From positions 410,705-474,704 of the forward strand of contig CAYFJV010000001.1 of assembly GCA_964343575.1 (NCBI GenBank): a stretch of 64,000 nucleotides of DNA. Reading direction: 5' to 3'. Below, piece after piece: positions 1 to 64,000 of this stretch. Position numbers and translations under genes: made by a program. A model generated the notes under the pieces. It made no database searches and had not been told where the DNA came from. It saw nothing but the letters and a program-made list of their open reading frames with translations. Numbering within the stretch: position 1 is the first letter of the stretch; each line of letters begins with the position of its first letter. The stretch comes from an uncultured Methanosarcinales archaeon (lineage in GTDB: Archaea > Nanobdellota > Nanobdellia > Woesearchaeales > GW2011-AR9).

Positions 1-31
1 ATTTTAATTAAGGAGTTTTAGAGGGGTTATT

Positions 32-664
32 ATGGAAAATACTATGTTGAAGACTGGAACAACAACTTTAGGTATCGTTTGTAAAGATGGAGTGGTACTT
101 GCAGCTGATCGGCGTGCTACTGCCGGACATATGATTGTTGACAAGCGAGCTGAAAAATTACACATCATTAATGATAATGTAGCAGTAACTATTGCCGGTT
201 CTGTTTCTGAAGCGCAGTTGTTAATTAAGTTGATCAGGGCGGAGTTGAAATTAAAAGAAGTACGAACCAACAAAGTTCCTAACATCAAAGAATCCGCAAA
301 CCTACTTGGTGGACTCCTTTACAGTACCCTTCGACGCATGTCTATGTTCCCTGCTGTTGCCCACTTTTTGATGGGTGGAAAGGATGCAGACGGCGTGCAC
401 CTTTACGACCTCTTCCCAGATGGGAGTGTTACTCGGATTACGGATTATGTAAGTAGCGGATCTGGAAGCGTTTTTGCATATGGTGTTTTAGAGAGCCACT
501 GGAGGCCGGACATGAGTGTTGCAGAAGGTCAAAAACTTGCGCTTAAGGCGGTAAATGCGGCGCTTCAACGGGACAGTGCCTCTGGAAACGGTATCGAAAT
601 TGCGGTGATCAGCTCAGCAAAAGTAGAGAAAGTTTTAAAAAAGGAGCTCACTTATAGTCTTTAA
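32..664 (+). CDS. psmB: Proteasome beta subunit
   Basis: Short propeptide ending KTG followed by catalytic TTTLG; LAADRRAT, GSGS and RDSASG motifs. Confidence 0.97.
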   Translation: MENTMLKTGTTTLGIVCKDGVVLAADRRATAGHMIVDKRAEKLHIINDNVAVTIAGSVSEAQLLIKLIRAELKLKEVRTNKVPNIKESANLLGGLLYSTLRRMSMFPAVAHFLMGGKDADGVHLYDLFPDGSVTRITDYVSSGSGSVFAYGVLESHWRPDMSVAEGQKLALKAVNAALQRDSASGNGIEIAVISSAKVEKVLKKELTYSL

Positions 665-809
665 GTTCCTTCTAAAGGATTTTATTTATTCACTTTTTAT
701 TGGAGCAAGGATGCTTTGTTTTCCTGCTTCTTTAACTCTTAAAACTTTAAAACAATTTAGAGAACAACAAATGATAGGAATTCTTTTCCTCAGATAAGAG
801 GTTTGTACT

Positions 810-2699
810 ATGGCAGATATTCTCAAAGAGATGGTTAAAAAGCTCCCGGCGGGCAAAATTTCTGAAGCAACTTATGAAGCTGCTAACATCGTTTTATACA
901 CTAAAGACAAGGAGTTCTTTTTGGACAACAAGGGAACAGTTCGAGAATTGGTAAAAGAGTTCAAAAAGCGTGTTGAACTCCGTCCAGACCCAAGCCTTTG
1001 CTTACCAGAAGAAAAAGCACAGATACTCATAAAAAAAATCATTCCAAAAGAAGCAGGTGTGCAAGATCTTATTTTTGATCCTCCACGAAGCCAGGTCATC
1101 ATTCACGCAGACAAACCAGGACTTATCATTGGTAAAAAAGGAGAAGTGCTTCGTGAACTTAAGAAACAAACTATGTGGGTTCCACTTGTGAAAAGAGATC
1201 CCCCAATTCGTTCTAAACTTATCGAGAGTATTCGTTCTGTTCTTTACGAAAACGCAACCTATCGAAAGAAGTTCCTAGCAAAAACGGGACATCGAGTTTA
1301 TGATGGATGGTTGCGTGCTAAAAAGCATGAGTGGGTACGTTTAAGTTTTCTGGGAGCTGCGCGTCAAGTTGGACGTTCTTGTCTCTTACTTCAGACGCCA
1401 GAGTCTCGTATCTTAATGGACTGTGGTATTGATCCAAGCCAGGACGGTCCGGAGTCTTATCCTTTCTTAGATGCCCCAGAGTTTAACATCAGTGAAATTG
1501 ATGCGGTAATTTTGAGTCATAGTCATCTTGACCATAGCGGACTTATTCCTTATCTTTTCAAGTATGGTTACAAAGGTCCAGTCTATTGTACTGCGCCAAC
1601 TCGTGACGTAAGTGCCTTACTTCAGCTTGACATGGCCAAGATCCAACGTAACGAAGGAAAAGACCCGATTTATACTAGTGAAGATGTAAAGAATTTTGTT
1701 TTACACACTATCTGTGTTGATTGGGATACCGTAACTGATATCACCCCAGATGTACGACTTACTTTTTACAATAGCGGACACATTTTAGGAAGTAGCATAA
1801 CTCATTTGAACATTGGTAATGGTTTACACAACCTTGTCTACACAGCAGATATGAAGTATGCTCGAACTAATGTTTTGGAAGCGGCTCACACCCAATTTCC
1901 TCGAGTAGAGACTGTGATCATTGAGTCAACTTATGGTGGAAAGAGTAATGTTATGGCTGAGCAAGAAGCTGATGAGTACATGATCAAAGTAGTGAAGGAG
2001 ACTTTTGCTCGAGGAGGAAAGGCCCTTATGCCTGTACTAGGTTCTGGTCGAGCACAAGAAGTGATGATCATTTGTGAAAAACTCATGCGCGAAGGTAAGA
2101 TTCCAAAAGCACCAGTCTACGTTGATGGTATGCTTTGGGACATTACAGCAATTCACACTGCTTATCCAGAATTTTTGAACCGTAACATTAGAAATCAAAT
2201 CTTTAAGAAAGAAAACAATCCATTCTTGTCTGAGATCTTTAAGCGAGTTGGTTCTCAAAAGGAAAGAAAAGAAATTATGCTTAAAGAAGGTCCTTGTTTA
2301 ATCTTAGCAACCTCTGGAATGCTCACAGGTGGCCCTTCCGTTGAATACTTGAAGAACCTTTGTGAGGATAAACGGCACAGTTTAATCTTTAGTTGTTATC
2401 AGCCAAAAGGGAGTTTAGGTCATCGTGTCCGTGAAGGGGAGAAGGAAATCCAATTTAAAGAAGGCAACAAAATGCAAAGTATGAAGATTAACATGCAAGT
2501 ACATAAAGTGGAGATTACTAACCACTCCGATAGAAAGCAGCTTGTTAATTACATTAGACGTTGTAATCCGCAACCACGCAGAGTGATTGTACAACATGGG
2601 GAAGCAAGCCGTTGTTTGGATTTGGCAAGTTCACTTCATAAACGCTTTAAAGTGGAGACCATTGCTCCAAAGAACTTGGAGACTATTAGGATCCGCTAA
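810..2699 (+). CDS. fttA: Archaeal beta-CASP ribonuclease aCPSF1 / termination factor FttA
   Basis: N-terminal KH domains (PGLIIGKKG), metallo-beta-lactamase HSHLDH, GHILGS, ESTYGG, HGE; adjacent to psmB as in many archaea. Confidence 0.95.
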   Translation: MADILKEMVKKLPAGKISEATYEAANIVLYTKDKEFFLDNKGTVRELVKEFKKRVELRPDPSLCLPEEKAQILIKKIIPKEAGVQDLIFDPPRSQVIIHADKPGLIIGKKGEVLRELKKQTMWVPLVKRDPPIRSKLIESIRSVLYENATYRKKFLAKTGHRVYDGWLRAKKHEWVRLSFLGAARQVGRSCLLLQTPESRILMDCGIDPSQDGPESYPFLDAPEFNISEIDAVILSHSHLDHSGLIPYLFKYGYKGPVYCTAPTRDVSALLQLDMAKIQRNEGKDPIYTSEDVKNFVLHTICVDWDTVTDITPDVRLTFYNSGHILGSSITHLNIGNGLHNLVYTADMKYARTNVLEAAHTQFPRVETVIIESTYGGKSNVMAEQEADEYMIKVVKETFARGGKALMPVLGSGRAQEVMIICEKLMREGKIPKAPVYVDGMLWDITAIHTAYPEFLNRNIRNQIFKKENNPFLSEIFKRVGSQKERKEIMLKEGPCLILATSGMLTGGPSVEYLKNLCEDKRHSLIFSCYQPKGSLGHRVREGEKEIQFKEGNKMQSMKINMQVHKVEITNHSDRKQLVNYIRRCNPQPRRVIVQHGEASRCLDLASSLHKRFKVETIAPKNLETIRIR

Positions 2700-2771
2700 G
2701 ACTTATTCCTTTCTTAATTTTCTTTTAGCTAAAAATTTATAAAACGCCCAAGGCTCTTCCAGTTCACTCAT

Positions 2772-2896
2772 GCCAACGTCGCATAATCTGGTATTGCGCT
2801 GGTCTTGAAACTTTGTTTTTGGGCGAAGGTTCAAAAGCTTTGCTTTGGAGAACCAGTTTCCGCAAGGATATCCCGGTTCAAATCCGGGCGTTGGCG
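2772..2896 (+). tRNA. tRNA-Ser (TGA most parsimonious) with ~41-nt anticodon-loop intron (2810-2850)
   Basis: Acceptor GCCAACG/CGTTGGC with G73, anticodon stem CTGGT/ACCAG, long variable arm TCC-GCAA-GGA, T arm CCCGG-TTCAAAT-CCGGG. Confidence 0.9.
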
Positions 2897-3093
2897 CTTA
2901 TTTCTTGTATGGGATGAATTCATCTCCACATTGGAGAAATTATACTAAAAATTTTGTCTGTTTCTTCTTTATTTTATTGTCTAACAAACTTTTTCTGCCA
3001 ATAACAACCACTTATGTTCTCTAGTTTGGCTGAAATTTGACGCTTTTGACAAAAAGGTTTATAAATCTTGAAAAAACCGACTTTTTGAAAACT

Positions 3094-4086
3094 ATGAATC
3101 AAAGCCAAAAAAAAGTATTCCTCGCACTTAATCGTTATCCAAACGCGACTGACAGGGAGCTTGCAGAAGTCCTTAGAATGAAGCGGGCAACAGTCACTGT
3201 CGCTCGGAACTACCTGAAGAAAGGAGGATTTTTTAGAAACGAGCTTTTTATCGACTATAAAAAATTAGGAGTTGGAGTGATTGGCTTAAAATTTGGAGAC
3301 TATGGAAAATTCACTTCCATCCCATTCCAAAAAAGAAAGGAATTTCTCTCTCAAGGAATCACTACGCCAGAAACAGTTTTCTCTTTCTCCTCTGAGCTTA
3401 AGGGCTTTAGCATGCTTTTCTCAGAAAATCTTTGTGCGATCAAGGAGAAAATTGATCTTTGGAATAATCTCATTCATGGCATTGATCGCCATACACACAT
3501 CAAAGATGTCTACCTTCCAACCGGAATGATTTACTCTTACAAGTTGATGCAAACACAAGAGCTTCTTGCCCATACACTTGAACTAGAAGTACTTAAAGAA
3601 ACTAAAAAGGTGAAAAGAAGAAGCAAATTTACTGCAAAAGATAAAATGGTCTTGCTCGCTTGGTTTGAACACCCTGACAAAACTAATGAAAAACTCTCAG
3701 AAATAATCCCGGTATCAAGAGCAACAATCGGAACTATCAAGAGAAGGCTTTTGGATTCTGGCTTGGTGAAAGTATTGCAAGTCCCTAGTTGGGAGAAACT
3801 TGGATTCAAGATGTTGGTATTAACCTACCTTCGACCACGAGTTGGGGAAGAGAAAGTCATTGATATACTTAAAGAGAAGAAGGAGATTATTTTTTTAGTA
3901 GGAAGCAAATATGAAGTGCTCTTTGCCTCTCTTTTCAGGGATTTTTCAGATTATCATGACAAACATGAACTATTCATGGAGAAGAATAAAAAGGATTTTG
4001 TGGAACAGACAGAAGAATTGATTTTTCCTTTGAATGATACAAAAACAGTTATTAACACATTACCTTTCCTGAAGAAAAAATTTTGA
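3094..4086 (+). CDS. Tandem winged-HTH (Lrp/AsnC-like) regulator, paralog 1
   Basis: Two internal repeats, each HTH (TDRELAEVLRMKRATV; TNEKLSEIIPVSRATI) followed by a YKKLG/WEKLG linker; ATG 3094 lies about 30 nt after TTTATAAA. Confidence 0.7.
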   Translation: MNQSQKKVFLALNRYPNATDRELAEVLRMKRATVTVARNYLKKGGFFRNELFIDYKKLGVGVIGLKFGDYGKFTSIPFQKRKEFLSQGITTPETVFSFSSELKGFSMLFSENLCAIKEKIDLWNNLIHGIDRHTHIKDVYLPTGMIYSYKLMQTQELLAHTLELEVLKETKKVKRRSKFTAKDKMVLLAWFEHPDKTNEKLSEIIPVSRATIGTIKRRLLDSGLVKVLQVPSWEKLGFKMLVLTYLRPRVGEEKVIDILKEKKEIIFLVGSKYEVLFASLFRDFSDYHDKHELFMEKNKKDFVEQTEELIFPLNDTKTVINTLPFLKKKF

Positions 4087-4104
4087 TGAAGAGTTAAATC
4101 TTGT

Positions 4105-4375
4105 AAAAAAAGAGGTGTAAAATATGGTAAACCATGTGGAAACAAATCCAAGTGTTCTGCAAAGAATGTATGTGAAAGGAAATAAAGTGATTACTGAGAC
4201 TATCTTCAGAGATAGCCGGAGTTTGACTTATTTCGAAAGAGATCTTCTTGAGATCGAAAAAAGGTATGGTGTGAAGCTGAAAAAAGGTAAGAAAAGGACA
4301 ACAAAAAGAAAAACAGCTAAACGCAAAACTACTAGAAGAAAATAAGTTCTTTCATTGTTTTTATTTTTCTTTTAC
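4105..4375 (+). repeat. Direct repeat copy 1 (small gene with RBS and U-rich 3' flank), near-identical to 5598-5875
   Basis: Direct nucleotide comparison; only scattered substitutions. Confidence 0.9.
4124..4345 (+). CDS. Small protein with Lys/Arg-rich tail, copy 1
   Basis: GAGGTG RBS, U-rich terminator-like flank; differences from copy 2 in the core are mostly synonymous. Confidence 0.8.
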   Translation: MVNHVETNPSVLQRMYVKGNKVITETIFRDSRSLTYFERDLLEIEKRYGVKLKKGKKRTTKRKTAKRKTTRRK

Positions 4376-4504
4376 TCAATTTTTGTGGGTCTCTTCTTGT
4401 TTCCATTTTTTCTTGGAGGGTCCAATAGAAAAAAGCCATTGCTAAGTCATTGAGAGCCAAGATTAACAAAAAGTATATAAAGGTAAAGAAAACCTTACAA
4501 AACT

Positions 4505-5551
4505 ATGCAGCTGAGTAATACTCAAAAGAAGGTTCTCTGTGCAATTAATGCCTATCCCAGTTATAGTGATAAGCAGCTTGCTGACGTTCTTAAAATGAAG
4601 CGTGCGACAGTGACTGTTGCTCGGCATTACCTTCAAAAAAACGAGTTTTACGAGACTGTTCTCTTCCCAAACTACAAGAAGATTGGGATTAATCTTCTTG
4701 CTTTCAAATATGGAGATTATGGAAAGTTTAAATCTATTGCCTACCAGCAAAGAATGAAGCACCTTTCCCCAAAACTACGTATTGAAGAGACTGTCTTCTC
4801 CCTTTCTAGTGAGTTAAAAGGTTGTAGTATGTTTTTTTCTCCAAATCTTTTTGCTATCAAAGAAAAAATCGATGCGTGGAACACCACTTTTGAGGAGATG
4901 GATGAGCACGTTCGCATTCATGACGTCTACATCCCAAGTCAGATGGTAAGTTCTTTTAAGTTTATGGACTCGCAAGCTTATCTTACAGATCTTCTTGGAG
5001 TTGATGTACCTTTAACAAAAGCAAAGGAGAAGAAAAAACTCAAATTGAGTAACAAAGAGAAGGCGGTGCTTCTTGCTTGGTTGCGTCATCCAAATGCTAC
5101 CAACGAAGAACTTTCCAAAAAAATTTCAGTCTCTAGAGCTATCATTGGAGCTATCAAAAAAAGACTTCTTGATTCTGGGTTTGTGCAGTTGATCCAACTA
5201 CCCGATTGGAAAAAACTTGGTCCAAGCATTGGAGTTATGACTTATCTTCGCCTTAACGGCAAAGCAAAAAAACTCCTTGATGATCTTGTAAGCAGGAAAG
5301 AAGTTTTGTTTTTGATCAGTTCGGATTATGAGGCAATATTTTTCTCTCTCTTCGAAAATTATGTTAACTATCAACAAGAGCAAGGAAAGGTATTGGAAGA
5401 TTTCAAGAATAAAAGAATAATTATCAAAAAACCAGAAGAGTTGGTCTTTCCAATTCAAGAAACAAAGGTTGTTCTTAACTCTTTGCCACTTGTCGAAAAG
5501 CTTTTCCCAGAAAAAAGTGGTAAAAAGAAGACAAGCAAGGTGAAGAAATAA
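4505..5551 (+). CDS. Tandem winged-HTH (Lrp/AsnC-like) regulator, paralog 2
   Basis: Full-length paralog of 3094-4086 (MKRATVTVAR, GDYGKF, SSELKG, IKEKID.WN shared). Confidence 0.7.
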   Translation: MQLSNTQKKVLCAINAYPSYSDKQLADVLKMKRATVTVARHYLQKNEFYETVLFPNYKKIGINLLAFKYGDYGKFKSIAYQQRMKHLSPKLRIEETVFSLSSELKGCSMFFSPNLFAIKEKIDAWNTTFEEMDEHVRIHDVYIPSQMVSSFKFMDSQAYLTDLLGVDVPLTKAKEKKKLKLSNKEKAVLLAWLRHPNATNEELSKKISVSRAIIGAIKKRLLDSGFVQLIQLPDWKKLGPSIGVMTYLRLNGKAKKLLDDLVSRKEVLFLISSDYEAIFFSLFENYVNYQQEQGKVLEDFKNKRIIIKKPEELVFPIQETKVVLNSLPLVEKLFPEKSGKKKTSKVKK

Positions 5552-5597
5552 TAATTGAAAGCTGGGAAGGGGGGCATTTACTCCTTCAAAAAAGAGG

Positions 5598-5875
5598 AAA
5601 AAAAGAGGTGTAAAGTATGGGGAACCATGTGGAAACAAATCCAAGTGTTCTACAAAGGATGTACGTAAAAGGAAATAAGGTGATTACTGAGACTATCTTT
5701 AGAGATAGCCGGAGTTTGACTTATTTCGAAAGAGATCTCCTTGAGATCGAAAAAAGGTATGGTGTGAAGCTGAAAAAAAGTAAGAAGAAAACAACAAAAA
5801 GAAAAACAGCTAAACGCAAAACTACCAAGAGAAGAAGATAATTAGCTTCTTTTCATTGTTTTTATTTTTCTTTTA
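5598..5875 (+). repeat. Direct repeat copy 2 of 4105-4375
   Basis: Direct nucleotide comparison. Confidence 0.9.
5617..5841 (+). CDS. Small protein with Lys/Arg-rich tail, copy 2
   Basis: Near-identical to 4124-4345; GAGGTG RBS. Confidence 0.8.
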   Translation: MGNHVETNPSVLQRMYVKGNKVITETIFRDSRSLTYFERDLLEIEKRYGVKLKKSKKKTTKRKTAKRKTTKRRR

Positions 5876-5940
5876 TTCTCATTCTTGTTATTCTCTTCTT
5901 GAACCAGCCATGTCAAGAGGTAGAAGAGAAGTTTACAAAT

Positions 5941-6237
5941 TCAAGAAAGCAAATCGATAACCCGAACGTTCTTTTCTTCAAGGTAATCTTTCTTACCACA
6001 ATAGGGACAGACTGCTCGAGAAGAGCGAAAACTATACTTGCACAGGCCACAGAAAAGTTCTCTTTTTTCCTTTGGTTTAGAAGAAAGCTCTAAAGTGCCA
6101 AGTTCCTTTGCAGAACGAAAACAATTGTAGCACTCAAACTTTTTCTCACGTTCTAAAGGGTTGAGCAAGCGAGATCTTGATTTTTCTACAAGCTCACTGC
6201 AAGTGCAACAAGTGATTTTTTCTTTTAGGACCGGCAT
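5941..6237 (-). CDS. Double zinc-ribbon protein
   Basis: CxxC pairs (CCTC, CYNC, CGLC, CPYC). Confidence 0.65.
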   Translation of the reverse strand: MPVLKEKITCCTCSELVEKSRSRLLNPLEREKKFECYNCFRSAKELGTLELSSKPKEKRELFCGLCKYSFRSSRAVCPYCGKKDYLEEKNVRVIDLLS

Positions 6238-6419
6238 GGGCTTTTTTTGGAAAAACTGCTATTTAAAGACTTCTTCACTCTAGCGCACAAGTAACAAAAA
6301 ATTTCCAGTTCAATTCACAAAGAAAGCAAGGCTTTCTGGAAAAATTTTTTGTAACGAAGATGGCGGGCAGATGATTGTTCTGGGCTAGTTTTATAAAGCA
6401 GATCCCCCTTATTTTCTTC

Positions 6420-7709
6420 ATGGCAGAGCAGTGGAGAACCCGGGTTCTTAAGGAGATAAAGCCTAGTGCTTCTGAGCAGAAAGACTTCCTTAAACTAAGT
6501 AACTCTTTTCTTGATCGATTAAACAAAGAGCTGGCTAGTATTGGAGCTAAAGCGATTCTGGGAGGAAGCGCAGCTAAAGATACTTGGTTAAAAGAGAGTA
6601 AGGACATAGATGTCTTCGTGCAGTTTCCTTTGAGAGGGAAAATTTCCTCTAAGGGGCTTTCTGATGCTTTAGAAAAAGTGTTAAGAAAGGTCATGGGCAA
6701 GAAGGCTGGAAAAAGCTTAGAGCGATTACATGGAAGTAGAGATTACTTTCAAGTTGAATTTGAAAAGCACTTGTTTGAAATCGTTCCAATCTTAGAGATA
6801 AAGAGTGCAGAAGAGGCGAAGAATATTACTGATATCTCTCCTTTGCACGCGGTTTGGGTGAATGAGGTCGGTGCAAAACTTAAAGATGATATTCGTCTTG
6901 CCAAACAGTTTTGTCGAGCGAACAAGTTATACGGTGCAGAATCTTACATTGGAGGATTCTCCGGTTACATGCTTGAAATCCTTGTACTTCATTACGGATC
7001 TTTTCTTGGGCTCTTGGAGGGAGCTAGTAAATGGAAAGCAGGAGGACAGGTAGTAATCGATACTGCAAAGTTGCATAAAAGTAAGGCAATGGCGCTTTTT
7101 AACATTGACAATGCAAAGTTACAAGGGCCTCTTGTTTTGGTTGACCCCGTCGATAAACATCGTAATGCTGCCGCAGCACTCTCTGTGTTGCGTTTTGATC
7201 TTTTCCGTAAGAGAGCAAAGGAGTTTTTGAGAAAGCCAGGGAAGGAATTTTTTATTTTAGAAAAGCTTAAGATTGAAAAACTGGCCTTGGCCTGCTCTTC
7301 TCAGAAGAAACTTGCTTATGTTGAGTTTAATGGGCTGGAAGGAAAGCGTGATGTGGTTGGAGCTAAGCTTTTGAAAATTTTTGGTTTTCTCTCCAAAGAA
7401 TTAGATGCATTTGGTCTTCTTGGAGCAGACTGGCAGTGGTCTTCGGGAGAAAAAGCAAAGATGTATTTCTATCTTAAATCTGCTCGGATTCCCGATAGAA
7501 AGACTATTGCTGGACCACCTGTTGAGCTAGTTGAACATGCACAAGGGTTTCGTAAAAAACACGGTTCAAAGGTTTTTGAGAAGAAAGGAAAGCTTTTTGC
7601 CAAGGTGAGAAATCGCTACCCAGCTTACGAAGACTTCTTTGAAGCTTTGCTTGAGAGAAAGTATGTTCTTGAAAAAGTGAAAAGTGTTGAGAAAGTCATT
7701 TTTGCATAG
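6420..7709 (+). CDS. cca: Class I (archaeal) CCA-adding enzyme
   Basis: GGSAAKDTWL..DIDVF, GAESYIGGFSGY, DPVD..RNAAAALS, GPP motifs; start moved to ATG after TTTATAAA. Confidence 0.95.
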   Translation: MAEQWRTRVLKEIKPSASEQKDFLKLSNSFLDRLNKELASIGAKAILGGSAAKDTWLKESKDIDVFVQFPLRGKISSKGLSDALEKVLRKVMGKKAGKSLERLHGSRDYFQVEFEKHLFEIVPILEIKSAEEAKNITDISPLHAVWVNEVGAKLKDDIRLAKQFCRANKLYGAESYIGGFSGYMLEILVLHYGSFLGLLEGASKWKAGGQVVIDTAKLHKSKAMALFNIDNAKLQGPLVLVDPVDKHRNAAAALSVLRFDLFRKRAKEFLRKPGKEFFILEKLKIEKLALACSSQKKLAYVEFNGLEGKRDVVGAKLLKIFGFLSKELDAFGLLGADWQWSSGEKAKMYFYLKSARIPDRKTIAGPPVELVEHAQGFRKKHGSKVFEKKGKLFAKVRNRYPAYEDFFEALLERKYVLEKVKSVEKVIFA

Positions 7710-7770
7710 TTTTCCACATAGCTATAGTAAAAACTAAAACTATAAATAGGAGAATTCTGTTTTTAAAGGC

Positions 7771-8172
7771 ATGATTTCTCAGAAGATTCAAGCAGAGTGT
7801 CCTAAGTGTGGTGGTAGGGTTGCTGCAGATAGTTTTGTTCTGGACTACCTTGAGCGTAAGATGGTTTGTCCTGGTTGCTTCAAAAAGGCGCGTAAACCAA
7901 GCTTAAAAGAGAGTACTGAGAAACAAAAAGAAGTTGTCAAGAAACAGAAGCCGCCAGGATGGGATAAGGAAGATGAATTACTTGAGCAGTTAGTTCGAGC
8001 GCGCAAAGATAAGCTTTCTGGAAGCATTCAAAGAGTTCCTGGCAAAGATTATGTTAAGTATACTTGCCCCTGTAGTTTTACTTTTCGCTATTTTCCTGTG
8101 CACAAAAAACCACGCACCTGCCCTTACTGTAACAGAGAGAATCCTCGTATTAAACAATCAGTGTTACGTTAA
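7771..8172 (+). CDS. Double zinc-ribbon protein
   Basis: CPKC, CPGC, CPC, CPYC; same layout as 5941-6237. Confidence 0.7.
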   Translation: MISQKIQAECPKCGGRVAADSFVLDYLERKMVCPGCFKKARKPSLKESTEKQKEVVKKQKPPGWDKEDELLEQLVRARKDKLSGSIQRVPGKDYVKYTCPCSFTFRYFPVHKKPRTCPYCNRENPRIKQSVLR

Positions 8173-8199
8173 GAATTTACTTTGGAGCAGGTTTACAGT

Positions 8200-8322
8200 T
8201 TACTCTATTATTCTAGTCTTATTTCGATGTTTTTTGAGATAACGATCGTAAACAAAAAGAAGCGCAATACAAAGTGTGTAGACCAATACGATGAGCTGCA
8301 CGTAGAGGTTGACGTTATCCAT
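8200..8322 (-). CDS. Putative 40-aa single-TM protein (MDNVNLYVQLIVLVYTLCIALLFVYDRYLKKHRNKTRIIE)
   Basis: Translated by hand; hydrophobic stretch plus basic tail; TATA-like element near 8345. Confidence 0.45.
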   Translation of the reverse strand: MDNVNLYVQLIVLVYTLCIALLFVYDRYLKKHRNKTRIIE

Positions 8323-8377
8323 CCCCGGAAGGAGGCTTTTTTCCTTTTTAAATGTATTCTTAACTCCACCCCCTTTT

Positions 8378-8560
8378 GTGGCGCGCTTGCCTAATTGCAG
8401 GAGGAATCAGAACAAAGAAGTGATCCTCTTGGGAGCTCTTTTCTCAACAAGAGAAAAGGGAATAGCGGACAAGGGCACAAAGAAATAGCTCTCTATTTCT
8501 TGTGCACAAAAAATGTTCCATTTTTTTGTGTTTTTCCGGCCCCAGCCCGGCAAGCGCCAC
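8378..8560. ncRNA. Unknown structured element, copy A
   Basis: Terminal pairing GTGGCGCGCTTGCC/GGCAAGCGCCAC, internal hairpins, homologous to the reverse complement of 10931-11058. Confidence 0.65.
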
Positions 8561-8610
8561 AAGAAGACAAATACAGAAAATATTTAAGCAATAGAAAAGG
8601 TTTTTGAGCC

Positions 8611-8940
8611 GTGAAATTTGAAAGTAAAGAAGTTCCTGGTAAAGGAGTTCGCTTAAGCTTGCAAGAAGAGGGCAAAGAAATTGGTCGGGCCTATTTGTAT
8701 GTCTTGCATAATGACCTACATAAAGAACCTTTTGGCTTACTTGAAGATGTTTTCGTCTCCGAAACCTTTCGCGGAAAGGGATATGGAGAGAAACTAGTGA
8801 GAAAAGCGGTTGAAGAAGCCAAGCGTCTTGATTGTTATAAGTTGGTCTTTACCAATCGCTATGGGAATAAAAAAATTCATGCCTGGTATAAAAGAATGGG
8901 TTTTAGAGATACTTCTAAAGGATTTAGAATGGATTTGTGA
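8611..8940 (+). CDS. GNAT acetyltransferase
   Basis: LEDVFVSETFRGKGYG motif A; WYKRMGF. Confidence 0.9.
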   Translation: MKFESKEVPGKGVRLSLQEEGKEIGRAYLYVLHNDLHKEPFGLLEDVFVSETFRGKGYGEKLVRKAVEEAKRLDCYKLVFTNRYGNKKIHAWYKRMGFRDTSKGFRMDL

Positions 8941-8951
8941 GAGGTAAAGAA

Positions 8952-9033
8952 GAAAGAGTGCCCCTACAAGATCTGCAACCAAACTTTTTAGAGAAAAGTT
9001 TGATCAAAAACACAAGGGAAAGAGTGCCCCTAC
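8952..9033 (-). mobile_element. Hairpin cassette (8968-9017) flanked by a 16-bp duplication of the tRNA-Arg 3' end
   Basis: GAAAGAGTGCCCCTAC at 8952-8967 and 9018-9033; core CAAACTTTT..AAAAGTTTG. Confidence 0.6.
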
Positions 9034-9136
9034 CCGGATTTGAACCGGGGTTTCAAGCTCTTTGCATAGCAAAGCTCACAAAGCTTGCTTTATCTTACCG
9101 CAAGCTTGCGTCATATCCAAGCTAAACCATAGGGGC
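9025..9136 (-). tRNA. tRNA-Arg(GCG) with 38-nt 37/38 intron (9060-9097)
   Basis: Acceptor GCCCCTA/TAGGGGC, stem CAAGC/GCTTG, BHB central helix TTGC/GCAA, T loop TTCAAAT. Confidence 0.93.
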
Positions 9137-9204
9137 AAAGCTGCTCTTGTGGATTTCTGCTGCTTTATTAAGTTAACCACTAGAAATTGGGAAGAGGACC
9201 AATT

Positions 9205-10026
9205 TCACTTCTTTCTTCTGTGCTCTTTTTTAATTTCTGCGCCACCAGCAGGCAAAAAACTAATGATATCGTCTAGGTCTCCCCCTTTAAGCTGAGAACG
9301 AATCTTCTTTGCTAGCGCAGATTTTTTTTCTCTCCCGGGGATCACAGTGAGGTAGTTCTCTGTCTTAGCTTGCACTGCGCTTGGTGGTCCGCCAATGATC
9401 TGTTGACTTTGTGTCCCTTCCTTCTCTTCGCTTACTAAACCGATTGCATAAGAAACGCTTGGGTGCAGATAGGTGTTTTTTCCATAAACCATAAAGCTTC
9501 CTTTTGCGAGGTGCTCTCCGGACTGCGCTTCTTTTGTCACCTGCTCAGGTTTGACATAGAAAACATCTGCCGTGGCATGACCCAATTTCCAAGCTCGAGA
9601 ATATGCAGCGGTTGCCTGCGCAGCTTCTTCTTTACTTAGATCTCCTGCGCGCTGACCTTCTTTGATCACAAAGAAAGGACTTCCTGCCATATCGGTATGA
9701 AAGACAAGATCCTCTTTCTCAGTATGCTTTTTCACCACAATTTCGTTAGAGGTAGCATCCTTTCCTCCAACGCACAAAAATCCTTCACTTGTGAAGAACC
9801 AATGAAACTTTTCATACCACTCCTTTTTGCGGTTCTTCTTCTCTTGACGTTTTGCTTCTTGCTCTTGGAACTTTTCTTCTTGGCTAAGGAGCAGAGCTAG
9901 TTTTGTTTTACTCTCTTCAAGCGCCTTTTTTGCTCCTTCTAGCTTTTTCTTATTCTTCTTAGCAAGGTCAAAATAGCGCCCGGCATTTTCATCTACAGAC
10001 TTTTCAAGATAGATTTCAACTTTCAT
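9205..10026 (-). CDS. NFACT-R (DUF814) domain protein, short RqcH/NEMF-like
   Basis: WYEKFHWF, GGKDATSNE, FHTDMAGSP, SGEHLAKGSFMVYG. Confidence 0.88.
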   Translation of the reverse strand: MKVEIYLEKSVDENAGRYFDLAKKNKKKLEGAKKALEESKTKLALLLSQEEKFQEQEAKRQEKKNRKKEWYEKFHWFFTSEGFLCVGGKDATSNEIVVKKHTEKEDLVFHTDMAGSPFFVIKEGQRAGDLSKEEAAQATAAYSRAWKLGHATADVFYVKPEQVTKEAQSGEHLAKGSFMVYGKNTYLHPSVSYAIGLVSEEKEGTQSQQIIGGPPSAVQAKTENYLTVIPGREKKSALAKKIRSQLKGGDLDDIISFLPAGGAEIKKEHRRKK

Positions 10027-10076
10027 AACAGATAACAGTTTACTGAGAAGAGTCAAAGAAATAAAAATGCTTTGTT

Positions 10077-10340
10077 TTACTTTTGAGGGAAGGTGTGTTC
10101 TGTCCTGTAATCACTTATTAAATCTAATGGTGTCTGCTCACAGCGAGCATATAATTCAGTAATTCCTCCTCCAGAAGATGGACTTTCTATGTGGAGGAGA
10201 ACATCTCCATGTCCAGTGTGATAGATCCCAAACACGAGATGCTCGAGTACATCTCCCAGAACAGTAAAGCGGGCACGCTGCTGAGCAGTTAGAGTTGAAG
10301 GAACAGTTCTATCAAAAGTAGTGAGGTCTTCTAGCGGCAT
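10077..10340 (-). CDS. Hypothetical Lys-poor protein
   Basis: ORF from ATG 10340 downstream of a TATA-like element. Confidence 0.5.
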   Translation of the reverse strand: MPLEDLTTFDRTVPSTLTAQQRARFTVLGDVLEHLVFGIYHTGHGDVLLHIESPSSGGGITELYARCEQTPLDLISDYRTEHTFPQK

Positions 10341-10414
10341 ACGGGAGGGAAGTAAGAAAATTATAAAAAAGTTCGTAAGAAAAGTTAGGGGACGTGGGGT
10401 GTACGGAAGGAGAG

Positions 10415-10879
10415 CTAACAAGCTCGAATTTCATCACCCTCAAGGACCAAGGCTTGCTCAACACAGATCTCTTCTTCTTCAAGCACCTTTACTTTTGGGA
10501 TGATTTTTACTTGTCTCATCTCACCACTAAACTCTGGATTATAACCTAAATGGGTGAGATAATTTCCTGCTTTGTGCATTTGCGCATCTTCTAAATCAAA
10601 ACTTTCAGCACGCTCAGTACCAATGATATTCACTACCAAACCACTGACATCAAGATTTATTCCGTTTTCTACCACAAAATACAAGTCTTTTTTCTCATGA
10701 TCAAAACAAAGTTCAGGAAGACCTTCCACTTCAGAAAACTCTAGACCAATGTCAATGGTACAGTGTGATTCGAGGTCCACTTGTGCTCTTCCAAAGTTCA
10801 TGATCACCAAACCAACTGCTACTGCAAAAGAAATGAGTAAGAGCGTTGCAACTAGCGGAGCCATTCCTTTTTTTTTCAT
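10415..10879 (-). CDS. Archaeal type IV pilin-like protein
   Basis: Class III signal peptide MKKKG|MAPLVATLLLISFAVAVG. Confidence 0.85.
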   Translation of the reverse strand: MKKKGMAPLVATLLLISFAVAVGLVIMNFGRAQVDLESHCTIDIGLEFSEVEGLPELCFDHEKKDLYFVVENGINLDVSGLVVNIIGTERAESFDLEDAQMHKAGNYLTHLGYNPEFSGEMRQVKIIPKVKVLEEEEICVEQALVLEGDEIRAC

Positions 10880-10930
10880 AGTGCTCTTAAAGAGGTTTTT
10901 TTGTTATTTAAAGCTTTGTTACTCATTTAA

Positions 10931-11058
10931 GTGGCGCTTGCCAAGGCGGGGCCAGAAGAACTCCTGTCCGCCATTAGCTTTTCCTTAGCAGGAAAAGGGT
11001 TCCCAGGAGATTCGCTTCCTTCTTCTTAATTTTCCCAGCAATCAGGCAAGCGCGCCAC
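10931..11058. ncRNA. Unknown structured element, copy B
   Basis: Terminal pairing GTGGCGCTTGCC/GGCAAGCGCGCCAC; inverted homolog of 8378-8560. Confidence 0.65.
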
Positions 11059-11106
11059 TCATTCTTCAGGAGAAGGCATATAAAGCGCCCCTTTCTTCGT
11101 GCCATT

Positions 11107-11634
11107 ATGCCAGGAGAAATAAAGATGGGAGAGAATATCTTTTTGATCTCTCACTACCTTGAAGATTTTGAAACCTTCTTGAATGATGCTAAATTAATGG
11201 CAGTGCAAACAATACCCTTTGTCTCTGTTGGTGCGGTTCTGTTCAGAGAGCTTTCTGGAGAAAGGAAATTTCTTTTGATTAAACACAAAGAAAAATTTGG
11301 CGGGCATTGGGACTTTCCAAAAGGACATAGTGAAGTTGATGAGGAGCGTAAAGAGACTGCAAAACGTGAGGTTCTTGAGGAAACTGGCTTGCAAATTAAT
11401 GGTTTTGTTCTAGGCTTTTGTGAAGAAAGTGTGTATTACCCTCGTAATTTTTTATATGTACGCAAGAGTGTTTTTTTCTTTTTAGCAAAAGCAGGTGCTA
11501 GAGAAGAGGTAAAAATTGCTGAGAATGAGTTAGAAGACTTTGCTTGGCTTTCCTTTAGGGAGGCAAAAAAGAGGCTGACCTATCAGCGCAGCAAAGAGAT
11601 TCTTGAATCTGCAGAAGCTTTTATTAAGCGCTGA
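11107..11634 (+). CDS. NUDIX hydrolase (Ap4A hydrolase-like)
   Basis: HWDFPKGHSE...TAKREVLEETG Nudix box. Confidence 0.92.
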   Translation: MPGEIKMGENIFLISHYLEDFETFLNDAKLMAVQTIPFVSVGAVLFRELSGERKFLLIKHKEKFGGHWDFPKGHSEVDEERKETAKREVLEETGLQINGFVLGFCEESVYYPRNFLYVRKSVFFFLAKAGAREEVKIAENELEDFAWLSFREAKKRLTYQRSKEILESAEAFIKR

Positions 11635-12143
11635 TGTTTCTTCTTTTTATGGCATTCGCTGTTACCCATGTGATTGTAGCAATTGTGGTACTTGATTTCT
11701 TTCGTCACTATATCTTTGGAAAAGATGTTTTTCCTCGCTACCTTCTTGCAGTGGGAGGAATTGCTGGGCTTGCTCCTGATATTTACATCCCAATCAACAT
11801 TATCATTAATTGGTTTACAGGGTCCGAAGGTTTTTATGGACTCTTTTTTAGTCATTCTTTACTTGTAGTTTTGCTTTTCCTTCTTTTGGGGGCGCTTTTT
11901 CGTTACCTAGAGAAAGATACTTGGGAAAAAGTCTGCTATGTTATTGGAGCAGGAATCTTTATTCATCTCCTTTTAGATTGTTTCTTTGGTGGAGCAGGTA
12001 AAACTTTCTTTTGGCCAGTGAGTAATATTAGCTTTTGTCCTAGCTGGAGGCTTGCTGAACATGCCGCACGTATTGATGCTCTTATTTTAGTGCTTTGGAT
12101 CATTCATGAAGAAGTTCACGGCAAAATTAAGGATTATTTTTAG
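11634..12143 (+). CDS. Membrane metal-dependent hydrolase (YdjM-like)
   Basis: TH, LAPD, SHSL, HLLLD, FFWP motifs within TM helices. Confidence 0.8.
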   Translation: MFLLFMAFAVTHVIVAIVVLDFFRHYIFGKDVFPRYLLAVGGIAGLAPDIYIPINIIINWFTGSEGFYGLFFSHSLLVVLLFLLLGALFRYLEKDTWEKVCYVIGAGIFIHLLLDCFFGGAGKTFFWPVSNISFCPSWRLAEHAARIDALILVLWIIHEEVHGKIKDYF

Positions 12144-12262
12144 AGACTGGTTCTGTTGCTTCTAAAAGAGATTCAAATAGAGTCTGTCTTTAAAAAATTT
12201 CTAGGGAATAGAGAATCAGAATAAAATAAATTATGAAAAAAAGTTAAAAATAAAGCAAAAGT

Positions 12263-12871
12263 CTACTCTTCAGTAAACTCTTCAACCTTTACAGGTAACT
12301 CTTCATCTCCTCGAAGCATATTCTTTGCTTTCATATACTCACGAGTGATTAGATAAAGTACAAGGCCAACTGACTTCTTTCCTTTGTTGTTTACAGGAAC
12401 CACTAAATCAAGGTTGTTTGCTTCGTTGTTTGTATCACAAAGACCAACAAGAGGGATACCTGCTTTAAGTGCGTCCTTCACTGCGTTCTTATCTGGCCAA
12501 GGATCACAAACCATCATTACTTTTGGTTCAATAAAAGTATCAAGGTTGGTATTGGTCAAAATTCCTGGAGGATATCTCCCAGTGATCACATTGATCCCAG
12601 TAAGCTTCTTGAGATGCTTGAGTCCTTTCCAACCATTCTCACGGCGGCTTACAATCAAGATGTCTTTTGCTTCATAGTTTGCTAGAAACTTTGCAGCCAG
12701 AGCAATACGCTCATCAATTTTTTTGAGGTTCAATACACTCAGTCCATCTGGCCTGGTTTTGTAGATGAACTTTTCCATATATTTTGTCTTAAACTTGGTT
12801 CCAATGTGAACTCCTGCTTTGAGATACTCATTGGAGTCAATTAATAGATCTTCATGTTGTTCGGTTGTCAT
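12263..12871 (-). CDS. rps2: 30S ribosomal protein uS2
   Basis: YLKAGVHIGT, GRYPPGILTN, LCDTNN, PVNNKG. Confidence 0.97.
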   Translation of the reverse strand: MTTEQHEDLLIDSNEYLKAGVHIGTKFKTKYMEKFIYKTRPDGLSVLNLKKIDERIALAAKFLANYEAKDILIVSRRENGWKGLKHLKKLTGINVITGRYPPGILTNTNLDTFIEPKVMMVCDPWPDKNAVKDALKAGIPLVGLCDTNNEANNLDLVVPVNNKGKKSVGLVLYLITREYMKAKNMLRGDEELPVKVEEFTEE

Positions 12872-13068
12872 TTTTTATTCTCCACTATTGTTTATGTGTT
12901 AAAAGCTCAAAAATTGGAGTCAGAAGAGATATTTCTGACTGCGATTTTTTTTGCCTCACGCAGCTCCATAACCCCTACAACGAGGTTACTTCGGCTATGA
13001 ATTCCTTGGGTAAGAAGCACTTTATAAACTTATCGAGAATTTATCCAGATTAAGGTTGAAGAAAAAAG

Positions 13069-13302
13069 CTACTCCTCTTCTGATTCTAAGGATTCTTCTT
13101 CCTCAGCTTCATCAAGTTCTTCACTGAGCTCGGTTTCTTCTGGGAGCTCAGGCTCTTCTACTTCTTCAAGAACATCTGCTCCGGTTGCCGCCGCGGTTGC
13201 TCCTTCCTCAAAGCCGCTTAAAGAGTACAAAGAACTTGTTAAAGAGACTACAAAAGCTACTGCCAGAAGCGCCACCAATGTTTTGTTTGAAATATGTGCC
13301 AT
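13069..13302 (-). CDS. Small membrane-anchored acidic protein
   Basis: ISNKTL followed by a hydrophobic helix and a Glu-rich tail. Confidence 0.6.
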   Translation of the reverse strand: MAHISNKTLVALLAVAFVVSLTSSLYSLSGFEEGATAAATGADVLEEVEEPELPEETELSEELDEAEEEESLESEEE

Positions 13303-13724
13303 TATTGTTCTTCACCTGCCACTGCATCTTGCGAAGCAGATGCTTCTATGGATGCCCCTACTTCTTCAGCTAACTCTTCCTCAAGCTCATCAACATCCTC
13401 GCTTACTTCTTCAAGAAGTTCCTCTAGAGCGTCAATGTCATCTTGATAACTTTCAGAAGCACTAAGCTCTGAACTGGAAGTGATGAATAGGATGATGCTT
13501 ACTGTACTCACTAAAATTACAAGGACAAGCATGACAAGAACAATCCTATTAGAAAGATCCCGAGCACCAGTATTTCTCGGACTTTGTTTTTGATTAAGAG
13601 AAGATGTTCTTCGGGAAGGTGTCTTTTTGGTTTGCCTTTTCTTGGACCGCTTAGGTGAAGCTCTCTTAGAAGACTTCGCTTTTGCTCCTTTTGTTGCCTT
13701 TCTTTTCACCTTCCTTTTTGTCAC
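13302..13724 (-). CDS. Single-TM protein, basic N-terminus and acidic C-terminus
   Basis: GAGGTG RBS; LSNRIV followed by a TM helix, resembling the downstream gene. Confidence 0.65.
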   Translation of the reverse strand: MTKRKVKRKATKGAKAKSSKRASPKRSKKRQTKKTPSRRTSSLNQKQSPRNTGARDLSNRIVLVMLVLVILVSTVSIILFITSSSELSASESYQDDIDALEELLEEVSEDVDELEEELAEEVGASIEASASQDAVAGEEQ

Positions 13725-13756
13725 GACAGGTCCACCTCTTCACTTGAGATGAATGC

Positions 13757-14545
13757 TTAGAGATTTAAATAACTTTTGTTTTGCAAGTTAGCTGTTCCTC
13801 TCGCTTTTTTTTCTTGCTTCTCCTCACCATCTTGTCTTCCACCCCTCCCATTTTTCATGCTAAGCCCAGCTTGATTGATAGTAAAGGAGAGTTTTTTTCC
13901 AGGAGCCATATAACGATGTTTTCTCAAGATAAGTGAACGAAGTGTTGGGTTCTCTTCTTCATCTCTTTGTTCTTTTACCAACTCAATAAGACATTTACTC
14001 CCATACTTGAGTACATCTCCACCAACCATTTTTACTCGTTCTTTGTTATTGAAGTCAGCATAGACTTGATTGGTAATAAGCACCGGAATTTTCTTACTTC
14101 GAGCAATTTCTACCAATTGCGCGATCTGTCTTGCCAGAGCAGCATTAGTCTCAAAAACACTTTCTGCTTTTCCTAACTCTAAACGATAGAGCATAGAGAT
14201 AGAGTCAACTACAATCATTCCAATGTCAAGAGAAGAATTGACAAGCTGCTTAATACGCTCAAAAGATTCTTGCTGTTCTTTAAAGTTAAGTGGTTGAAGG
14301 AAGATGATCTCTTGAAGCACTTTCTGATAATCCTTACTTAACTGCTTGATGCGCTCAACAGCAATACCTCCTTCGGTATCAATGAGAAGAACTTTCTTTC
14401 CTTGCTCAGCAACTCTCACTGCAGCTAGCAGGCAAAGATTTGTTTTTCCGCTTCCTGAAGGACCATAAATAGTGGTAACAATATCTCTTTCATAGCCCCC
14501 ATCCAACTGTGCATCTAAGAAAGCAGCCCCCGTGCTTGTTTTCAT
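13757..14545 (-). CDS. radB: DNA repair protein RadB
   Basis: GPSGSGKT, IDTEGG, VVDSIS, ITNQVY, C-terminal KHR motif. Confidence 0.95.
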   Translation of the reverse strand: MKTSTGAAFLDAQLDGGYERDIVTTIYGPSGSGKTNLCLLAAVRVAEQGKKVLLIDTEGGIAVERIKQLSKDYQKVLQEIIFLQPLNFKEQQESFERIKQLVNSSLDIGMIVVDSISMLYRLELGKAESVFETNAALARQIAQLVEIARSKKIPVLITNQVYADFNNKERVKMVGGDVLKYGSKCLIELVKEQRDEEENPTLRSLILRKHRYMAPGKKLSFTINQAGLSMKNGRGGRQDGEEKQEKKARGTANLQNKSYLNL

Positions 14546-14661
14546 GAACTGGGATGATGGAGAAGATGCGATTTAAATATTTCTAAACAGGAGACCTGTC
14601 CAAAGAGAAGGTATGAGCCAAATGAAAGTATTATAAAGCAAAATAGCTTTTGTATTCCTTA

Positions 14662-16218
14662 ATGTTAGAGAGGAAACATTGGGTCTTGTTGGCTATTTTT
14701 TTAGGAAGCTTATCCCTACGCTTGTTTTTGGCTTTTAGCATTCCAAACTTTACTTATGATTCTTACTTCCACCTTCGGCAAGTAGAACAGATCATGACAA
14801 GTGGAGTTCCATTGTTTAGAGATCCTCTCTCTTATGGGGGCAGGGAATTAATCTTTCTCCCCCTTTTCCATTATGTCTCTGCAGGGTTAGCGCTGCTTTT
14901 TCCCTTGGAGATTGTTGCTAAAGTTCTCCCGAACTTGCTTTTTGCTCTTTTGAGTCTAGCTACTTTCTTTATTGCCGAGAGAATTAGTAAGAGAAAAAAC
15001 GCTGCACTCTTTGCAGCTTTGGTTACCGCACTTTTACCTGTCACTTTCCAGACCAACAGCTTTAGCCCTTTGCCTTTCGCGCTTTTGTTTGTCCTCTTAA
15101 GTATTTACTTTTTCATTGGACTGAGGCAAGGAAGGAATAGGGAAAGAAACACCTGGTTTTTTATCCTTAGCCTTCTTGCTCTTTTCTTTAGTAGCACACT
15201 TTCCTTTGTCCTCATTTTCGGTTTGCTCTTTTACGTTTTACTTGCAAATGTAGAAGAACAGAAAATACAAAAAAGAGAAAAAGAACTCATCTTTTTTGCA
15301 AGTGTTCTTTTTCTCTGGACCCAGTTCCTCTTCTTCAAAGAAGTCTTTCTTAGTTATGGCCTACAATTCATTAGAGGAAATATTCCTCCCCAGATTATCT
15401 TTGATTACTTTCCCCGGATCAGCTTAGTCGATGCCCTTCTCTTGGTAGGTGTAGTTCCTCTCCTTGGAGGAATGTTTTTTATCTACACTTCCATATTTGA
15501 AGAAAAGCGCCAGAGCCTTTTTCTTTTAGTAAGCTTTGCAATCGCTAGCATTCTTCTTACTGGACTTCGGCTCGTGCCTTTTGAAGTTGCCATCAGTTTT
15601 CTGGGACTCTTGTTTGCTATTCTTTTTTCATCTTTTTATGAACAGCTCCTCAGCTTCTATGAGAGGACACGTTTCAGTTCGCTTCATGGTAGCCTTGATA
15701 AAAAAATCAAGAAAAAAGCAAAGAGAATTAGTAGCAGGTTTAACTTTTCAAGCACAACGACATTACTTATCCTTATTGTTCTTCTCCCTAGCCTTCTCTT
15801 TCCAGCGTTGAGTGTTGCCCATGGCCAAGCAGTTCCGAGCGATGCAGAAGTAGCCTTCTTTCAAGGGATTGGAGAAAACACACGCTCAGGAGAGGTTGTT
15901 TTAACGGATGTTCAAGAAGGACATTTAGTGAGTTACCTCTCACAAAGAAAAAATGTTCTAGACAGTAACTTCCAGCTTATTGAAGATGTTGAAAATCGGG
16001 TTCAAGATCTGGGGACTATTTACTCTACCCCTTTCCAGACTCAAGCCGTAAAACTTCTAGAAAAATATGGTGTTGATTACATTGTGTTAAGCTCAAGCGC
16101 TAAGGAACGTTTTGGGAGGGAAAAGATTGAGAGTATAGATAACGAATGTTTTAAAGTACTTATTATTGAAAACGGTAATGAAGCTTACCATATTAATTGT
16201 GCATTGATCACAAGTTAG
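14662..16218 (+). CDS. GT-C fold (STT3/PMT-like) membrane glycosyltransferase
   Basis: YDSYFHLR loop after TM1, DPLSYGG, many TM helices, C-terminal KYGVDYIV domain. Confidence 0.65.
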   Translation: MLERKHWVLLAIFLGSLSLRLFLAFSIPNFTYDSYFHLRQVEQIMTSGVPLFRDPLSYGGRELIFLPLFHYVSAGLALLFPLEIVAKVLPNLLFALLSLATFFIAERISKRKNAALFAALVTALLPVTFQTNSFSPLPFALLFVLLSIYFFIGLRQGRNRERNTWFFILSLLALFFSSTLSFVLIFGLLFYVLLANVEEQKIQKREKELIFFASVLFLWTQFLFFKEVFLSYGLQFIRGNIPPQIIFDYFPRISLVDALLLVGVVPLLGGMFFIYTSIFEEKRQSLFLLVSFAIASILLTGLRLVPFEVAISFLGLLFAILFSSFYEQLLSFYERTRFSSLHGSLDKKIKKKAKRISSRFNFSSTTTLLILIVLLPSLLFPALSVAHGQAVPSDAEVAFFQGIGENTRSGEVVLTDVQEGHLVSYLSQRKNVLDSNFQLIEDVENRVQDLGTIYSTPFQTQAVKLLEKYGVDYIVLSSSAKERFGREKIESIDNECFKVLIIENGNEAYHINCALITS

Positions 16219-16274
16219 ATTAGTTGGATTATCCGAATGGTACAAAAATAGAGAGAAGAAGGAAGAAGAAAGAT

Positions 16275-17888
16275 ATGATCACAGAAAAAGAGTTTATCAG
16301 CAAGGTACTTCGAAGGGAAAGAGAGATCATTTTTTCTTTAGCATTTTTTTTCCTAGCTCTTCTTCTCTTGATGAGGTTCCTTGCAGGAAATCCACTTAGC
16401 TATGGTGAAGAAAGCTTTCTTCACATCGCGAATATAAATAACGTCCTAGAAGGTTCTGCTCCTTGGTTCTCTCTGAATATTTTTGAACTTTTCCTAATCC
16501 CATTTCACTTCCTTTTGCCCTTACACTTGTTGTTTATAGTTCCAATACTCCTTAGTTTTTCTAGCTTAACCCTCTATTTTTGGCATAGTAGGCGCTTGGA
16601 TCTTCCTAAAAAAGAGAATTTCTTTTTCCTGCTTTTCCTTGTCCTTTCTCCTGCTTTTCTTTATCATTCTAGTACTCTTAGCTTCTACAGTTTTTTCTCC
16701 TTTTTCTTTCTCTTCCTCTTATGGCTCTTAGAACAAAATAATAAAAAGTACTCTATGATTGCAGTCCCTCTCTTCTTTCTTCTTCCAAGCCTTGGTCTTC
16801 TTTCAGGAATATTGGGGCTTCTCCTTCTTTTGGCCTACAACTCCTTTAGAAGAACAGCTTCATCAAGACTGGAACCCAAGAAAATATCTAGAAAGGCGCC
16901 TTTTTCCAAAGTAAAGAGAAGTAAAAAGAGTGAAGGTGAATTCATTGACCTTGCTCGCCAGAGTTTACAAATAAGTAAAGAAAGTTCTCTTCTTTTTCGT
17001 CTTGCACTGTTCTCCTTAGTTACAGGAATGCTCTTTTTCTTTTTTCTTCCGGGAGGAGGGCTTTTTTTAAGCGGTTCCCCAAGTGTTGAGTTGATGAGTG
17101 ATTTTGGAAGTAAAAGTGGAGTTAGTTTTATTGTCCTATTCTTGACCTTGGTTGGCCTTGCTCTTTTTTGGAGAACAAAAAGAAGCGTTTTTTTGTACAC
17201 AAGTATGATTGTCACAACAATGGCTTTTCTTATTAACGTAAAACAACTATATCCATTAACAGTTCTTTGTATTGCTTTTGCTGCGATCAGTTTTAACGCA
17301 CTACAGGAAAGAAAATGGCAACTCAAAAAAATAAAACAGTATAGTCTTTTACTTATTCTTTTGAGCATGCTCTTCTCAACAGTCACTTATTTAGATCGTG
17401 TTGATAGCTTTGATCCAAATGATGAAGTGTTCTCTCTTCTTTTCTGGCTTGAAGAGGAAAGTGAAGGTTTGGAGTTCTTAGGACATGATGGGAAAGTGCT
17501 TGCGATTAAAGAGAACAGAGCCTACATTGAAGCTTTAACTCCTTACGAAACTTGGGAAAAAGAAGAGGAAAAGAATTGGTTAAGAGTTCCATCCCTCTCA
17601 AAGATCATGCAAGGAGGTGTGGATAATGTTGGTAGCGCCGAATCCTCGGGAGACCTAGAAGGAGATGAAGAAGATTTAGAAGAGGTCCTTTTTAGCACAC
17701 TCTACCCAAGGCATCTTTTTCCGCTCTTAGAAGAGAATGAAATAGCATTCATCTATGTTGATCCGAAGACAAGAGAGCTCCATTCAGAGGAGAGGGGCCT
17801 TCTTTTTGCCCTTAGGAACGAAAACTTTAAATTGCTTTACGAGCGAGAAGGCTATGAATTATGGTTATTTGCTGGGGGAGAGGGCTAG
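16275..17888 (+). CDS. Polytopic membrane protein, probable diverged GT-C paralog
   Basis: GEESFLH loop after TM1; similar C-terminal soluble domain. Confidence 0.5.
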   Translation: MITEKEFISKVLRREREIIFSLAFFFLALLLLMRFLAGNPLSYGEESFLHIANINNVLEGSAPWFSLNIFELFLIPFHFLLPLHLLFIVPILLSFSSLTLYFWHSRRLDLPKKENFFFLLFLVLSPAFLYHSSTLSFYSFFSFFFLFLLWLLEQNNKKYSMIAVPLFFLLPSLGLLSGILGLLLLLAYNSFRRTASSRLEPKKISRKAPFSKVKRSKKSEGEFIDLARQSLQISKESSLLFRLALFSLVTGMLFFFFLPGGGLFLSGSPSVELMSDFGSKSGVSFIVLFLTLVGLALFWRTKRSVFLYTSMIVTTMAFLINVKQLYPLTVLCIAFAAISFNALQERKWQLKKIKQYSLLLILLSMLFSTVTYLDRVDSFDPNDEVFSLLFWLEEESEGLEFLGHDGKVLAIKENRAYIEALTPYETWEKEEEKNWLRVPSLSKIMQGGVDNVGSAESSGDLEGDEEDLEEVLFSTLYPRHLFPLLEENEIAFIYVDPKTRELHSEERGLLFALRNENFKLLYEREGYELWLFAGGEG

Positions 17889-17917
17889 AAGAGTAAAAAT
17901 TTGCTCGCTTAGGGAGA

Positions 17918-19189
17918 ATGGATATTTGGTCACAGGTGTTACTCTGGGTAGTATATTTTCTTTCTTTGTACTTTGCTGTCTTTTTAATTCTCATTTTTAT
18001 TGATAAACGTGAAGTCTTTGATAAAGAAGTCTCTAGTATGGATTTAGAAAAAGAACCTATTGTTTCCATCCTTGTTCCAGCCTATAATGAAGAAAAGACT
18101 ATTGAAGGGACTATGGCTTCTGTTCGTGATATTGATTACCCCAGGGAAAAGCTTGATGTCATCATTATTGATGATGGTTCCTCTGATAAGACAAAAAAGA
18201 TTATTGAAACTTTTATTGCCAAAGAAGGACTAGACCATTTTCGCTTGCTCTCTCATAAAAACATGGGAAAAGCAGCTTCTATGAACAAAGCCCTAAAGTT
18301 AGCTAAAGGGGAGTTTTTCGCCTGCCTTGATGCTGACTCCTTTGTTGATGCGAACAGTTTACGCAAAATGCTCTCTTTTTACTACAAAGAAAATGATCCA
18401 CAGTTGGTGGTGATAACTCCTGCTATGAAGGTGCACAAGCCAAGAAACGTGCTCCAAAAAATCCAGTGGATTGAGTATTTAGTTATGATTTTAGTTGGAA
18501 GAATCAGCAGCCATCTTGATTCTCTTTACGTTGCTCCTGGGCCTTTCTCCTTATACCGTACAGAAGTTATTAGAGATGTGGGCGGTTTTGACACCAAAAC
18601 TCTTGCTGAAGACCAAGAGATTGCTTATCGTCTTCAAGAGAAGCATTATCGTCTTAAACAATGCTTTGATGCTTACGTGCACACTGTAAGCCCAGACAAA
18701 CTTGTTCCTTTTTACAAACAACGTCGGCGCTGGTACCTTGGAAGCATGGGCTGCGCCTACAAATACAAACATCTTATCGCAAACAAGAGTTATGGAGATT
18801 TTGGTATCATGCAGATGATCAAAAACGTCCTTGGTTACTTTATTGCCTTAGCAGGAATTGGTTTTGCTCTTTATTATTTTGTTTGGCCAGTATTTAAGAG
18901 GATCTTAAGTGGCTTAGTCATTGATTTTGATATCATTCCTTTCTTGTTAGACTTAGACTTTAGTTTTAACGTGCTTTTCGTGGATATTCCAAGAGTTTTT
19001 GTTTTTACAGCATTGTTTGCTACTTCCTTGTTTTTCTTTTACTACGCCCATAGGAATGCTCGCGAGAAGGTAAGTGCAGTAGGTTATCTTCCTATCGTTC
19101 CTTTCTTTGCAGTGTACTATCTCTTGAAGGGAGGAATTTTGCTCTTGTGTATGTATGAATTCAGTAGGCGTAAGAAAATCAAGTGGTAG
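17918..19189 (+). CDS. Processive GT2 (PgaC/IcaA/cellulose synthase-like)
   Basis: VPAYNEE, DDGSSD, GKA, DADS, AED, QRRRW; TM helices. Confidence 0.9.
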   Translation: MDIWSQVLLWVVYFLSLYFAVFLILIFIDKREVFDKEVSSMDLEKEPIVSILVPAYNEEKTIEGTMASVRDIDYPREKLDVIIIDDGSSDKTKKIIETFIAKEGLDHFRLLSHKNMGKAASMNKALKLAKGEFFACLDADSFVDANSLRKMLSFYYKENDPQLVVITPAMKVHKPRNVLQKIQWIEYLVMILVGRISSHLDSLYVAPGPFSLYRTEVIRDVGGFDTKTLAEDQEIAYRLQEKHYRLKQCFDAYVHTVSPDKLVPFYKQRRRWYLGSMGCAYKYKHLIANKSYGDFGIMQMIKNVLGYFIALAGIGFALYYFVWPVFKRILSGLVIDFDIIPFLLDLDFSFNVLFVDIPRVFVFTALFATSLFFFYYAHRNAREKVSAVGYLPIVPFFAVYYLLKGGILLLCMYEFSRRKKIKW

Positions 19190-19192
19190 AGC

Positions 19193-20131
19193 ATGAACCA
19201 GGTAAATGAAGACAAGTGTAGACTACTTGCTGAACAGCTCCTGAGAACAGTTGATTTCTCCTTACTTTCTAAGATGCAAGGGCCCGCGGTTTCTAATGCA
19301 AACTTGGAGAAACTTTTCTTTTATCTAAGTGCAATTTGCCATAACACTAAGGGGAAATTTAGAGGACAAGTTAATGGGAAAAAAGTCAAAGGATGGAATT
19401 ACCTTCAAGAATGTTTCATCAGAGGACTGAATAAAAATCAGCATTTCTTATCTTTAGAGAACATGAAAACTATAAGCAAGGATGAACTTCTTATTATTCT
19501 AAGCGATGATATGGGAACTCTCCCAAAGGAAGACCTTAGCGAAAGAGCATTGATCTTAAGAACTGTCGCAGAGAGTTTGGAGGTTTTTGGAGACTTCCCT
19601 TTCTCAAAAGAAGAAGCAAGCTTTAGAGAAATGCAAATTTTTCTTAGTAAAATTCCCTACTATCAAGACCCAGTATTCAAAAAAGCAAATCTGCTCATTT
19701 CTTGCCTTTATGATCTTGGCGTTTGGAAGTTAAGTGATCCAGAGCACCTTGAGGCTTGTATAGATTACCATATCATCCGTGGAGCATTTCGTACAGGAAT
19801 TATTGATGTAAGTGAAGAGTTTGCAGGGAGGCTAAGAAGAAAAGAAGAGATCTCCTTAGATGAAGATGTTCGGATAAGAAAAATAGTACTTCAAGCCATA
19901 AATCTTGTTGCAGAGCACAGTGGTAAGAGATCAATAGAAGTGGGAAATTACTTCTGGTTTCATTTTCGTAAGAATTGTCGTTCTGATAAGCCAGTCAACT
20001 GCGATAACTGTAAGAACATCGCTCAGATAGAAAAGAGGGGTGCTTGCAATCTTAAAGGGGTCTGTGCGGGCTACAATAATCCTGTGATTAATTCAATACC
20101 AGAGACTACAGTTAATACAGATTATTACTGA
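19193..20131 (+). CDS. Glycosylase-like protein (queuosine salvage Qng1/DUF2419-like) with Cys-rich tail
   Basis: ERALILR, DPVFKKANLL, IDYHIIR..RTG; five C-terminal Cys. Confidence 0.45.
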   Translation: MNQVNEDKCRLLAEQLLRTVDFSLLSKMQGPAVSNANLEKLFFYLSAICHNTKGKFRGQVNGKKVKGWNYLQECFIRGLNKNQHFLSLENMKTISKDELLIILSDDMGTLPKEDLSERALILRTVAESLEVFGDFPFSKEEASFREMQIFLSKIPYYQDPVFKKANLLISCLYDLGVWKLSDPEHLEACIDYHIIRGAFRTGIIDVSEEFAGRLRRKEEISLDEDVRIRKIVLQAINLVAEHSGKRSIEVGNYFWFHFRKNCRSDKPVNCDNCKNIAQIEKRGACNLKGVCAGYNNPVINSIPETTVNTDYY

Positions 20132-20202
20132 AGCTTCTTGCCTTGGTATTGTTCTCCTTTTGTATAATAAGCTTTAAAAAGCAGACTGGCTGCTAAGTCT
20201 CC

Positions 20203-20958
20203 ATGGGTGGCGTAGAAGCTAAAGAGAGTAAAAAAGCTGGAAGCAAAGGAGTTGGGGTTTCTAAGTCTTCTCGCTTTAGAAAAATAAGCAAAGACAAGTA
20301 TGTCACTGCAGGAGTGATTGCATTTCTTATTTTTGCCTTAGGAATGACCCTGGGACTCATACTTGAAGAACAGCGTTATAATTGGGCCGAAGAGCTTTCT
20401 CAACAACAAGAAGTAAATTACCAGAGCTTACAGCTCCAGTATCTTTTCTTGACTGCTTTTGAAGATGAAGGTACTTGTAGCGTCTTACTCAACAGTTTGC
20501 AAGATGCAGTACGTGAACTTTCTTCTTCATTGTCTCAGGTAGTGGAGTATGAAAAAGAAACATCGCTTAGTGATGAGGATTTTGAACTGATTTCTCGTCT
20601 TTACGTCTTAGATAACATTCGTTACTGGTTTTTGGCAAGTCAAGCACAAGAAAGTTGCGATCTTGATATCCTTCCTATCCTTTACTTTTACGCAGAAGAC
20701 TGTCCTTCTTGTCCTAACCAAGGAACCGTGCTTACTTATTTTAAGAAGATACTAGATGATCAGTTCTTAGTTTTCCCAATTGATCTTGATCTTCGAGAGG
20801 AAGAGCCCATGGTGGGCATCATTATGGATCTTTACAACGTTGATAAATACCCTACCTTGGTTATTGAAGGAGAAATTTATGAAGGTGTTGTCAAGAAAGA
20901 AGAAATGCAAGAAATCATCTGTGCGAATCTTGAAGGTGCTGAAGGTTGTGAAGTTTAG
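20203..20958 (+). CDS. Membrane-anchored thioredoxin-fold protein
   Basis: TM helix, YFYAEDCPSC, YPTLVI cis-Pro motif. Confidence 0.75.
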   Translation: MGGVEAKESKKAGSKGVGVSKSSRFRKISKDKYVTAGVIAFLIFALGMTLGLILEEQRYNWAEELSQQQEVNYQSLQLQYLFLTAFEDEGTCSVLLNSLQDAVRELSSSLSQVVEYEKETSLSDEDFELISRLYVLDNIRYWFLASQAQESCDLDILPILYFYAEDCPSCPNQGTVLTYFKKILDDQFLVFPIDLDLREEEPMVGIIMDLYNVDKYPTLVIEGEIYEGVVKKEEMQEIICANLEGAEGCEV

Positions 20959-20993
20959 GCTCTTTTACGAGAGTTATTTTGCTTTGTGCTACA

Positions 20994-22586
20994 ATGAAAG
21001 AAAAGAAAGAGAGAGAAGGTGTGAGTACTTGGTTTTTGCTTTGGTGCAGAAGGGAGAAAGTGCTTGTTTTTATTTTGGCGCTTGCTCTTTTGCTTCGTCT
21101 TTTCCAACTTTCTCGCAGTCCCGAGTTGTGGTGGGATTCTTATGTTTACATTGCTATGAGTAAGTATTTATTCTCCGGAGGAGTTGCTGGTTTTTGGGAA
21201 GTGTTTCGAGCAGTGCTTTGGCCCTTATTTTTAGGAATTTTTTGGTGGCTTGGGCTTCCGATTTTGCCGGTCGCTCAGTTCTTTGACCTACTTTTCTCTC
21301 TTGCATCGGTGTTTTTAGTATACCTTATTGGTTTGAGATTAGGAGATAAGAGAAGTGCTTTGCTTGCAGCCTTTATCTTTGGAACAGTCCCTCTTTTCAT
21401 CCAGTATGTGGGGCTTGCACTTACTGAGGCTTTTGCCATGTTCTTGGGCTTACTTGGAGTTTATCTCTTTGTTCTTGGTTTAGAAAAAGAAGAAAAGAAG
21501 AGTAGGGACTGGAGTTCAAGGAGAAGATATTTTGCGCTAAGTGGGGTGTTTTTTGGGCTTGCCTTTCTTGCTAAATTTCCCCAGGGCTTGCTTTTAGCTG
21601 CGGCGTTAAGTGTTTTGGCACTTAGGGACTTTGGTCCTTCCTGGAGAACATGGAAACACTGGAAAGAGAAGGTGTTTGCTTGTTTTGAGGTAGGAATCCC
21701 TTTTGTCTTTGTTACCGCTCCTTTTTTCATTTTGAGTTATCATTTTTATGGGCACCCTTTAGAAGCCTTGCGCACTGGTTCTTGGATTGTTGGGACGGGA
21801 CTTTGGCTCTATGAGACCAGTTGGCTGTTTTATATGAAGGATTTCTTCTTACGTTACTTTGTCTTTCTCTTCTTTTATCCCGCATTGTTTTACTTTTTTT
21901 GGAATGGAGGGTGGAAAGTGAGAACTGCAAAAAAGCAAGGGAGGTTTTTCTTGTTTTTCATGGTTTTAATTAGCCTTGCTTACTTCAGTTTTGCAGTTGC
22001 CAGAAAAGAATATCGTTACATGACTTTTTTGTTACCCTTTCTCTCCCTGATTTGTGCACAGTATATCCTTGTACTTTACCAACATTTTTCCGCTCAAAAA
22101 AAACCACTGCTCAGGGCATTTTCTTTCTTAGCAGTAGTTCTTGCTGCAATACTTTTTTCCCAAGTACAGATTTATGATAGTATTCTTTCTGAAGAAGGAG
22201 CTGGTTTTGGACATGGTGAAAATTTTGCCTACTTTGTAGAGTATATTCAAGGTTTTGAAGATGATCTTCCTCTTATTGCTTCAAACCCCTCTATAGTAGT
22301 CTTTGTAGACAATCCCCTTTACCCCACCGGAGATATCTCTCTTGCTCCAGGAGTTTATGAATGGAAAAAAGAGGATTATGAGTTTATCTTTTTAGACAGT
22401 TGCGACTTTAGCTGCCCAGAAGGAGATCTAAGCTGCCTCTCAGAGATTGAAGCCTTTTTCTCGCTTGTTGCTGAGGAGAACACCCTAGTCCAACGAGAAA
22501 GGGTTGTAAAACAAACTTTTGAGAAAGGAGAATTTGTTAAAGGAGCAGAGCAGAGCTGTACTCTTTCTCTTTTCCAGAAGATTTAA
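20994..22586 (+). CDS. ArnT/PMT-family (GT-C) glycosyltransferase
   Basis: WWDSYVY, LTE, GLAFLAKF, KEYRY; many TM helices. Confidence 0.8.
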   Translation: MKEKKEREGVSTWFLLWCRREKVLVFILALALLLRLFQLSRSPELWWDSYVYIAMSKYLFSGGVAGFWEVFRAVLWPLFLGIFWWLGLPILPVAQFFDLLFSLASVFLVYLIGLRLGDKRSALLAAFIFGTVPLFIQYVGLALTEAFAMFLGLLGVYLFVLGLEKEEKKSRDWSSRRRYFALSGVFFGLAFLAKFPQGLLLAAALSVLALRDFGPSWRTWKHWKEKVFACFEVGIPFVFVTAPFFILSYHFYGHPLEALRTGSWIVGTGLWLYETSWLFYMKDFFLRYFVFLFFYPALFYFFWNGGWKVRTAKKQGRFFLFFMVLISLAYFSFAVARKEYRYMTFLLPFLSLICAQYILVLYQHFSAQKKPLLRAFSFLAVVLAAILFSQVQIYDSILSEEGAGFGHGENFAYFVEYIQGFEDDLPLIASNPSIVVFVDNPLYPTGDISLAPGVYEWKKEDYEFIFLDSCDFSCPEGDLSCLSEIEAFFSLVAEENTLVQRERVVKQTFEKGEFVKGAEQSCTLSLFQKI

Positions 22587-22611
22587 GAGTTTGAGAAGTT
22601 TTCTTTTCCCC

Positions 22612-23109
22612 ATGGCAATCTTTGGGTGGCTTTCTGAGCTCTTTCATTATTATAAGGAAGATTTTTTTCGAGACATCACTACCCTGGGAGGTTTCATCTT
22701 CTACATTCTTTTGAGCCTGCTAGTGCTGAGCTTTCAAGAGTGGCTTCTTTTTAGTCAGCTCGTTTTTGGCCTTCTTTTTACCGGAGCCGTAGTGGTACTT
22801 GTTAGGAGCTTTTATTTCAAAGACCGGCCAAAGAAACAAAAATACAATAGTTACATCGAGCGCCTAGATGCTTCTTCTTTTCCAAGTTGGCATAGTGCGC
22901 GAATCTTTGTTCTTGCTTTCATCCTAAGTGCTTTTTTTGCATGGGAATTTTTTGTTGCTCTTGCTTTTTTCTTTGTAGCTCTTCTTACCGCCTACTCTCG
23001 AATCTACCTTGGAAAACATGATTTTTTTGATATAAGTGCTGGCTTCTTGCTTGCGGCCTTAACTTTTTACCTTAGTAGCTTCCTAACTCTCCTTTTTGTG
23101 TTTGCATAG
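22612..23109 (+). CDS. PAP2 family phosphatase
   Basis: RP, SFPSWH, SRIYLGKH...D motifs. Confidence 0.88.
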   Translation: MAIFGWLSELFHYYKEDFFRDITTLGGFIFYILLSLLVLSFQEWLLFSQLVFGLLFTGAVVVLVRSFYFKDRPKKQKYNSYIERLDASSFPSWHSARIFVLAFILSAFFAWEFFVALAFFFVALLTAYSRIYLGKHDFFDISAGFLLAALTFYLSSFLTLLFVFA

Positions 23110-23143
23110 AGAAGAGATAAAATTATTTGAGTTGGATATAGAA

Positions 23144-23647
23144 CTACTTCTTTCGGTTACGTACTTTGATAAAATCGCCCAAAGTAAAACCGTCAGCCGC
23201 CTTCCTTGCCTTTACACTTTTAGAGGAGGAGGTTTTTGTTTCTTCGTTTGAAACATCAGCACCATCATCCTTTTTTTCTATCAAAGAAATTCCTAAAAGA
23301 CGTTCTAATTTTTTAGCAACAGAGAGCCAAGGTTTCATCTGCCCAGACTCCCACTTTTGCACAGTACTTAGCCTCTCATTAAGTGACTTAGCGAAATCTT
23401 CCTGACTCATTCCTTGCTTGTTTCGCGCAGCTTGCAAACGTTTTGCGTAGTCACTAACAATAGATCTTGTATCTTCTTGATCTCTTCTTTGGGATCGAAA
23501 TCCCCTCTTTTTATTGAAATTGTTAAAGGAGCGATTATCAAGCACTTGGCCACCTGCACCACAGGATTTACAGAGCTGAAGCACTGCACCTTCAATTTTG
23601 GTTTTGAGAAGAAAAGAGTCTTTCCCACAGATTTCACATAAAGACAT
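23144..23647 (-). CDS. mbf1: Archaeal multiprotein bridging factor aMBF1
   Basis: CEICG..IEGA..LCKSC zinc ribbon, Cro-type HTH, TLGD motif. Confidence 0.93.
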   Translation of the reverse strand: MSLCEICGKDSFLLKTKIEGAVLQLCKSCGAGGQVLDNRSFNNFNKKRGFRSQRRDQEDTRSIVSDYAKRLQAARNKQGMSQEDFAKSLNERLSTVQKWESGQMKPWLSVAKKLERLLGISLIEKKDDGADVSNEETKTSSSKSVKARKAADGFTLGDFIKVRNRKK

Positions 23648-23748
23648 AAGTCTTCAAGGAGAAAGGGCCATTATAAAGTTTTCCATTCAAAAACAGGAGA
23701 GAGTGAGAACAGTAAGCATATAAAGGCTAAAGAAATCTTTTTCCTCTT

Positions 23749-24384
23749 ATGTCTATGAAAGTTATCCTTCTAGGACCTCCTGGAGCAGGAAAAGGAACTG
23801 TTGCAAAGCGACTTGTCAAACGCTTTAGATTGTATCATCTGTATATAGGAAGGATCCTACGTGATGAGGTTGCCAAGGGCACTATTATTGGAAAAGATAT
23901 CAAGAAGTACATTGAGAGAGGTGATCTGGTTCCAAGTGAGTTCTCTGTGCAAGTGGCAAGGCTTGATTTGGGTCGCAAGCAACGTTACATTCTAGATGGC
24001 TTTCCTCGAGATATTGAGCAAGCTAAGGCCATTAAGGATTTTGCTGTTGATCTGGTAGTGTATTTGGATGTAAGTGAGGAGCAAGTTGTTGAACGTCTTT
24101 CAGGAAGAAGGGTTTGTCCTAAAGATGGAAGATCATATCACATAGTGTATTCTCCGCCAAAGAAGAAAGGTGTTTGTGATTGTGACGGAAAGACAAAATT
24201 AATTCGGCGCAAAGATGATAAGCCCGCATCTGTTCGTGAGCGCTTTAGAGTGTATGAAGAAGAGACCAAGCCACTCATTCGTTATTACAAACGTCGAGGA
24301 ATTCTTAGAAAAGTTGATGCCAGTTTAAGTATTGCAGAAGTACAAAAACAAGCAGTGGATGTTGTTCGCGAGTGGTTTAGCTAA
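23749..24384 (+). CDS. adk: Adenylate kinase (bacterial-type, LID domain)
   Basis: GPPGAGKGT, GDLVP, LDGFPR, GRRVC, RKDD. Confidence 0.93.
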   Translation: MSMKVILLGPPGAGKGTVAKRLVKRFRLYHLYIGRILRDEVAKGTIIGKDIKKYIERGDLVPSEFSVQVARLDLGRKQRYILDGFPRDIEQAKAIKDFAVDLVVYLDVSEEQVVERLSGRRVCPKDGRSYHIVYSPPKKKGVCDCDGKTKLIRRKDDKPASVRERFRVYEEETKPLIRYYKRRGILRKVDASLSIAEVQKQAVDVVREWFS

Positions 24385-25474
24385 GGAGTAGGCACTGTGC
24401 AACTACTTGGGTTGCGTAGGCTCCCTTTGGAAGTGTGAAAGTTATTGTTATTTTCTCTTTGTTGGGGCTTAATTCATCTGCTTGCAGCTTTGTTGCTTGG
24501 AAGTTTTTTACTTCTGCTAAAAGGGGTCTTGTTGTTCCTTCCAAACTCAGATAGGGAAGTTGTTTGATAACAAAATCATCTTCATCTATGTCTTCTTTTT
24601 TTAGAAGTTCTTCTGTTATACTTTCAATTTGTTTTGGAAGTCTGTTTAGGTTAGTGAATCCAAGTAAAGGGATTGTTACGTTGACGTAAGAACTTTTTGC
24701 TTTTTCTGTTAAGTAGGTGAATGTTCCAAGAGAGTACTTTTGTTCTCTTTGCACTTCTTTTTTTGTTTCTTCTTTGAGTAGCTGTGCTACTGTCTCATTC
24801 CAGAGATAACTCTGATACGCGTGCGTGTAAAGCAGTGCAATTCTTCTTGGAAGCTTTTGTAGGGCGCCTACTGCATCGCTTGGATTATTTTTTAGGGACT
24901 CTTGTACCTGCTTGTGAGTCACGAGCTTTGCTGCTTCTTTGAACTCTTTCTTAAGGATAAATTTTCCTACTTTTGCGTTGTTTTTTGAGAAGCGTTGCTC
25001 GTCAAAGTAATTGATACTGTATTTGAGTGTTTGGATTTTATAGTTGTTTGGAGTGAGGTTTCTGACGGTGATTTGGAAATGGTTTGCTTCTAGATCCCCC
25101 AGGTTGGTTGGATTCTTTGCGTAGCCCAGGGGTTTGATGGAGATTGCTGTTCCTTGCTCTTTGAATTCTTTTGAGATCTTTTGGAGTTGTTCTTTGGTAA
25201 CTTTACGTTTTGCCTTAGTTGTGTGTACTGAGCAGATCTGTGTAGTTATAGCATGCTTGTCTTTTGCTCCAGCAAAGCCAAAGTGTTTGACTGAGAGATT
25301 TAGTCTCTTTGCAATGATCTCGAGCGCTTGAATAGTATTGTAATTTTCTTTTTTAAGTGTAAAGTAGAGGTGATTGTGTTCTTTCTCTGGCTCTTGTTTG
25401 AGCTCTTTTGTGAGGGACGTGAGGGAGATCTCTTTGACTATGAAGTCTGCAGGGATTTGTTTAAGCTTGTACAT
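24377..25474 (-). CDS. truD: tRNA pseudouridine(13) synthase
   Basis: DFIVKE, AGAKDKHAITTQ, NYFDEQRF, AYQSYLWN, LPKGAYAT. Confidence 0.93.
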   Translation of the reverse strand: MYKLKQIPADFIVKEISLTSLTKELKQEPEKEHNHLYFTLKKENYNTIQALEIIAKRLNLSVKHFGFAGAKDKHAITTQICSVHTTKAKRKVTKEQLQKISKEFKEQGTAISIKPLGYAKNPTNLGDLEANHFQITVRNLTPNNYKIQTLKYSINYFDEQRFSKNNAKVGKFILKKEFKEAAKLVTHKQVQESLKNNPSDAVGALQKLPRRIALLYTHAYQSYLWNETVAQLLKEETKKEVQREQKYSLGTFTYLTEKAKSSYVNVTIPLLGFTNLNRLPKQIESITEELLKKEDIDEDDFVIKQLPYLSLEGTTRPLLAEVKNFQATKLQADELSPNKEKITITFTLPKGAYATQVVAQCLLLS

Positions 25475-25558
25475 AACTCTTGAGAAATAGGAGTACAATA
25501 AAAAAGTATAGAAAAAATGAAGGGAGTAAAGAGAAAAGAAGAGAAAAAACTATGACTT

Positions 25559-26866
25559 CTATGGCTTATACCTTTCCATGGTTCTTGGAAATGGAATTGC
25601 ATCTTTAATCGTCTCTAAGCCACAAATCCAACGAATCACTCGCTCTACACCCATACCAAAGCCACCATGTGGTACACTTCCATAACGTCTGGTATCAAGA
25701 TAAAACTCATACTCACTTGGATCTTCTCCGTCCGCTCGCAGGCGTTCTTTTACCTTTTCAATATCGTGCTCACGGTGAGATCCACCAATGATCTCGCCGT
25801 AACCTTCAGAAGCTAAAAAGTCGCAACCGAGCACCACTTTTGGATTCTTTGGATCTTCAGTCATATAGAAAGCTTTCACTGCTTTTGGATAATGAGTACA
25901 AATGATTGGGACATCATAGAGTTTGGTGAGCTTTTCTTCCTCAATAGTTCGCAGATCTTTTCCCCAAGGAACATCCATGTCGCACTTCTCTTTGAGAATC
26001 TTAAGTGCTTCTGTGTAGGTCATCCTTATGAAAGGTTTTTCTACAACAGGAGTAAGCTTGCTCGTGTCTCTATTAAGAAGTTTAAGCTCTTCTTGATGTT
26101 TGTCAAGCACTGCTTTTACAATGTGTTTAAGCAATGCTTCGCCGTGCGCAATGACTTGCTCAAAGCTTGCCCAAGCCATTTCCATCTCTGCATGCCAATA
26201 CTCAGTTAGATGTCTACTGGTTTTACTCTTCTCTGCACGAAAGCTTGGAGCAATGGTGTAAATGTTCTCAAGACCAAAGATTGCTGGCTCTGCATAGAGT
26301 TGCCAAGTTTGCGCTAAGAAAACATCTTTCTTATCAAAATATTTTACTTCAAAAAGATCACTTCCCCCTTCACACTGCACTGCTTGAAAAATTGGCGAAT
26401 GGTACTCATAAAATCCTTGTCCTTTGAAGTATTCATCAATTGCAGCAAAAACGGTTGATCTGATCTTCAGAATAGAGGTCATCTTTCTACTTCGCAGCCA
26501 CAGATGTCTGTTGTTTGCCAAAGATTCTTTCGATTGGTCTTTTGTGATTGGATAGTTCTCACTTTTGTGTACGATGTTAAAATTTTCTACCTGAATTTCA
26601 AAGCCAGTTGGTGCCCTTTCATCTGCTTTGATACTCCCTTCCAATTCAACAGAACTTTCAACCTGTAATTTGTCGATATCATCCCATTGAGACTCGAAGT
26701 TGTCTCTTTTCAAAACACACTGGATGATATTAGTTGAATCTCGAAGAACGATAAATTTGAGTTTATTGCTGCCACGTTCACGGTGTACCCAACCGCGGAC
26801 TGCAACTTTGCCACTTCCTTGCTGCATTGCCTTTGCAATGCTTTGGTATTGTGCTTGTTTTTCCAT
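25559..26866 (-). CDS. asnS: Asparagine--tRNA ligase
   Basis: OB fold VRGWV; motif 2 FRAEKSKTSRHLTEYW; YGSVPHGGFGMGVER; IPFPR. Confidence 0.92.
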   Translation of the reverse strand: MEKQAQYQSIAKAMQQGSGKVAVRGWVHRERGSNKLKFIVLRDSTNIIQCVLKRDNFESQWDDIDKLQVESSVELEGSIKADERAPTGFEIQVENFNIVHKSENYPITKDQSKESLANNRHLWLRSRKMTSILKIRSTVFAAIDEYFKGQGFYEYHSPIFQAVQCEGGSDLFEVKYFDKKDVFLAQTWQLYAEPAIFGLENIYTIAPSFRAEKSKTSRHLTEYWHAEMEMAWASFEQVIAHGEALLKHIVKAVLDKHQEELKLLNRDTSKLTPVVEKPFIRMTYTEALKILKEKCDMDVPWGKDLRTIEEEKLTKLYDVPIICTHYPKAVKAFYMTEDPKNPKVVLGCDFLASEGYGEIIGGSHREHDIEKVKERLRADGEDPSEYEFYLDTRRYGSVPHGGFGMGVERVIRWICGLETIKDAIPFPRTMERYKP

Positions 26867-26998
26867 GCTGAAGGAGAGGTTCTTGGGCTTATAAAAAGTT
26901 TTGCGTAGCTTGGCGTGCTTGTTGGCTTTTTAGTGTGAGAATAGTGAGGAAATGAATGGTAGGGAAATATAAAGGAAAAAGAAAATGTTTAGCTTTGT

Positions 26999-28138
26999 TT
27001 AATCATATCTTTGTAGAAGATCGTGACGAGCTTCTGCTTGCATAAGTACTGGGACTAAGGCTGAGAAGTTGTTAGTTAAAATGTCAACTGCTCCACCAAC
27101 ACCAGGAATAAAGGTTGTTCCCTCCAGAGCAACCCTACCAACCCCTCCAAAGCTCCTTAAACCATGGTCTAAAAGATGGGTCTGACGGGCGAGATAAGCC
27201 GCTGGACCAGACTTGATTGCTGCTGCCCCATATTGACCAACAATTGGAATTGCTCCACCTGCTTTTCCAGCCATATCCCCAACACCAGCAAGTACAGTAT
27301 AGACTTCGTGTTTTCTTCTTGCTCTCTCTAGAGCAGAAATGATTCTGTGATCACTAATACCTAATGCCACAACTTGTTTATCTCCTTTGAGTGCCGCAAG
27401 ACCACCATCTGGTTTATAATCGGTAAAAATTGGGAAGAGGTAATCTCTTGTCCAACGAGCACCACGAGCAACCGCATTTCCCCTCTTTGGAATTACAGGC
27501 CAAGCTACAAGCTCCCCGCTACGATAACGAGAACCCTGGTCAGAATTTCTTTCGAAAAGAGTAGTAATCGCATCATCAAGAGTCACCCTCTCTGCAAGAG
27601 CAACATACTGATTTCTTCCTGCTTCCCAAATGTCAAGAAGGTAAGGAATAACTAAAGTTCCAAGTTCTTTTTCAGCAAGATCCCAAATGTAATGAGCAGT
27701 CTTTGGATCTTTTCTTAATTCATTGTAGAAACTTAATTTTCCCCCTGCAAGTGCTTCAATCACAAGCTCAGAAACAACAGAAGCAGTGATGGGAATAACG
27801 CCAAGAGATTGTGCTCCAAAAAGCCAACTCCCAAACTCCACTGGAGGTGCTACAAAACGGTCGGTAAAGTCACCATGTCTTGCATACCTCAAAAGCTCTT
27901 TATGCCTTTCTCCAGCTTCTCCTAAAGATTGAAGTGCATCTCCTTTTGAAATTTCAAGAGGATCATATCTAGAAGTCCTACATCGTTCTACAACATCATC
28001 TACATGATCTGCAGGACTAAAACGGTGAGCTAGAGGTACAGCTGTTCCAAGAAGCCATCTGCCCACACTTGTTTCATTCTCTCGTACAACCAACTCAAGA
28101 CCTTTTTCCGTCATAGAAATGCTTGGATTTTGAACCAT
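26999..28138 (-). CDS. Hypothetical protein (Lys-poor, Gly-rich C-terminus)
   Basis: 379-aa ORF with no recognised motif. Confidence 0.65.
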   Translation of the reverse strand: MVQNPSISMTEKGLELVVRENETSVGRWLLGTAVPLAHRFSPADHVDDVVERCRTSRYDPLEISKGDALQSLGEAGERHKELLRYARHGDFTDRFVAPPVEFGSWLFGAQSLGVIPITASVVSELVIEALAGGKLSFYNELRKDPKTAHYIWDLAEKELGTLVIPYLLDIWEAGRNQYVALAERVTLDDAITTLFERNSDQGSRYRSGELVAWPVIPKRGNAVARGARWTRDYLFPIFTDYKPDGGLAALKGDKQVVALGISDHRIISALERARRKHEVYTVLAGVGDMAGKAGGAIPIVGQYGAAAIKSGPAAYLARQTHLLDHGLRSFGGVGRVALEGTTFIPGVGGAVDILTNNFSALVPVLMQAEARHDLLQRYD

Positions 28139-28235
28139 TTATAAAGCTTTCTTTTGTTACCACTAATTAGTTGTGTTTTTATGAGAAAAATGTCTACAAA
28201 AGCTTAAAAAAGCCGACAATTTTGGAAGTTTTCGT

Positions 28236-28354
28236 GGACCCGTGGCCCAGTCTGGATACCTCCTTTTGTGAGGCCAGTAAAGGCGATTCCCTCCTAAGGA
28301 ATAGATCGGGGGTTCGAATGAACTAAAAGGTTCTCGAAAGTCCTCCCGGGTCCG
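28236..28354 (+). tRNA. tRNA-Arg(CCT) with D-loop (28258-28279) and T-loop 59/60 (28319-28340) introns
   Basis: Acceptor GGACCCG/CGGGTCC; ATTCC-CT-CCT-AA-GGAAT; BHB helices CTGG/CCAG and TTCG/CGAA with 3-nt bulges. Confidence 0.92.
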
Positions 28355-28481
28355 CTTTACAGTCAAGCCTCAAGATCCTATGAAGAACCCTATGAGTAGT
28401 CTCTTATGAGATAATCGAAGTAGGCTGAGGATGAGTATGCTTGCAAAACTAATTTAGTTAGAATTCATGGGTGCCTAAAAG

Positions 28482-28805
28482 ATGAAACCTTTACCAAGTA
28501 TTACTGTAGATGGGCTTTATGAGAAGCTTCAAGCTGGCGAAGAGATTACTGTTCTTGATGTGCGTTTTACCGCCGAGCTAGAGTATGGGAAAATCAAATA
28601 TGCTATGGTTATTCCTTTTCCTGAACTTCCTGAAAAGTTGCACATCCTTGATAAAGAGAGTGAGCTTGTTGTCTATTGTCGCACAGATAACCGAAGTCAG
28701 AGAGCAGTGCAGTATTTGTTGAGTCAAGGCTTTGTCAAAGTGCGCTATCTAGTTGGCGGGATTCTTGCGTGGAAGAAGTATGATGAGGGTGTGCAAGAGT
28801 ACTGA
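28482..28805 (+). CDS. Rhodanese domain protein
   Basis: LDVR, VVYCRTDNRS, LVGGILAW. Confidence 0.92.
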   Translation: MKPLPSITVDGLYEKLQAGEEITVLDVRFTAELEYGKIKYAMVIPFPELPEKLHILDKESELVVYCRTDNRSQRAVQYLLSQGFVKVRYLVGGILAWKKYDEGVQEY

Positions 28806-28839
28806 ACTTTTATAAAGTAGCCAAAGCTTTGGTTTTCTT

Positions 28840-29544
28840 ATGGGAGAGGGGTTGTCCAAAATATCAGTAGTGGTTCCTGCCTTTAACGAGGAGAAATACA
28901 TTGAAGGAACAGTTGATGCGCTTCTTAAACAAGACTATTCTAATTATGAGATTGTTATTGTTCCAAATGGTTGCACTGACGGTACAGGAAAAGTTCTGCA
29001 AAAATATATCAAACATAAACATGTGAAAATTAAGAGCTTAAAGGAAGCAAAAGTGAGTAAAGCTCGTAATGCTGGTGCAGCCATCTCAGATGGAGAAACG
29101 CTGGTCTTTTTAGATGCAGACGTGCGTGTAAAAGAAGATTTTTTGAGCGCAGTTATGCAACACCTTAGTGAAGAGCATAGCGTTGCTTCTACTCTTTTTA
29201 CTCCAGACATTAAGAGGCAAAGGTATCTTTTATACAAACACTTCAAGAATGCTGTGCACCAGAGTAAACTTTATAGAGGTAGTGCAGGGAGCATTATCTG
29301 TCGCAAAAAAGAGTTTGATAAACTCGGTGGTTTTGATGAGAGTTTGGTTGTTAAAGAAGATAGTGATTTGATTAAGAGGCTTTGTGCTTATGGAAAGTAC
29401 ACTTGCATTCCACATGAAGTTGAAGTTTCTATGCGCAGACTTGAGAAGTGGGGAAGCTTGAGCACTGGCGCATTCTTTGTTCGAGAATGGGTAAAGAAAA
29501 AGCTCGGCTTTAAACTTACTGATCGCTATGAGGAAGCACGATAA
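28840..29544 (+). CDS. GT2 glycosyltransferase
   Basis: VVVPAFNEE, ARNAGA, FLDAD, GGFDE, ED. Confidence 0.9.
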   Translation: MGEGLSKISVVVPAFNEEKYIEGTVDALLKQDYSNYEIVIVPNGCTDGTGKVLQKYIKHKHVKIKSLKEAKVSKARNAGAAISDGETLVFLDADVRVKEDFLSAVMQHLSEEHSVASTLFTPDIKRQRYLLYKHFKNAVHQSKLYRGSAGSIICRKKEFDKLGGFDESLVVKEDSDLIKRLCAYGKYTCIPHEVEVSMRRLEKWGSLSTGAFFVREWVKKKLGFKLTDRYEEAR

Positions 29545-29576
29545 AACTTATTAACCTTCTTTGCTTTGTTTTCTTC

Positions 29577-30137
29577 ATGATCGTTACTTTGTCAGGTTCT
29601 CCTGGGAGTGGGAAAAGTTCCGTTGCTAAGATGCTTGCAACTCAACTTAGTATGGAGCGTTATTCTAGTGGTGATTTTTTGCGCACAATGGCAAAAGAGC
29701 GTGGTATGCAACTCATTGATCTTCTTCATTTGGCAGAAAAAGATCCCAGCATTGATCAAGAAGCAGATGCACGACAAAAAAAATTTGGCCAAGAAAAAGA
29801 TAACTTTGTCATTGATGGGCGTTTAAGCTTTCTGTTTATTCCCCATTCTGTAAAAATTTTCCTGGGTGCAAATCCCCTCGTACGCGCAAAGCGAATTCTA
29901 AAAGACATTAACGAAGGGAACCGTAGTGAAGAGCAAGCAAGTTGTCTTGAAGATGTTGAAAAAGAAATTTTAGAGCGTGAAGAAAGCGAAAGGTTGCGTT
30001 ACGAAAAGTACTACCATATTAACCCCTATGATACTGCACATTATGACTTGGTTGTTGATACCAGTGATCTTACTATTGGACAGGTGGTTGGAAAAATTAT
30101 TCATTACATTGAGCAGTTAAAATCTAGCCAACTTTAG
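29577..30137 (+). CDS. cmk: Cytidylate kinase (archaeal type)
   Basis: SGSPGSGKS, IDGRL, RYEKYY, YDLVVDT. Confidence 0.88.
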   Translation: MIVTLSGSPGSGKSSVAKMLATQLSMERYSSGDFLRTMAKERGMQLIDLLHLAEKDPSIDQEADARQKKFGQEKDNFVIDGRLSFLFIPHSVKIFLGANPLVRAKRILKDINEGNRSEEQASCLEDVEKEILEREESERLRYEKYYHINPYDTAHYDLVVDTSDLTIGQVVGKIIHYIEQLKSSQL

Positions 30138-30201
30138 TCTCATTCTTGGGGAGCATTGAGGAGCAATAAAGTTTATAAAGCACCCTGGGTGGCTCTCCCC
30201 T

Positions 30202-30948
30202 ATGGCAGAAACTATTAACATTCATGATTTCATTGAAATTGATTATACTGGAAAGATTGCTGGTGGAAAGATTTTTGATACCACTGATGCAAAGGTAGCA
30301 CAAGAAACAGGCTTGCAGCAAAAACAAATCAAATATACTCCCTTTCAGCTTTGTGTTGGAGAAGAACAAATCCTTCCTGGTCTCGATAAAGAACTAGTAG
30401 GTAAAGAGGTTGGAAAATCCTACATTATTTCTTTGAACCCAGAAGATGCTTTTGGAAAGCGTGATGTAAAAAAGGTACAGTTGGTTCCTATCGCCGCATT
30501 TCAAGAACATAACATGAAACCACACCCAGGCATGCAAGTTGATTTTGATGGACGGATTGGCACCATTATGCGTGTTGCAGGTGGAAGAGTTATGGTAAAT
30601 TTTAATCATCCTCTCGCTGGGAGAGAAGTTGAGTATGAAGTGAAGATCTTACGAAAGATCACTGATCCTGCTGAGAAAATTAGTTCTTACTTGGGCAACA
30701 TTTTTCGTCAAGTAAAGAACCTTGGAAAAATTGAAGTCAAAGATGAGGAAGCGACCGTGAAACTTCCTTTTGAACTTCCTGAGCAGTTTAGAACTCATCT
30801 TGAAGGACACTTGGGAAAACTTGTTGGTTTGAAGAAGCTTGCCTTTGCTGTTGACAAGAGTATTGCTGGTGGAGCTGATCTTGCAAAGGTTGCAGAAGAG
30901 GCTAGCGCAGGACACGTGCACGGACCGAACTGTAATCACGAGCATTGA
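30202..30948 (+). CDS. slyD: Long-type FKBP peptidyl-prolyl isomerase (SlyD-like)
   Basis: IFDTT, PEDAFG, VNFNHPLAG; C-terminal HVHGPNCNHEH. Confidence 0.92.
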   Translation: MAETINIHDFIEIDYTGKIAGGKIFDTTDAKVAQETGLQQKQIKYTPFQLCVGEEQILPGLDKELVGKEVGKSYIISLNPEDAFGKRDVKKVQLVPIAAFQEHNMKPHPGMQVDFDGRIGTIMRVAGGRVMVNFNHPLAGREVEYEVKILRKITDPAEKISSYLGNIFRQVKNLGKIEVKDEEATVKLPFELPEQFRTHLEGHLGKLVGLKKLAFAVDKSIAGGADLAKVAEEASAGHVHGPNCNHEH

Positions 30949-31088
30949 TTTTTGTTCCCTTCTTTTTGCTTGATTTCTTCTCTTTCTTTTTGTATCAATA
31001 ATCGATTACAATAAAACTTAAATAGGCTAAAATGGGCTAGATTTCCAGGTCCACAGAGCATTCTTAAGGGACCAAGAGGGTGGTAGCA

Positions 31089-32288
31089 ATGAATGAATAT
31101 AATCCTAATCAACATGCCGGGCAGCAATCTTATTCTAGTAATCAGCAACAACAATCTCAACATAATTCTGTGAGCGCCGCTCCTGCTGGGCAAAGTACTC
31201 CAACGATTCAAACTCAAGAGATCTCTCACCAACAAGCAAACATGGATGTGGATGCTGAGCTTCGTGAACTTATCGAACAGCACAAGACGCGTATCAAAGT
31301 AATTGGTTGTGGAGGAGGAGGAAACAACACCGTCAATCGTATGGCAGAAGTTGGTATTAAGGGAGTGCAAACTATTGCTATTAACACTGATGCTCAAGAT
31401 TTGTTATACACTACTGCCGATAAAAAATTACTTATTGGGAAGGAGCTTACCAAAGGTCTTGGTGCAGGGTCTAACCCTCGTATTGGGGAAGAATCTGCTA
31501 AAGAAAACGAAAGTGAGCTTAAGAAAATGATTGATGGCACCGACATGCTTTTCATCACTTGTGGGCTCGGAGGAGGGACTGGTACTGGTTCAGCTCCTTT
31601 TATGGCAAAGCTTGCTAAAAAGATGGGCATTCTCACTGTTGGTATTGTGACCATTCCTTTTAGCATGGAGGGGAATCACCGATTTGAAAATGCTATGATT
31701 GGTCTTGAGAAGATGGAACAAAGTGTTAATACACTTATTGTTATTCCAAATGAAAAGTTGCTTGATTTGGCTCCACACTTACCCTTGCACACTGCATTTA
31801 AAGTTGCTGATGAAATTTTAACTAACTCTGTGAAAGGCATTGCTGAGTTGGTGACGAAGACAGGGTTGGTTAATTTGGATTTTGCCGATGTGCGCACCAT
31901 TATGGGTGAAGGCGGCGTTGCTATGATTGGCGTTGGTGAGAGTGATTCTGAAGATCGCGCGAATGAAAGCGTACAGAAGGCTCTTGAAAATCCCTTAATC
32001 GATGTTGATATTAGTAACGCAACTGGTGCACTTATTAATATCTCAGGTGGAGAGACTTTGACACTTGATGATTCTCGCAAAATTGTAGAAACTGTTTCTG
32101 ACAAGCTAAGTGATAATGCAAAGATCATTTGGGGAGCGCAGATCTACAAAGATTTAGGAAAAACCTTGCGTACCATGGTCATTGTCACTGGTGTAAAATC
32201 TGAGCAAATCTTTGGGGAAGATAATACTTATTTCTCTCGGAAGAAAAGTGCAATGGAGAATGAGCTTGGCATCGAGTTTGTGAATTAG
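31089..32288 (+). CDS. ftsZ: Cell division protein FtsZ
   Basis: [26 protein letters not shown]; Gln-rich N-terminal extension. Confidence 0.98.
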
Positions 32289-32314
32289 TTTTTTGTTCCG
32301 TTTTCTTGTTTACT

Positions 32315-32794
32315 TTAGCCTAAGTTCCACAACTTATCACCAACAAAATGAATGTTCTTAATCACTTTGCCTTTTGTTTCTGTTTGCATCTGCTCCCCAT
32401 CTAGAAGCGCAATGCCAACTGCAAGTGGCTTACGGTTGTTCTGATCAAGAATCACAATTGCTTCTCCTTCTTGGATCTCTGGATTTATTTCAGTGATTCC
32501 TGGTCGCATGATATCTGCTCCGCTAACCACAAAACGTACGGCACCCATATCTACAACCACTTCTTTGAGAATAAGCTGCTTAAGTAAGAACTTGAGTGTT
32601 GGGATAAGAAGTTCAGTGCCCTCTTTGTTCTTGCTCTTATGGTAGAAGAAAGCAGGAGTATTATTGACTGCATAAAGTTTGATATCTTGCTCTTTATCTT
32701 GCCACAGCTCTACGATATCTTTTTTGTTGAAGATTGTAATGTAATTGGCAACAAGTTTGTTGAGCTCTTTTGCTTTAATGCGAGTCTTTTTCAT
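32315..32794 (-). CDS. PUA-domain RNA-binding protein (DUF1947/MCT-1-like)
   Basis: VDMGAVRFVVSGADIMRPGI, HFVGDKLW. Confidence 0.9.
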   Translation of the reverse strand: MKKTRIKAKELNKLVANYITIFNKKDIVELWQDKEQDIKLYAVNNTPAFFYHKSKNKEGTELLIPTLKFLLKQLILKEVVVDMGAVRFVVSGADIMRPGITEINPEIQEGEAIVILDQNNRKPLAVGIALLDGEQMQTETKGKVIKNIHFVGDKLWNLG

Positions 32795-32837
32795 TTTTTT
32801 TCATTTTGAGAGTGAAGAGATAATAAGAAAAAAAAAG

Positions 32838-34787
<1,950 letters not shown>

Positions 34788-34910
34788 CTAAAATTTTCCC
34801 CTCTTTTTTTTTCGATTTTTGCTTGATTTTGCTGATGAGAATAAGGATTATTTTTTGTCTTTTCTCGTCGATAAATCTTAAGAAATTGGAGGGAAAAGTG
34901 CTTTATAAAC

Positions 34911-35294
34911 TTATTGGTTTTGTGCAGATTGAAGAGCATCCAAGAACCACAAATCTCCATTCGAGGAACGTTCTCTTTCCAACTCTTCGTAGGCCTCAGA
35001 GATGTCCACAGAAACTCCGCCTCTACTAGTCAGAGAGAGTATTTTTGTTCTTAAACCTCCGCGAGCTCCGGACTGAACCGTGTTGTAGGCTGCCTCAAAA
35101 GCGGCTTGCGGAGAAGAGGCAATAAGTGAGAATGTTCTTTCTTGACCATCACCTGCAGTGGAAGAATAAGGAGCAAAACGACAACTAGTTTCTTCGGGGG
35201 CAACTAAGCTGAGGTGGCCATCTGCACGATCCACTGCTTTTTGTGCAATCATAGCTCCCCCAATCAAAAGGTAAACACATTCATAACGTTGCAT
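34911..35294 (-). CDS. Hypothetical Lys-poor protein
   Basis: ORF with upstream TATA-like element; no motif recognised. Confidence 0.55.
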   Translation of the reverse strand: MQRYECVYLLIGGAMIAQKAVDRADGHLSLVAPEETSCRFAPYSSTAGDGQERTFSLIASSPQAAFEAAYNTVQSGARGGLRTKILSLTSRGGVSVDISEAYEELERERSSNGDLWFLDALQSAQNQ

Positions 35295-35381
35295 CTCTCT
35301 GTTAGAAGGAGGGCTTTTTAAAAAACTTGAGATGATTAAGGTTTTTTCTCTTACGAAATGTTTTGTTTTTTAGAGAGAATC

Positions 35382-35861
35382 TTACTCCAACACATAGACA
35401 TTTTGTCCTTCTTCTTGGAATTGTTTTGTAAGCTCTTCACTAAGCTCAAAATCAAAGCGTTCAAGAAAAGTCTCCTTGAAATGCTTCGTCGTGGCGTAGA
35501 TAGGAGCGCTTTTGGCATCATCTACTGCTGAGGAGAAGAGCATGGTCTCGTAGCCTTTGTTTTTCATTTCTGCTTTGAGTATGATCTTGTGGATATGAAC
35601 AAAACTTGGGAATTTGTTTTTGAGAAGGAGCTTTGCTAGGCGGTCTGTTAGAGATTTTTCTTTTTGAAAGAATTTTTTCTCATAAGACATAACAAAGCCT
35701 AAGATCTGTTTGTTATTCTCTTCGTCATCTTCGAGGACAAGAAAACGTTTGTTATCTTTAATCTGAGCTTGCCAGTAAGTTTTTTCTTGATTGTCACCTT
35801 GCTCTTTTGCAATGCTTATTATTTGCTTAAGATCGTCAAGACTAACTGGCCTTATTCTCAT
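35382..35861 (-). CDS. GNAT-fold protein (degenerate)
   Basis: MRIRP..LDDL, ILGFV, MKNKGY; GAGGTG RBS. Confidence 0.65.
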   Translation of the reverse strand: MRIRPVSLDDLKQIISIAKEQGDNQEKTYWQAQIKDNKRFLVLEDDEENNKQILGFVMSYEKKFFQKEKSLTDRLAKLLLKNKFPSFVHIHKIILKAEMKNKGYETMLFSSAVDDAKSAPIYATTKHFKETFLERFDFELSEELTKQFQEEGQNVYVLE

Positions 35862-35949
35862 GAAACCTTACACCTCTTGGTTAGTTAGGGAAGAAAAAGA
35901 GTATTTAAGCTCTGCGTTTAGATCTTTTGAAGGTTTTTGGAGTTGGAAG

Positions 35950-36570
35950 CTACCACCAGTTCCAGAGTTTTGTTACCGCATAAGTTAGAGAGATGCCAAT
36001 GAAAAGGCTTAAGCTGGCATCTGAGGAAGAAGTGCCATAAAGTGAAAAAAGCTCATCAATACATTGTTCATAGTGAGCTGCTTGAATTTCTCCTTGAATA
36101 TCAACTTGCTCGTGGAGACGATCTCTTCCATTTTCTATATAAGCTTCTCCTGTTCCTTGAATCTCAAGAAGAGTTTGTTCTTCAACAAGAGCAACCGCAC
36201 CATCAATTGTTGCGTCTACAAGCCCATGGCTTACAAAAGTTCCCAAATCAGGAGGAACTGTTCTGACTATATCTCCAAAAGAAGAATCTCCATTGTATCT
36301 TGCATTTTGAATCCCAAGAAAAATGATGCCACTTGAAGTCAAATAAGGACTAGCAGCGTTTAGCGCTCCCCCAGTCCACCTTAGCCAAGGATTTCTTCTA
36401 GCTGGAGAAAGTTCTTCTGCTTGATAGTCTGGATCGTAACCTGCTTTTTCTCTTGCAACATCACCCAAGCGCACAACAGTTGTTCCAGAATAGCCAGGAC
36501 AGTTAACCTCCTCAACACGAGTCAATTCCCTTTGTCTTTTCCCACTAAAATCGTAATCGTGAAATGCCAT
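35950..36570 (-). CDS. Hypothetical Lys-poor protein with C-terminal hydrophobic anchor
   Basis: 206-aa ORF; no motif recognised. Confidence 0.6.
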   Translation of the reverse strand: MAFHDYDFSGKRQRELTRVEEVNCPGYSGTTVVRLGDVAREKAGYDPDYQAEELSPARRNPWLRWTGGALNAASPYLTSSGIIFLGIQNARYNGDSSFGDIVRTVPPDLGTFVSHGLVDATIDGAVALVEEQTLLEIQGTGEAYIENGRDRLHEQVDIQGEIQAAHYEQCIDELFSLYGTSSSDASLSLFIGISLTYAVTKLWNWW

Positions 36571-36665
36571 TTTACAAAGTATTTTTCTTTGTTTTTTGGC
36601 GAAATTGATTTGTTTATAAGTCTTTCTTTCTAGAAAAACAATTTAGAAGAAGGCAAAAAAAATAT

Positions 36666-37631
36666 TTATGCCTCGTCAGTTCTCCAATGTGGGTCCACTT
36701 GCATATCACGAATCTGATTTCTTCGCATAAAACCTTCCCAAGCAATCATTGCACCTTGATCTCCTGCAAGATCCATTGGAACTTTAAAGAAAGTAGCACC
36801 ACGTTCCCTACACATGATCTCAAGCATTTGACAAAAACGTTTGTTTGCTCCCACGCCACCAACAAGAATGAGCTCTTTCTTTCCAGTATGCGCTAAGGCG
36901 CGCTCAGCAACTTCAGCGCACATGGCAAAAGCTGTTTCTTGTATGCTCAAGCAAAGATCTTCTTTGCTTGCTTGTTCTCTCTCAAAAAGTTGCTTTGCTT
37001 TGGTAAGCACTCCTGAAAAACTCATATCCATGCCCTTCACGGCATAAGGTAAGGCAACATACTTTGCTCCCTCTGATTTGGCAAGCTTTTCTATCTCTGG
37101 GCCTGCTGGAAAACCAAGACCAATAATTCTTCCAAACTTATCGAGCATGTTTCCTAAACCATTGTCAAGCGTTTCACCAACAATGCGATATTGTCCGCCT
37201 TCTTGCACAATGATTTGCGTATTCACACCAGAAACGTAAAGGTAGACAGGATCTTTTGCTTTGTTGATAATTTTTCCAATGCTTAAGTGTGCACAACAAT
37301 GATTAACTGGAACGAGAGAAATATTGTGTTTCTCTGAGAGCTCTTTTACAATGTGATAACCTGCCCAGAGTGCAGGGTCTATGCCTGGTCCTGCAGAGTA
37401 GGCAATGTATTCAATGTCCTCCCAAGTAAGCTTTGCTTGCTTGAATGCTTGCTCAAAGATCTTTTCAGCTACTTGCTTGTGATGAGCTGCCATTTCATCT
37501 GGAATCATTCCTTTATCTGGAGAACTATAACTATCCTTAACATTAGTAAGAACTTTGATGCTAGCTTCTTGCGCATCAATAATGCCAACACCAAAGGTGT
37601 GCGCTGTACTTTCTACTCCCAAGATAATCAT
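36666..37631 (-). CDS. kae1: t6A synthesis protein Kae1 (KEOPS)
   Basis: LGVESTAHT, GPG, NHCCAH, GETLD, GGVGAN, WRTD. Confidence 0.96.
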   Translation of the reverse strand: MIILGVESTAHTFGVGIIDAQEASIKVLTNVKDSYSSPDKGMIPDEMAAHHKQVAEKIFEQAFKQAKLTWEDIEYIAYSAGPGIDPALWAGYHIVKELSEKHNISLVPVNHCCAHLSIGKIINKAKDPVYLYVSGVNTQIIVQEGGQYRIVGETLDNGLGNMLDKFGRIIGLGFPAGPEIEKLAKSEGAKYVALPYAVKGMDMSFSGVLTKAKQLFEREQASKEDLCLSIQETAFAMCAEVAERALAHTGKKELILVGGVGANKRFCQMLEIMCRERGATFFKVPMDLAGDQGAMIAWEGFMRRNQIRDMQVDPHWRTDEA

Positions 37632-37699
37632 ATGGTTGGAGAAGAATAAGCTTATTTTAAAAAAGTTAGTCAAAAAAGTGATGAAAGAAAATATGAAAA

Positions 37700-38098
37700 C
37701 TAAATCTCAATACTGTCTCCTGGGTCAAGCTGCAGATACTCATCAAGCGCTTTTTCCATGCAAGATCTGAGCTGCACTACATCCTCGTACCTTGAGCTAC
37801 ACACTTCAGTAAATCTTCCCTTCGCCCGCAACAAAGCTGCATCTTTGGAACTCACTGAGACAAGCTTGCTTGCTTCTCCAGCAATGTTTTCCTGAAGCTC
37901 TGCTACTTCATCACCTGGCGCCTCGTCTGTTTGTGGAGAAAAAGAAACGTAAACTAAAGATGCAAGAACGAGAAATACTATAGCCCAAACAAGGTAATTA
38001 AGATAACTGGTCTCACTTTTTGGAGCTCGAGATTTTCTTGGTTTAGCAGATTTTTTTTGCCTTTTGCTTGCAGTTCTTGTTTTTTTAGCTCTAGCCAT
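37700..38098 (-). CDS. Single-TM protein with basic N-terminus
   Basis: GAGGTG RBS; basic head, TM helix, acidic C-terminus. Confidence 0.6.
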   Translation of the reverse strand: MARAKKTRTASKRQKKSAKPRKSRAPKSETSYLNYLVWAIVFLVLASLVYVSFSPQTDEAPGDEVAELQENIAGEASKLVSVSSKDAALLRAKGRFTEVCSSRYEDVVQLRSCMEKALDEYLQLDPGDSIEI

Positions 38099-38211
38099 AG
38101 TACACCTCTTTGTAGGAGAGAAGGCAAGAGTTGTTTAAAAAGATATCTGAAAAACAGAAGAAAATATGGGTAAATACAGAGAATCAATAAAGAAGTAAAG
38201 AAAAGATAAGC

Positions 38212-38811
38212 TTACTTACTACTTGCTGCCTGACGCTCGATGTCTCGCTTCTTACTGATCGCAGCGCTTTTCACATTCTCTTGAGCTGCTGCAATAATCT
38301 CATCTGCAAGTGCAGCAACAATAGATGTTCTCTTATTGAAAGACTTAGTGTAAGCTCCTTGAGTCATATGTCGCAATGCAAGATCAACTCTTCGCTGAGG
38401 AGCTACCTCAACAGCTTTTGGATACCTTGCTCCACCGTACTCAATTGCAATTACTTCTGCACGTGGCGCAGAATTTTCTACAGCCTTTACGAGAATTTGA
38501 ATTGGATTTTGTTTTAACTTTTCTTCAGCAATGATGAGAGCTTGCTCAACTGTTCGTAGAGCAGTATTTTTCTTACCAGTGTTATGCCCAGAACTCATAA
38601 AGTGTTCTTTACCTTTGTGCCCTGAGTTCATCAACTTAGTTGCTAAACGCTCAACAATAGAAACATGAGATTTATGGAATCGGTTACCAGCATATCTTGC
38701 CCCAGTCTTTGGAACAATTCTTGGATCAAGAGCGATGTAACGAGTAAGTCCTGGATCGGAGACGGTAACTCCATCAATTCCCCATCTGTTGAAAAATTTT
38801 AATTCTACCAT
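38212..38811 (-). CDS. rps7: 30S ribosomal protein uS7
   Basis: AVENSAPR, VAPQRRVDLA; operon position. Confidence 0.97.
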   Translation of the reverse strand: MVELKFFNRWGIDGVTVSDPGLTRYIALDPRIVPKTGARYAGNRFHKSHVSIVERLATKLMNSGHKGKEHFMSSGHNTGKKNTALRTVEQALIIAEEKLKQNPIQILVKAVENSAPRAEVIAIEYGGARYPKAVEVAPQRRVDLALRHMTQGAYTKSFNKRTSIVAALADEIIAAAQENVKSAAISKKRDIERQAASSK

Positions 38812-38891
38812 TTTAATTGTTTACCCTTAAAATGGTGGTCAAAAATCTTGATTTTTGTTCTACCATTTTTGATTGTCTTGCTAGCTTACGC

Positions 38892-39311
38892 TTATCTTCT
38901 TGCCTTCTCTAGTTTACCAGTAAGAAGTGCTCTTAGACTTTGATCATTTACTTTAAGTACTTGCCAACGTACACCAGGAATATCTCCTTTTGCACGTCCC
39001 ATTTTACCACCGATACACTCAACAATTACTTCGTCGTGCTCATTGATCTGCTTCATTGCACCGTCTCCTGGCATAAAAGCAGTGATCTGTTTTCCGTTCT
39101 TTACAAGCTGCACCCTTGCACACTTACGCATAGCAGAGTTTGGCTGCTTCGCTTCAATTTGAACTTTTTCTAGAACGATTGCTTTTGCTTGAGAAGATCC
39201 AGAGAGTGGATCGTGCTTGATTTTCATACGTCTGTTTACGACTTTTTTGGAACTTGCTCTTCGTTTTTTGAGCTTTTTTGCCGCTCCCAGTCCACGTGAT
39301 TTTTTTCCCAT
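38892..39311 (-). CDS. rps12: 30S ribosomal protein uS12
   Basis: [18 protein letters not shown]. Confidence 0.98.
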
Positions 39312-39341
39312 TTTCTTACTTTAATCCTGAATGTTTTCTTT

Positions 39342-39755
39342 TTAAATGATTTTGATCTCTTTCTCGAAATAGCGACGAGACATCTCATTGAGGAGACGCA
39401 AGTTCCTAGCATCGCGTCCTATTAATAAACTTTTTGTTTTTCTATTTGAATCTTTGATGATTATTTCTCCATCAATAACACTGATTTCTTCAACGCTCAA
39501 AGGGTAAATGCAGTTTTTTACGAACCTAGCAGGGTCTTTATTGAACTCAACAATTTTGATGCGCTTCTCGAAACGCTTTTGCGCCTTTTTAACATTTTCC
39601 GCTCCCTTACCAAGAGCCTTTTGAAACATACCAAAAGGGACCACAAAAAAAAGCGTATCCTCTGAAGAAAAACAGCCTTTCACAGGAACCCTTGCAATAC
39701 GCTCAAAAATGGAGGAGAAGGCAAATACTTGCGGATCTAATTTCACTCGTGACAT
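39342..39755 (-). CDS. nusA: Archaeal NusA (KH domains)
   Basis: ALGKGAENV, LIGRDARN; operon position. Confidence 0.9.
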   Translation of the reverse strand: MSRVKLDPQVFAFSSIFERIARVPVKGCFSSEDTLFFVVPFGMFQKALGKGAENVKKAQKRFEKRIKIVEFNKDPARFVKNCIYPLSVEEISVIDGEIIIKDSNRKTKSLLIGRDARNLRLLNEMSRRYFEKEIKII

Positions 39756-39819
39756 CTTGTATACTTCTTTTTTTCAAAAAGGATTATAATAATGTTTAAA
39801 TGTTTAAGGCCTGAAAAAA

Positions 39820-39846
39820 CTCTAAAGCGCAGTTTGCGCTTTTGAG
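39820..39846 (-). repeat. Intergenic hairpin resembling the tRNA-intron hairpin motif
   Basis: Minus strand CTCA-AAAGCGCA-AAC-TGCGCTTT-AGAG. Confidence 0.4.
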
Positions 39847-39866
39847 AATCTCTCTTCTAGCTCTTC

Positions 39867-40148
39867 TTACTCTGCTACTCCAACTACGGAGATAAAGAAA
39901 TTCTTCTTAGCAAGAACTCCAATCTCTTCGTTGTCTTGCTCCAAAGAAACCAGCTCAACCTCGCCGAGGTTAGCATAGTAATCAAGATCATCTCTCAAGG
40001 AAGGAGCAATGTTTTTTGCCATGAAAATTTTCTTTACTTTTCCAGCTTTCATCTGTTTGAGCACAGCATCTCTTCCAATTATAGCTTTACCACTCTGAAG
40101 AACCTGTTTCAATGCAGAAACGTTCTCATCAATTTTTTTCTTAGCCAT
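39867..40148 (-). CDS. rpl30e: 50S ribosomal protein eL30
   Basis: GKAIIG, IFMAKN; lies between rpoA2 and nusA. Confidence 0.9.
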   Translation of the reverse strand: MAKKKIDENVSALKQVLQSGKAIIGRDAVLKQMKAGKVKKIFMAKNIAPSLRDDLDYYANLGEVELVSLEQDNEEIGVLAKKNFFISVVGVAE

Positions 40149-40239
40149 TTTCTCTACTTCTTTAACTTAATTTTTCTTTCCTAAGGACCTGGGCTCTTTT
40201 TAATACTTTCTCTTAACAAGCAACAAGCCCCAAGTCAAA

Positions 40240-41385
40240 CTATTTCATCTTGGTCACTAGACCAGGAAGACCCGTTCCCAAAGGAACTGGTTGGTTAATC
40301 ATCACGTTCTCAACTACGGAGCGAAGGCGATCTTCTTCTCCACCAAGAGCAGCAGTTACAATGTGCTTTAGTGGGGTCTCGAAAGAAGACCTTGCAAGAA
40401 CTGAAGACTTTTCATTCACTACACCAAAACGAGTGATTCCTTTCACATCTCCATCAACACACATAATGTCGGCTACAAGCATAATATGACGAATATCAAT
40501 ATCAAGTCCCTGGGATTCAATTACTTTTCCAACCTCACGAATGATTGCTTCTCTTGCTGCTTCAATTCCCAAAACAGCATAAATTTCGTGAATATCATTA
40601 GATACAGTTCTCTGAGCATCAACTTCTTCTAAAAGCAAGATCTCTTTGAGGTTGGTTCCAGAGGTAAGCACTACAAATTTATCATCACGCTTTACTGGAA
40701 GAACCTGCTTGATACCTTTGATCCCACCGATCTTTACCTTCTTTACTTTTTCACGAATAGTATAAAGATCTTTTAGCTCTCCTGCCTTTCCACTTTTCAT
40801 AGAAAGGACAAAACCAGCCTCGGTCTTGTCAAGATTGAATCCTTTGAACTTTCCTTTAAGCGCCTTAAGCACCTCATCATGCGCAATGTGCATGTTCTCT
40901 AGAAGCTCAGAATCCAAGCTCACTTTGAGCTCCTGCTCCAAAATATTGATGGTAAGATCAGAGATAAGTTCTTCTAAAAGAGTAGATTTAATCTTTGCTG
41001 CAAATTCTTTTACTTTCTCAAGACTGTTGTGTGCATCTTTCAAATAGATCTCAGTCATTGGTGTTTTGATTAACTTTCGCGCATCAAAAATTTCAATGAT
41101 CCGTGGAAGACCCATGGTAACATTCATCTCTGCAATACCTGCGGAGTGAAAAGTGTTCAAAGTCATCTGTGTACCGGGCTCACCAATACTTTCTGCACTC
41201 ACCAGACCCACACATTCTCCTGGGTTTACCTTACTTGCTTCGTAAGCTGCCAGAACCTTTTCCATGATTTCTTGTGCTTCTTTCTTGGTTACAGAGGAAG
41301 GGAGTTGTTCTTCGACTTTAGCAAGTACTGCTGGAGTGAGTTTTTCTGCATAACCTTTGATTAAAGATGAGATTTCAGCTTTCAT
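40240..41385 (-). CDS. rpoA2: RNA polymerase subunit A''
   Basis: [36 protein letters not shown]. Confidence 0.98.
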
Positions 41386-43961
41386 TTTTTGTCACCTACA
41401 ACGGATTGGATAATCCCTTTGACATCCACTTCACCGTTTTTAGTTTTTGATACGTCAAGTCCGTCTTCACCAAACTTAAACTGTACAACACGCATAGATG
41501 CATCTCGCACTGTTGCGTCATACTCTACTTTTAGATCTTGCATTGCGTTAGAAAGTCTTCGATACAAGTATCCGGACTTTGGAGTTCTTAGAGCAGTATC
41601 CATCAGTGCATCTCTTCCTGTCATTGCTCCAAAGAAAAACTCGCTTGGGGTAAGTCCACTCTTGAAATTGTTTTTGATAAAACCGTGAGCCTTAGGAGTG
41701 ATGTCTCCTTTCTTGAAGTAAGAGAGAGTTCTTCCTTTGAATCCTTTCTCAATACGTTTCCCACGCAAAGCCTGCTGACCAACAACCGCAGTCATCTGCG
41801 CAATGTTAAGTACGTTACCACGAGCTCCGCTTCTTGCCATCACAAGTGCTGCATTCTCTTCGATTTGGTGCATTGCTACGTTTCCACCTTTGTTACGTGC
41901 TTTGTTCAATACTTCAATAAGTCTAAGTTCAAGCGTCTCACGAATACTTCTTCCAGGAAGTGCTTGAAGTTTTCCGTCATAAAAATCGTCAACAAGTTTT
42001 GCAGCTTGATCGGTTGATTCTTTAATGATGTTTTGGATCTCTTCTTCGCTTTGTGGCATCAAATCAAGGTCTCCAATACCAATAGAAAAACCTCGTCTTA
42101 GAAGTACTGCAATCCCAAGTTTGGAAATTCTTCCAAGTAACTCTGCAGTGAACTCTGGTCCGTAATCGGCGTAGATGTTTCGAAGCATTAATCCACTTTC
42201 TTCTCCCAAGTTTGCCTTATCCATAAGACCGCTCTTGAGCCATCCTTTGACAATCTTTACTTCGTTTCCACTTTTATCTTTTCCAAAGAAGGTAAAGTCA
42301 TCAGGTAAGAGCATAGAGAATACTTCTTTCCCATCAATCTTATCTTTCTTAGGCATACGTGAAAAATCTTCTAAACCACAAGAGTAAAGCAAATCGATTG
42401 CTTCGTTTCTGGTAAGCACAAGCTCTTTGGTAAGCAAGTAGTTCCCAGTAATGGAGTCGTGAATACATCCAACTACACTTAATCCATCTCTTGGACTAAT
42501 CAGTTGAGTTTGTACTAACATAAGAACTTCTGCTTCAGCCCTTGCTTCTTCGGTTTGCGGAACGTGTAAGTTCATCTCATCCCCATCAAAGTCTGCGTTA
42601 TATGGGTGACAAACACTTGGGTTAAGTCTGAAGGTTTTTCCAGGAAGTACACGAATCTTGTGACACATCATACTCATTCTATGCAAAGAAGGCTGACGGT
42701 TGAAGAGTGCAACATCTCCATCAATGAGGTGACGCTCAACTTTATATCCCACATCAATCTCTTCTAAGATCTCTTCCATGGTTTCTTCAGTGATAGTCTT
42801 TCTTCTTCCTTGAGGATTAATGACGTAGTTTGCCCCAGGATATTTTTTAGGACCATTCTTGATGAACTGGATGAGGTACTCTTTGTTCCACTCGGTTACT
42901 CGCTCAGGAACAGTCAGGTGCATTGCCATCTTCATTGGTACACCAACTTCGTTCATACTGATCATTGGATCTGGACTGATAACAGTACGCGCCGAGAAAT
43001 CAGTACGTTTCCCAGCCAAGTTATGCCTAATACGTCCTTCCTTACTTTTGATTCTTGCAGCAAGAGTCTTCAATACTTGCCCACCTCGGTGTCTTGCAGG
43101 AGGAAGCTGCGCTACTCCGTTATTGAAATAAGTAGTTACATGGTATTGTAATAAATCCCAAAGATCTTCAATGATAATCTCAGGAGCCCCTGCGTTAATG
43201 TTCTCAAAAAGACGCTGGTTAATTCTTACAACATCACCCAATTTGTGAGTCAGATCGTCCTCACTTCGCTCTCCGCTTTGCAAAGTAATACTTGGCCTCA
43301 TTGTCACCGGAGGAATAGCAAGAACAGTCAGTACAAGCCACTCTGGCCTCATCACTTCAGGATCAAAACCAAAAAGTGGAAGGTCTTCGTTAGAGATTCT
43401 TTCTAAACGAGCACGCACTTCAATTGGACTGAGTTTTTGTTCTCCTTCAAAGAAGGTGTAGGGTTTGTTAATCTTAACTGCTTCTTGTTTGGTTCCACAA
43501 TGAGGACATTTTCCTTTGTCCTTATACTTTTTAACATACTGCTTTACTCTTCGACGCTGCGCTTCTGGACCTTGCTGTTCACCTACTTGTTGCAATTCGC
43601 CAAGAACTCTTTTGATCTTTTCTTCAGGGATTTGTACCCTTCCACAACTTTTACAACAAGATCTAAGCAAGTCGTGCACATGCTTTACAAAAGAGATGTG
43701 AATCACCGGACGGGCAAGTTCAATGTGACCAAAGTGACCAAAAGATTCCTTCAGTCCCCCACCGTCAGTTTTACAACGAAGCCCGGGATCAATAACTCCT
43801 AAACGAATGTCCATAAGGCCACCATCTACAGGATATCCTTCACGATCGTAGAGCTCAGGAGTTACGATCTTTGCTACGGAAAGGTCAGTGATTTGTTTTG
43901 GAGAAAGAACTCCAAAAGAGATTGATTCAATTTTTTTGTGCACTTGTTGGTTTGACTTCAT
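41382..43961 (-). CDS. rpoA1: RNA polymerase subunit A'
   Basis: Catalytic [22 protein letters not shown]. Confidence 0.99.
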
Positions 43962-43987
43962 TGTAAATCCTCTGCAGTTCTCAATTG

Positions 43988-45793
43988 TTAGTATTTATTC
44001 TTCAAATGTAATTGTGGATAGACACCCATACTTCTAATCTCATCAAGTAAAAGTTTGAATGCATAACTCATCTCAACGTTGGACACTTCAGCAGAATCAC
44101 CGTGAAGGTGAGACATTGGAATTCCGCCACGCTTATAGTCGTAATATCCCACAAGACCAGAGCGCTCACAAATCGGAAGCACAGTCTTATCTGAATCAAA
44201 ACGCTCTTTAAGCAGGAGCGATGCTCCATGAGCAACAAAGGTATCCTTCTCCATCTCTCCAAGACGAAGACCTCCTTCTTTTGCCTTCCCTTCGGTAGGT
44301 TGACGAGTAAGAAGCTGGATTGGACCACGTGCCCTGGATTGCATTTTGTTTGCAACCATGTGCCTTAGTCTCAAGTAGTACATGTTTCCAACATAAATTC
44401 TAGCGATCATTTGCTTACCAGTAATTCCATCATAGAAGACTTCAGTCCCATCTTCACGAAAGCCAAGACCAGCAAGTTCTGCACGAAGAGCATCTTCCTT
44501 CTCAGAATCGAAAAGAGTTGCATCGACATAACGGGAAGCAAGAGCTCCCACTTTTGCTCCCACTAACTCAAGTAAATGGGAAACAGTCATACGGGAACTT
44601 ACTCCGTGCGGTGTAAAAATAAGATCAGGAGTGATTCCAGATGGTGAAAAAGGCAAATCAGTTGAAGGAATAAGTACACCAGTAACTCCTTTCTGTCCGT
44701 GACGAGAAGTAAACTTATCTCCAATCTCTGGGATTCTCTGACTTCGTAAACGTACTTGGATGAGTTTGTTTCCTTCTTCGTTTTCACTCAGCATAACAAA
44801 GTCAGCAACACCTTTCTCTCCATGCTTGAGCGCAATAGAACTTTCTCTTCGAGTAGCAACAGATAAGTTGTACTCATCAAGGCTGTTCAAAAAACGAGGA
44901 GGGCTTGTCTTTCCAATTACTACATCTCCTTCTTTTACTTGGGCTTCAAGATGTACAATCCCATCTCCTTCTAGGAAACGATAATCTTTCTCTGATCGAT
45001 AACCTTTAGCTTCCTTGTCAGGAACACCAAGTTCATCAGTAAGGCCACCACTATACCTCATGATCTCAGAGGAAACTGGCCGGAAGTAAGTACTTCGGGC
45101 AAGCCCGCGCTCGACAGAAGACTTGTTCAGAATTACTCCGTCCTCCATGTTGTATCCTTGGTAAGACATGATAGCAACAACCATGTTCTGTCCAGCAGGA
45201 TGCTGTGCGTATTTACTTACTTCATGAATTTTGGTTCTTACAATTGGATACTGAGGGTAGTGCTGCACATTAGTATCCATATCCATACGTAAGTGATAAT
45301 TTGCAGCATAAAAACCGATTGCCTGCTTCTGGTTCTTACTTCCAATAATCAGACGAGCTGACTGCGTGTAGTTCCCAAAAGGTACAAGAGCGGTTGTGAT
45401 TCCACAGATAGATCCCTGAGTGATTTCAAGGTGTGTGTGTGCTTCAGTTAACTCTTCTTCACTGTAAGCTACGAGAAGGTTTTCTTCTTCACCAGCATCA
45501 ATGTACTCAATTACTCCTTGGCGCACAAGATCTTGCCAAGAAATTTCTCCCGCTTTTAACTGCTCAATATGTTTCTTAGAAAGAAGAGCTTTTCCTTCTT
45601 TTACTAAAATTAGTGGACGAAGAGCCCGTCCCTCTTGGGAAAAGACAAGAACCTCATCAAACTCTTTGTTATAGTGTACAGAAACCTGCTCTGGCAAGTT
45701 CCCATTTCTTCTTTGATCACGAAAATTTTCTACAAAAGATTCTGCATCATCTACGGTACCAAGGAATTTTCCATCCAAATATATCTCTGCCAT
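43988..45793 (-). CDS. rpoB1: RNA polymerase subunit B'
   Basis: GYNMED, GDKFTSRHGQKG, GLRLGEME. Confidence 0.98.
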   Translation of the reverse strand: MAEIYLDGKFLGTVDDAESFVENFRDQRRNGNLPEQVSVHYNKEFDEVLVFSQEGRALRPLILVKEGKALLSKKHIEQLKAGEISWQDLVRQGVIEYIDAGEEENLLVAYSEEELTEAHTHLEITQGSICGITTALVPFGNYTQSARLIIGSKNQKQAIGFYAANYHLRMDMDTNVQHYPQYPIVRTKIHEVSKYAQHPAGQNMVVAIMSYQGYNMEDGVILNKSSVERGLARSTYFRPVSSEIMRYSGGLTDELGVPDKEAKGYRSEKDYRFLEGDGIVHLEAQVKEGDVVIGKTSPPRFLNSLDEYNLSVATRRESSIALKHGEKGVADFVMLSENEEGNKLIQVRLRSQRIPEIGDKFTSRHGQKGVTGVLIPSTDLPFSPSGITPDLIFTPHGVSSRMTVSHLLELVGAKVGALASRYVDATLFDSEKEDALRAELAGLGFREDGTEVFYDGITGKQMIARIYVGNMYYLRLRHMVANKMQSRARGPIQLLTRQPTEGKAKEGGLRLGEMEKDTFVAHGASLLLKERFDSDKTVLPICERSGLVGYYDYKRGGIPMSHLHGDSAEVSNVEMSYAFKLLLDEIRSMGVYPQLHLKNKY

Positions 45794-45813
45794 TCTGATT
45801 ACCTTAGCCTGAT

Positions 45814-47289
45814 TTATTCAGCTAATCTTACCCCCAAGTTAGCTATTCTTTGTACCAAGTCTTCTTGGTTTACTTTTTGTGAAATGGAACAGAGCATAGC
45901 AAGATTTTTCCTCAGGCCAATGTTTGTTCCTTCTGGAGTTTCAATTGGACACAACCTCCCAATATGGGTACAGTGCAGCTCCCTTGCCATAAAATTTTCT
46001 TGAGAGCTAGAAAGCGGACTGTTTACCTTTTGCAAATGTGAAAGCATTGCAAGGAAGTTTGCCCTATCCATTCTCTGAGCTACCCCTTGTCTTCCACCAA
46101 CCCATTCACCAGTTGCCATACTAGAATAGATCCTAGATGTAAGCAACTTGTCACGAATGATCACTTTGATAGAAGGCAACTTCCCACGCTTAATGATTCT
46201 CTGGAAGTTGTAAATAATATCACTTGAAAGGACTTTAAAGTTAACCCTAAAAAGATCAAGTAAAAGGTCACCGCTGAGACGAAGCCTCTTGTTCATGTAA
46301 TGATCTTTATCATCAAGCTGACGTTCTCCCCTTGCAACTTGTACAAACTTTTTGAGCATCTTACACAAGTTTCTTGCTTTAGTCTCTCTTGCAGACTTAT
46401 CCATCCCGAGATGTGGAAGTAAGAATCGGTCAACCATGTCACGAGTTCTCTCAACACGAATTTCTTTATTTTGAGTAATCCCGCTCTTTTTGGCAAGATA
46501 ATCAAGTGCTTCTTCCTGAGTCTTGATGTCTACAAACTCGAAAAGGTTCAAAAGAACTTCATCATAAACTTTTTCAGGAGAAATTGATTTCATGATCTCT
46601 TCATCTTTAAGCATACCAAGAGCCTTAAGCACAACCATAATAGGAACTGACTTTAATCGAGTGAAAGACATGTAGAAGAAACCATCTTTCTTGAGCTCAA
46701 ACTCATGAGGAATTTTATAAGACCCTGCAGCAGAAAACATTCTTCCCACAAAAGCTCCAGTGCGCGCTTTTTCAATGAGGAAATTATTTGCAGCAAGATC
46801 TTCAATGGTCACGAGAACCTTTTCAGTTCCGTTGATAATAAAGTATCCCCCTGGGTCAGTTGGATCTTCTCCTTTCTTGATCAATTCTTCTCGAGAAAGA
46901 CCATGTAAGTTACAATGTTTACTTCGAAGCATGATTGGCATTTTACCGATCTCAGCAACAAAGTTTTCACGTTGTACCTCATTAATATAAGAAGAAACCT
47001 CCAAGAAAATTGGAGCAGAATAAGAAATTTTTCGAAGACGAGCTTCACTTGGAAAGATTGGTCGTTTGCTCCCATCGGCTTCCACCACTTGTGGTTTTCC
47101 GACGGTGATCTTCCCAAAACGAATCTTGAAAGATTCGATGTTGTGTGGGATAATACTTGGCTCAACCTCTTTGTTTTCAGCGATTACTTCTTTGAGGCCA
47201 AGCTCAATAAAGTTATCAAAAGATTGAATGTTACTCTCGACAAATTTCTTGTCTTCAAAATATTTTTCGACTAAAACTGATTTATCCAT
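45814..47289 (-). CDS. rpoB2: RNA polymerase subunit B''
   Basis: GGYFIINGTE, NKRLRL, CPIETPEG. Confidence 0.98.
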   Translation of the reverse strand: MDKSVLVEKYFEDKKFVESNIQSFDNFIELGLKEVIAENKEVEPSIIPHNIESFKIRFGKITVGKPQVVEADGSKRPIFPSEARLRKISYSAPIFLEVSSYINEVQRENFVAEIGKMPIMLRSKHCNLHGLSREELIKKGEDPTDPGGYFIINGTEKVLVTIEDLAANNFLIEKARTGAFVGRMFSAAGSYKIPHEFELKKDGFFYMSFTRLKSVPIMVVLKALGMLKDEEIMKSISPEKVYDEVLLNLFEFVDIKTQEEALDYLAKKSGITQNKEIRVERTRDMVDRFLLPHLGMDKSARETKARNLCKMLKKFVQVARGERQLDDKDHYMNKRLRLSGDLLLDLFRVNFKVLSSDIIYNFQRIIKRGKLPSIKVIIRDKLLTSRIYSSMATGEWVGGRQGVAQRMDRANFLAMLSHLQKVNSPLSSSQENFMARELHCTHIGRLCPIETPEGTNIGLRKNLAMLCSISQKVNQEDLVQRIANLGVRLAE

Positions 47290-47357
47290 TTGCTTTGACC
47301 CCCAGCATGTATCATCTGGTATTCATTTTGATTTTCTTCCTCGAGAAAGCTGGAAAG

Positions 47358-47594
47358 CTAACTCTCGATTACTGCCCTATAATAAACTGCTTTCCCTGCA
47401 CTCCTACTCATTCGAACTACCTTAACCACATCCCCTGCCTTAGCATTAAGTGCAATAATTGCAGGATCTTCCTGTTTGATTTTTGGTAAGTGTTTTGTAG
47501 AAATACGCAGCTCTTCTAAGAGCGCGGTTTTTTCCTTCTCGCTAAGAAGGCTGTGCTCAGGCACAAGATTATGTTGTTGTTTTTCTGCAGCCAT
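47358..47594 (-). CDS. rpoH: RNA polymerase subunit H (Rpo5)
   Basis: HNLVPEH, LPKI..DP, YYRAV; start reassigned to MAAEK. Confidence 0.96.
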   Translation of the reverse strand: MAAEKQQHNLVPEHSLLSEKEKTALLEELRISTKHLPKIKQEDPAIIALNAKAGDVVKVVRMSRSAGKAVYYRAVIES

Positions 47595-47631
47595 TGTTTT
47601 TGTTTCCTTCGATTGTGACAGTGTTAAAGTG

Positions 47632-47715
47632 GCGGGCCGGAAGGCAACGAGAAAATTTACATTTTCTGAGCCTTCGTCCACTTCATCTCTTTTTGGGATG
47701 AAGCGGGCCGGAAGG
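47632..47715 (-). mobile_element. Hairpin cassette (47645-47702) flanked by a 13-bp duplication of the tRNA-Lys 3' end
   Basis: GCGGGCCGGAAGG at 47632-47644 and 47703-47715; hairpin AGAAAAT-TTAC-ATTTTCT. Confidence 0.55.
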
Positions 47716-47777
47716 GATTTGAACCCTCGACCGCTTGATTAAAAGTCAAGCGCTCTACCAAGCTAAGCTACCGGCCC
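47704..47777 (-). tRNA. tRNA-Lys(TTT), intronless
   Basis: GGGCCGG/CCGGCCC; CTTGA-CT-TTT-AA-TCAAG; TTCAAAT. Confidence 0.97.
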
Positions 47778-47810
47778 GTGACGCCCCTCAATCCGAATTA
47801 AGGAGCAAAG

Positions 47811-47929
47811 CGCCCTGGCCGGGAATCGAACCCGGGTCGGAGCCTTTCAACGGAGGCGAAAGGTTCAGAAACCTTTTGGTTTCTCGCCACCTCGACAGGG
47901 CTCCATGATAACCACTACACCACCAAGGC
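47811..47929 (-). tRNA. tRNA-Asp(GTC) with 47-nt intron (47846-47892)
   Basis: GCCTTGG/CCAGGGC with G73; GAGCC/GGCTC; T loop TTCGATT. Confidence 0.93.
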
Positions 47930-48124
47930 ACCACTCTGCAGAGCTGACTCTATTTCGTATTTTCACGTCCTAGAATGCTGACCCTGCCACTTTCGCCTTA
48001 AGACAGGTGCCCCTTTATAAAGCTTTCGGGAAAAGAAGCTTAATTTTGCCTTGTTCCTGTAATTTTAGGGATTGATTTTGGAAAAATAGGGCTTATTTTT
48101 TTACAAAAAAGTAGAGTTAAAAAG

Positions 48125-48212
48125 GAAAAAGAGTCCCCCACCAGATCTGCAACCAAGTTTTTTGTAAAAAACATTGACTAAAAACAAAGATAAGAAAAAG
48201 AGTCCCCCCACC
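48125..48212 (-). mobile_element. Hairpin cassette (48143-48193) flanked by an ~18-bp duplication of the tRNA-Tyr 3' end
   Basis: GAAAAAGAGTCCCCC(C)ACC at 48125-48142 and 48194-48212; AGATCTGCAACCAA end shared with the tRNA-Arg copy. Confidence 0.6.
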
Positions 48213-48329
48213 CGGATTTGAACCGGGGATCTCCCGGTGACTATTGGCTGATTTTTTCTCATCCTAGCCGAATTGGCCTGTCAAAAAAACATCTACAGCC
48301 GGGCGTTCTAGCCACTAAACTATGGAGGG
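48203..48329 (-). tRNA. tRNA-Tyr(GTA) with 54-nt intron (48239-48292)
   Basis: Archaeal-type C1:G72 with A73; CCCGG/CCGGG; BHB helix CTGT/ATAG. Confidence 0.94.
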
Positions 48330-48340
48330 ATCAATGAAAG

Positions 48341-48442
48341 TGCGGCAGCCGAGATTCGAACTCGGGTCACAGCCTCTTTGCACAGATGCAAGAGACCTGA
48401 TTGTATGGCAAGGCCGTATAATAACCACTATACTACTGCCGC
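48341..48442 (-). tRNA. tRNA-Gly(GCC) with 30-nt intron (48376-48405)
   Basis: GCGGCAG/CTGCCGC; CGGCC/GGCTG; BHB helix TTGC/GCAA. Confidence 0.94.
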
Positions 48443-48541
48443 ATTGCCTAGCGCCTTTATCTTCTAATCTGCTTATTAATTTTTTGGTTTGTTTGGTCTT
48501 GCGAAAAACATTGAAAACAGGAAAAATAAAGAGGAAAAGAA

Positions 48542-48620
48542 AAAAGTGGGTCTGGTGGGTATGCAACCAAACTTTTAGAAAAAGTTTGATCAAAACAAGG
48601 TTAAAAGTGGGTCTGGTGGG
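48542..48620 (-). mobile_element. Hairpin cassette (48560-48602) flanked by an 18-bp duplication of the tRNA-Ile 3' end
   Basis: AAAAGTGGGTCTGGTGGG at 48542-48559 and 48603-48620; TGCAACCAAACTTTT..AAAAGTTTGATCAAAA. Confidence 0.6.
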
Positions 48621-48734
48621 ATTTGAACCCTCGACCTCTGGCTGTCTTCGCAAATTAGCGGATTGTTCTTTCTTACTTTGCGCCGCTAATGGTCATATAA
48701 GACCAGCGCTCTAACCAGACTGAGCTACAGACCC
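48608..48734 (-). tRNA. tRNA-Ile(TAT) with 52-nt intron (48644-48695)
   Basis: GGGTCTG/CAGACCC with A73; CTGGT-CT-TAT-A|intron|A-GCCAG; TTCAAAT. Confidence 0.88.
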
Positions 48735-49013
48735 ATGAGTGGAAAAAGGAAGTTATAGCTTTTTAATTGTTTTGCGAAGCACTTATGGGAGGAAAAGAGA
48801 TGAAAAAGTATGTTCAGTAAACAAAAACAAAGAGCAGCTTAGGAAGGAGCTTGGAAAAAAATCTCGGTTTGTTTATAAAGTAGGCCAAAAAATGAAGGTT
48901 CTTACTTGCTTGTGAAGACAAAACTATATAAAGGCTAAAAAGAGTTTTTCGTTAGGAGTTTGTCCTGACTACTACTGAGATCTTTGCCCTCCTCTGGACA
49001 AAGGAGCCAAGTT

Positions 49014-50024
49014 ATGAATCTTAATCAAGTAAAAAAGCTCATGGAGCGAAGTAAGAACGCCAGTAAAGGAGAAAGTGGTTATGCTCTCATTGTTGGAGGT
49101 TCTGAGGACTACACGACCGCCCCTGCCTTAGCCGGGCTTGCTGCCTTGCGAGTCGGTTGCGATTCTGTAACTGTTGCTGCTCCAGAGAAAGTTGCATGGG
49201 CAATTAATCAAGCTTCTTTGGATCTGATCACCCACAAGGTGAAAGGGACCGGTCTGAATATTAAGAATGTTAAAGAGATTGCTAAATTTTCTGATCGTTT
49301 TGATGCTGTACTTCTAGGTAACGGACTTACTCGATCTTCGGACAAGTTTTGCCAAACATTCTTACGTAAATCACAATCCCTTAAAGTTGTTGATGCAGAT
49401 GCATTAAAAGGAGCTTCTTTCAAAGATTTTAAAGATAGTATTGTTACGCCACATTGGGGAGAATTAGAGTCGATGTTGGTGAATAGCAACAAAGAATTCT
49501 TAATCCCAAAATTGAAAGAAACAAACGCAAAAGGAAGAGCAGAGATCTTGCAAGGAAACTTGCGTTACTTTTTGCACAACAACAATGTGCTCTTATTGAA
49601 AGGTTCTACAGATATTATTATTTCTCGTAACAAAGTAGCTTTCAACAGAACAGGAAATCCAGGGATGGCGAAAGCAGGAACTGGCGATGTACTTGCAGGT
49701 TTGGTGCTTGGCTTTTTAGCGAAGACAAAGGACTTGTTCAAGAGCGCTGTTGCTGGAGCTTTCGTTAATGGTATGCTTGGTGACCAACTCTTAAAGAAGA
49801 AGAAAGGTTATGTCTTCTTAGCTTCTGATATTTTGGCTGATTTGGAAACACTTTCTGCTAAGTTGGGCCCTGTTCCAAAGAAGGAAGCTGTGAAAAAGAA
49901 ACAGGCTAAGGCCAAGACTACAAAAACAAAGGCAAGTGTTAAGAAAAAATCTGCTAAGAAGAAAAAGCCTAAGCGTGGACCTGTTGTGAAGCCAAATAAG
50001 GGACATAAAAAGAAGAGATATTAG
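49014..50024 (+). CDS. nnrD: NAD(P)H-hydrate dehydratase with Lys-rich C-terminal tail
   Basis: IVGGS, LGNGL, VVDADAL, TPHWGE, LLKG, GTGDVLAG. Confidence 0.92.
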   Translation: MNLNQVKKLMERSKNASKGESGYALIVGGSEDYTTAPALAGLAALRVGCDSVTVAAPEKVAWAINQASLDLITHKVKGTGLNIKNVKEIAKFSDRFDAVLLGNGLTRSSDKFCQTFLRKSQSLKVVDADALKGASFKDFKDSIVTPHWGELESMLVNSNKEFLIPKLKETNAKGRAEILQGNLRYFLHNNNVLLLKGSTDIIISRNKVAFNRTGNPGMAKAGTGDVLAGLVLGFLAKTKDLFKSAVAGAFVNGMLGDQLLKKKKGYVFLASDILADLETLSAKLGPVPKKEAVKKKQAKAKTTKTKASVKKKSAKKKKPKRGPVVKPNKGHKKKRY

Positions 50025-50038
50025 CTTGTACTCTCCTT

Positions 50039-51088
50039 TTAGTCCTTCAAGCTCTTTTCAAACTTCTTGAGGATGAACTTGAGCGCATCGTCAACCTTAT
50101 CTTGAAAGACGGTTGCAACGCCAACACCATAGTGCCCACCACCAATGCCTTCTCCAAATTTCTCTGCAGTTTCTCGACATAAAGCACCAATGTCTAGTTT
50201 ACAACGCTCTTTGTGGAAAATGTTACAACCCATACCAATTCTTGCAAAGTCACCCTCGCGTTCTTCTTTGACGTTTATTCCATAAGAAGAGTCGGGGAAC
50301 TTGAGGTAGACATAAAAACGATCAACGATCCCTTTGCTTATGTTTACCTTTCTGCTATCTTGTACAACAGTTTGGGCTTTCTTGTTGTACTCAACATAAG
50401 TATCAACATGTTCACGCCATTCCTTAAAACCCTTAAGCATTGCTTTGTGAAACAAAAGGGGTTGTAAGCTTTGGAAAAGGGGAGTGTTGAAAGGAGTTGT
50501 TCCAAGTTTTGTAGTAAGAAGTGTTCTGAAAATTGCTTCGTTAAGATTGCGATCCCTTGTATGGAACATGTTCCCAAGCATATGAAGATAAAGTAACTGA
50601 CTTGGTTTTTCGTAGTCTTTTTGTGGATAAAAGCACTGTTTGATAACCTTCTTTGTGTAAAGAGCTCCATCCATGATATCAATTGCTTCTTTGAACTCTT
50701 TGAGCTCTTTGGTGATTTTAACCCCTTCCTCTTTTGCAAGATCTAAAAGGTAGCCTGCACAACTGTGCTCTTGCTTCCAATGGAAATGCTTAGGAAGTTC
50801 TTCTTGCTCTTCGGGTTTATTGCTTGTGTGATGATCTGCCCAAAAGAGCACGGGAGTTGGTGGCCTTGGAAGATCCACTACCAAATCTGTTTCTTGGAAC
50901 TCAAACTCAGAAACATGGTGCGGTTTGATGGGGTAAATTGGAATATTTTGAATCTGTTTTTCTGTGAGCTTTGGAAGAAGCTTTGGAAGGAGATATTTCT
51001 TGAGTACAAAAGCGCTGCAAAAACCATCGGTACAAGCAGCATGCGTGATAATTCTGTTTTTTTTTTCTCTGTTTTCTTTCTTTGTCAT
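50039..51088 (-). CDS. DHH/DHHA1 phosphoesterase
   Basis: H..CTDG, VVDLP, WADHH, GGGH. Confidence 0.85.
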   Translation of the reverse strand: MTKKENREKKNRIITHAACTDGFCSAFVLKKYLLPKLLPKLTEKQIQNIPIYPIKPHHVSEFEFQETDLVVDLPRPPTPVLFWADHHTSNKPEEQEELPKHFHWKQEHSCAGYLLDLAKEEGVKITKELKEFKEAIDIMDGALYTKKVIKQCFYPQKDYEKPSQLLYLHMLGNMFHTRDRNLNEAIFRTLLTTKLGTTPFNTPLFQSLQPLLFHKAMLKGFKEWREHVDTYVEYNKKAQTVVQDSRKVNISKGIVDRFYVYLKFPDSSYGINVKEEREGDFARIGMGCNIFHKERCKLDIGALCRETAEKFGEGIGGGHYGVGVATVFQDKVDDALKFILKKFEKSLKD

Positions 51089-51174
51089 GGTGAAGAGAAA
51101 TTTGTGCTTAGCTTTAAAAGATTATGCTTGGGGTCTGCGAGAGCCGGGATTCGTGGGTGAAGAAGTTAGAGAGA

Positions 51175-52209
51175 TTAAAGAAGATTGTGCTTCTCATAAA
51201 ATGCTACTGCCTTTTTAACGGCATCTTCAAAAGAATCTTTTGCTTGCCAGCCAAGCTCCTTTCTTGCTTTGCTTGCATCAAAGTAACGATACTTGTAAGA
51301 AAAGTTAAGTGCGCTAGGGGAAAGTAGCGGCTTTTTCTTGAATTGAAGAAGGAGGTTTTCATAGGCAGTGAGTGTTGGCTTGAGTATTGTGAGTGTCCAT
51401 GCAGGGATCTTCTTGGTAATCTTTGGTTTGTCGAGCACCTTTGCTATGGTGTTGAAAAGTTCTATGTAGCTTAGAGATTCGTTTGCAAAAATGTAATTCT
51501 CTCCCGCCTTGCCTTTTTCCATCACAAGTTGATGCGCGGCAACCACATCATCAACAGATATTACTGAATTTCCCCCAGGTGGGGCTCGGTTCAGTTTTCC
51601 TTCTTTGATCTTTTTTATGGCCTTACCAATGTTCATCATAACATCACCCTGACCAAAGATTGTTGTGGGAGAGATTACCGATACATTCAGTCCTTCTTTT
51701 GCTGCTTTTTGACACTCTTTGATACAAAGATGTTTAGAATACATGTACATGACTTTTTTGTAGTTCTTATAATCAAAAGGAGTTTCTTCATTGAGAGGGC
51801 GTTTTGGGTGTTTTGGGATCCCAATTCCTGCAGTTGATCCCGTGACCACTACCTTCTTGATCTTGTGTTCTTTTGCTGCCTCAAGAATATTCCTGGTCCC
51901 TTGTACATGCACAGCATGCACTTTTTTATCATCAATTTTATTGTAAGAAACAATGCCTGCTACATGATAAACGTGAGTGCAGCCTTGCACTGCTTTTTCT
52001 ATGTATGCTTTGTCAAGAATGTTCCCAAAGCGAACTTCAAGGAGTTTTGGTTCTACTTCATCAAGAAAAGGGTGCCAGGTGTTTGGAAAAACAGAGGCTC
52101 GAACTAAGTGCCCTTTCTTTGCAAGATCTTTAATTAAACTTGCACCAACGCAACCTGAAGCCCCCGTTACAAGAATCCTCTCTCTCTTAGTCTTTCTTTT
52201 TTTTTCCAT
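51175..52209 (-). CDS. NAD-dependent epimerase/dehydratase (extended SDR)
   Basis: VTGASGCVG, YMYSK, DDVVAAH. Confidence 0.9.
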   Translation of the reverse strand: MEKKRKTKRERILVTGASGCVGASLIKDLAKKGHLVRASVFPNTWHPFLDEVEPKLLEVRFGNILDKAYIEKAVQGCTHVYHVAGIVSYNKIDDKKVHAVHVQGTRNILEAAKEHKIKKVVVTGSTAGIGIPKHPKRPLNEETPFDYKNYKKVMYMYSKHLCIKECQKAAKEGLNVSVISPTTIFGQGDVMMNIGKAIKKIKEGKLNRAPPGGNSVISVDDVVAAHQLVMEKGKAGENYIFANESLSYIELFNTIAKVLDKPKITKKIPAWTLTILKPTLTAYENLLLQFKKKPLLSPSALNFSYKYRYFDASKARKELGWQAKDSFEDAVKKAVAFYEKHNLL

Positions 52210-52232
52210 CTTCTTTCAATTCTTTCCTTTTC

Positions 52233-53243
52233 TTAGCTTCTTTTGACTAACTGTTCTTCTCTTAAGTAACTCACTGTATCTTGGATTGTTTGCTCTGCAG
52301 TGTAAGAAAAAGAAAAGCCAAGGTCCCTTATTTTCTGACTACTGTGCTCTCTTCTTTTGAAAGAGAAGAAAACATTTTCTTGAGTGAGTTTTGGCTTTTT
52401 ACTCAATGCTTCATAGAGAAAAGCAACTGTATTGAGAAGAGGGTAGCTTGAAGTAGGGAGTGTTGCTTTTGGAGCAGGGAGGGATAGTTCTCTTGAGATA
52501 TACCAGTTCATCCTCCTGAAGGTTAAGCTAGTGGGAGCTAGAAGATACTTCTCTTCGTTTTCACCTTTACTCATCAAGAAAACAAGGGCCTTGGCAACAT
52601 CACGTACATCCACCAAGGAATTTTTTCCAGGAGGGTTAAAAGGTATTTGTCTTTTTGCAAGAGCATTGACTAGTTTTGGAGCAAGCTTTCTGTCACCCGG
52701 GCCCAAGATGAGCGCGGGATTAACAATAATCTTTGTTAAATGCTTGTTACTATCTGCTAGCACTGCTCGCTCTGCAAGATGTTTTGAGAAAGAATATTTG
52801 TTTCTTCTTGCTTTTTTCTTCCACTTAAAATTAAATTCTTCAGTGATAACTTCTCTTTTTTTAGAATATCCTAGCGCAGCAGTGGAGCTCACATGAATCA
52901 ATTTTTTTACTCCTTTCTCTCGGCAAGCCATAAGCACATTTTTAGTCCCTTGTACATTTGTTTGCATTAATTTTTTCTGGTCTCTCTTTTTGAAGGAAAC
53001 CAAACCTGCTAGGTGAAAAACAAGATCAACGTTTTGAAACATTTCCAGAACGAGTGAATAATTGCTTAAATCCATGCCATAGTGCACAGTAACTCTTGGC
53101 ATCTTTTCTATGTCAATGTAGTACTTCTCTGGGCGCGTTCTTCCAAGAGCTATGATCTGGTGTGCTTCTTTCTCTTGGAGGAGTTGTTTTATGAGCTGCT
53201 GACCCAAAAAACCATTCCCCCCAGTTACTAGGATTCTTGCCAC
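52233..53243 (-). CDS. NAD-dependent epimerase/dehydratase (extended SDR), paralog
   Basis: VTGGNGFLG, HVSS, YSFSK, VDVRDVA. Confidence 0.9.
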   Translation of the reverse strand: MARILVTGGNGFLGQQLIKQLLQEKEAHQIIALGRTRPEKYYIDIEKMPRVTVHYGMDLSNYSLVLEMFQNVDLVFHLAGLVSFKKRDQKKLMQTNVQGTKNVLMACREKGVKKLIHVSSTAALGYSKKREVITEEFNFKWKKKARRNKYSFSKHLAERAVLADSNKHLTKIIVNPALILGPGDRKLAPKLVNALAKRQIPFNPPGKNSLVDVRDVAKALVFLMSKGENEEKYLLAPTSLTFRRMNWYISRELSLPAPKATLPTSSYPLLNTVAFLYEALSKKPKLTQENVFFSFKRREHSSQKIRDLGFSFSYTAEQTIQDTVSYLREEQLVKRS

Positions 53244-53335
53244 AGCCGTGTAGCAAAATTAAGGATTTAAAAGGTTATTGAAGGTAGTAAAGATATTTAA
53301 AGGTGAAAAATGTTCTCTTAGCAGAGCGTGTTAAG

Positions 53336-53962
53336 ATGTCAGCTAAAAAAGGGGCAAGAAAAAAGGCTAAATTAGGGGGCAAACCAAGGATCTCTTGCAA
53401 AGAGAAGGGAGAAGAAGAACCTTTACTTCACAAAATAGAACGCATTAATTCTCGTATTTTGCCTTACGCACTTATCTTATTGGCTTTGCTGATTTTTATT
53501 GAACTGATCTTAAGTATTGAGAACGAATGGATTCATTTGCTCTTTATTGTCGTTGACTACTTTGTGATTGCCGTTTTTGTCCTTGATCTTTACTTTATTG
53601 CCCGGCACTGTAAAAGTAGAAAGTACTTTTTCAAGAATTATTGGTTAGATATTCTGGCGGTCTTTCCTTTCTTCTTAGCTTTTCGCTTCTTTGATGAAAC
53701 TTACAAGATTTTAAGCACCGTGAGCAGAGGCCTTGAAGAACAACAAGTACTCACAGAAGGAGCAAAGTTACGTAGAGGGATCATGGTGAGTTCTCGGGCT
53801 AGTCGTTTTGCCAGGTTAGGAAGACTTGCAGCCAGATCTTTGCGTTTATTTAGCAAAGGAAGTTCTTTGAAGAAAAACAAACACAGAAGAAAACTTGGAA
53901 GAAGGAGAGTTGGAAAAGGAGTTAAGAAAGGTGTAGAGCAAAAACGAGTGGAGCTTAGTTAA
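53336..53962 (+). CDS. Stand-alone voltage-sensor-like (S1-S4) protein
   Basis: S2 D..VIAVFVLD, YFFKNYWLDILAVFP S3, Arg-periodic S4; no pore helices. Confidence 0.7.
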   Translation: MSAKKGARKKAKLGGKPRISCKEKGEEEPLLHKIERINSRILPYALILLALLIFIELILSIENEWIHLLFIVVDYFVIAVFVLDLYFIARHCKSRKYFFKNYWLDILAVFPFFLAFRFFDETYKILSTVSRGLEEQQVLTEGAKLRRGIMVSSRASRFARLGRLAARSLRLFSKGSSLKKNKHRRKLGRRRVGKGVKKGVEQKRVELS

Positions 53963-53981
53963 CCAGGTTGTGGAGTTGTGC

Positions 53982-56150
53982 TTAACGTCTCTTTCCTCGA
54001 ATAATAAGATAAGTCCAAAAGAGGCTTCTTTTTTTGCTAATCTCTACATCGAATCCTGCTTTCTTGAAGACATTTTTGAGCTGCGCCTTACTTTCTATCC
54101 AAGTTACATTAGAAATAAAATAGAAAAATTTGTCGTAGTCAACAAAGACAACTTCTGCACCCTTTTTTACCCTCTTTGCGAGACCAGAGAGGATTGCTTT
54201 TGGATCTTGCATGGAAGAGAGCATGCCAACAGAAAGCACAAAGTCAAAACTTTCTTTTCTCTTGAGAGAGAAGCTTTTAAGATCTGGATGATGATGCACA
54301 AAAACGTGGGTAAGGTGCTTGGTTCTTCGATCTGTGGTGTTCACATTATGGAGGGCAAGATCTGTTGCAATCACTTTTCCTTTTGGTCCGACAATTTTTG
54401 CTAAGGGACGCGTTAGTGATCCGATGCTACACCCATATTCAAGGATCGTTTTTTTCTTTAGCTTCTTGGCTGTGAGTTCTTTGAAAATTCTTTTTCGAAT
54501 ACTAAAAGGAAAATGAATTTTTTCAGTTGCCAATACAAAATAAGAGAAAAACTCGTTAACTTTTATGATTGCTTTTGGATCGTAATAGACCTCTATCATA
54601 AAGTAGAGTGGGAGACCTAAGATGACAAAAGAGGCAGCAAGGTTGATGATAGAAAAGGCAATACTTCCTTCAATAAGGATCCAATTGATGATAAGGAAAA
54701 GAAAAAAGGAAGTGATGATTACTGGGCCAGCAGTCGGGAAGGGGGCTCTAAAATGTCTTGGGGCATACTTCTCTTTTCTTCGCAGGAGTGGAACTGCAAA
54801 AAGGATGAGGGAAAGTGCAAATAAGGCAAGGAGTACGTAGATGAGGTAGGCTGTACGATAAGGATCTCCCCATTGCACAAGGTAGCCTCGAAAGATAAGC
54901 CAGGTGAAGAGAGAGATGAAAAGAGTTTGGAAAAGTACCGCCCTGGTAGGTGAGCGATGTTTAGGGTGCACTTTTGCAAAAGATTTGAGAAAGAGTCCAT
55001 CTTTTGCCATTGCTTGAATCAATCTTGAACTTGTAATTGGCCAGGCAGCAGCCGCTCCGATGATAACAAGATACATACCAAAGACAACTATTTCTTGACC
55101 TAAGGCACCCATGGTATTAAAGGCCTGCACTGCAAAAGGTCTTGCATTATTGACGTAATCAGTGAAAGGAACAGTTCCCAGTGATCCCAAAATGTAAACA
55201 GTCATAATGGCCCCACAAATAGCCATCGCTTGAAAAAGCACCTTGTGCAATTTTCTGGGTTCTCTTGCCTCATTTCCAAGATAAGTAATAGTATCAAAAC
55301 CAAAGAAAGCTTCGAGAATAAGAAGCACAGAGAGAAAAAAGTAAGAAAAGATCCCTAAACCTTCCCACTGAAAGAAAGGATGAAGAAATTCTGAATTGAA
55401 AGGACTGGTGAATGTCCCTTGTAATGCTGCAGGGATATTAATGAAAGCAGGAATGGTCATAAGTGAAACAACGATGAGGCTGAGTGCTCCAAAGGCAACC
55501 AACATCGTAACACCAGCATCAATTCCCCTGTAAGCCATGAAATTAAGAGCGATGATCCAAATGATACTGAATATTATTTGCGTGATAAACACAGCTTTGC
55601 TGGTTCCTGGGATAAAATACTGCGCAGCTGCAACAATATTGAGCGCCATGCCCAAGTTTCCAGCAAGCCAAAGTAGCCATCCTGCCATGAAAGCTGGAAA
55701 GCGTCCGTAAGCTCGTTTACAAAAAGCGTAAGTTCCCCCAGAGCTTGGATGAAGTACTAAAAGCTCTCCGATATAAAGCATGATAAAGGAAGCAAAGGTA
55801 AAAACAAATATCCAAGCCAAAATGCTTGCACTACCTGAACTACTTACTCCTAAGCCGGGGAGGTAGAATAAAGAGCTTCCTAAGATTGCGTTTATAAGAA
55901 TAAAAAGGAGTACGCCATGGCCCAGCTTTCTCTTAGCGGTGCTTTGATGAATTTCGTGATTAACATGACGTGTTGTTTTTTGGTGGGTAATTTTCTTGGA
56001 AGTCTTGGGAGTTGGTTTAGAAGTTGACTTAGAAGAGGCTCGCGCTCTTTTTGCTGCTTTTGCTCTTGTTGTCCTCTTTTTTTTCTTAGGATCTGTGATT
56101 AAGTACTCCCAAAAACTTTTTAATCCCACCTTTGTTCCTCTTGAAAACAA
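53982..56150 (-). CDS. APC-family permease fused to a class I SAM methyltransferase-like domain
   Basis: LGSSLF, SSGGTY, GFD..TYLGNEA, SRLIQAMAKDG; C-terminal ILEYGCSIG, GKVIATD, FDFV; start uncertain. Confidence 0.85.
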   Translation of the reverse strand: MFSRGTKVGLKSFWEYLITDPKKKKRTTRAKAAKRARASSKSTSKPTPKTSKKITHQKTTRHVNHEIHQSTAKRKLGHGVLLFILINAILGSSLFYLPGLGVSSSGSASILAWIFVFTFASFIMLYIGELLVLHPSSGGTYAFCKRAYGRFPAFMAGWLLWLAGNLGMALNIVAAAQYFIPGTSKAVFITQIIFSIIWIIALNFMAYRGIDAGVTMLVAFGALSLIVVSLMTIPAFINIPAALQGTFTSPFNSEFLHPFFQWEGLGIFSYFFLSVLLILEAFFGFDTITYLGNEAREPRKLHKVLFQAMAICGAIMTVYILGSLGTVPFTDYVNNARPFAVQAFNTMGALGQEIVVFGMYLVIIGAAAAWPITSSRLIQAMAKDGLFLKSFAKVHPKHRSPTRAVLFQTLFISLFTWLIFRGYLVQWGDPYRTAYLIYVLLALFALSLILFAVPLLRRKEKYAPRHFRAPFPTAGPVIITSFFLFLIINWILIEGSIAFSIINLAASFVILGLPLYFMIEVYYDPKAIIKVNEFFSYFVLATEKIHFPFSIRKRIFKELTAKKLKKKTILEYGCSIGSLTRPLAKIVGPKGKVIATDLALHNVNTTDRRTKHLTHVFVHHHPDLKSFSLKRKESFDFVLSVGMLSSMQDPKAILSGLAKRVKKGAEVVFVDYDKFFYFISNVTWIESKAQLKNVFKKAGFDVEISKKRSLFWTYLIIRGKRR

Positions 56151-56236
56151 AGATTTGAAGCTATATAAATGTGCTGTATGCTCTACTTTATTGTAGCGTG
56201 GAAGAATCTTCGTTTAAGAGAAAAGGTGAAAAAAAG

Positions 56237-56587
56237 ATGGTATTTTTGCATATGTATCAAAACCCAGGATGGTTTTTTGGAGTTCTTGTTTTAGTAAGTT
56301 TGTGGAGTTTAGTTTGGAAAGGTATTGCTTTGTGGAAAGCTGCTGGAAGAAAAGAGCTTGGATGGTTTATTGTTCTTCTTGTCTTGAACACCGCAGGAAT
56401 CTTACCAATCATTTACTTGCTTATCAAGATGGATAGTCCAGTTAAGAGGGGAAATTCTTCTCGATCTGTGCGAGCAAGTAGTGTGGTAAAGAAAAGTCCT
56501 AAGAAAGCTGCGGGGAAAAAAGCAACCAGAGCTGGTAAAAGAAAAGTTGCTAAGAAAACAGCTAAGCGTGGGAGAAAGAAGAAGTAA
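56237..56587 (+). CDS. DUF5652-like small membrane protein with basic tail
   Basis: WSLVWKGIALWKAA..WF..LNTAGILPIIY. Confidence 0.8.
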   Translation: MVFLHMYQNPGWFFGVLVLVSLWSLVWKGIALWKAAGRKELGWFIVLLVLNTAGILPIIYLLIKMDSPVKRGNSSRSVRASSVVKKSPKKAAGKKATRAGKRKVAKKTAKRGRKKK

Positions 56588-56844
56588 TTTTTCTTTTTTG
56601 ATTATTCTTTCTTAGTTGTTCTTTTATCTTTTTTTATCTTATTATTTGATTATTTATGTTCTTGACCTTATTCTTGTCTAACTATATCTTTATTAATGAA
56701 ATTTATCGCGATTTCTTTGGGGAAAAGTGATGGATGTCACTACCGTGCTTCTATCCTTTGGGGTAGAAGCACACTTTTCTAAGATGTTTTGAGAATTTTT
56801 TCTAGTCCAGAACTGAAAGAGAATAAAGAAAATAAAGAAGATTT

Positions 56845-57873
56845 CTAAAGATCTACCTGGCGACTATAGCCACCAACTGCATTTCTAAAATAAGGTGCAG
56901 GAACCAAAAGACCAGAATCTTCTCTTACAACCCAAGGGCTTACATCATTAAGGAAAAAATCTTCTATCTTTGCTGCAATTGCTGGATCGCTTACAACATC
57001 TTCTATCTTTCCCCCACTTACTAGGGCTTGATACGCAGCCATGGTCTCTTCCTCAAAGGGCTTTTCGAAACAATGAGAACATACTGGAACGTATACTATG
57101 TCTCCATCCTGGACCCCACCATTTCCTTCTATTCTGATAGTCTTATCAAAGAAGGGTGCAGCAAGCTTACCTTGTGGAACATAAACTAAATCTTTAGTCT
57201 CATAACCAAAGTCTTGACCAAGGTGACCTTCCAAACCCATCTCGGCAGCGAAACGTCTTGACCACAACCTTTGTGAATGCCTTGCAGAACGATCACACTC
57301 TCTTCCCTGAGAACTCACTGCCATACAAATTGGGTTTACCTGGTAGCGAATTACTCCCCCCCTTCGAAGCACAGAATCCATTTGGCCAAACTCCATCCCC
57401 CTAAAGTCTTCGGAAAGCCCTGCCGCGTAGAGAACCATATTTTCCTCCCTACAATATTCAATTAAGCCAACAAGTTTACTTGCCTCTCCGCCAGTTAAGG
57501 CAAAGAGGTTTGCTTCATCAATACCAATTACATCTAATGGAAGTCCTTGAATGTGAGTTATTCCTCTCAACTTAATCCTCTTTCTTCCATGTAAACCAAC
57601 AAATTTAGCTAGTTCTGATCTTCTCCATTTAAGATCTTCAACTAGCTCATCTACGCCGCCAACAGCTACTGCTGGATGAACAGTTACTCCGTTCACAGCG
57701 ATTCCTTCGTCACGGTGGTTTGTAGAATGATTATAAGCAACACAGTTCATACGAGCGAAGGGTGCTCTCTTCAAACAGAGAACTAAGTATTCTGACTTAC
57801 CGCCATTCATACAAGAAAGAAAAGCAAAAGCCAAACCTTTGTGGCTCTGTGGAGAAAAACTAGTTATGTTCAT
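56845..57873 (-). CDS. Divergent thymidine kinase-like protein
   Basis: SCMNGGKS P-loop, IGIDEA, AAGL..DFRG.EFG, YVPVCSHCF. Confidence 0.7.
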   Translation of the reverse strand: MNITSFSPQSHKGLAFAFLSCMNGGKSEYLVLCLKRAPFARMNCVAYNHSTNHRDEGIAVNGVTVHPAVAVGGVDELVEDLKWRRSELAKFVGLHGRKRIKLRGITHIQGLPLDVIGIDEANLFALTGGEASKLVGLIEYCREENMVLYAAGLSEDFRGMEFGQMDSVLRRGGVIRYQVNPICMAVSSQGRECDRSARHSQRLWSRRFAAEMGLEGHLGQDFGYETKDLVYVPQGKLAAPFFDKTIRIEGNGGVQDGDIVYVPVCSHCFEKPFEEETMAAYQALVSGGKIEDVVSDPAIAAKIEDFFLNDVSPWVVREDSGLLVPAPYFRNAVGGYSRQVDL

Positions 57874-57985
57874 TCAGTACTTTGGAGATCTAAAAATTGT
57901 TAATAAAACTTCCTCTTGCCTGGAAACTATATCCCAGAAAAGAAATAGCTATAAAAGAGAGAATATTCTTTCTCAATTCTCTCCA

Positions 57986-60427
57986 ATGCTTCTTCAACAA
58001 TTAAGTCTTGAAAATATTCGTTCTTACGAGAAAGAAACTGTTATTTTTCCAGAAGGAAGTACTTTACTTTCTGGAGACATTGGGAGCGGAAAATCCTCCC
58101 TTTTACTTGCCATTGAGTTCGCACTCTTTGGAAGTTCTCGAAGCAACCTGAGCGCAGAAGCTTTGCTTCGTAAAGGAAGCACAAAAGCCCAAGTTGAGCT
58201 GCACTTTCTTCTTGCAGAAAAAGAAGTTGTTGTGCGCAGAGGACTCAAAAAGACAGCTCGTGGCATTCAACAAACTGCAGGAGAAGTTGTGGTCAATGGC
58301 GTTAAGAAAGAATTAACTCCAGTTGAAATCAAAGCTGAACTTCTCTCTTTACTCGGTTATCCAGAAGAACTGGTGAGCAAGGGCAAGAATTATTTGTTCC
58401 GTTATACCGTTTACTGTCCTCAAGAAGAGATGAAATTAATTCTGCAAGAAAATGCAGAACAACGCTTGGAGATTTTACGTAAGATATTCAACATCGATAA
58501 GTACAGCATTGTTCGAGAAAACCTGTACCCTTATCTTCGTGAGATCAGAAAAGAGTTGACTGTGCTTGAGACAAAGGTTGAACCGATCCAAAGCTTGCAG
58601 GAAAAAATTTCTATATTGCAAAAAGAAAGAGAAGCATTGAGAGTGGGTTTAGAGCAGCTCTCTCTTAAGAAGAAGCCAGTAGAGGAGAGAAGAGAGAGAG
58701 TTAAGAAAAAACTTCTTGTTTTGGAAGAAAAAGAGAAAAAGAAAGTTGTGCTTGAAAACGAAATCAAGCAGAGCAGTAGTCTACTCAAAGAACTTTCTTC
58801 TCAGGAAACCTCTCTCTCAGAGAAACAAAAGGGTCTGATGCTTTTTTTGAATGAGCTTCTTCTCTCAGAAGAACTGAGTAAAGAAGGAGTACTTTTGGAA
58901 GTAAAAGACTTAGAAGAGAAAAAAGAGGGTTTTTTGCGAAGGAGAATGGAGCTTGAAAAGCAGATCTCCCTTTGCCAAGAAAGGATTTCCTTCCTGCAAG
59001 GAGAACTTAAAGAACAAAACTTCTCAAAAGAACAAGTAGAACTCTTGAAAAGGAGAATAAAGGAGCAGGAGGGTGCGCTCTTGGGAAGAGAAGAACTGGA
59101 AAAAGAGCTTGAACGGCTCTTGAACTTGGAAAGAGAGAATAGTGAGTTCTTTCAGAAAACAAAAACTCTTTTGGAGGCATCTTCTCAGCTATTGGAGAGA
59201 ATTCTTCACTTAGACCAATGTCCAACTTGCCTTCAAGAGGTTGATTCTTTGTACAAAGAAGGGATTAGGAAACGCGAAGGAGAGCGTTCTTCTGAGTTAG
59301 GCAAAGAGTTAGAGCAGTTGGAGAGCCAGAGGAGGGAGATTCTTTCCAAGAAGGAAGGGACAAGCAAGAAAAAGAAAAATTTAGAGGAGATAGAGAAAGC
59401 ATCCTTGAAGTATGGCATGGAGTTGCGATCGCTCCAAGAGAAAGAGCAAAGAGCTCTTGATCTTCGCAGAGCTCTCCAGGAAGAGGCAAAGAAAAATAAT
59501 GTTCTGGTGAGGTCTCTAGAAGAATTTTTGAGGGATTCTTCTTTGCAGCTAGAGAGGATTAATCTTCGTCTTTCACAATTGGAGAGTCTTCGTGATAAGG
59601 TACTGAGAAAGGAGGAGAAAGAGAAGGATTTGAAGAATTGTGAGGCAGAGTTGCAAGGAGTTTTGGTCAGAAAAAAAGAGCTGCTTCTTAAGGAAGAAGA
59701 GATGAAAGGGAAGCTTAAAGTTTTGATGGAAGAATCTCTCGCTTTTGGTTCTGGTAGTGAGGGAGGTCGGATTGAAGACTTGAGAAAAGAATTAGAACTT
59801 GTTGTAGAAGAAGAGAAAACTCTTTCTTTGGAAGAAGCTAGGATGAAAACCAGCTCTTTTCACTTTCAAGAACAAGAAGTTGCTTTGAAAAAAGAGCTCT
59901 CCTTGCTCTTTGACCTGGAGAAAAATTTGCTGCAGAGAAAAGAAATGTATTCTTGGCTCAATGATTTCTTTTTGCAATTGACCTACACTATAGAGAAAGA
60001 GTTGATGCTGCGTATCTATCATCATTTTAATCAGCTGTTCCAGGAATGGTTTTCTTTGCTTGTTGAAGATAATCAGTTATACGCTCGTTTGGATGAACAG
60101 TTCACACCTGTTGTTGAGCAAGCTGGGCACAGTATTTCTTTTGCTCATTTGAGCGGAGGAGAGCGCACGGCAGTTTCTCTTGCCTATCGCCTTGCTCTAA
60201 ATAAAGTAATTAATGATGTGGTTGGAGAGATTCAGACCAAAGACTTGTTAATACTTGATGAGCCAACTGATGGTTTTAGCTCTGAGCAACTTGAGAAGAT
60301 GCATGATCTTATTGATCATTTGGGCTTGGCGCAGATACTTATTGTGAGTCATGAGCCTAAAGTGGAGAGTTTTGTAGATAATGTAGTTCGTGTTGTGAAA
60401 GAAGAGAGTGGAAGTCGGGTTGTTTGA
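57986..60427 (+). CDS. rad50: Rad50/SbcC-type SMC ATPase
   Basis: GDIGSGKS, coiled coil with CPTC zinc hook, LSGGE, LDEPT, SH. Confidence 0.9.
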   Translation: MLLQQLSLENIRSYEKETVIFPEGSTLLSGDIGSGKSSLLLAIEFALFGSSRSNLSAEALLRKGSTKAQVELHFLLAEKEVVVRRGLKKTARGIQQTAGEVVVNGVKKELTPVEIKAELLSLLGYPEELVSKGKNYLFRYTVYCPQEEMKLILQENAEQRLEILRKIFNIDKYSIVRENLYPYLREIRKELTVLETKVEPIQSLQEKISILQKEREALRVGLEQLSLKKKPVEERRERVKKKLLVLEEKEKKKVVLENEIKQSSSLLKELSSQETSLSEKQKGLMLFLNELLLSEELSKEGVLLEVKDLEEKKEGFLRRRMELEKQISLCQERISFLQGELKEQNFSKEQVELLKRRIKEQEGALLGREELEKELERLLNLERENSEFFQKTKTLLEASSQLLERILHLDQCPTCLQEVDSLYKEGIRKREGERSSELGKELEQLESQRREILSKKEGTSKKKKNLEEIEKASLKYGMELRSLQEKEQRALDLRRALQEEAKKNNVLVRSLEEFLRDSSLQLERINLRLSQLESLRDKVLRKEEKEKDLKNCEAELQGVLVRKKELLLKEEEMKGKLKVLMEESLAFGSGSEGGRIEDLRKELELVVEEEKTLSLEEARMKTSSFHFQEQEVALKKELSLLFDLEKNLLQRKEMYSWLNDFFLQLTYTIEKELMLRIYHHFNQLFQEWFSLLVEDNQLYARLDEQFTPVVEQAGHSISFAHLSGGERTAVSLAYRLALNKVINDVVGEIQTKDLLILDEPTDGFSSEQLEKMHDLIDHLGLAQILIVSHEPKVESFVDNVVRVVKEESGSRVV

Positions 60428-60453
60428 TTTATTTCGCTGATTTATTGTACCGC

Positions 60454-61968
60454 CTATACATAAGTCGGCCAAGTCACTGCATCTTCTGCCATTTGACTTC
60501 TATGAACTCTGGAGAGAGGAACAACGCAAGAGTATGGTCTTCCCAGATACTCTCGAACAGCATGAGTTAAGCCATTTATATCAGAAGTACACCTAGTACT
60601 ATCAACTTGGTCTCGTGCATCACCAAGGACAAGGACTTTAGACCCTTCTCCAAGCCGAGTAAGAATTGTTCTCATCTCATAAGGAGTAAAGTTTTGCGCC
60701 TCATCGATAATCATTAAAGTACGCTGAAAGGATCTTCCCCTCAAAAATCCAGAATATGCTAACTCAATCACTTCCCGATCAGGCAAGCCACGTCCATTCA
60801 CTGTTTTACCTTTAATATGGTTTCTGGTCTTCCCAAAATCTCCTTTAAATCTAGGGTGTAAGAACATATCCTCAAAAGAAATACCTTCTTGATATAGTCT
60901 GGTGAGTTTGTGCGCATCGGCATAAGATTCCAAATAGACTTTTATTTTCTGATATAAACCTCCTGGAAGAAAACCAAGATCTCGTTGTCTCCCCCCAACA
61001 AGGTCATTTGGTTTTAATACTACAATTCGGTCATAGCGATTATCACAGCCTTCAGGAATACCCATCCTTCTCCTTGATCTTTCTGGAAGTGTGAGTACTT
61101 GATCTAAAGCTGCAGCATAACTTAAGATTGTTTTTCCAGAACCAGCTGCACCAGAAATGAAAGCAATCCCCACATCAGGGTTGAGTAACGCATGTTCTAG
61201 AGCGAGATATTGGGTTGTATCCAAGGGTTCTATGCCAAAAAGATTTATTGGTGGCCTTCTGTTCCTGGTAACCTCTTGAAGAACTAAATCCTCCATACTG
61301 AGAATGCGAGTTCTGTGTGGATTTCTTCTTAAGGTGCCCGTAACCTTAGCGTAAGAACCTTTTCCTAAGCGTATAAACTGGTTGGGGTAAAGTTCGCGAT
61401 CAAGAATATCCATTGCCTCTTCTAATGGAATCTCTCCATCCCCTTGAAATACTGCTGTTGAAAGGTCCCCACTCCCTGCTAAAATTCCCTCCTCAAGAAT
61501 ACCTGGTCCAACTAGGAGAAATTTTGGTTTTTCTACCCTATGTGTTGCACTCAAAGAAACTGTCCTATAGGGATCTGCAGTCAAAATAACTGGTTTTTCT
61601 TCTCCAGACCTAGTAAGTACCGTGGTTACTCTCTCCACTTCTCCCAAAAAGGAACCTGATCTCTGCCCATTATCACCAACAAGAATGATATCCAAACCAC
61701 TAGAAACGCTATGAGTTATTACTCCATCCTCTACTTTTTTAGAACCATCTTGGCGTCTAGTTAGTGATGCCAAACGCTCTAAGGTTTTTCTTCCTCCAAA
61801 GGAAGACACTCCACTCTCAGGATCGTTTAAATCTCTAAGAAAAGATAATGGAACTACCACTGCATTTCTATGATCATCTCCACCATCGAGCTCATTAAAT
61901 GTTTCTGGACCCCCATACTCATAAACATCTGTTAAAGGGAGAAATCTCTTAGCATAGGCTCTTACCAT
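60454..61968 (-). CDS. PhoH-family ATPase with degenerate PIN-like N-terminus
   Basis: GAAGSGKT, LGFLPG, FLRGRSF, IIDEAQN, LTRLGEGSK, HRS. Confidence 0.88.
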   Translation of the reverse strand: MVRAYAKRFLPLTDVYEYGGPETFNELDGGDDHRNAVVVPLSFLRDLNDPESGVSSFGGRKTLERLASLTRRQDGSKKVEDGVITHSVSSGLDIILVGDNGQRSGSFLGEVERVTTVLTRSGEEKPVILTADPYRTVSLSATHRVEKPKFLLVGPGILEEGILAGSGDLSTAVFQGDGEIPLEEAMDILDRELYPNQFIRLGKGSYAKVTGTLRRNPHRTRILSMEDLVLQEVTRNRRPPINLFGIEPLDTTQYLALEHALLNPDVGIAFISGAAGSGKTILSYAAALDQVLTLPERSRRRMGIPEGCDNRYDRIVVLKPNDLVGGRQRDLGFLPGGLYQKIKVYLESYADAHKLTRLYQEGISFEDMFLHPRFKGDFGKTRNHIKGKTVNGRGLPDREVIELAYSGFLRGRSFQRTLMIIDEAQNFTPYEMRTILTRLGEGSKVLVLGDARDQVDSTRCTSDINGLTHAVREYLGRPYSCVVPLSRVHRSQMAEDAVTWPTYV

Positions 61969-62492
61969 CTATTTCTCCCATCCACTAAGACTGATTTTGC
62001 TTGAGCATAATTTATGTTAAGAAAATTTTTCTTCCCCCTGAATGCTCCCCTATTCATAACCAGGTCGTACAAAGTACTTCCATCTCTTAAAAGCCGGTCT
62101 CTTGCTGAACTTCTTCGGTGTTTTAGCCTGGAGAAAGTTCCTAAAAGAAGTGCGCTCTTTACCACTTCTAGTTCATCTTCCTCCCCAGGATTTGCCCCAA
62201 CATATAAATCGAAAGCTTGCTCAACACCTGCTGTTAACTGACTAAGCACAACAGTAGGATCTTGGTCAGAAGTGTTAACTATTTCCCTAAGTTTAGCATA
62301 AGCTGCTTTTACTTCCTCAAAGCGACGCTCCTCTGGGTCTCCAGAGGCTGTTGAAAAGTCAATCAAAGCCCCAAGAATTCCAAAACTCACTAAGCCCCCA
62401 CGAACCCTTGTGTCAGTAGTGTAGTCACCAACATCCCTAAAAAGAGTATAGAACTGTTCATCTGGTTTTCTATAAGGCCTAACTCTTCCCAT
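61962..62492 (-). CDS. Hypothetical protein, coupled to the PhoH-like gene
   Basis: Stop overlaps the PhoH start; similar composition. Confidence 0.65.
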   Translation of the reverse strand: MGRVRPYRKPDEQFYTLFRDVGDYTTDTRVRGGLVSFGILGALIDFSTASGDPEERRFEEVKAAYAKLREIVNTSDQDPTVVLSQLTAGVEQAFDLYVGANPGEEDELEVVKSALLLGTFSRLKHRRSSARDRLLRDGSTLYDLVMNRGAFRGKKNFLNINYAQAKSVLVDGRNRW

Positions 62493-62571
62493 TGGAAGAA
62501 AGGACTAGAAAACAACATATAAACAATTCTCTTTTAGAAAAGATATAAAGGAATCTAAGAAGGCTGGATAA

Positions 62572-63396
62572 TCACTCCAAGACTGCTTTCAAAGACTGTA
62601 AACCCACTTCTAACTGCTCATCACTTGGCTCTTTAGTAGTAATTCTTTGCAACCACAACCCTGGCTGAATCACAACTTTTACAAGAGGGTTACTAATAAA
62701 CTTACTACTCAGCTTAATCGCCTCATAGGCAATTCCTGCAATCACGGGAATGAGTGCAATTCTTCCAAACAGTTCTACTACCCAATTACCAGGAATAAGC
62801 ATAAAGACAATCACCGAAATGATCATTACCAAAAGTAAAAAAGAAGTACCACAACGTGGGTGAAATCTGCTAAACTTTCTTGCGTTCTTCACCGTAAGTT
62901 CCTCTTTTGCTTCATAACAAGCAATGCTCTTATGCTCTGCCCCATGATACTGAAACAAGGTTTGCACATCTTTCATTCTTGAAATGATAAGCAAATAAGC
63001 AAAGAAAAGAACAAAACGAAATGCCCCATCTATGGCATCAAAAAGCATACCTTCTGAATGAATAAAACGTGCTGAGAAGAAAGGAAGCACTACAAAGATA
63101 AGAACTGAAAGAATAATTGAAGAAGCGATAGTAAGCACCGCCTCAGCAGTAGAAATTTTTTCATCTTTTTCAAGCTGCTGGTTAGAACTCCAAATGAGCG
63201 CTCGCACCCCATCATACATAGTATAAACCAGGCCCACAACTCCCCTCACAAAAGGAAATTTGAAAAACTTCGGAAACTGGCTACTTTTTTTCTTCAGAAT
63301 CTTGATGTCGCCATCTTTGTTTCTGACAGCTACAGCAAAAGTCTCTTTATTGCGCATCATTACGCCTTCAATCACTGCTTGACCACCGACATCCAT
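62572..63396 (-). CDS. DUF1385 (YqhQ-like) membrane protein
   Basis: GGQAVIEGVMM, YHGAEHK, HPRCGTSF, LQRITTKEP. Confidence 0.93.
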   Translation of the reverse strand: MDVGGQAVIEGVMMRNKETFAVAVRNKDGDIKILKKKSSQFPKFFKFPFVRGVVGLVYTMYDGVRALIWSSNQQLEKDEKISTAEAVLTIASSIILSVLIFVVLPFFSARFIHSEGMLFDAIDGAFRFVLFFAYLLIISRMKDVQTLFQYHGAEHKSIACYEAKEELTVKNARKFSRFHPRCGTSFLLLVMIISVIVFMLIPGNWVVELFGRIALIPVIAGIAYEAIKLSSKFISNPLVKVVIQPGLWLQRITTKEPSDEQLEVGLQSLKAVLE

Positions 63397-63520
63397 CTTT
63401 GCTCAAAGAGGAGAAGAGCTATATAAAGATTTAGCCCAATTTCTCTCTTAACAAAGTTAATTCGTGGAGGAAAAAAGAAGAAAAAAGGGAACAAAAAGCG
63501 GGAGAAGGCTAGCTGAGTGC

Positions 63521-64000
63521 TTAGCCAAAAGAGGAGAGGCCCTTCTGAGAACTCTTTTTGAAAAGTTCATCCTCTGGGATGCCAAGGACATGTAAAATTG
63601 GTTCAACCGCAGGCAAGAGTTGTTTGTTAAGATAGTAATCGACATCATAACTCTTCTTCTCTTTCTTAAGCTCATCAAGGCGCTTAGCTTTGTCGCGGAT
63701 TAGACCCGTTCCTTCAGCAACCACATACTCAATGAGCATTCCTGTAGAGATTGGATGGCCTTCTTTTTTCATACGTTTTGCTACTGCCACATGTGGACTA
63801 AGCACCTTGTAAGAATCGAGTGGACGAGTAAGCTGCATTTTGATAGTCATTTGCTCAAGAGGGACTCTCTTTGCCCTTAGATCTTTAATGAGCTTTCTTA
63901 GAAAATTGAGCGCTTGCTCATTTTTCTCTTGCATGATTAGTTCGATAAAAGTTCTTTGCGCAGCTTTTGCAAACTTGCTCCAATTTCTACGCACCGTCTC
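63521..64000 (-). CDS. polB: Family B DNA polymerase, C-terminal part (runs off window)
   Basis: VRRNWS, Y...PHVAVA, YDVDYY..KQLLP, QKGLSSF (PIP-box-like). Confidence 0.92.
   Translation of the reverse strand, partial: ETVRRNWSKFAKAAQRTFIELIMQEKNEQALNFLRKLIKDLRAKRVPLEQMTIKMQLTRPLDSYKVLSPHVAVAKRMKKEGHPISTGMLIEYVVAEGTGLIRDKAKRLDELKKEKKSYDVDYYLNKQLLPAVEPILHVLGIPEDELFKKSSQKGLSSFG

What the first reader, a model, noticed from the sequence alone, without database searches (positions are those of the whole stretch)
8378..11058. Two diverged, covarying copies of an unannotated structured element (candidate novel ncRNA)
Seen: 8378-8560 (183 nt) and the reverse complement of 10931-11058 (128 nt) align end to end: GTGGCGCGCTTGCCT(A/G)ATTGC...GAAG(T/C)GA..CTC(T/C)TGGGA..CTTTTC..GAAAAG..AAT(A/G)GCGGACA...(C/T)GGCCCC..GCC..GGCAAGCGCCAC. 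The ends pair with a conserved 2-nt bulge, and the next flanking pair covaries (T-A versus A-T). An internal hairpin shows compensatory change (CTTTTCTC/GAGAAAAG versus CTTTTCCT/AGGAAAAG). Copy A has a ~55-nt insertion that folds into two hairpins exactly where copy B has a short loop. Both copies are GC-rich islands between divergent genes, with TATA-like boxes about 25 nt from both ends, so strand cannot be assigned; no target-site duplication is visible. Inference: selection acts on structure, as for a functional RNA. I do not recognise it as SRP, RNase P, 5S, tRNA or a C/D guide. A MITE remains possible.
Basis: partly seen in the sequence, partly recalled or inferred. Interest (0 to 1): 0.82.

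Follow-up and report, generated by a model that had tools for sequence, protein, structure and literature searches.

The report
Mobile folded repeat family in Woesearchaeota
The two look-alike stretches belong to a family of short, hairpin-folding repeats scattered between the genes of some small-genome archaea; the family can travel inside transposon ends, yet keeps its fold more strictly than its sequence, for a reason still unknown.

Summary
The two copies are real (76% identical) but are 2 of at least 23 in this Woesearchaeota-type genome, 22 on one strand. Covariance models find the family in 10 of 114 genomes of the family (1 to at least 47 copies) and in 6 genomes of five other families. 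The 130-150-nt rod covaries strongly: 31 of 32 pairs, score 0.57 against 0.19 shuffled. There is no Rfam match; SRP, 5S and RNase P lie elsewhere. It is mobile: 12 of 121 copies sit inside terminal inverted repeats with 8-9-bp target duplications, two end types resembling IS5-family elements, one a recent nine-copy burst; syntenic empty sites exist. Both window copies lack such ends, and their TATA boxes point away, at neighbouring genes, so they are unlikely to be RNA genes. Best reading: a new MITE/bcr1-like structured repeat whose fold outlasts its transposon ends. What maintains the fold is open: RNA (G-U-rich helix), single-stranded DNA (strand bias) or template switching. An earlier scan note (e1-761330) called another copy in this genome a MITE.

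The parts
8378..8560 (+). Copy A of the structured repeat (core rod with an inserted module); the only one of 23 copies in the genome on the + strand
8475..8529 (.). Two abutting hairpins inserted in the 3' strand of the large internal loop of A; a separate small module with relatives at other places of the genome, two of them inside other copies at a different position
8566..8577 (.). Possible decayed remnant of an IS5-type right end beside A (seen by eye, about 9 of 16 bases; not significant)
   Evidence: sequence compared with IS ends; one search finds no end pair
10931..11058 (-). Copy B of the structured repeat (128-nt core rod, no insert)
8345..8360 (-). BRE-TATA promoter of the small ORF, pointing away from A (score 8.5; inward best -3.7)
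8573..8588 (+). BRE-TATA promoter of the GNAT gene, pointing away from A (score 9.2; inward best 3.7)
10905..10920 (-). BRE-TATA promoter of the pilin-like gene, pointing away from B (score 11.8; inward best 1.0)
11069..11084 (+). BRE-TATA promoter of the NUDIX gene, pointing away from B (score 11.2; inward best -1.7)
8200..8322 (-). Neighbour: 40-aa membrane-protein ORF, below the default ORF cut-off
8611..8940 (+). Neighbour: GNAT acetyltransferase (PF00583); absent with A from syntenic locus L312
10415..10879 (-). Neighbour: archaeal pilin-like protein; nearest Atlas clusters are Nanobdellota/Woesearchaeota
11107..11634 (+). Neighbour: NUDIX hydrolase (PF00293)

Best explanation
A and B are old, probably untranscribed members of a family of non-autonomous mobile repeats of Woesearchaeales. 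The unit is a 130-150-nt rod: variable outer stem, bulged GC-rich stem, a short helix, a large asymmetric loop with an A-rich 5' strand, a 6-bp helix, a G-A/G-A loop, a 3' bulge and a hairpin that opens with TTT/AAA. Shown: it covaries, it is multi-copy and patchy, some copies lie between terminal inverted repeats with 8-9-bp target duplications, two of those end types also bound IS5-family elements in related genomes, and sites are filled in some genomes and empty in others. Inferred: DDE transposases acting in trans move it while it has such ends; only insertions behind stop codons or outside promoters survive; ends and duplications then decay while the core is refreshed by gene conversion between copies and held by selection on its fold, most likely as RNA in the copies that are read through within or behind operons (mRNA end protection or processing), as proposed for Bacillus bcr repeats. 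A and B, between outward promoters, would be passive copies.
For: Covariation: 92 distinct copies, 89.9% of cells paired, 31 of 32 pairs with two-sided changes, score 0.567 vs 0.185 shuffled and 0.05-0.09 slid; in 35 disjoint nearest-neighbour pairs 105 two-sided changes keep the pair, 23 do not. Mobility: nine 95-99%-identical copies of a 276-bp element in G065 with 10-bp terminal repeats and target duplications; 13 of 121 copies pass an end-plus-duplication test vs 2 of 244 mismatched controls; 4 of 31 transposase loci are whole elements with GGCTCTGT-type ends and 9-bp duplications, best family NF033579 IS5. G000 shows a gradient from intact to half-decayed to absent ends. Empty sites: L312, L360, G063. 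Copies at shared sites usually resemble their genome-mates more than each other. RNA side: G-U 125 vs A-C 70; one G-U pair in 25 of 25 copies of the widespread subtype; 22 of 96 copies start within 15 nt of a same-strand stop codon and 35 of 93 lie between two same-strand genes.
Against: 108 of 121 copies, A and B among them, show no ends or duplication, and outer-end remnants are at background level in G062 (0 of 40 flanks) and G064 (2 of 28), so loss of ends is inferred, not seen. No DDE transposase was found in G000, G062 or G065 with PF01609. The IS elements do not carry the core, and no element was found for two end types. 26 of 93 copies lie antisense between tandem genes and 22 between divergent genes, which an RNA role does not explain. 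The IS5 scores (125-138 bits) are under the cut-off of 140. No expression data.
Confidence: 0.55

Rival explanations
1. A single-stranded-DNA signal tied to replication direction (priming, protein loading, or an end for single-strand transposition), used by the host or by an unknown mobiliser; the transposon ends are later captures.
For: 22 of 23 copies in G000 lie on the A+C-rich strand (14 of 14 on C2, p=1e-4; 8 of 9 on C1, p=0.04) although genes are split evenly. Orientation ignores gene direction. No inward promoters. 11 sites are shared between genomes in the same orientation (16 links vs 7 of other kinds). A 17-nt G-rich strand is nearly invariant across families.
Against: Outside G000 neighbouring copies share a strand in only 22 of 37 cases (p=0.16); 52 of 78 lie on the A+C-rich strand, which gene content confounds. 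Most relatives lack it (104 of 114 in the family), so it is not essential. G-U-rich helices suit RNA better (established knowledge). No Y1 transposase in G000, G061, G062 or G064. IS families can also show orientation bias (PMC3971601, passages).
Confidence: 0.17
2. A neutral MITE family: template switching during replication copies one arm onto the other and so makes two-sided changes without selection; gene conversion does the rest.
For: Template switching can create multibase compensatory changes (PMC8794818, abstract). Whole helices are swapped in blocks. The genome is rich in perfect hairpins and hairpin modules. MITE-dense Woesearchaea are on record (PMC11602168, passage).
Against: Template switching should erase bulges and loops, yet unpaired G74, A76 and A197 are 95-96% conserved among copies with a base there and the loops keep their places in 88 copies. 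Cores stay 44-51% GC in flanks of 28-35%. G-U pairs persist, one in 25 of 25.
Confidence: 0.13
3. A multi-copy non-coding RNA gene family or an RNA-borne (SINE-like) element with its own transcription.
For: RNA-like covariation, G-U pairs and tandem G-A loop; 6S-like rod with a large asymmetric loop (shape only); retention at 11 shared sites.
Against: An inward sense promoter above the 97.5% random level at only 1 of 18 G000 copies and at neither A nor B. No reverse transcriptase in 4 of 5 carrier genomes, no TnpB/Cas12f or IS110 in 5 of 5. Loop sequences do not match their own flanks. Patchy range and bursts.
Confidence: 0.13

Closest known systems
Bacillus cereus group repeats bcr1-bcr3 (PMC3184786, PMC6199540, PMC3446304; passages only)
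   Same: About 155 bp, intergenic, about a dozen full copies per genome, positions not conserved between strains, compensatory changes keep a fold, often part of UTRs or operon gaps.
   Different: bcr1 is cruciform with a 5-bp TTTAT duplication at every copy; this is an archaeal rod with internal loops, no fixed target word, 8-9-bp duplications only where transposon ends are present, several different end types, and no sequence match (no Rfam or collection hit).
Prokaryotic MITEs derived from IS5-family elements (PMC11602168, PMC3184786; passages)
   Same: Terminal inverted repeats matching whole IS elements, 8-9-bp target duplication, non-coding interior, recent bursts, filled and empty sites; met by 12 of 121 copies.
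   Different: In a MITE the ends are the conserved part. Here the interior is conserved by structure and the ends are absent from about nine in ten copies, A and B included; the same core occurs inside five end types and is not part of the IS elements found.
REP/REPIN elements with RAYT transposase (recalled)
   Same: Dispersed intergenic folded repeats, genome-specific subtypes.
   Different: No conserved tetranucleotide-plus-hairpin ends seen; no Y1 transposase in 4 of the 5 high-copy genomes.
Integron attC sites (recalled)
   Same: Strand-specific imperfect hairpin, structure kept over sequence, bulged bases, orientation bias, accessory genes (GNAT, NUDIX) beside some copies.
   Different: No conserved AAC/GTT core in the column profile, no arrays, and the accessory genes face A and B with their 5' ends and own promoters.
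6S RNA, SRP RNA, 5S rRNA, RNase P RNA, H/ACA and C/D guides
   Same: Paired ends and a rod or bubble shape only.
   Different: No Rfam hit; the genome's own SRP, 5S and RNase P RNAs lie elsewhere; no conserved C/D boxes or ACA tail in the profile.

Membership tests
MITE (IS5-derived) | Terminal inverted repeats like those of an autonomous IS | tested here: inconclusive
   Not met at A and B; met in other copies, two end types resembling whole IS5-family elements.
MITE (IS5-derived) | Target-site duplication | tested here: inconclusive
   None at A or B; 13 of 121 copies pass vs 2 of 244 controls.
MITE (IS5-derived) | Multi-copy, non-coding, filled and empty orthologous sites | tested here: met
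   23 copies in G000; empty in L312, L360, G063.
MITE (IS5-derived) | Moved in trans by the cognate transposase | not testable with these tools
   Inferred from shared ends; no DDE_Tnp_1 gene found in G000.
bcr1-type structured repeat | Fold kept by compensatory changes among dispersed copies | tested here: met
bcr1-type structured repeat | Fixed 5-bp target duplication and cruciform fold | tested here: not met
   Rod fold; flanks show no fixed word.
bcr1-type structured repeat | Transcribed as part of mRNAs | not testable with these tools
   Position suggests it for some copies; no RNA run was listed.
Known structured RNA families (Rfam 15) | Score at or above a family's gathering cut-off | tested here: not met
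Stand-alone archaeal ncRNA gene | BRE-TATA promoter about 25-30 nt upstream, pointing into the gene | tested here: not met
   inward scores -3.7 (A) and -1.7 (B); 1 of 18 copies above the 97.5% random level
REP/REPIN-RAYT | Co-occurring Y1 (HUH) transposase | tested here: not met
   PF01797 not found in G000, G061, G062, G064; only a copy with a stop in G065; found in 43 of 114 family genomes, mostly non-carriers.
Integron attC | Invariant AAC/GTT core, one site behind each cassette gene | tested here: not met
Integron attC | Integron integrase in the genome | tested here: inconclusive
   Tyrosine recombinases are present in 5 of 5 genomes but were not typed.
Guide RNA of TnpB/Cas12f or IS110 | Cognate gene nearby and a loop or end matching the target | tested here: not met
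   0 of 5 genomes for PF07282 and PF02371; loop-to-flank match equals control.

The most novel reading that the evidence does not exclude
The core is an independent functional nucleic-acid module, either an RNA with a specific partner or a replication-polar single-stranded-DNA signal, that spreads and is overwritten between loci by its own route, is kept at the same sites across genera, and has been captured several times by unrelated transposon ends. That would be a SINE-like or domesticated structured element of a kind not described in archaea.
Probability: 0.25. Interest if true: 0.8.

Novelty: new variant of a known kind. Interest (0 to 1): 0.5.

Why it matters
It adds a well-covarying, Rfam-absent repeat family to an archaeal lineage with almost no described non-coding elements, and shows one folded core riding in several different transposon ends while most copies have none. 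It is also a warning: strong covariation between two copies can come from a mobile repeat, not an RNA gene. If the fold proves to have a partner or a replication role, it would explain part of the intergenic DNA of these reduced genomes and give a handle on their unusual one-sided strand skew.

Tried and rejected
Rfam at gathering and loose thresholds: nothing over A, B or seven other loci. BLAST of B against 40 relatives missed the family (one weak 24-nt hit, not followed up); only covariance models found it. No RNA holder was listed, which is no evidence either way; no reads were laid. Lower variation of the core than of the ends in the G065 burst (2 of 127 vs 16 of 149 sites, p=0.002) was set aside: the variable sites crowd at both ends, as assembly collapse of repeats would give. 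Enrichment of an inner-IS-end word in outer stems (25 of 152 flanks vs 34 of 1520) was chosen after seeing the data and counts as a hint only. A bulge-helix-bulge splicing reading was rejected by eye: the motif is 2-5-2, is missing in A and B, and the window's tRNA-Arg intron uses 3-4-3. Guide-RNA test negative. A recalled likeness of the G-rich strand to Cas12f/TnpB RNAs was tested only by looking for the genes (0 of 5). The first viral pattern was too loose and its hits were not examined; three tighter ones gave 0; phage and plasmid BLAST gave 0. A GTDB-wide pattern gave 23 hits, 14 in two archaeal genomes confirmed by the model and 9 bacterial hits that failed it. No close strain was found among 80 metagenome loci (best 73% protein identity). 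Literature searches for a description of this family found none; subscription papers and supplements were not seen, and the MITE census tables of PMC11602168 may list the copies that have ends.
Full report
Observation. The two stretches are as described. Window 8378-8560 (+, copy A) and 10931-11058 (-, copy B) align end to end with 96 of 127 bases identical; A carries a 55-nt two-hairpin insert. A folds well beyond shuffles (z -5.9), B modestly (z -2.5). Rfam gives nothing over either copy, ARAGORN nothing. The genome (G000, 1.21 Mb) has one SRP RNA, one 5S rRNA and one RNase P RNA elsewhere. The host is Nanobdellota/Woesearchaeota by the nearest clusters of the neighbouring pilin-like protein.

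A family, not a pair. Profile searches found 17 copies in G000, then 18, then 23 with a divergent subtype. Model R2 matched 6 of 114 genomes of the family and model R3 9 of 114, together 10 genomes in six genera; only 26-28 candidates were scored per genome, so counts are minima: G061 20, G062 20, G064 14, G065 47, G001 1. R2 matched 0 of 150 other genomes in an order-wide sample. A 17-nt G-rich motif of the divergent subtype hit 27 of 400 order genomes; of 36 loci tested, those of six genomes in five other families scored with R3 at E 0.0014 or better. One of the six, G425, with 18 motif hits, is unpublished; that count and one link rest on it. The exact motif hit 3 of 401 genomes in a phylum-wide sample, all in the same order. 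The range is therefore patchy, and it was not found outside the order in the genomes searched.

Structure. On the strand A(+)/B(-) the unit is a rod: variable outer stem, often a 2-nt 3' bulge, a 5-bp GC helix, a 2-nt 5' bulge, a second helix, a small loop, a 5-bp helix, a large asymmetric loop with an A-rich 5' strand, a 6-bp helix, a G-A/G-A loop, 2 bp, a 3' bulge and a hairpin opening with TTT/AAA. In 92 distinct copies 89.9% of cells pair, 31 of 32 pairs show two-sided changes, and the covariation score is 0.567 against 0.185 shuffled and 0.05-0.09 slid. That alignment was fitted to the model, but the plain MAFFT alignment of 14 copies also gave 20 of 26 pairs with two-sided changes. In 35 disjoint pairs of nearest copies 105 two-sided changes keep the pair and 23 do not; 104 one-sided changes break a pair and 49 keep it. 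In 88 copies the unpaired G74, A76 and A197 are 95-96% conserved among copies with a base there. The fold prefers one strand: G-U 125 vs A-C 70; lower energy in 65 of 114 copies with RNA and 69 of 114 with DNA parameters, so energy does not tell RNA from DNA. In the widespread subtype (25 copies) a helix is G-U rich, one pair G-U in 25 of 25. A and B belong to a derived subtype that lacks 11 nt of that G-rich strand.

It moves. G065 holds nine copies, 95-99% identical, of a 276-bp element that contains the core between 10-bp terminal repeats, with 8-9-bp target duplications at seven by eye. A scripted test passes 13 of 121 copies against 2 of 244 mismatched controls; 12 of these lie inside ends of five types (two starting GGCTCTGT, one GGCTCCAT, one GATGCTGGGT, one GTAGGTATTA) and one has the duplication directly at its own stem. 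Of 31 DDE transposase loci from the family, four are whole elements of 0.9-1.0 kb with GGCTCTGT-type ends and 9-bp duplications; three proteins scanned score best with NF033579, IS5 family, at 125-138 bits, under the cut-off of 140. The label IS903 group is recalled. None of the 29 loci scanned carries the core. In G000 the ends range from intact through half-decayed to absent. Empty sites exist: L312 has the window's gene order without A, B, GNAT or NUDIX; L360 has the NUDIX-pilin pair about 60-70 nt apart against 227 nt here; neither model matches any of the 80 metagenome loci. A gap between two co-oriented translation genes (eIF5A and L40e, names recalled) is filled in G062, G064 and G065 and 46 nt long in G063.

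It also stays. Among 124 copies, 16 flanking-gene links between genomes are at the same gene end in the same orientation (11 sites, several across genera) against 7 links of the other three kinds. In 7 such comparisons the partner copy ranked first among its genome's copies only twice, and it was never closer than both copies' best genome-mates. This points to gene conversion at old sites or to repeated use of the same sites.

Against an RNA gene at A and B. A promoter matrix learnt from 384 upstream regions of G000 puts TATA at -30/-31 with an AA element before it. At A the outward scores are 8.5 and 9.2, the inward -3.7 and 3.7; at B 11.2 and 11.8 against -1.7 and 1.0; the 97.5% level of random windows is 6.4; 1 of 18 copies has an inward sense site above it. 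Orientation to genes is free: tandem same strand 35, tandem opposite 26, divergent 22, convergent 10 of 93 (simple ORF calls, some wrong). Yet 22 of 96 copies start within 15 nt of a same-strand stop codon and must be read through.

Strand bias. In G000 22 of 23 copies lie on the - strand, which is A+C rich at third codon positions along most of both large contigs; A is the exception. Outside G000 the signal is weak: 22 of 37 neighbouring copies share a strand (p=0.16). Some IS families show orientation bias (PMC3971601, passages), so this does not by itself demand a replication role.

No partner found. G000 has no match to DDE_Tnp_1, Y1 transposase, reverse transcriptase, TnpB/Cas12f or IS110; repeats are often lost from such assemblies, and G065 has a fresh burst without a DDE match. 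Neighbours are mixed housekeeping and accessory genes.

How it most likely works. Shown: fold, copy number, ends with duplications in a minority, related IS ends, filled and empty sites, outward promoters at A and B. Inferred: transposition in trans while ends are present, survival only in harmless gaps, decay of the ends, upkeep of the core by conversion and by selection on the fold, most likely in read-through RNA (0.55). Rivals: a single-stranded-DNA signal (0.17), neutral upkeep by template switching (0.13; PMC8794818, abstract and opening seen), an RNA gene or RNA-borne element (0.13).

Comparison. It works like the Bacillus bcr1-3 repeats (PMC3184786, PMC6199540, PMC3446304; passages seen) and, where ends are present, like IS5-derived MITEs (PMC11602168 reports 105 candidate MITEs per Mb in one Woesearchaea genome; passages seen, supplements not). 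A and B fail the MITE tests for ends and duplication, and the family fails the bcr1 target word and cruciform, so it is filed as a new variant, not a member. Five literature searches found no description. An earlier scan note (e1-761330) read the copy behind the MCM gene as one of three MITE copies; I confirm mobility but find 23 copies and a conserved core that most often has no ends.

Verdict. Real, new as a family, mobile, structurally constrained, function open. Interest 0.5; 0.8 if the core proves to be an independent functional module (probability 0.25).

Noticed in passing
window 8953-8968 and 9018-9033: The 3' end of tRNA-Arg(GCG) is repeated 65 nt downstream (15-16 nt direct repeat), like the scar of an integration at the tRNA; the GNAT gene and copy A follow it.
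   Followed up: partly
window 9025-9136 (-): tRNA-Arg(GCG) has a 38-nt intron made of two hairpins with a 3-4-3 bulge-helix-bulge; the orthologue in L312 has no intron. Six of the seven tRNAs in the window carry introns.
   Followed up: partly
One-directional replication is a possible reading.
   Followed up: partly
window 8475-8529; G000 C1:22642, C1:579006, C1:592201, C2:57241: A 50-60-nt module of two abutting A/T-tract hairpins inserts into the core at different positions and into another repeat family.
   Followed up: partly
G000 C1:22693-22813, C2:144075-144195, C1:503227-503346; C1:64444-64639 and 70458-70658; C1:299642-299724 and 592186-592265: At least three further hairpin-rich repeat families, unrelated to the core by these searches.
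   Followed up: no
G065 (L074, L076, L077): A second MITE family with GGCTCTGTAGAAA ends (19 end sites) carries other hairpin cargo and nests beside the core-bearing MITE, in one case moving with it as a composite under one target duplication.
   Followed up: partly
L446 (G066 C19): A copy that lacks the whole apical arm but keeps the base and the G-rich strand, at a site shared with G061; useful for defining the minimal unit.
   Followed up: no
window 3037-4345 and 4505-5841: A tandem duplication of a two-gene unit: a 349-aa double helix-turn-helix-like protein followed by a 73-aa basic protein.
   Followed up: no
L180 (G041 C45:1-76): The left end of the G065 MITE lies about 100 nt from a different DDE element at a contig end, with another interior; its own autonomous partner was not found.
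   Followed up: partly

Follow-up and report, generated by a model that had tools for sequence, protein, structure and literature searches.

A gene-less palindromic mini-element flanked by duplicated tRNA gene ends in archaea, possibly spread by template switching

The window, the whole 64-kb stretch of DNA analysed here, contains seven tRNA genes called by the Rfam tRNA model; ARAGORN recovers those bearing introns only when introns are allowed. At four of them, Arg(GCG), Lys, Tyr and Ile(TAT), the gene's tail is followed by an insert of 43-58 bp and then by the tail again. At Arg, the first copy is the 3' end of the intact tRNA-Arg(GCG). The features are as follows:

9024..9136, minus strand: tRNA-Arg(GCG) with a 38-nt intron, gene intact (ARAGORN with introns, C1:419728-419840; Rfam tRNA, 46.5 bits)
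9018..9033, minus strand: Arg first copy, 16 bp, comprising the last base of the T stem, the acceptor 3' strand, the discriminator and 6 nt of trailer (repeat comparison)
8968..9017, minus strand: Arg cassette, 50 bp, with a T run, GATC and a 9-bp palindromic hairpin, then GGTTGCAGATCTT (R1, 61.7 bits; hairpin fold)
8952..8967, minus strand: Arg second copy, 16 bp, same as the first (repeat comparison)
47703..47777, minus strand: tRNA-Lys(TTT), without intron (ARAGORN, Rfam tRNA)
47645..47702, minus strand: Lys insert, 58 bp, two hairpins (alignment; genome copy search)
47632..47644, minus strand: Lys second copy, 13 bp, an exact match to the first at 47703-47715 (repeat comparison)
48202..48329, minus strand: tRNA-Tyr(GTA) with a 54-nt intron (Rfam tRNA; ARAGORN with introns)
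48143..48193, minus strand: Tyr cassette, 51 bp, its stem having a G-C pair in place of C-G (alignment; R1, 65.2 bits)
48125..48142, minus strand: Tyr second copy, 18 bp; one extra C makes the first copy, 48194-48212, 19 bp long (repeat comparison)
48607..48734, minus strand: tRNA-Ile(TAT) with a 52-nt intron (Rfam tRNA; ARAGORN with introns)
48560..48602, minus strand: Ile cassette, 43 bp (alignment; R1, 50.7 bits)
48542..48559, minus strand: Ile second copy, 18 bp, an exact match to the first at 48603-48620 (repeat comparison)
47810..47929, minus strand: tRNA-Asp(GTC), comparison gene without cassette (Rfam tRNA; ARAGORN with introns)
48340..48442, minus strand: tRNA-Gly(GCC), comparison gene without cassette (Rfam tRNA; ARAGORN with introns)
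2772..2897, plus strand: tRNA-Ser(TGA) with a TTCAAAT loop, comparison gene without cassette (Rfam tRNA; ARAGORN with introns)

Re-reading of the sequence returned the four duplications with the coordinates and lengths given in a preliminary description of this DNA, and direct reading confirmed its observation that the Tyr copy swaps C and G on both arms and keeps the hairpin; MAFFT misaligns this swap, which is therefore absent from the RNAalifold covariation table. Genome-wide, the arrangement occurs at 6 of the 33 tRNAs. The same repeat test found a repeat of at least 13 bp in 73 of 20,000 random 280-nt segments of the genome, a rate from which 0.12 would be expected among 33 tRNA ends (binomial P = 2.4e-9). 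The tail-repeat pattern is not due to chance. The two carriers outside the window are Trp, on another contig, with two inserts in tandem, and Cys, whose copy pair flanks an assembly gap (10 N); the other 27 tRNAs lack the arrangement.

The homology proposed for the Arg, Tyr and Ile cassettes was borne out: these three and both Trp inserts align as one family, and together they founded a covariance model, R1, which in the source genome matches just these five inserts at E<0.1. The Lys insert, previously described as having the same layout, does not align with the family and is single-copy in the genome; it is a separate event of a like general kind with an unrelated insert. The association of cassettes with TTCAAAT T loops holds within the window and fails genome-wide (4/15 TTCAAAT tRNAs compared with 2/18 bearing other loops; Fisher P = 0.37). 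Trp (TTCGAAT) and Cys (TTCGAGT) are the two other carriers in the source genome, and the T loops of carriers there and in relatives include TTCGAAT, TTCGAAC, TTCGAGC and TTCAACT, which argues against recognition of the TTCAAAT loop.

At E<=1, 49 of the 61 related genomes gave R1 matches; related DPANN genomes thus share the family, and the element is widespread among small DPANN-type archaea. Location was established for 29 of the 30 matches at E<0.01 outside the source genome: (i) 13 are in tRNA 3' flanks, every one oriented like the tRNA, (ii) three lie within tRNA introns, all inverted, (iii) one adjoins a tRNA 5' end, (iv) two are at the 3' end of the RNase P RNA, in two genera, (v) one is ~150 nt behind a tRNA and (vi) nine have no RNA gene nearby. 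Present in multiple copies, the element shows a strong association with the genes of tRNAs and other stable RNAs. The suspected tRNA enrichment is thus strong in the relatives, and confinement to tRNA 3' ends gives way to a wider range that includes introns, tRNA 5' ends, the RNase P RNA end and non-tRNA sites. Family members in relatives occupy both canonical and T-loop introns of tRNA genes. In the source genome the sole tRNA-Ser(GGA) has an inverted cassette between two copies of the first 18 nt of the tRNA, placing the palindrome 48 to 25 nt upstream of the intact gene. Related short sequences likewise recur across archaeal tRNA genes as transposed BHB introns (Fujishima et al. 2010, as cited in the available text of PMC10714607 and bioRxiv 10.64898/2026.10.13.758758); unlike these, the window copies lie behind complete tRNAs, need no splicing and come with target duplications, and the intron copies of the family are inverted. 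A literature search found no published description of the family or of its movement.

The target is duplicated at variable length and the gene is left intact. Duplications measure 13-18 bp at the four sites of the window, 15-30 bp in G027 and 21-24 bp in G051; G031 has a repeated unit of 40 bp and G065 a 44-bp duplication at a non-tRNA site. The family therefore ranges from 13 to ~44 bp, with at least 60 bp at one locus, and N cassettes are always accompanied by N+1 target copies (Trp; loci L008 and L056). Occupancy differs at four of the six tRNAs that can be compared between the source genome and G001, another species of the same genus: Tyr is filled in the source genome and empty in G001, Ile(TAT) is filled in the source genome and has no cassette in G001, Arg(TCG) and Gly(TCC) are empty in the source genome and filled in G001, and Arg(GCG) and Trp are filled in both. 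This difference between two species of one genus indicates that the cassette turns over. None of the empty/filled pairs compared was close enough for an exact reading of the junction. A shared gene-less cassette, tRNA-specific duplications, variable occupancy and tRNA enrichment support the non-autonomous element already advanced in the preliminary description, seen here as one that spreads by copying rather than as a set of att scars.

The core of the element consists of a T run, GATCAAAC-TTTT, a short loop and AAAA-GTTTG, then GGTT. A core of 27-30 nt is near-identical in DPANN archaea, methanogens, several bacterial phyla and phages, compensatory changes keep its stem in 143 of 145 matches, and the motif is present in viral contigs and in the genomes of cultured isolates. 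The right ends are common to the copies within a genome and differ between genomes: GGTTGCAGATCT in Arg and Tyr of the source genome, GGTTCTGAATCC at three G051 tRNAs, GGTTCCCG in G027 and GGTTACAGATTGT in G001. New copies bear sequence details of other copies from their own genome, the T-loop-like right flank included. Read by eye, the spacing between GGTT and the start of the exact repeat agrees with the spacing in the T arm of the tRNA concerned in 14/14 cases (difference 0 to +2 nt), and in the young copies L005, L014 and L056 the second copy begins inside the T loop itself. Second copies in T-arm register from GGTT onward, combined with genome-specific variants, indicate that new copies are templated from old ones. 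The likeness of the cassette end to the T arm pointed out earlier is real, and a T-loop copy carried over from earlier targets is the better reading of this right end.

The reading that we favour, at a probability of roughly 40%, is that the Arg, Tyr, Ile and two Trp structures are copies of a gene-less palindromic mini-element spread by template switching, through two homology-guided switches during DNA synthesis, a course reconstructed from end products only. A growing strand that has finished copying a tRNA gene with its T-rich trailer would jump to the T run of an existing cassette elsewhere, copy its hairpin together with a few bases of the pseudo-T-loop that follows, drop off at or past the hairpin and re-anneal to the T loop (GGTTC) of the original tRNA gene, so that the stretch from T loop to trailer would be copied twice. 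tRNA genes would be targeted because each offers GGTTC and then a T run 20-35 nt later, and no element-encoded enzyme would be required. FoSTeS/MMBIR and quasipalindrome mutations likewise combine templated insertion from elsewhere, flank duplication and short-homology junctions with no dedicated enzyme; such events are sporadic, however, whereas here one specific hairpin serves as donor again and again and tRNA genes repeatedly receive it, which makes a self-propagating family.

Several observations sit less well with template switching. Right junctions at the 5' end of tRNA-Ser(GGA) and at L213 and L215 have no GGTT microhomology, and the left edge of the cassette is too fuzzy for the switch point in the T run to be mapped. 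Moreover, conservation of the core across domains with a compensated stem points to a sequence-specific factor, which a passive model does not need. It is possible, if on balance doubtful, that a dedicated and as yet unrecognised trans-acting enzyme cuts the target strands 13-45 nt apart and that gap filling duplicates the target. Such an enzyme could be a nuclease, recombinase or primase-polymerase, in each case one recognising the conserved palindrome, and its gene may sit at another place in the genome or be carried by a virus or plasmid; the motif in viral contigs, the junctions without microhomology and the strict orientation (13/13 3'-flank copies in the tRNA direction, intron copies all inverted) would also fit. 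In the source genome (1.2 Mb, 95% complete), where a handful of transposase families were searched, there are eight tyrosine-recombinase matches, none within the window, as candidates that would favour an enzyme over template switching; Y1_Tnp, TnpB, DDE_Tnp_1 and rve gave none, GIY-YIG is confined to ORFs of at least 520 aa and the integron-integrase model stays below its cut-off. Against an enzyme stand the absence of the searched families from this genome, the element ends, which are fuzzy and bear pieces of earlier targets in T-arm register, and the Y1 transposase loci of a copy-rich bacterium, which do not adjoin the motif. Duplication length also varies three-fold or more, unlike that of any transpososome, as far as the accessible text of PMC4150552 goes. 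MITEs and REP/BIME palindromic repeats are similarly small, gene-less, multi-copy, hairpin-forming and mostly intergenic, but the target duplication of a MITE is short and fixed, and a cognate transposase goes with it, where this family has a long variable duplication, and the MITE families covered in the available part of PMC11602168 are reported to be taxon-specific whereas the core crosses domains. REPs make no duplication and need a Y1 (RAYT) enzyme, and searches of the source genome found no Y1, DDE_Tnp_1, rve or TnpB.

A T run is an archaeal termination signal. The palindrome resembles the BRE/TATA promoters of the source genome, whose tRNA promoters read AAANCTTTAWAWA ~40 nt upstream, so that an imported terminator and a promoter-like palindrome are likely side effects of the cassette. 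It is unlikely that these define the element, i.e., that it is mainly a selected functional module (a portable terminator plus BRE/TATA-like promoter, or a pre-tRNA trailer structure), not currently mobile, with duplications as by-products of hairpin-induced repair. The T runs of the left end and the stem, the inverted copy at promoter distance before the sole tRNA-Ser(GGA), the copies at the RNase P RNA 3' end in two genera and the extension of the stem by G-U pairs on the tRNA strand would all suit a module. However, occupancy differs at 4/6 comparable tRNAs within one genus, 27/33 tRNAs do without the cassette, what lies ahead of the Arg copy is the end of a convergent gene, which leaves a forward promoter nothing to drive, and in copies adjoining tRNA 5' ends the palindrome lies ~14 nt upstream, too close for a promoter.

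Retroposition is less likely again. A nick in the T-rich trailer would prime the reverse transcription of a cassette RNA ending in an A run, as in the target-primed reverse transcription of SINEs, and a variable second-strand cut would give a variable duplication. The family resembles SINEs in being non-coding, with a homopolymer (T) run at just one end, long and variable duplications and polar insertion, and 17/61 relatives have RVT_1 genes, among them three with young copies (G001, G027 and G051). Yet no RVT_1 candidate was found in the source genome, despite at least five copies with perfect repeats, or in G007, G029, G031 and G036, all with strong copies, and a right junction in register with target homology in the T arm is not predicted by retroposition.

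Even less probable are attL/attR scars of larger tyrosine-integrase elements that lost their interior, or decoy att sites. tRNA 3' ends are classic integration sites, and the att sites described in the accessible part of PMC9897764 share with the mini-inserts an intact tRNA, an insert and then a partial 3' copy behind a diverged T-loop-like stretch; those elements carry 9-23 kb, whereas the mini-inserts are 43-58 bp with no adjacent integrase. Tyrosine recombinases are present in the genome, and the Cys site has a gap between its two copies. Unlike att elements, one insert family serves many tRNA species: the same 45-bp interior recurs, here and in other genera, at no fewer than five different tRNAs, with tRNA-specific repeats particular to each site, and the source genome yielded neither a longer element sharing these ends nor, within the window, an integrase match.

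The casposase analogy favoured in the preliminary description, in which recognition of the T arm by a Cas1-type integrase would lead to a duplication of 14-15 bp, is highly improbable and was rejected. Casposon target duplications can take in a tRNA gene's 3' end, casposons too have palindromic or inverted ends, and the 13-18 bp of the window's duplications come close to the expected length. The mini-inserts, however, have no coding capacity and no T-loop preference, and a search found Cas1 in 0/61 genomes, source genome included, the control search being positive in 7/14 known genomes. Because the transpososome sets the length of the casposon duplication, which converges on 14 bp in the available text of PMC4150552, a range reaching ~44 bp in the family is not casposase-like. 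An assembly artefact can be set aside for practical purposes: the genome is a draft and one of the six sites (Cys) contains the 10-N gap, but the same architecture recurs with other sequences in many independently assembled genomes and the core motif in those of cultured isolates.

The genome that holds the window (G000; 1.21 Mb, 6 contigs, 39.6% G+C, 95% complete) contributes seven tRNA genes to it according to Rfam, the window spanning C1:410705–474704. Default ARAGORN reports tRNA-Lys only, since introns of 30–54 nt interrupt the other six. The preliminary description had claimed that four of the seven are followed by a repeat of their own tail (tRNA 3' end plus trailer), and all four repeats are there, at the positions listed below. 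Each site, read on the tRNA strand, consists of the whole tRNA, a few trailer bases, an insert of 43–58 bp and the tail again, the second copy comprising the last 10–14 tRNA bases plus the trailer. A scan downstream of every tRNA gene of the genome, which had also been suggested there, extended this picture: when one repeat test (self-repeat of at least 13 bp, at most 250 nt downstream) was run on all 33 genes found by ARAGORN and Rfam, six carried a self-repeat, against a chance expectation of 0.12 among 33 obtained with the identical test on 20,000 random segments (P = 2.4e-9). These six are:

Window 8952–8967 and 9018–9033: tRNA-Arg(GCG), 16-bp duplication of the tail.
Window 47632–47644 and 47703–47715: tRNA-Lys, 13-bp duplication.
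Window 48125–48142 and 48194–48212: tRNA-Tyr, 18/19-bp duplication.
Window 48542–48559 and 48603–48620: tRNA-Ile, 18-bp duplication.
Contig C2, 12345–12503 (L001): tRNA-Trp(CCA) with a TTCGAAT loop and an encoded CCA, two tandem cassettes and three tail copies, the middle one partial.
Contig C2, 171541–171609 (L002): tRNA-Cys with a 13-bp tail repeat 56 bp downstream and a 10-N gap between the copies.

The gap behind tRNA-Cys may hide a larger insertion; the small contigs checked as its possible filling gave no match. Contig C4 begins with the reverse complement of the C2 start and finishes with that of the C1 end, so that it probably joins these two large contigs. A public read run sharing 5% of sampled words with the genome yielded, at 80% likeness, only tRNA exons of other organisms and is uninformative on assembly or polymorphism. 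Elsewhere on C1, a 14-bp direct repeat (212085–212306) surrounds an entire intron-bearing tRNA gene (212105–212205) whose ends are almost the same as those of the window tRNA-Ser(TGA); this may be a coincidence or mark the duplication of a tRNA unit.

The Arg, Tyr and Ile inserts and the two Trp inserts (Trp-1 and Trp-2) are alignable end to end and share one layout: CTTG, a T run, GATCA, a 9-bp A/T-rich hairpin and TGGTT plus a few bases. Read directly, the Tyr stem has a G-C pair in place of the C-G of the other cassettes, a swap that the RNAalifold table omits because MAFFT misplaced the Tyr stem. A covariance model built from these five cassettes (R1) matches, at E<0.1 in G000, its source sequences and no others. 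The Lys insert gives no alignment with the family and is present once only in the genome; we regard it as an independent event of broadly the same type. A search of G000 for long versions with cassette halves as their ends returned chance-level half-site matches only. No Rfam family covers the cassette or the bacterial and archaeal loci that bear its core (the palindromic hairpin centre of 27–30 nt), and the literature searched contains no description of the element or of this core.

In relatives, R1 matches 49 of 61 genomes at E≤1. Among the matches at E<0.01 outside G000, 29 of 30 were inspected, the one left out lying on contig 47 of G055. The expected enrichment of the cassette at tRNA genes was borne out: thirteen of the 29 lie in a tRNA 3' flank, all thirteen in the direction of the tRNA and nine with an exact flanking repeat of at least 15 bp; one adjoins the 5' end of a tRNA-Val; and three lie inverted within tRNA introns, one in a T-loop intron and the other two in canonically placed introns of Ser tRNAs. 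The intron copies were identified by eye because ARAGORN misses these multi-intron genes. Two others, in two genera, abut the 3' end of the RNase P RNA gene in inverted orientation (L012 in G020, L017 in G011), one is found some 150 nt downstream of a tRNA, and nine have no RNA gene nearby, some of them resembling chance matches in coding sequence.

Comparison of G000 with G001, a sister species of the same genus, at a syntenic tRNA cluster revealed turnover. Arg(GCG) and Trp have cassettes in both species. Tyr has a cassette in G000 and is empty in G001, where a G+C hairpin and a T run are found instead, whereas Arg(TCG) and Gly(TCC) are empty in G000 and have a cassette in G001; the G001 Arg(TCG) gene is called Met with an intron by ARAGORN, its anticodon loop being CTTCGGA. 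Ile(TAT) has a cassette in G000 and none in G001, and the G001 gene (L035; C9, reverse strand, about 222–365) contains a 41-nt hairpin-forming intervening sequence within the T loop, at the position where the duplication begins in G000. The predicted empty Ile junction had no match in metagenome contigs, and a subfamily pattern found 16 loci there, none from the species of G000 and a few with the same architecture.

How the copies arise is suggested by their ends. Copies of one genome have their right ends in common, and these ends vary from genome to genome (GGTTGCAGATCT at Arg and Tyr of G000, GGTTCTGAATCC at three tRNAs of G051, GGTTCCCG in G027, GGTTACAGATTGT in G001); they resemble the T loop. 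In all 14 cases read by eye, the second tail copy keeps the register of the T arm of its tRNA to within 0 to +2 nt, and in the young copies L005, L014 and L056 the repeat begins inside the T loop. The left edge is fuzzy and follows the T-rich trailer. The shared right ends, the T-arm register and the trailer-side left edge suggest that existing copies serve as templates and that homology guides the joints. Judged from these end products, the simplest process giving the observed order would be a four-step template switch: the growing strand would leave its template at the T run of the trailer, copy a cassette located elsewhere, drop off past the hairpin and re-enter its own template at the T-loop GGTTC, so that the tail is copied again. 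Such switching would leave N cassettes with N+1 tails, as is observed, and would explain the preference for tRNA genes without an enzyme. We tentatively favor a hairpin element that spreads by copying, with older copies as the templates of new ones and template switching as the probable route, and give this reading a probability of roughly 0.4.

The main rival, that a trans-acting enzyme of an as yet unnamed family inserts the element, appears to us somewhat unlikely, but the conserved core sequence speaks for a specific factor and the GGTT microhomology is absent at some junctions. The preliminary description had proposed a tRNA-homing non-autonomous element inserted by a trans-acting enzyme that recognizes the T arm, with casposases among the known systems it compared. 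As a reading of the sites this is partly right; neither a casposase nor T-loop recognition found support. With respect to recognition of a TTCAAAT T loop, the arrangement occurs in G000 at 4 of the 15 tRNAs that have this loop and at 2 of the 18 that have another (Fisher P = 0.37), and the loops of carrier tRNAs in relatives include TTCGAAT, TTCGAAC, TTCGAGC and TTCAACT. With respect to the enzyme, no Cas1 (PF01867) was found in any of 61 genomes, G000 included, by a search whose control was positive in 7 of 14 known genomes. In the accessible part of the literature, transposase-made duplications have an almost constant length and casposons converge on 14 bp (PMC4150552). Here the length is not fixed at 14–15 bp: the four duplications of the window measure 13, 16, 18 and 18/19 bp, and values in relatives are 21 bp (G001), 15, 21, 22, 23 and 30 bp (G027), and 21 and 24 bp (G051); the repeated unit is 40 bp in G031, non-tRNA sites of G065 show an exact duplication of 44 bp and a diverged one of about 47 bp, and a flanking repeat of at least 60 bp occurs in one relative. 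As for the terminal inverted repeats of casposons, the 9–14 nt arms of the palindrome might be read as two abutting inverted repeats.

Other known systems were compared as well. A tyrosine-integrase element carries one fixed tRNA fragment and has one target, whereas the cassette is found at four tRNAs (Arg, Tyr, Ile and Trp), and the repeats are specific to each; an att scar would imply an integrase gene and a kb-sized element between the repeats, which here enclose 43–58 bp, and none of the eight tyrosine-recombinase matches (PF00589) in G000 lies within the window. A MITE would have a short target duplication of fixed length, whereas here the length varies. The two DDE transposase families searched, PF01609 (DDE_Tnp_1) and PF00665 (rve), have no match in G000, and MITE families are taxon-specific in the accessible text of a large census (PMC11602168). 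IS200/IS605 and REP-RAYT elements insert without the target duplication that is present here; Y1_Tnp (PF01797) has no match in G000 or G065, G000 has no TnpB, and in the copy-rich genomes, where Y1 transposase and GIY-YIG loci were checked, the Y1 genes are not flanked by the motif. A SINE-like retroposon needs a reverse transcriptase in the cell, and G000 has no RVT_1 (PF00078) candidate; the domain occurs in 17 of 61 genomes and in none of G007, G029, G031 and G036, which bear strong copies. The Ssn nuclease associated with NTS/SRM hairpin repeats is, in the accessible part of its description, a small single-domain GIY-YIG protein (PMC11893778), whereas the GIY-YIG (PF01541) matches are ORFs of 522–645 aa only, in four of five genomes, the sole match in G000 being a 542-aa ORF.

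The R'' and R' core sites of integron attC are RYYYAAC and GTTRRRY. ATCAAAC and GTTTGGT of the cassette are each one base off this consensus and the stem lacks the length for two binding boxes; the best integron-integrase (TIGR02249) score was 108 bits against a cut-off of 265, below which all 14 controls likewise fell. Finally, a BHB intron interrupts the mature tRNA and needs splicing, whereas the window copies sit behind complete tRNAs, copies interrupting a tRNA being found in relatives only (L006, L052, L078, L089, L119 and L133).

The core extends far beyond these archaea. An exact IUPAC pattern of it found at least 132 loci (L061–L192) in a species-representative genome collection. Taking the source taxa from record titles, with cultured isolates included, the archaea among the matches listed are Methanosarcinales, Methanocellales, Methanomicrobiales, Methanobrevibacter, Micrarchaeota, Iainarchaeum, Altiarchaeota, Woesearchaeota and Nanobdellota, and the bacteria many Clostridia, Aminicenantes, Anaerolineae and Cloacimonadota. 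Five genomes (G061–G065) have 447, 95, 37, 45 and 5 copies compared with none for the reversed pattern, the 447 belonging to one Aminicenantes genome. The two free purine/pyrimidine stem pairs are complementary in 143 of 145 matches (chance expectation 25%), and the stem, by this measure, is maintained by compensatory changes. Among the matches listed, 7 of 40 archaeal copies are in or adjoining tRNAs, four of them in canonical introns and all four inverted, whereas none of 105 bacterial copies lies within 60 nt of a tRNA; flanking repeats of at least 16 bp accompany 4 of 80 bacterial copies. The tRNA-linked duplication habit is archaeal.

The core is also present at 21 viral contig loci (L240–L260), phage contigs included; BLAST of one bacterial copy gave no match against phages and, against plasmids, a single partial match with no feature there. 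In Methanosarcina it forms tandem arrays (L205–L212 in G064, and L161) with a period of 55–83 bp and up to 5 copies, which are superficially CRISPR-like, but their 'spacers' are related to one another. No family or enzyme known from Rfam or the literature searched accounts for this conservation across domains.

The source of introns and fragments in archaeal tRNA genes is an open question: in its accessible part, a 2026 preprint on Asgard archaea tested copying, mobile elements and reverse transcription and reported no general route to them. Here one short element family occurs in three states, harmless behind tRNAs, at tRNA 5' ends and within canonical or T-loop introns, and tRNA-Ile(TAT) carries the element behind the gene in one species and a T-loop intervening sequence in the other. 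The origin of tRNA interruptions thus becomes testable by comparative genomics, and Methanosarcina, as a carrier of the core, makes bench testing possible. If the element does move without a transposase, repeats in very small genomes would have a new means of spreading. The most far-reaching version, which we consider doubtful, is that an enzyme-free, self-propagating DNA hairpin exploits T-run and T-loop microhomology to take over the template switching of replication at tRNA genes, that its copies would be raw material for new canonical and T-loop tRNA introns and portable promoters and terminators in DPANN archaea, and that the core palindrome would be a module that crosses domains and that methanogens, bacteria and phages also have.

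Effects on expression are conceivable at both ends of a gene. The left cassette end puts a T4–T5 run directly behind the tRNA. The tRNA promoters of G000 are AAANCTTTAWAWA, about 40 nt upstream, and the cassette palindrome looks like two such promoters back to back. One further site and a minor observation lie outside the window:

C1:489764–489850: inverted cassette between 18–19 nt duplicates of the 5' end of tRNA-Ser(GGA), the sole Ser(GGA) gene.
C1:476218–476300, just past the window end: 49-bp T-rich insert between 17-bp direct repeats.

At tRNA-Ser(GGA), the palindrome lies 48 to 25 nt upstream of the intact gene, which is promoter distance, and from this position the inverted cassette may now act as its promoter.
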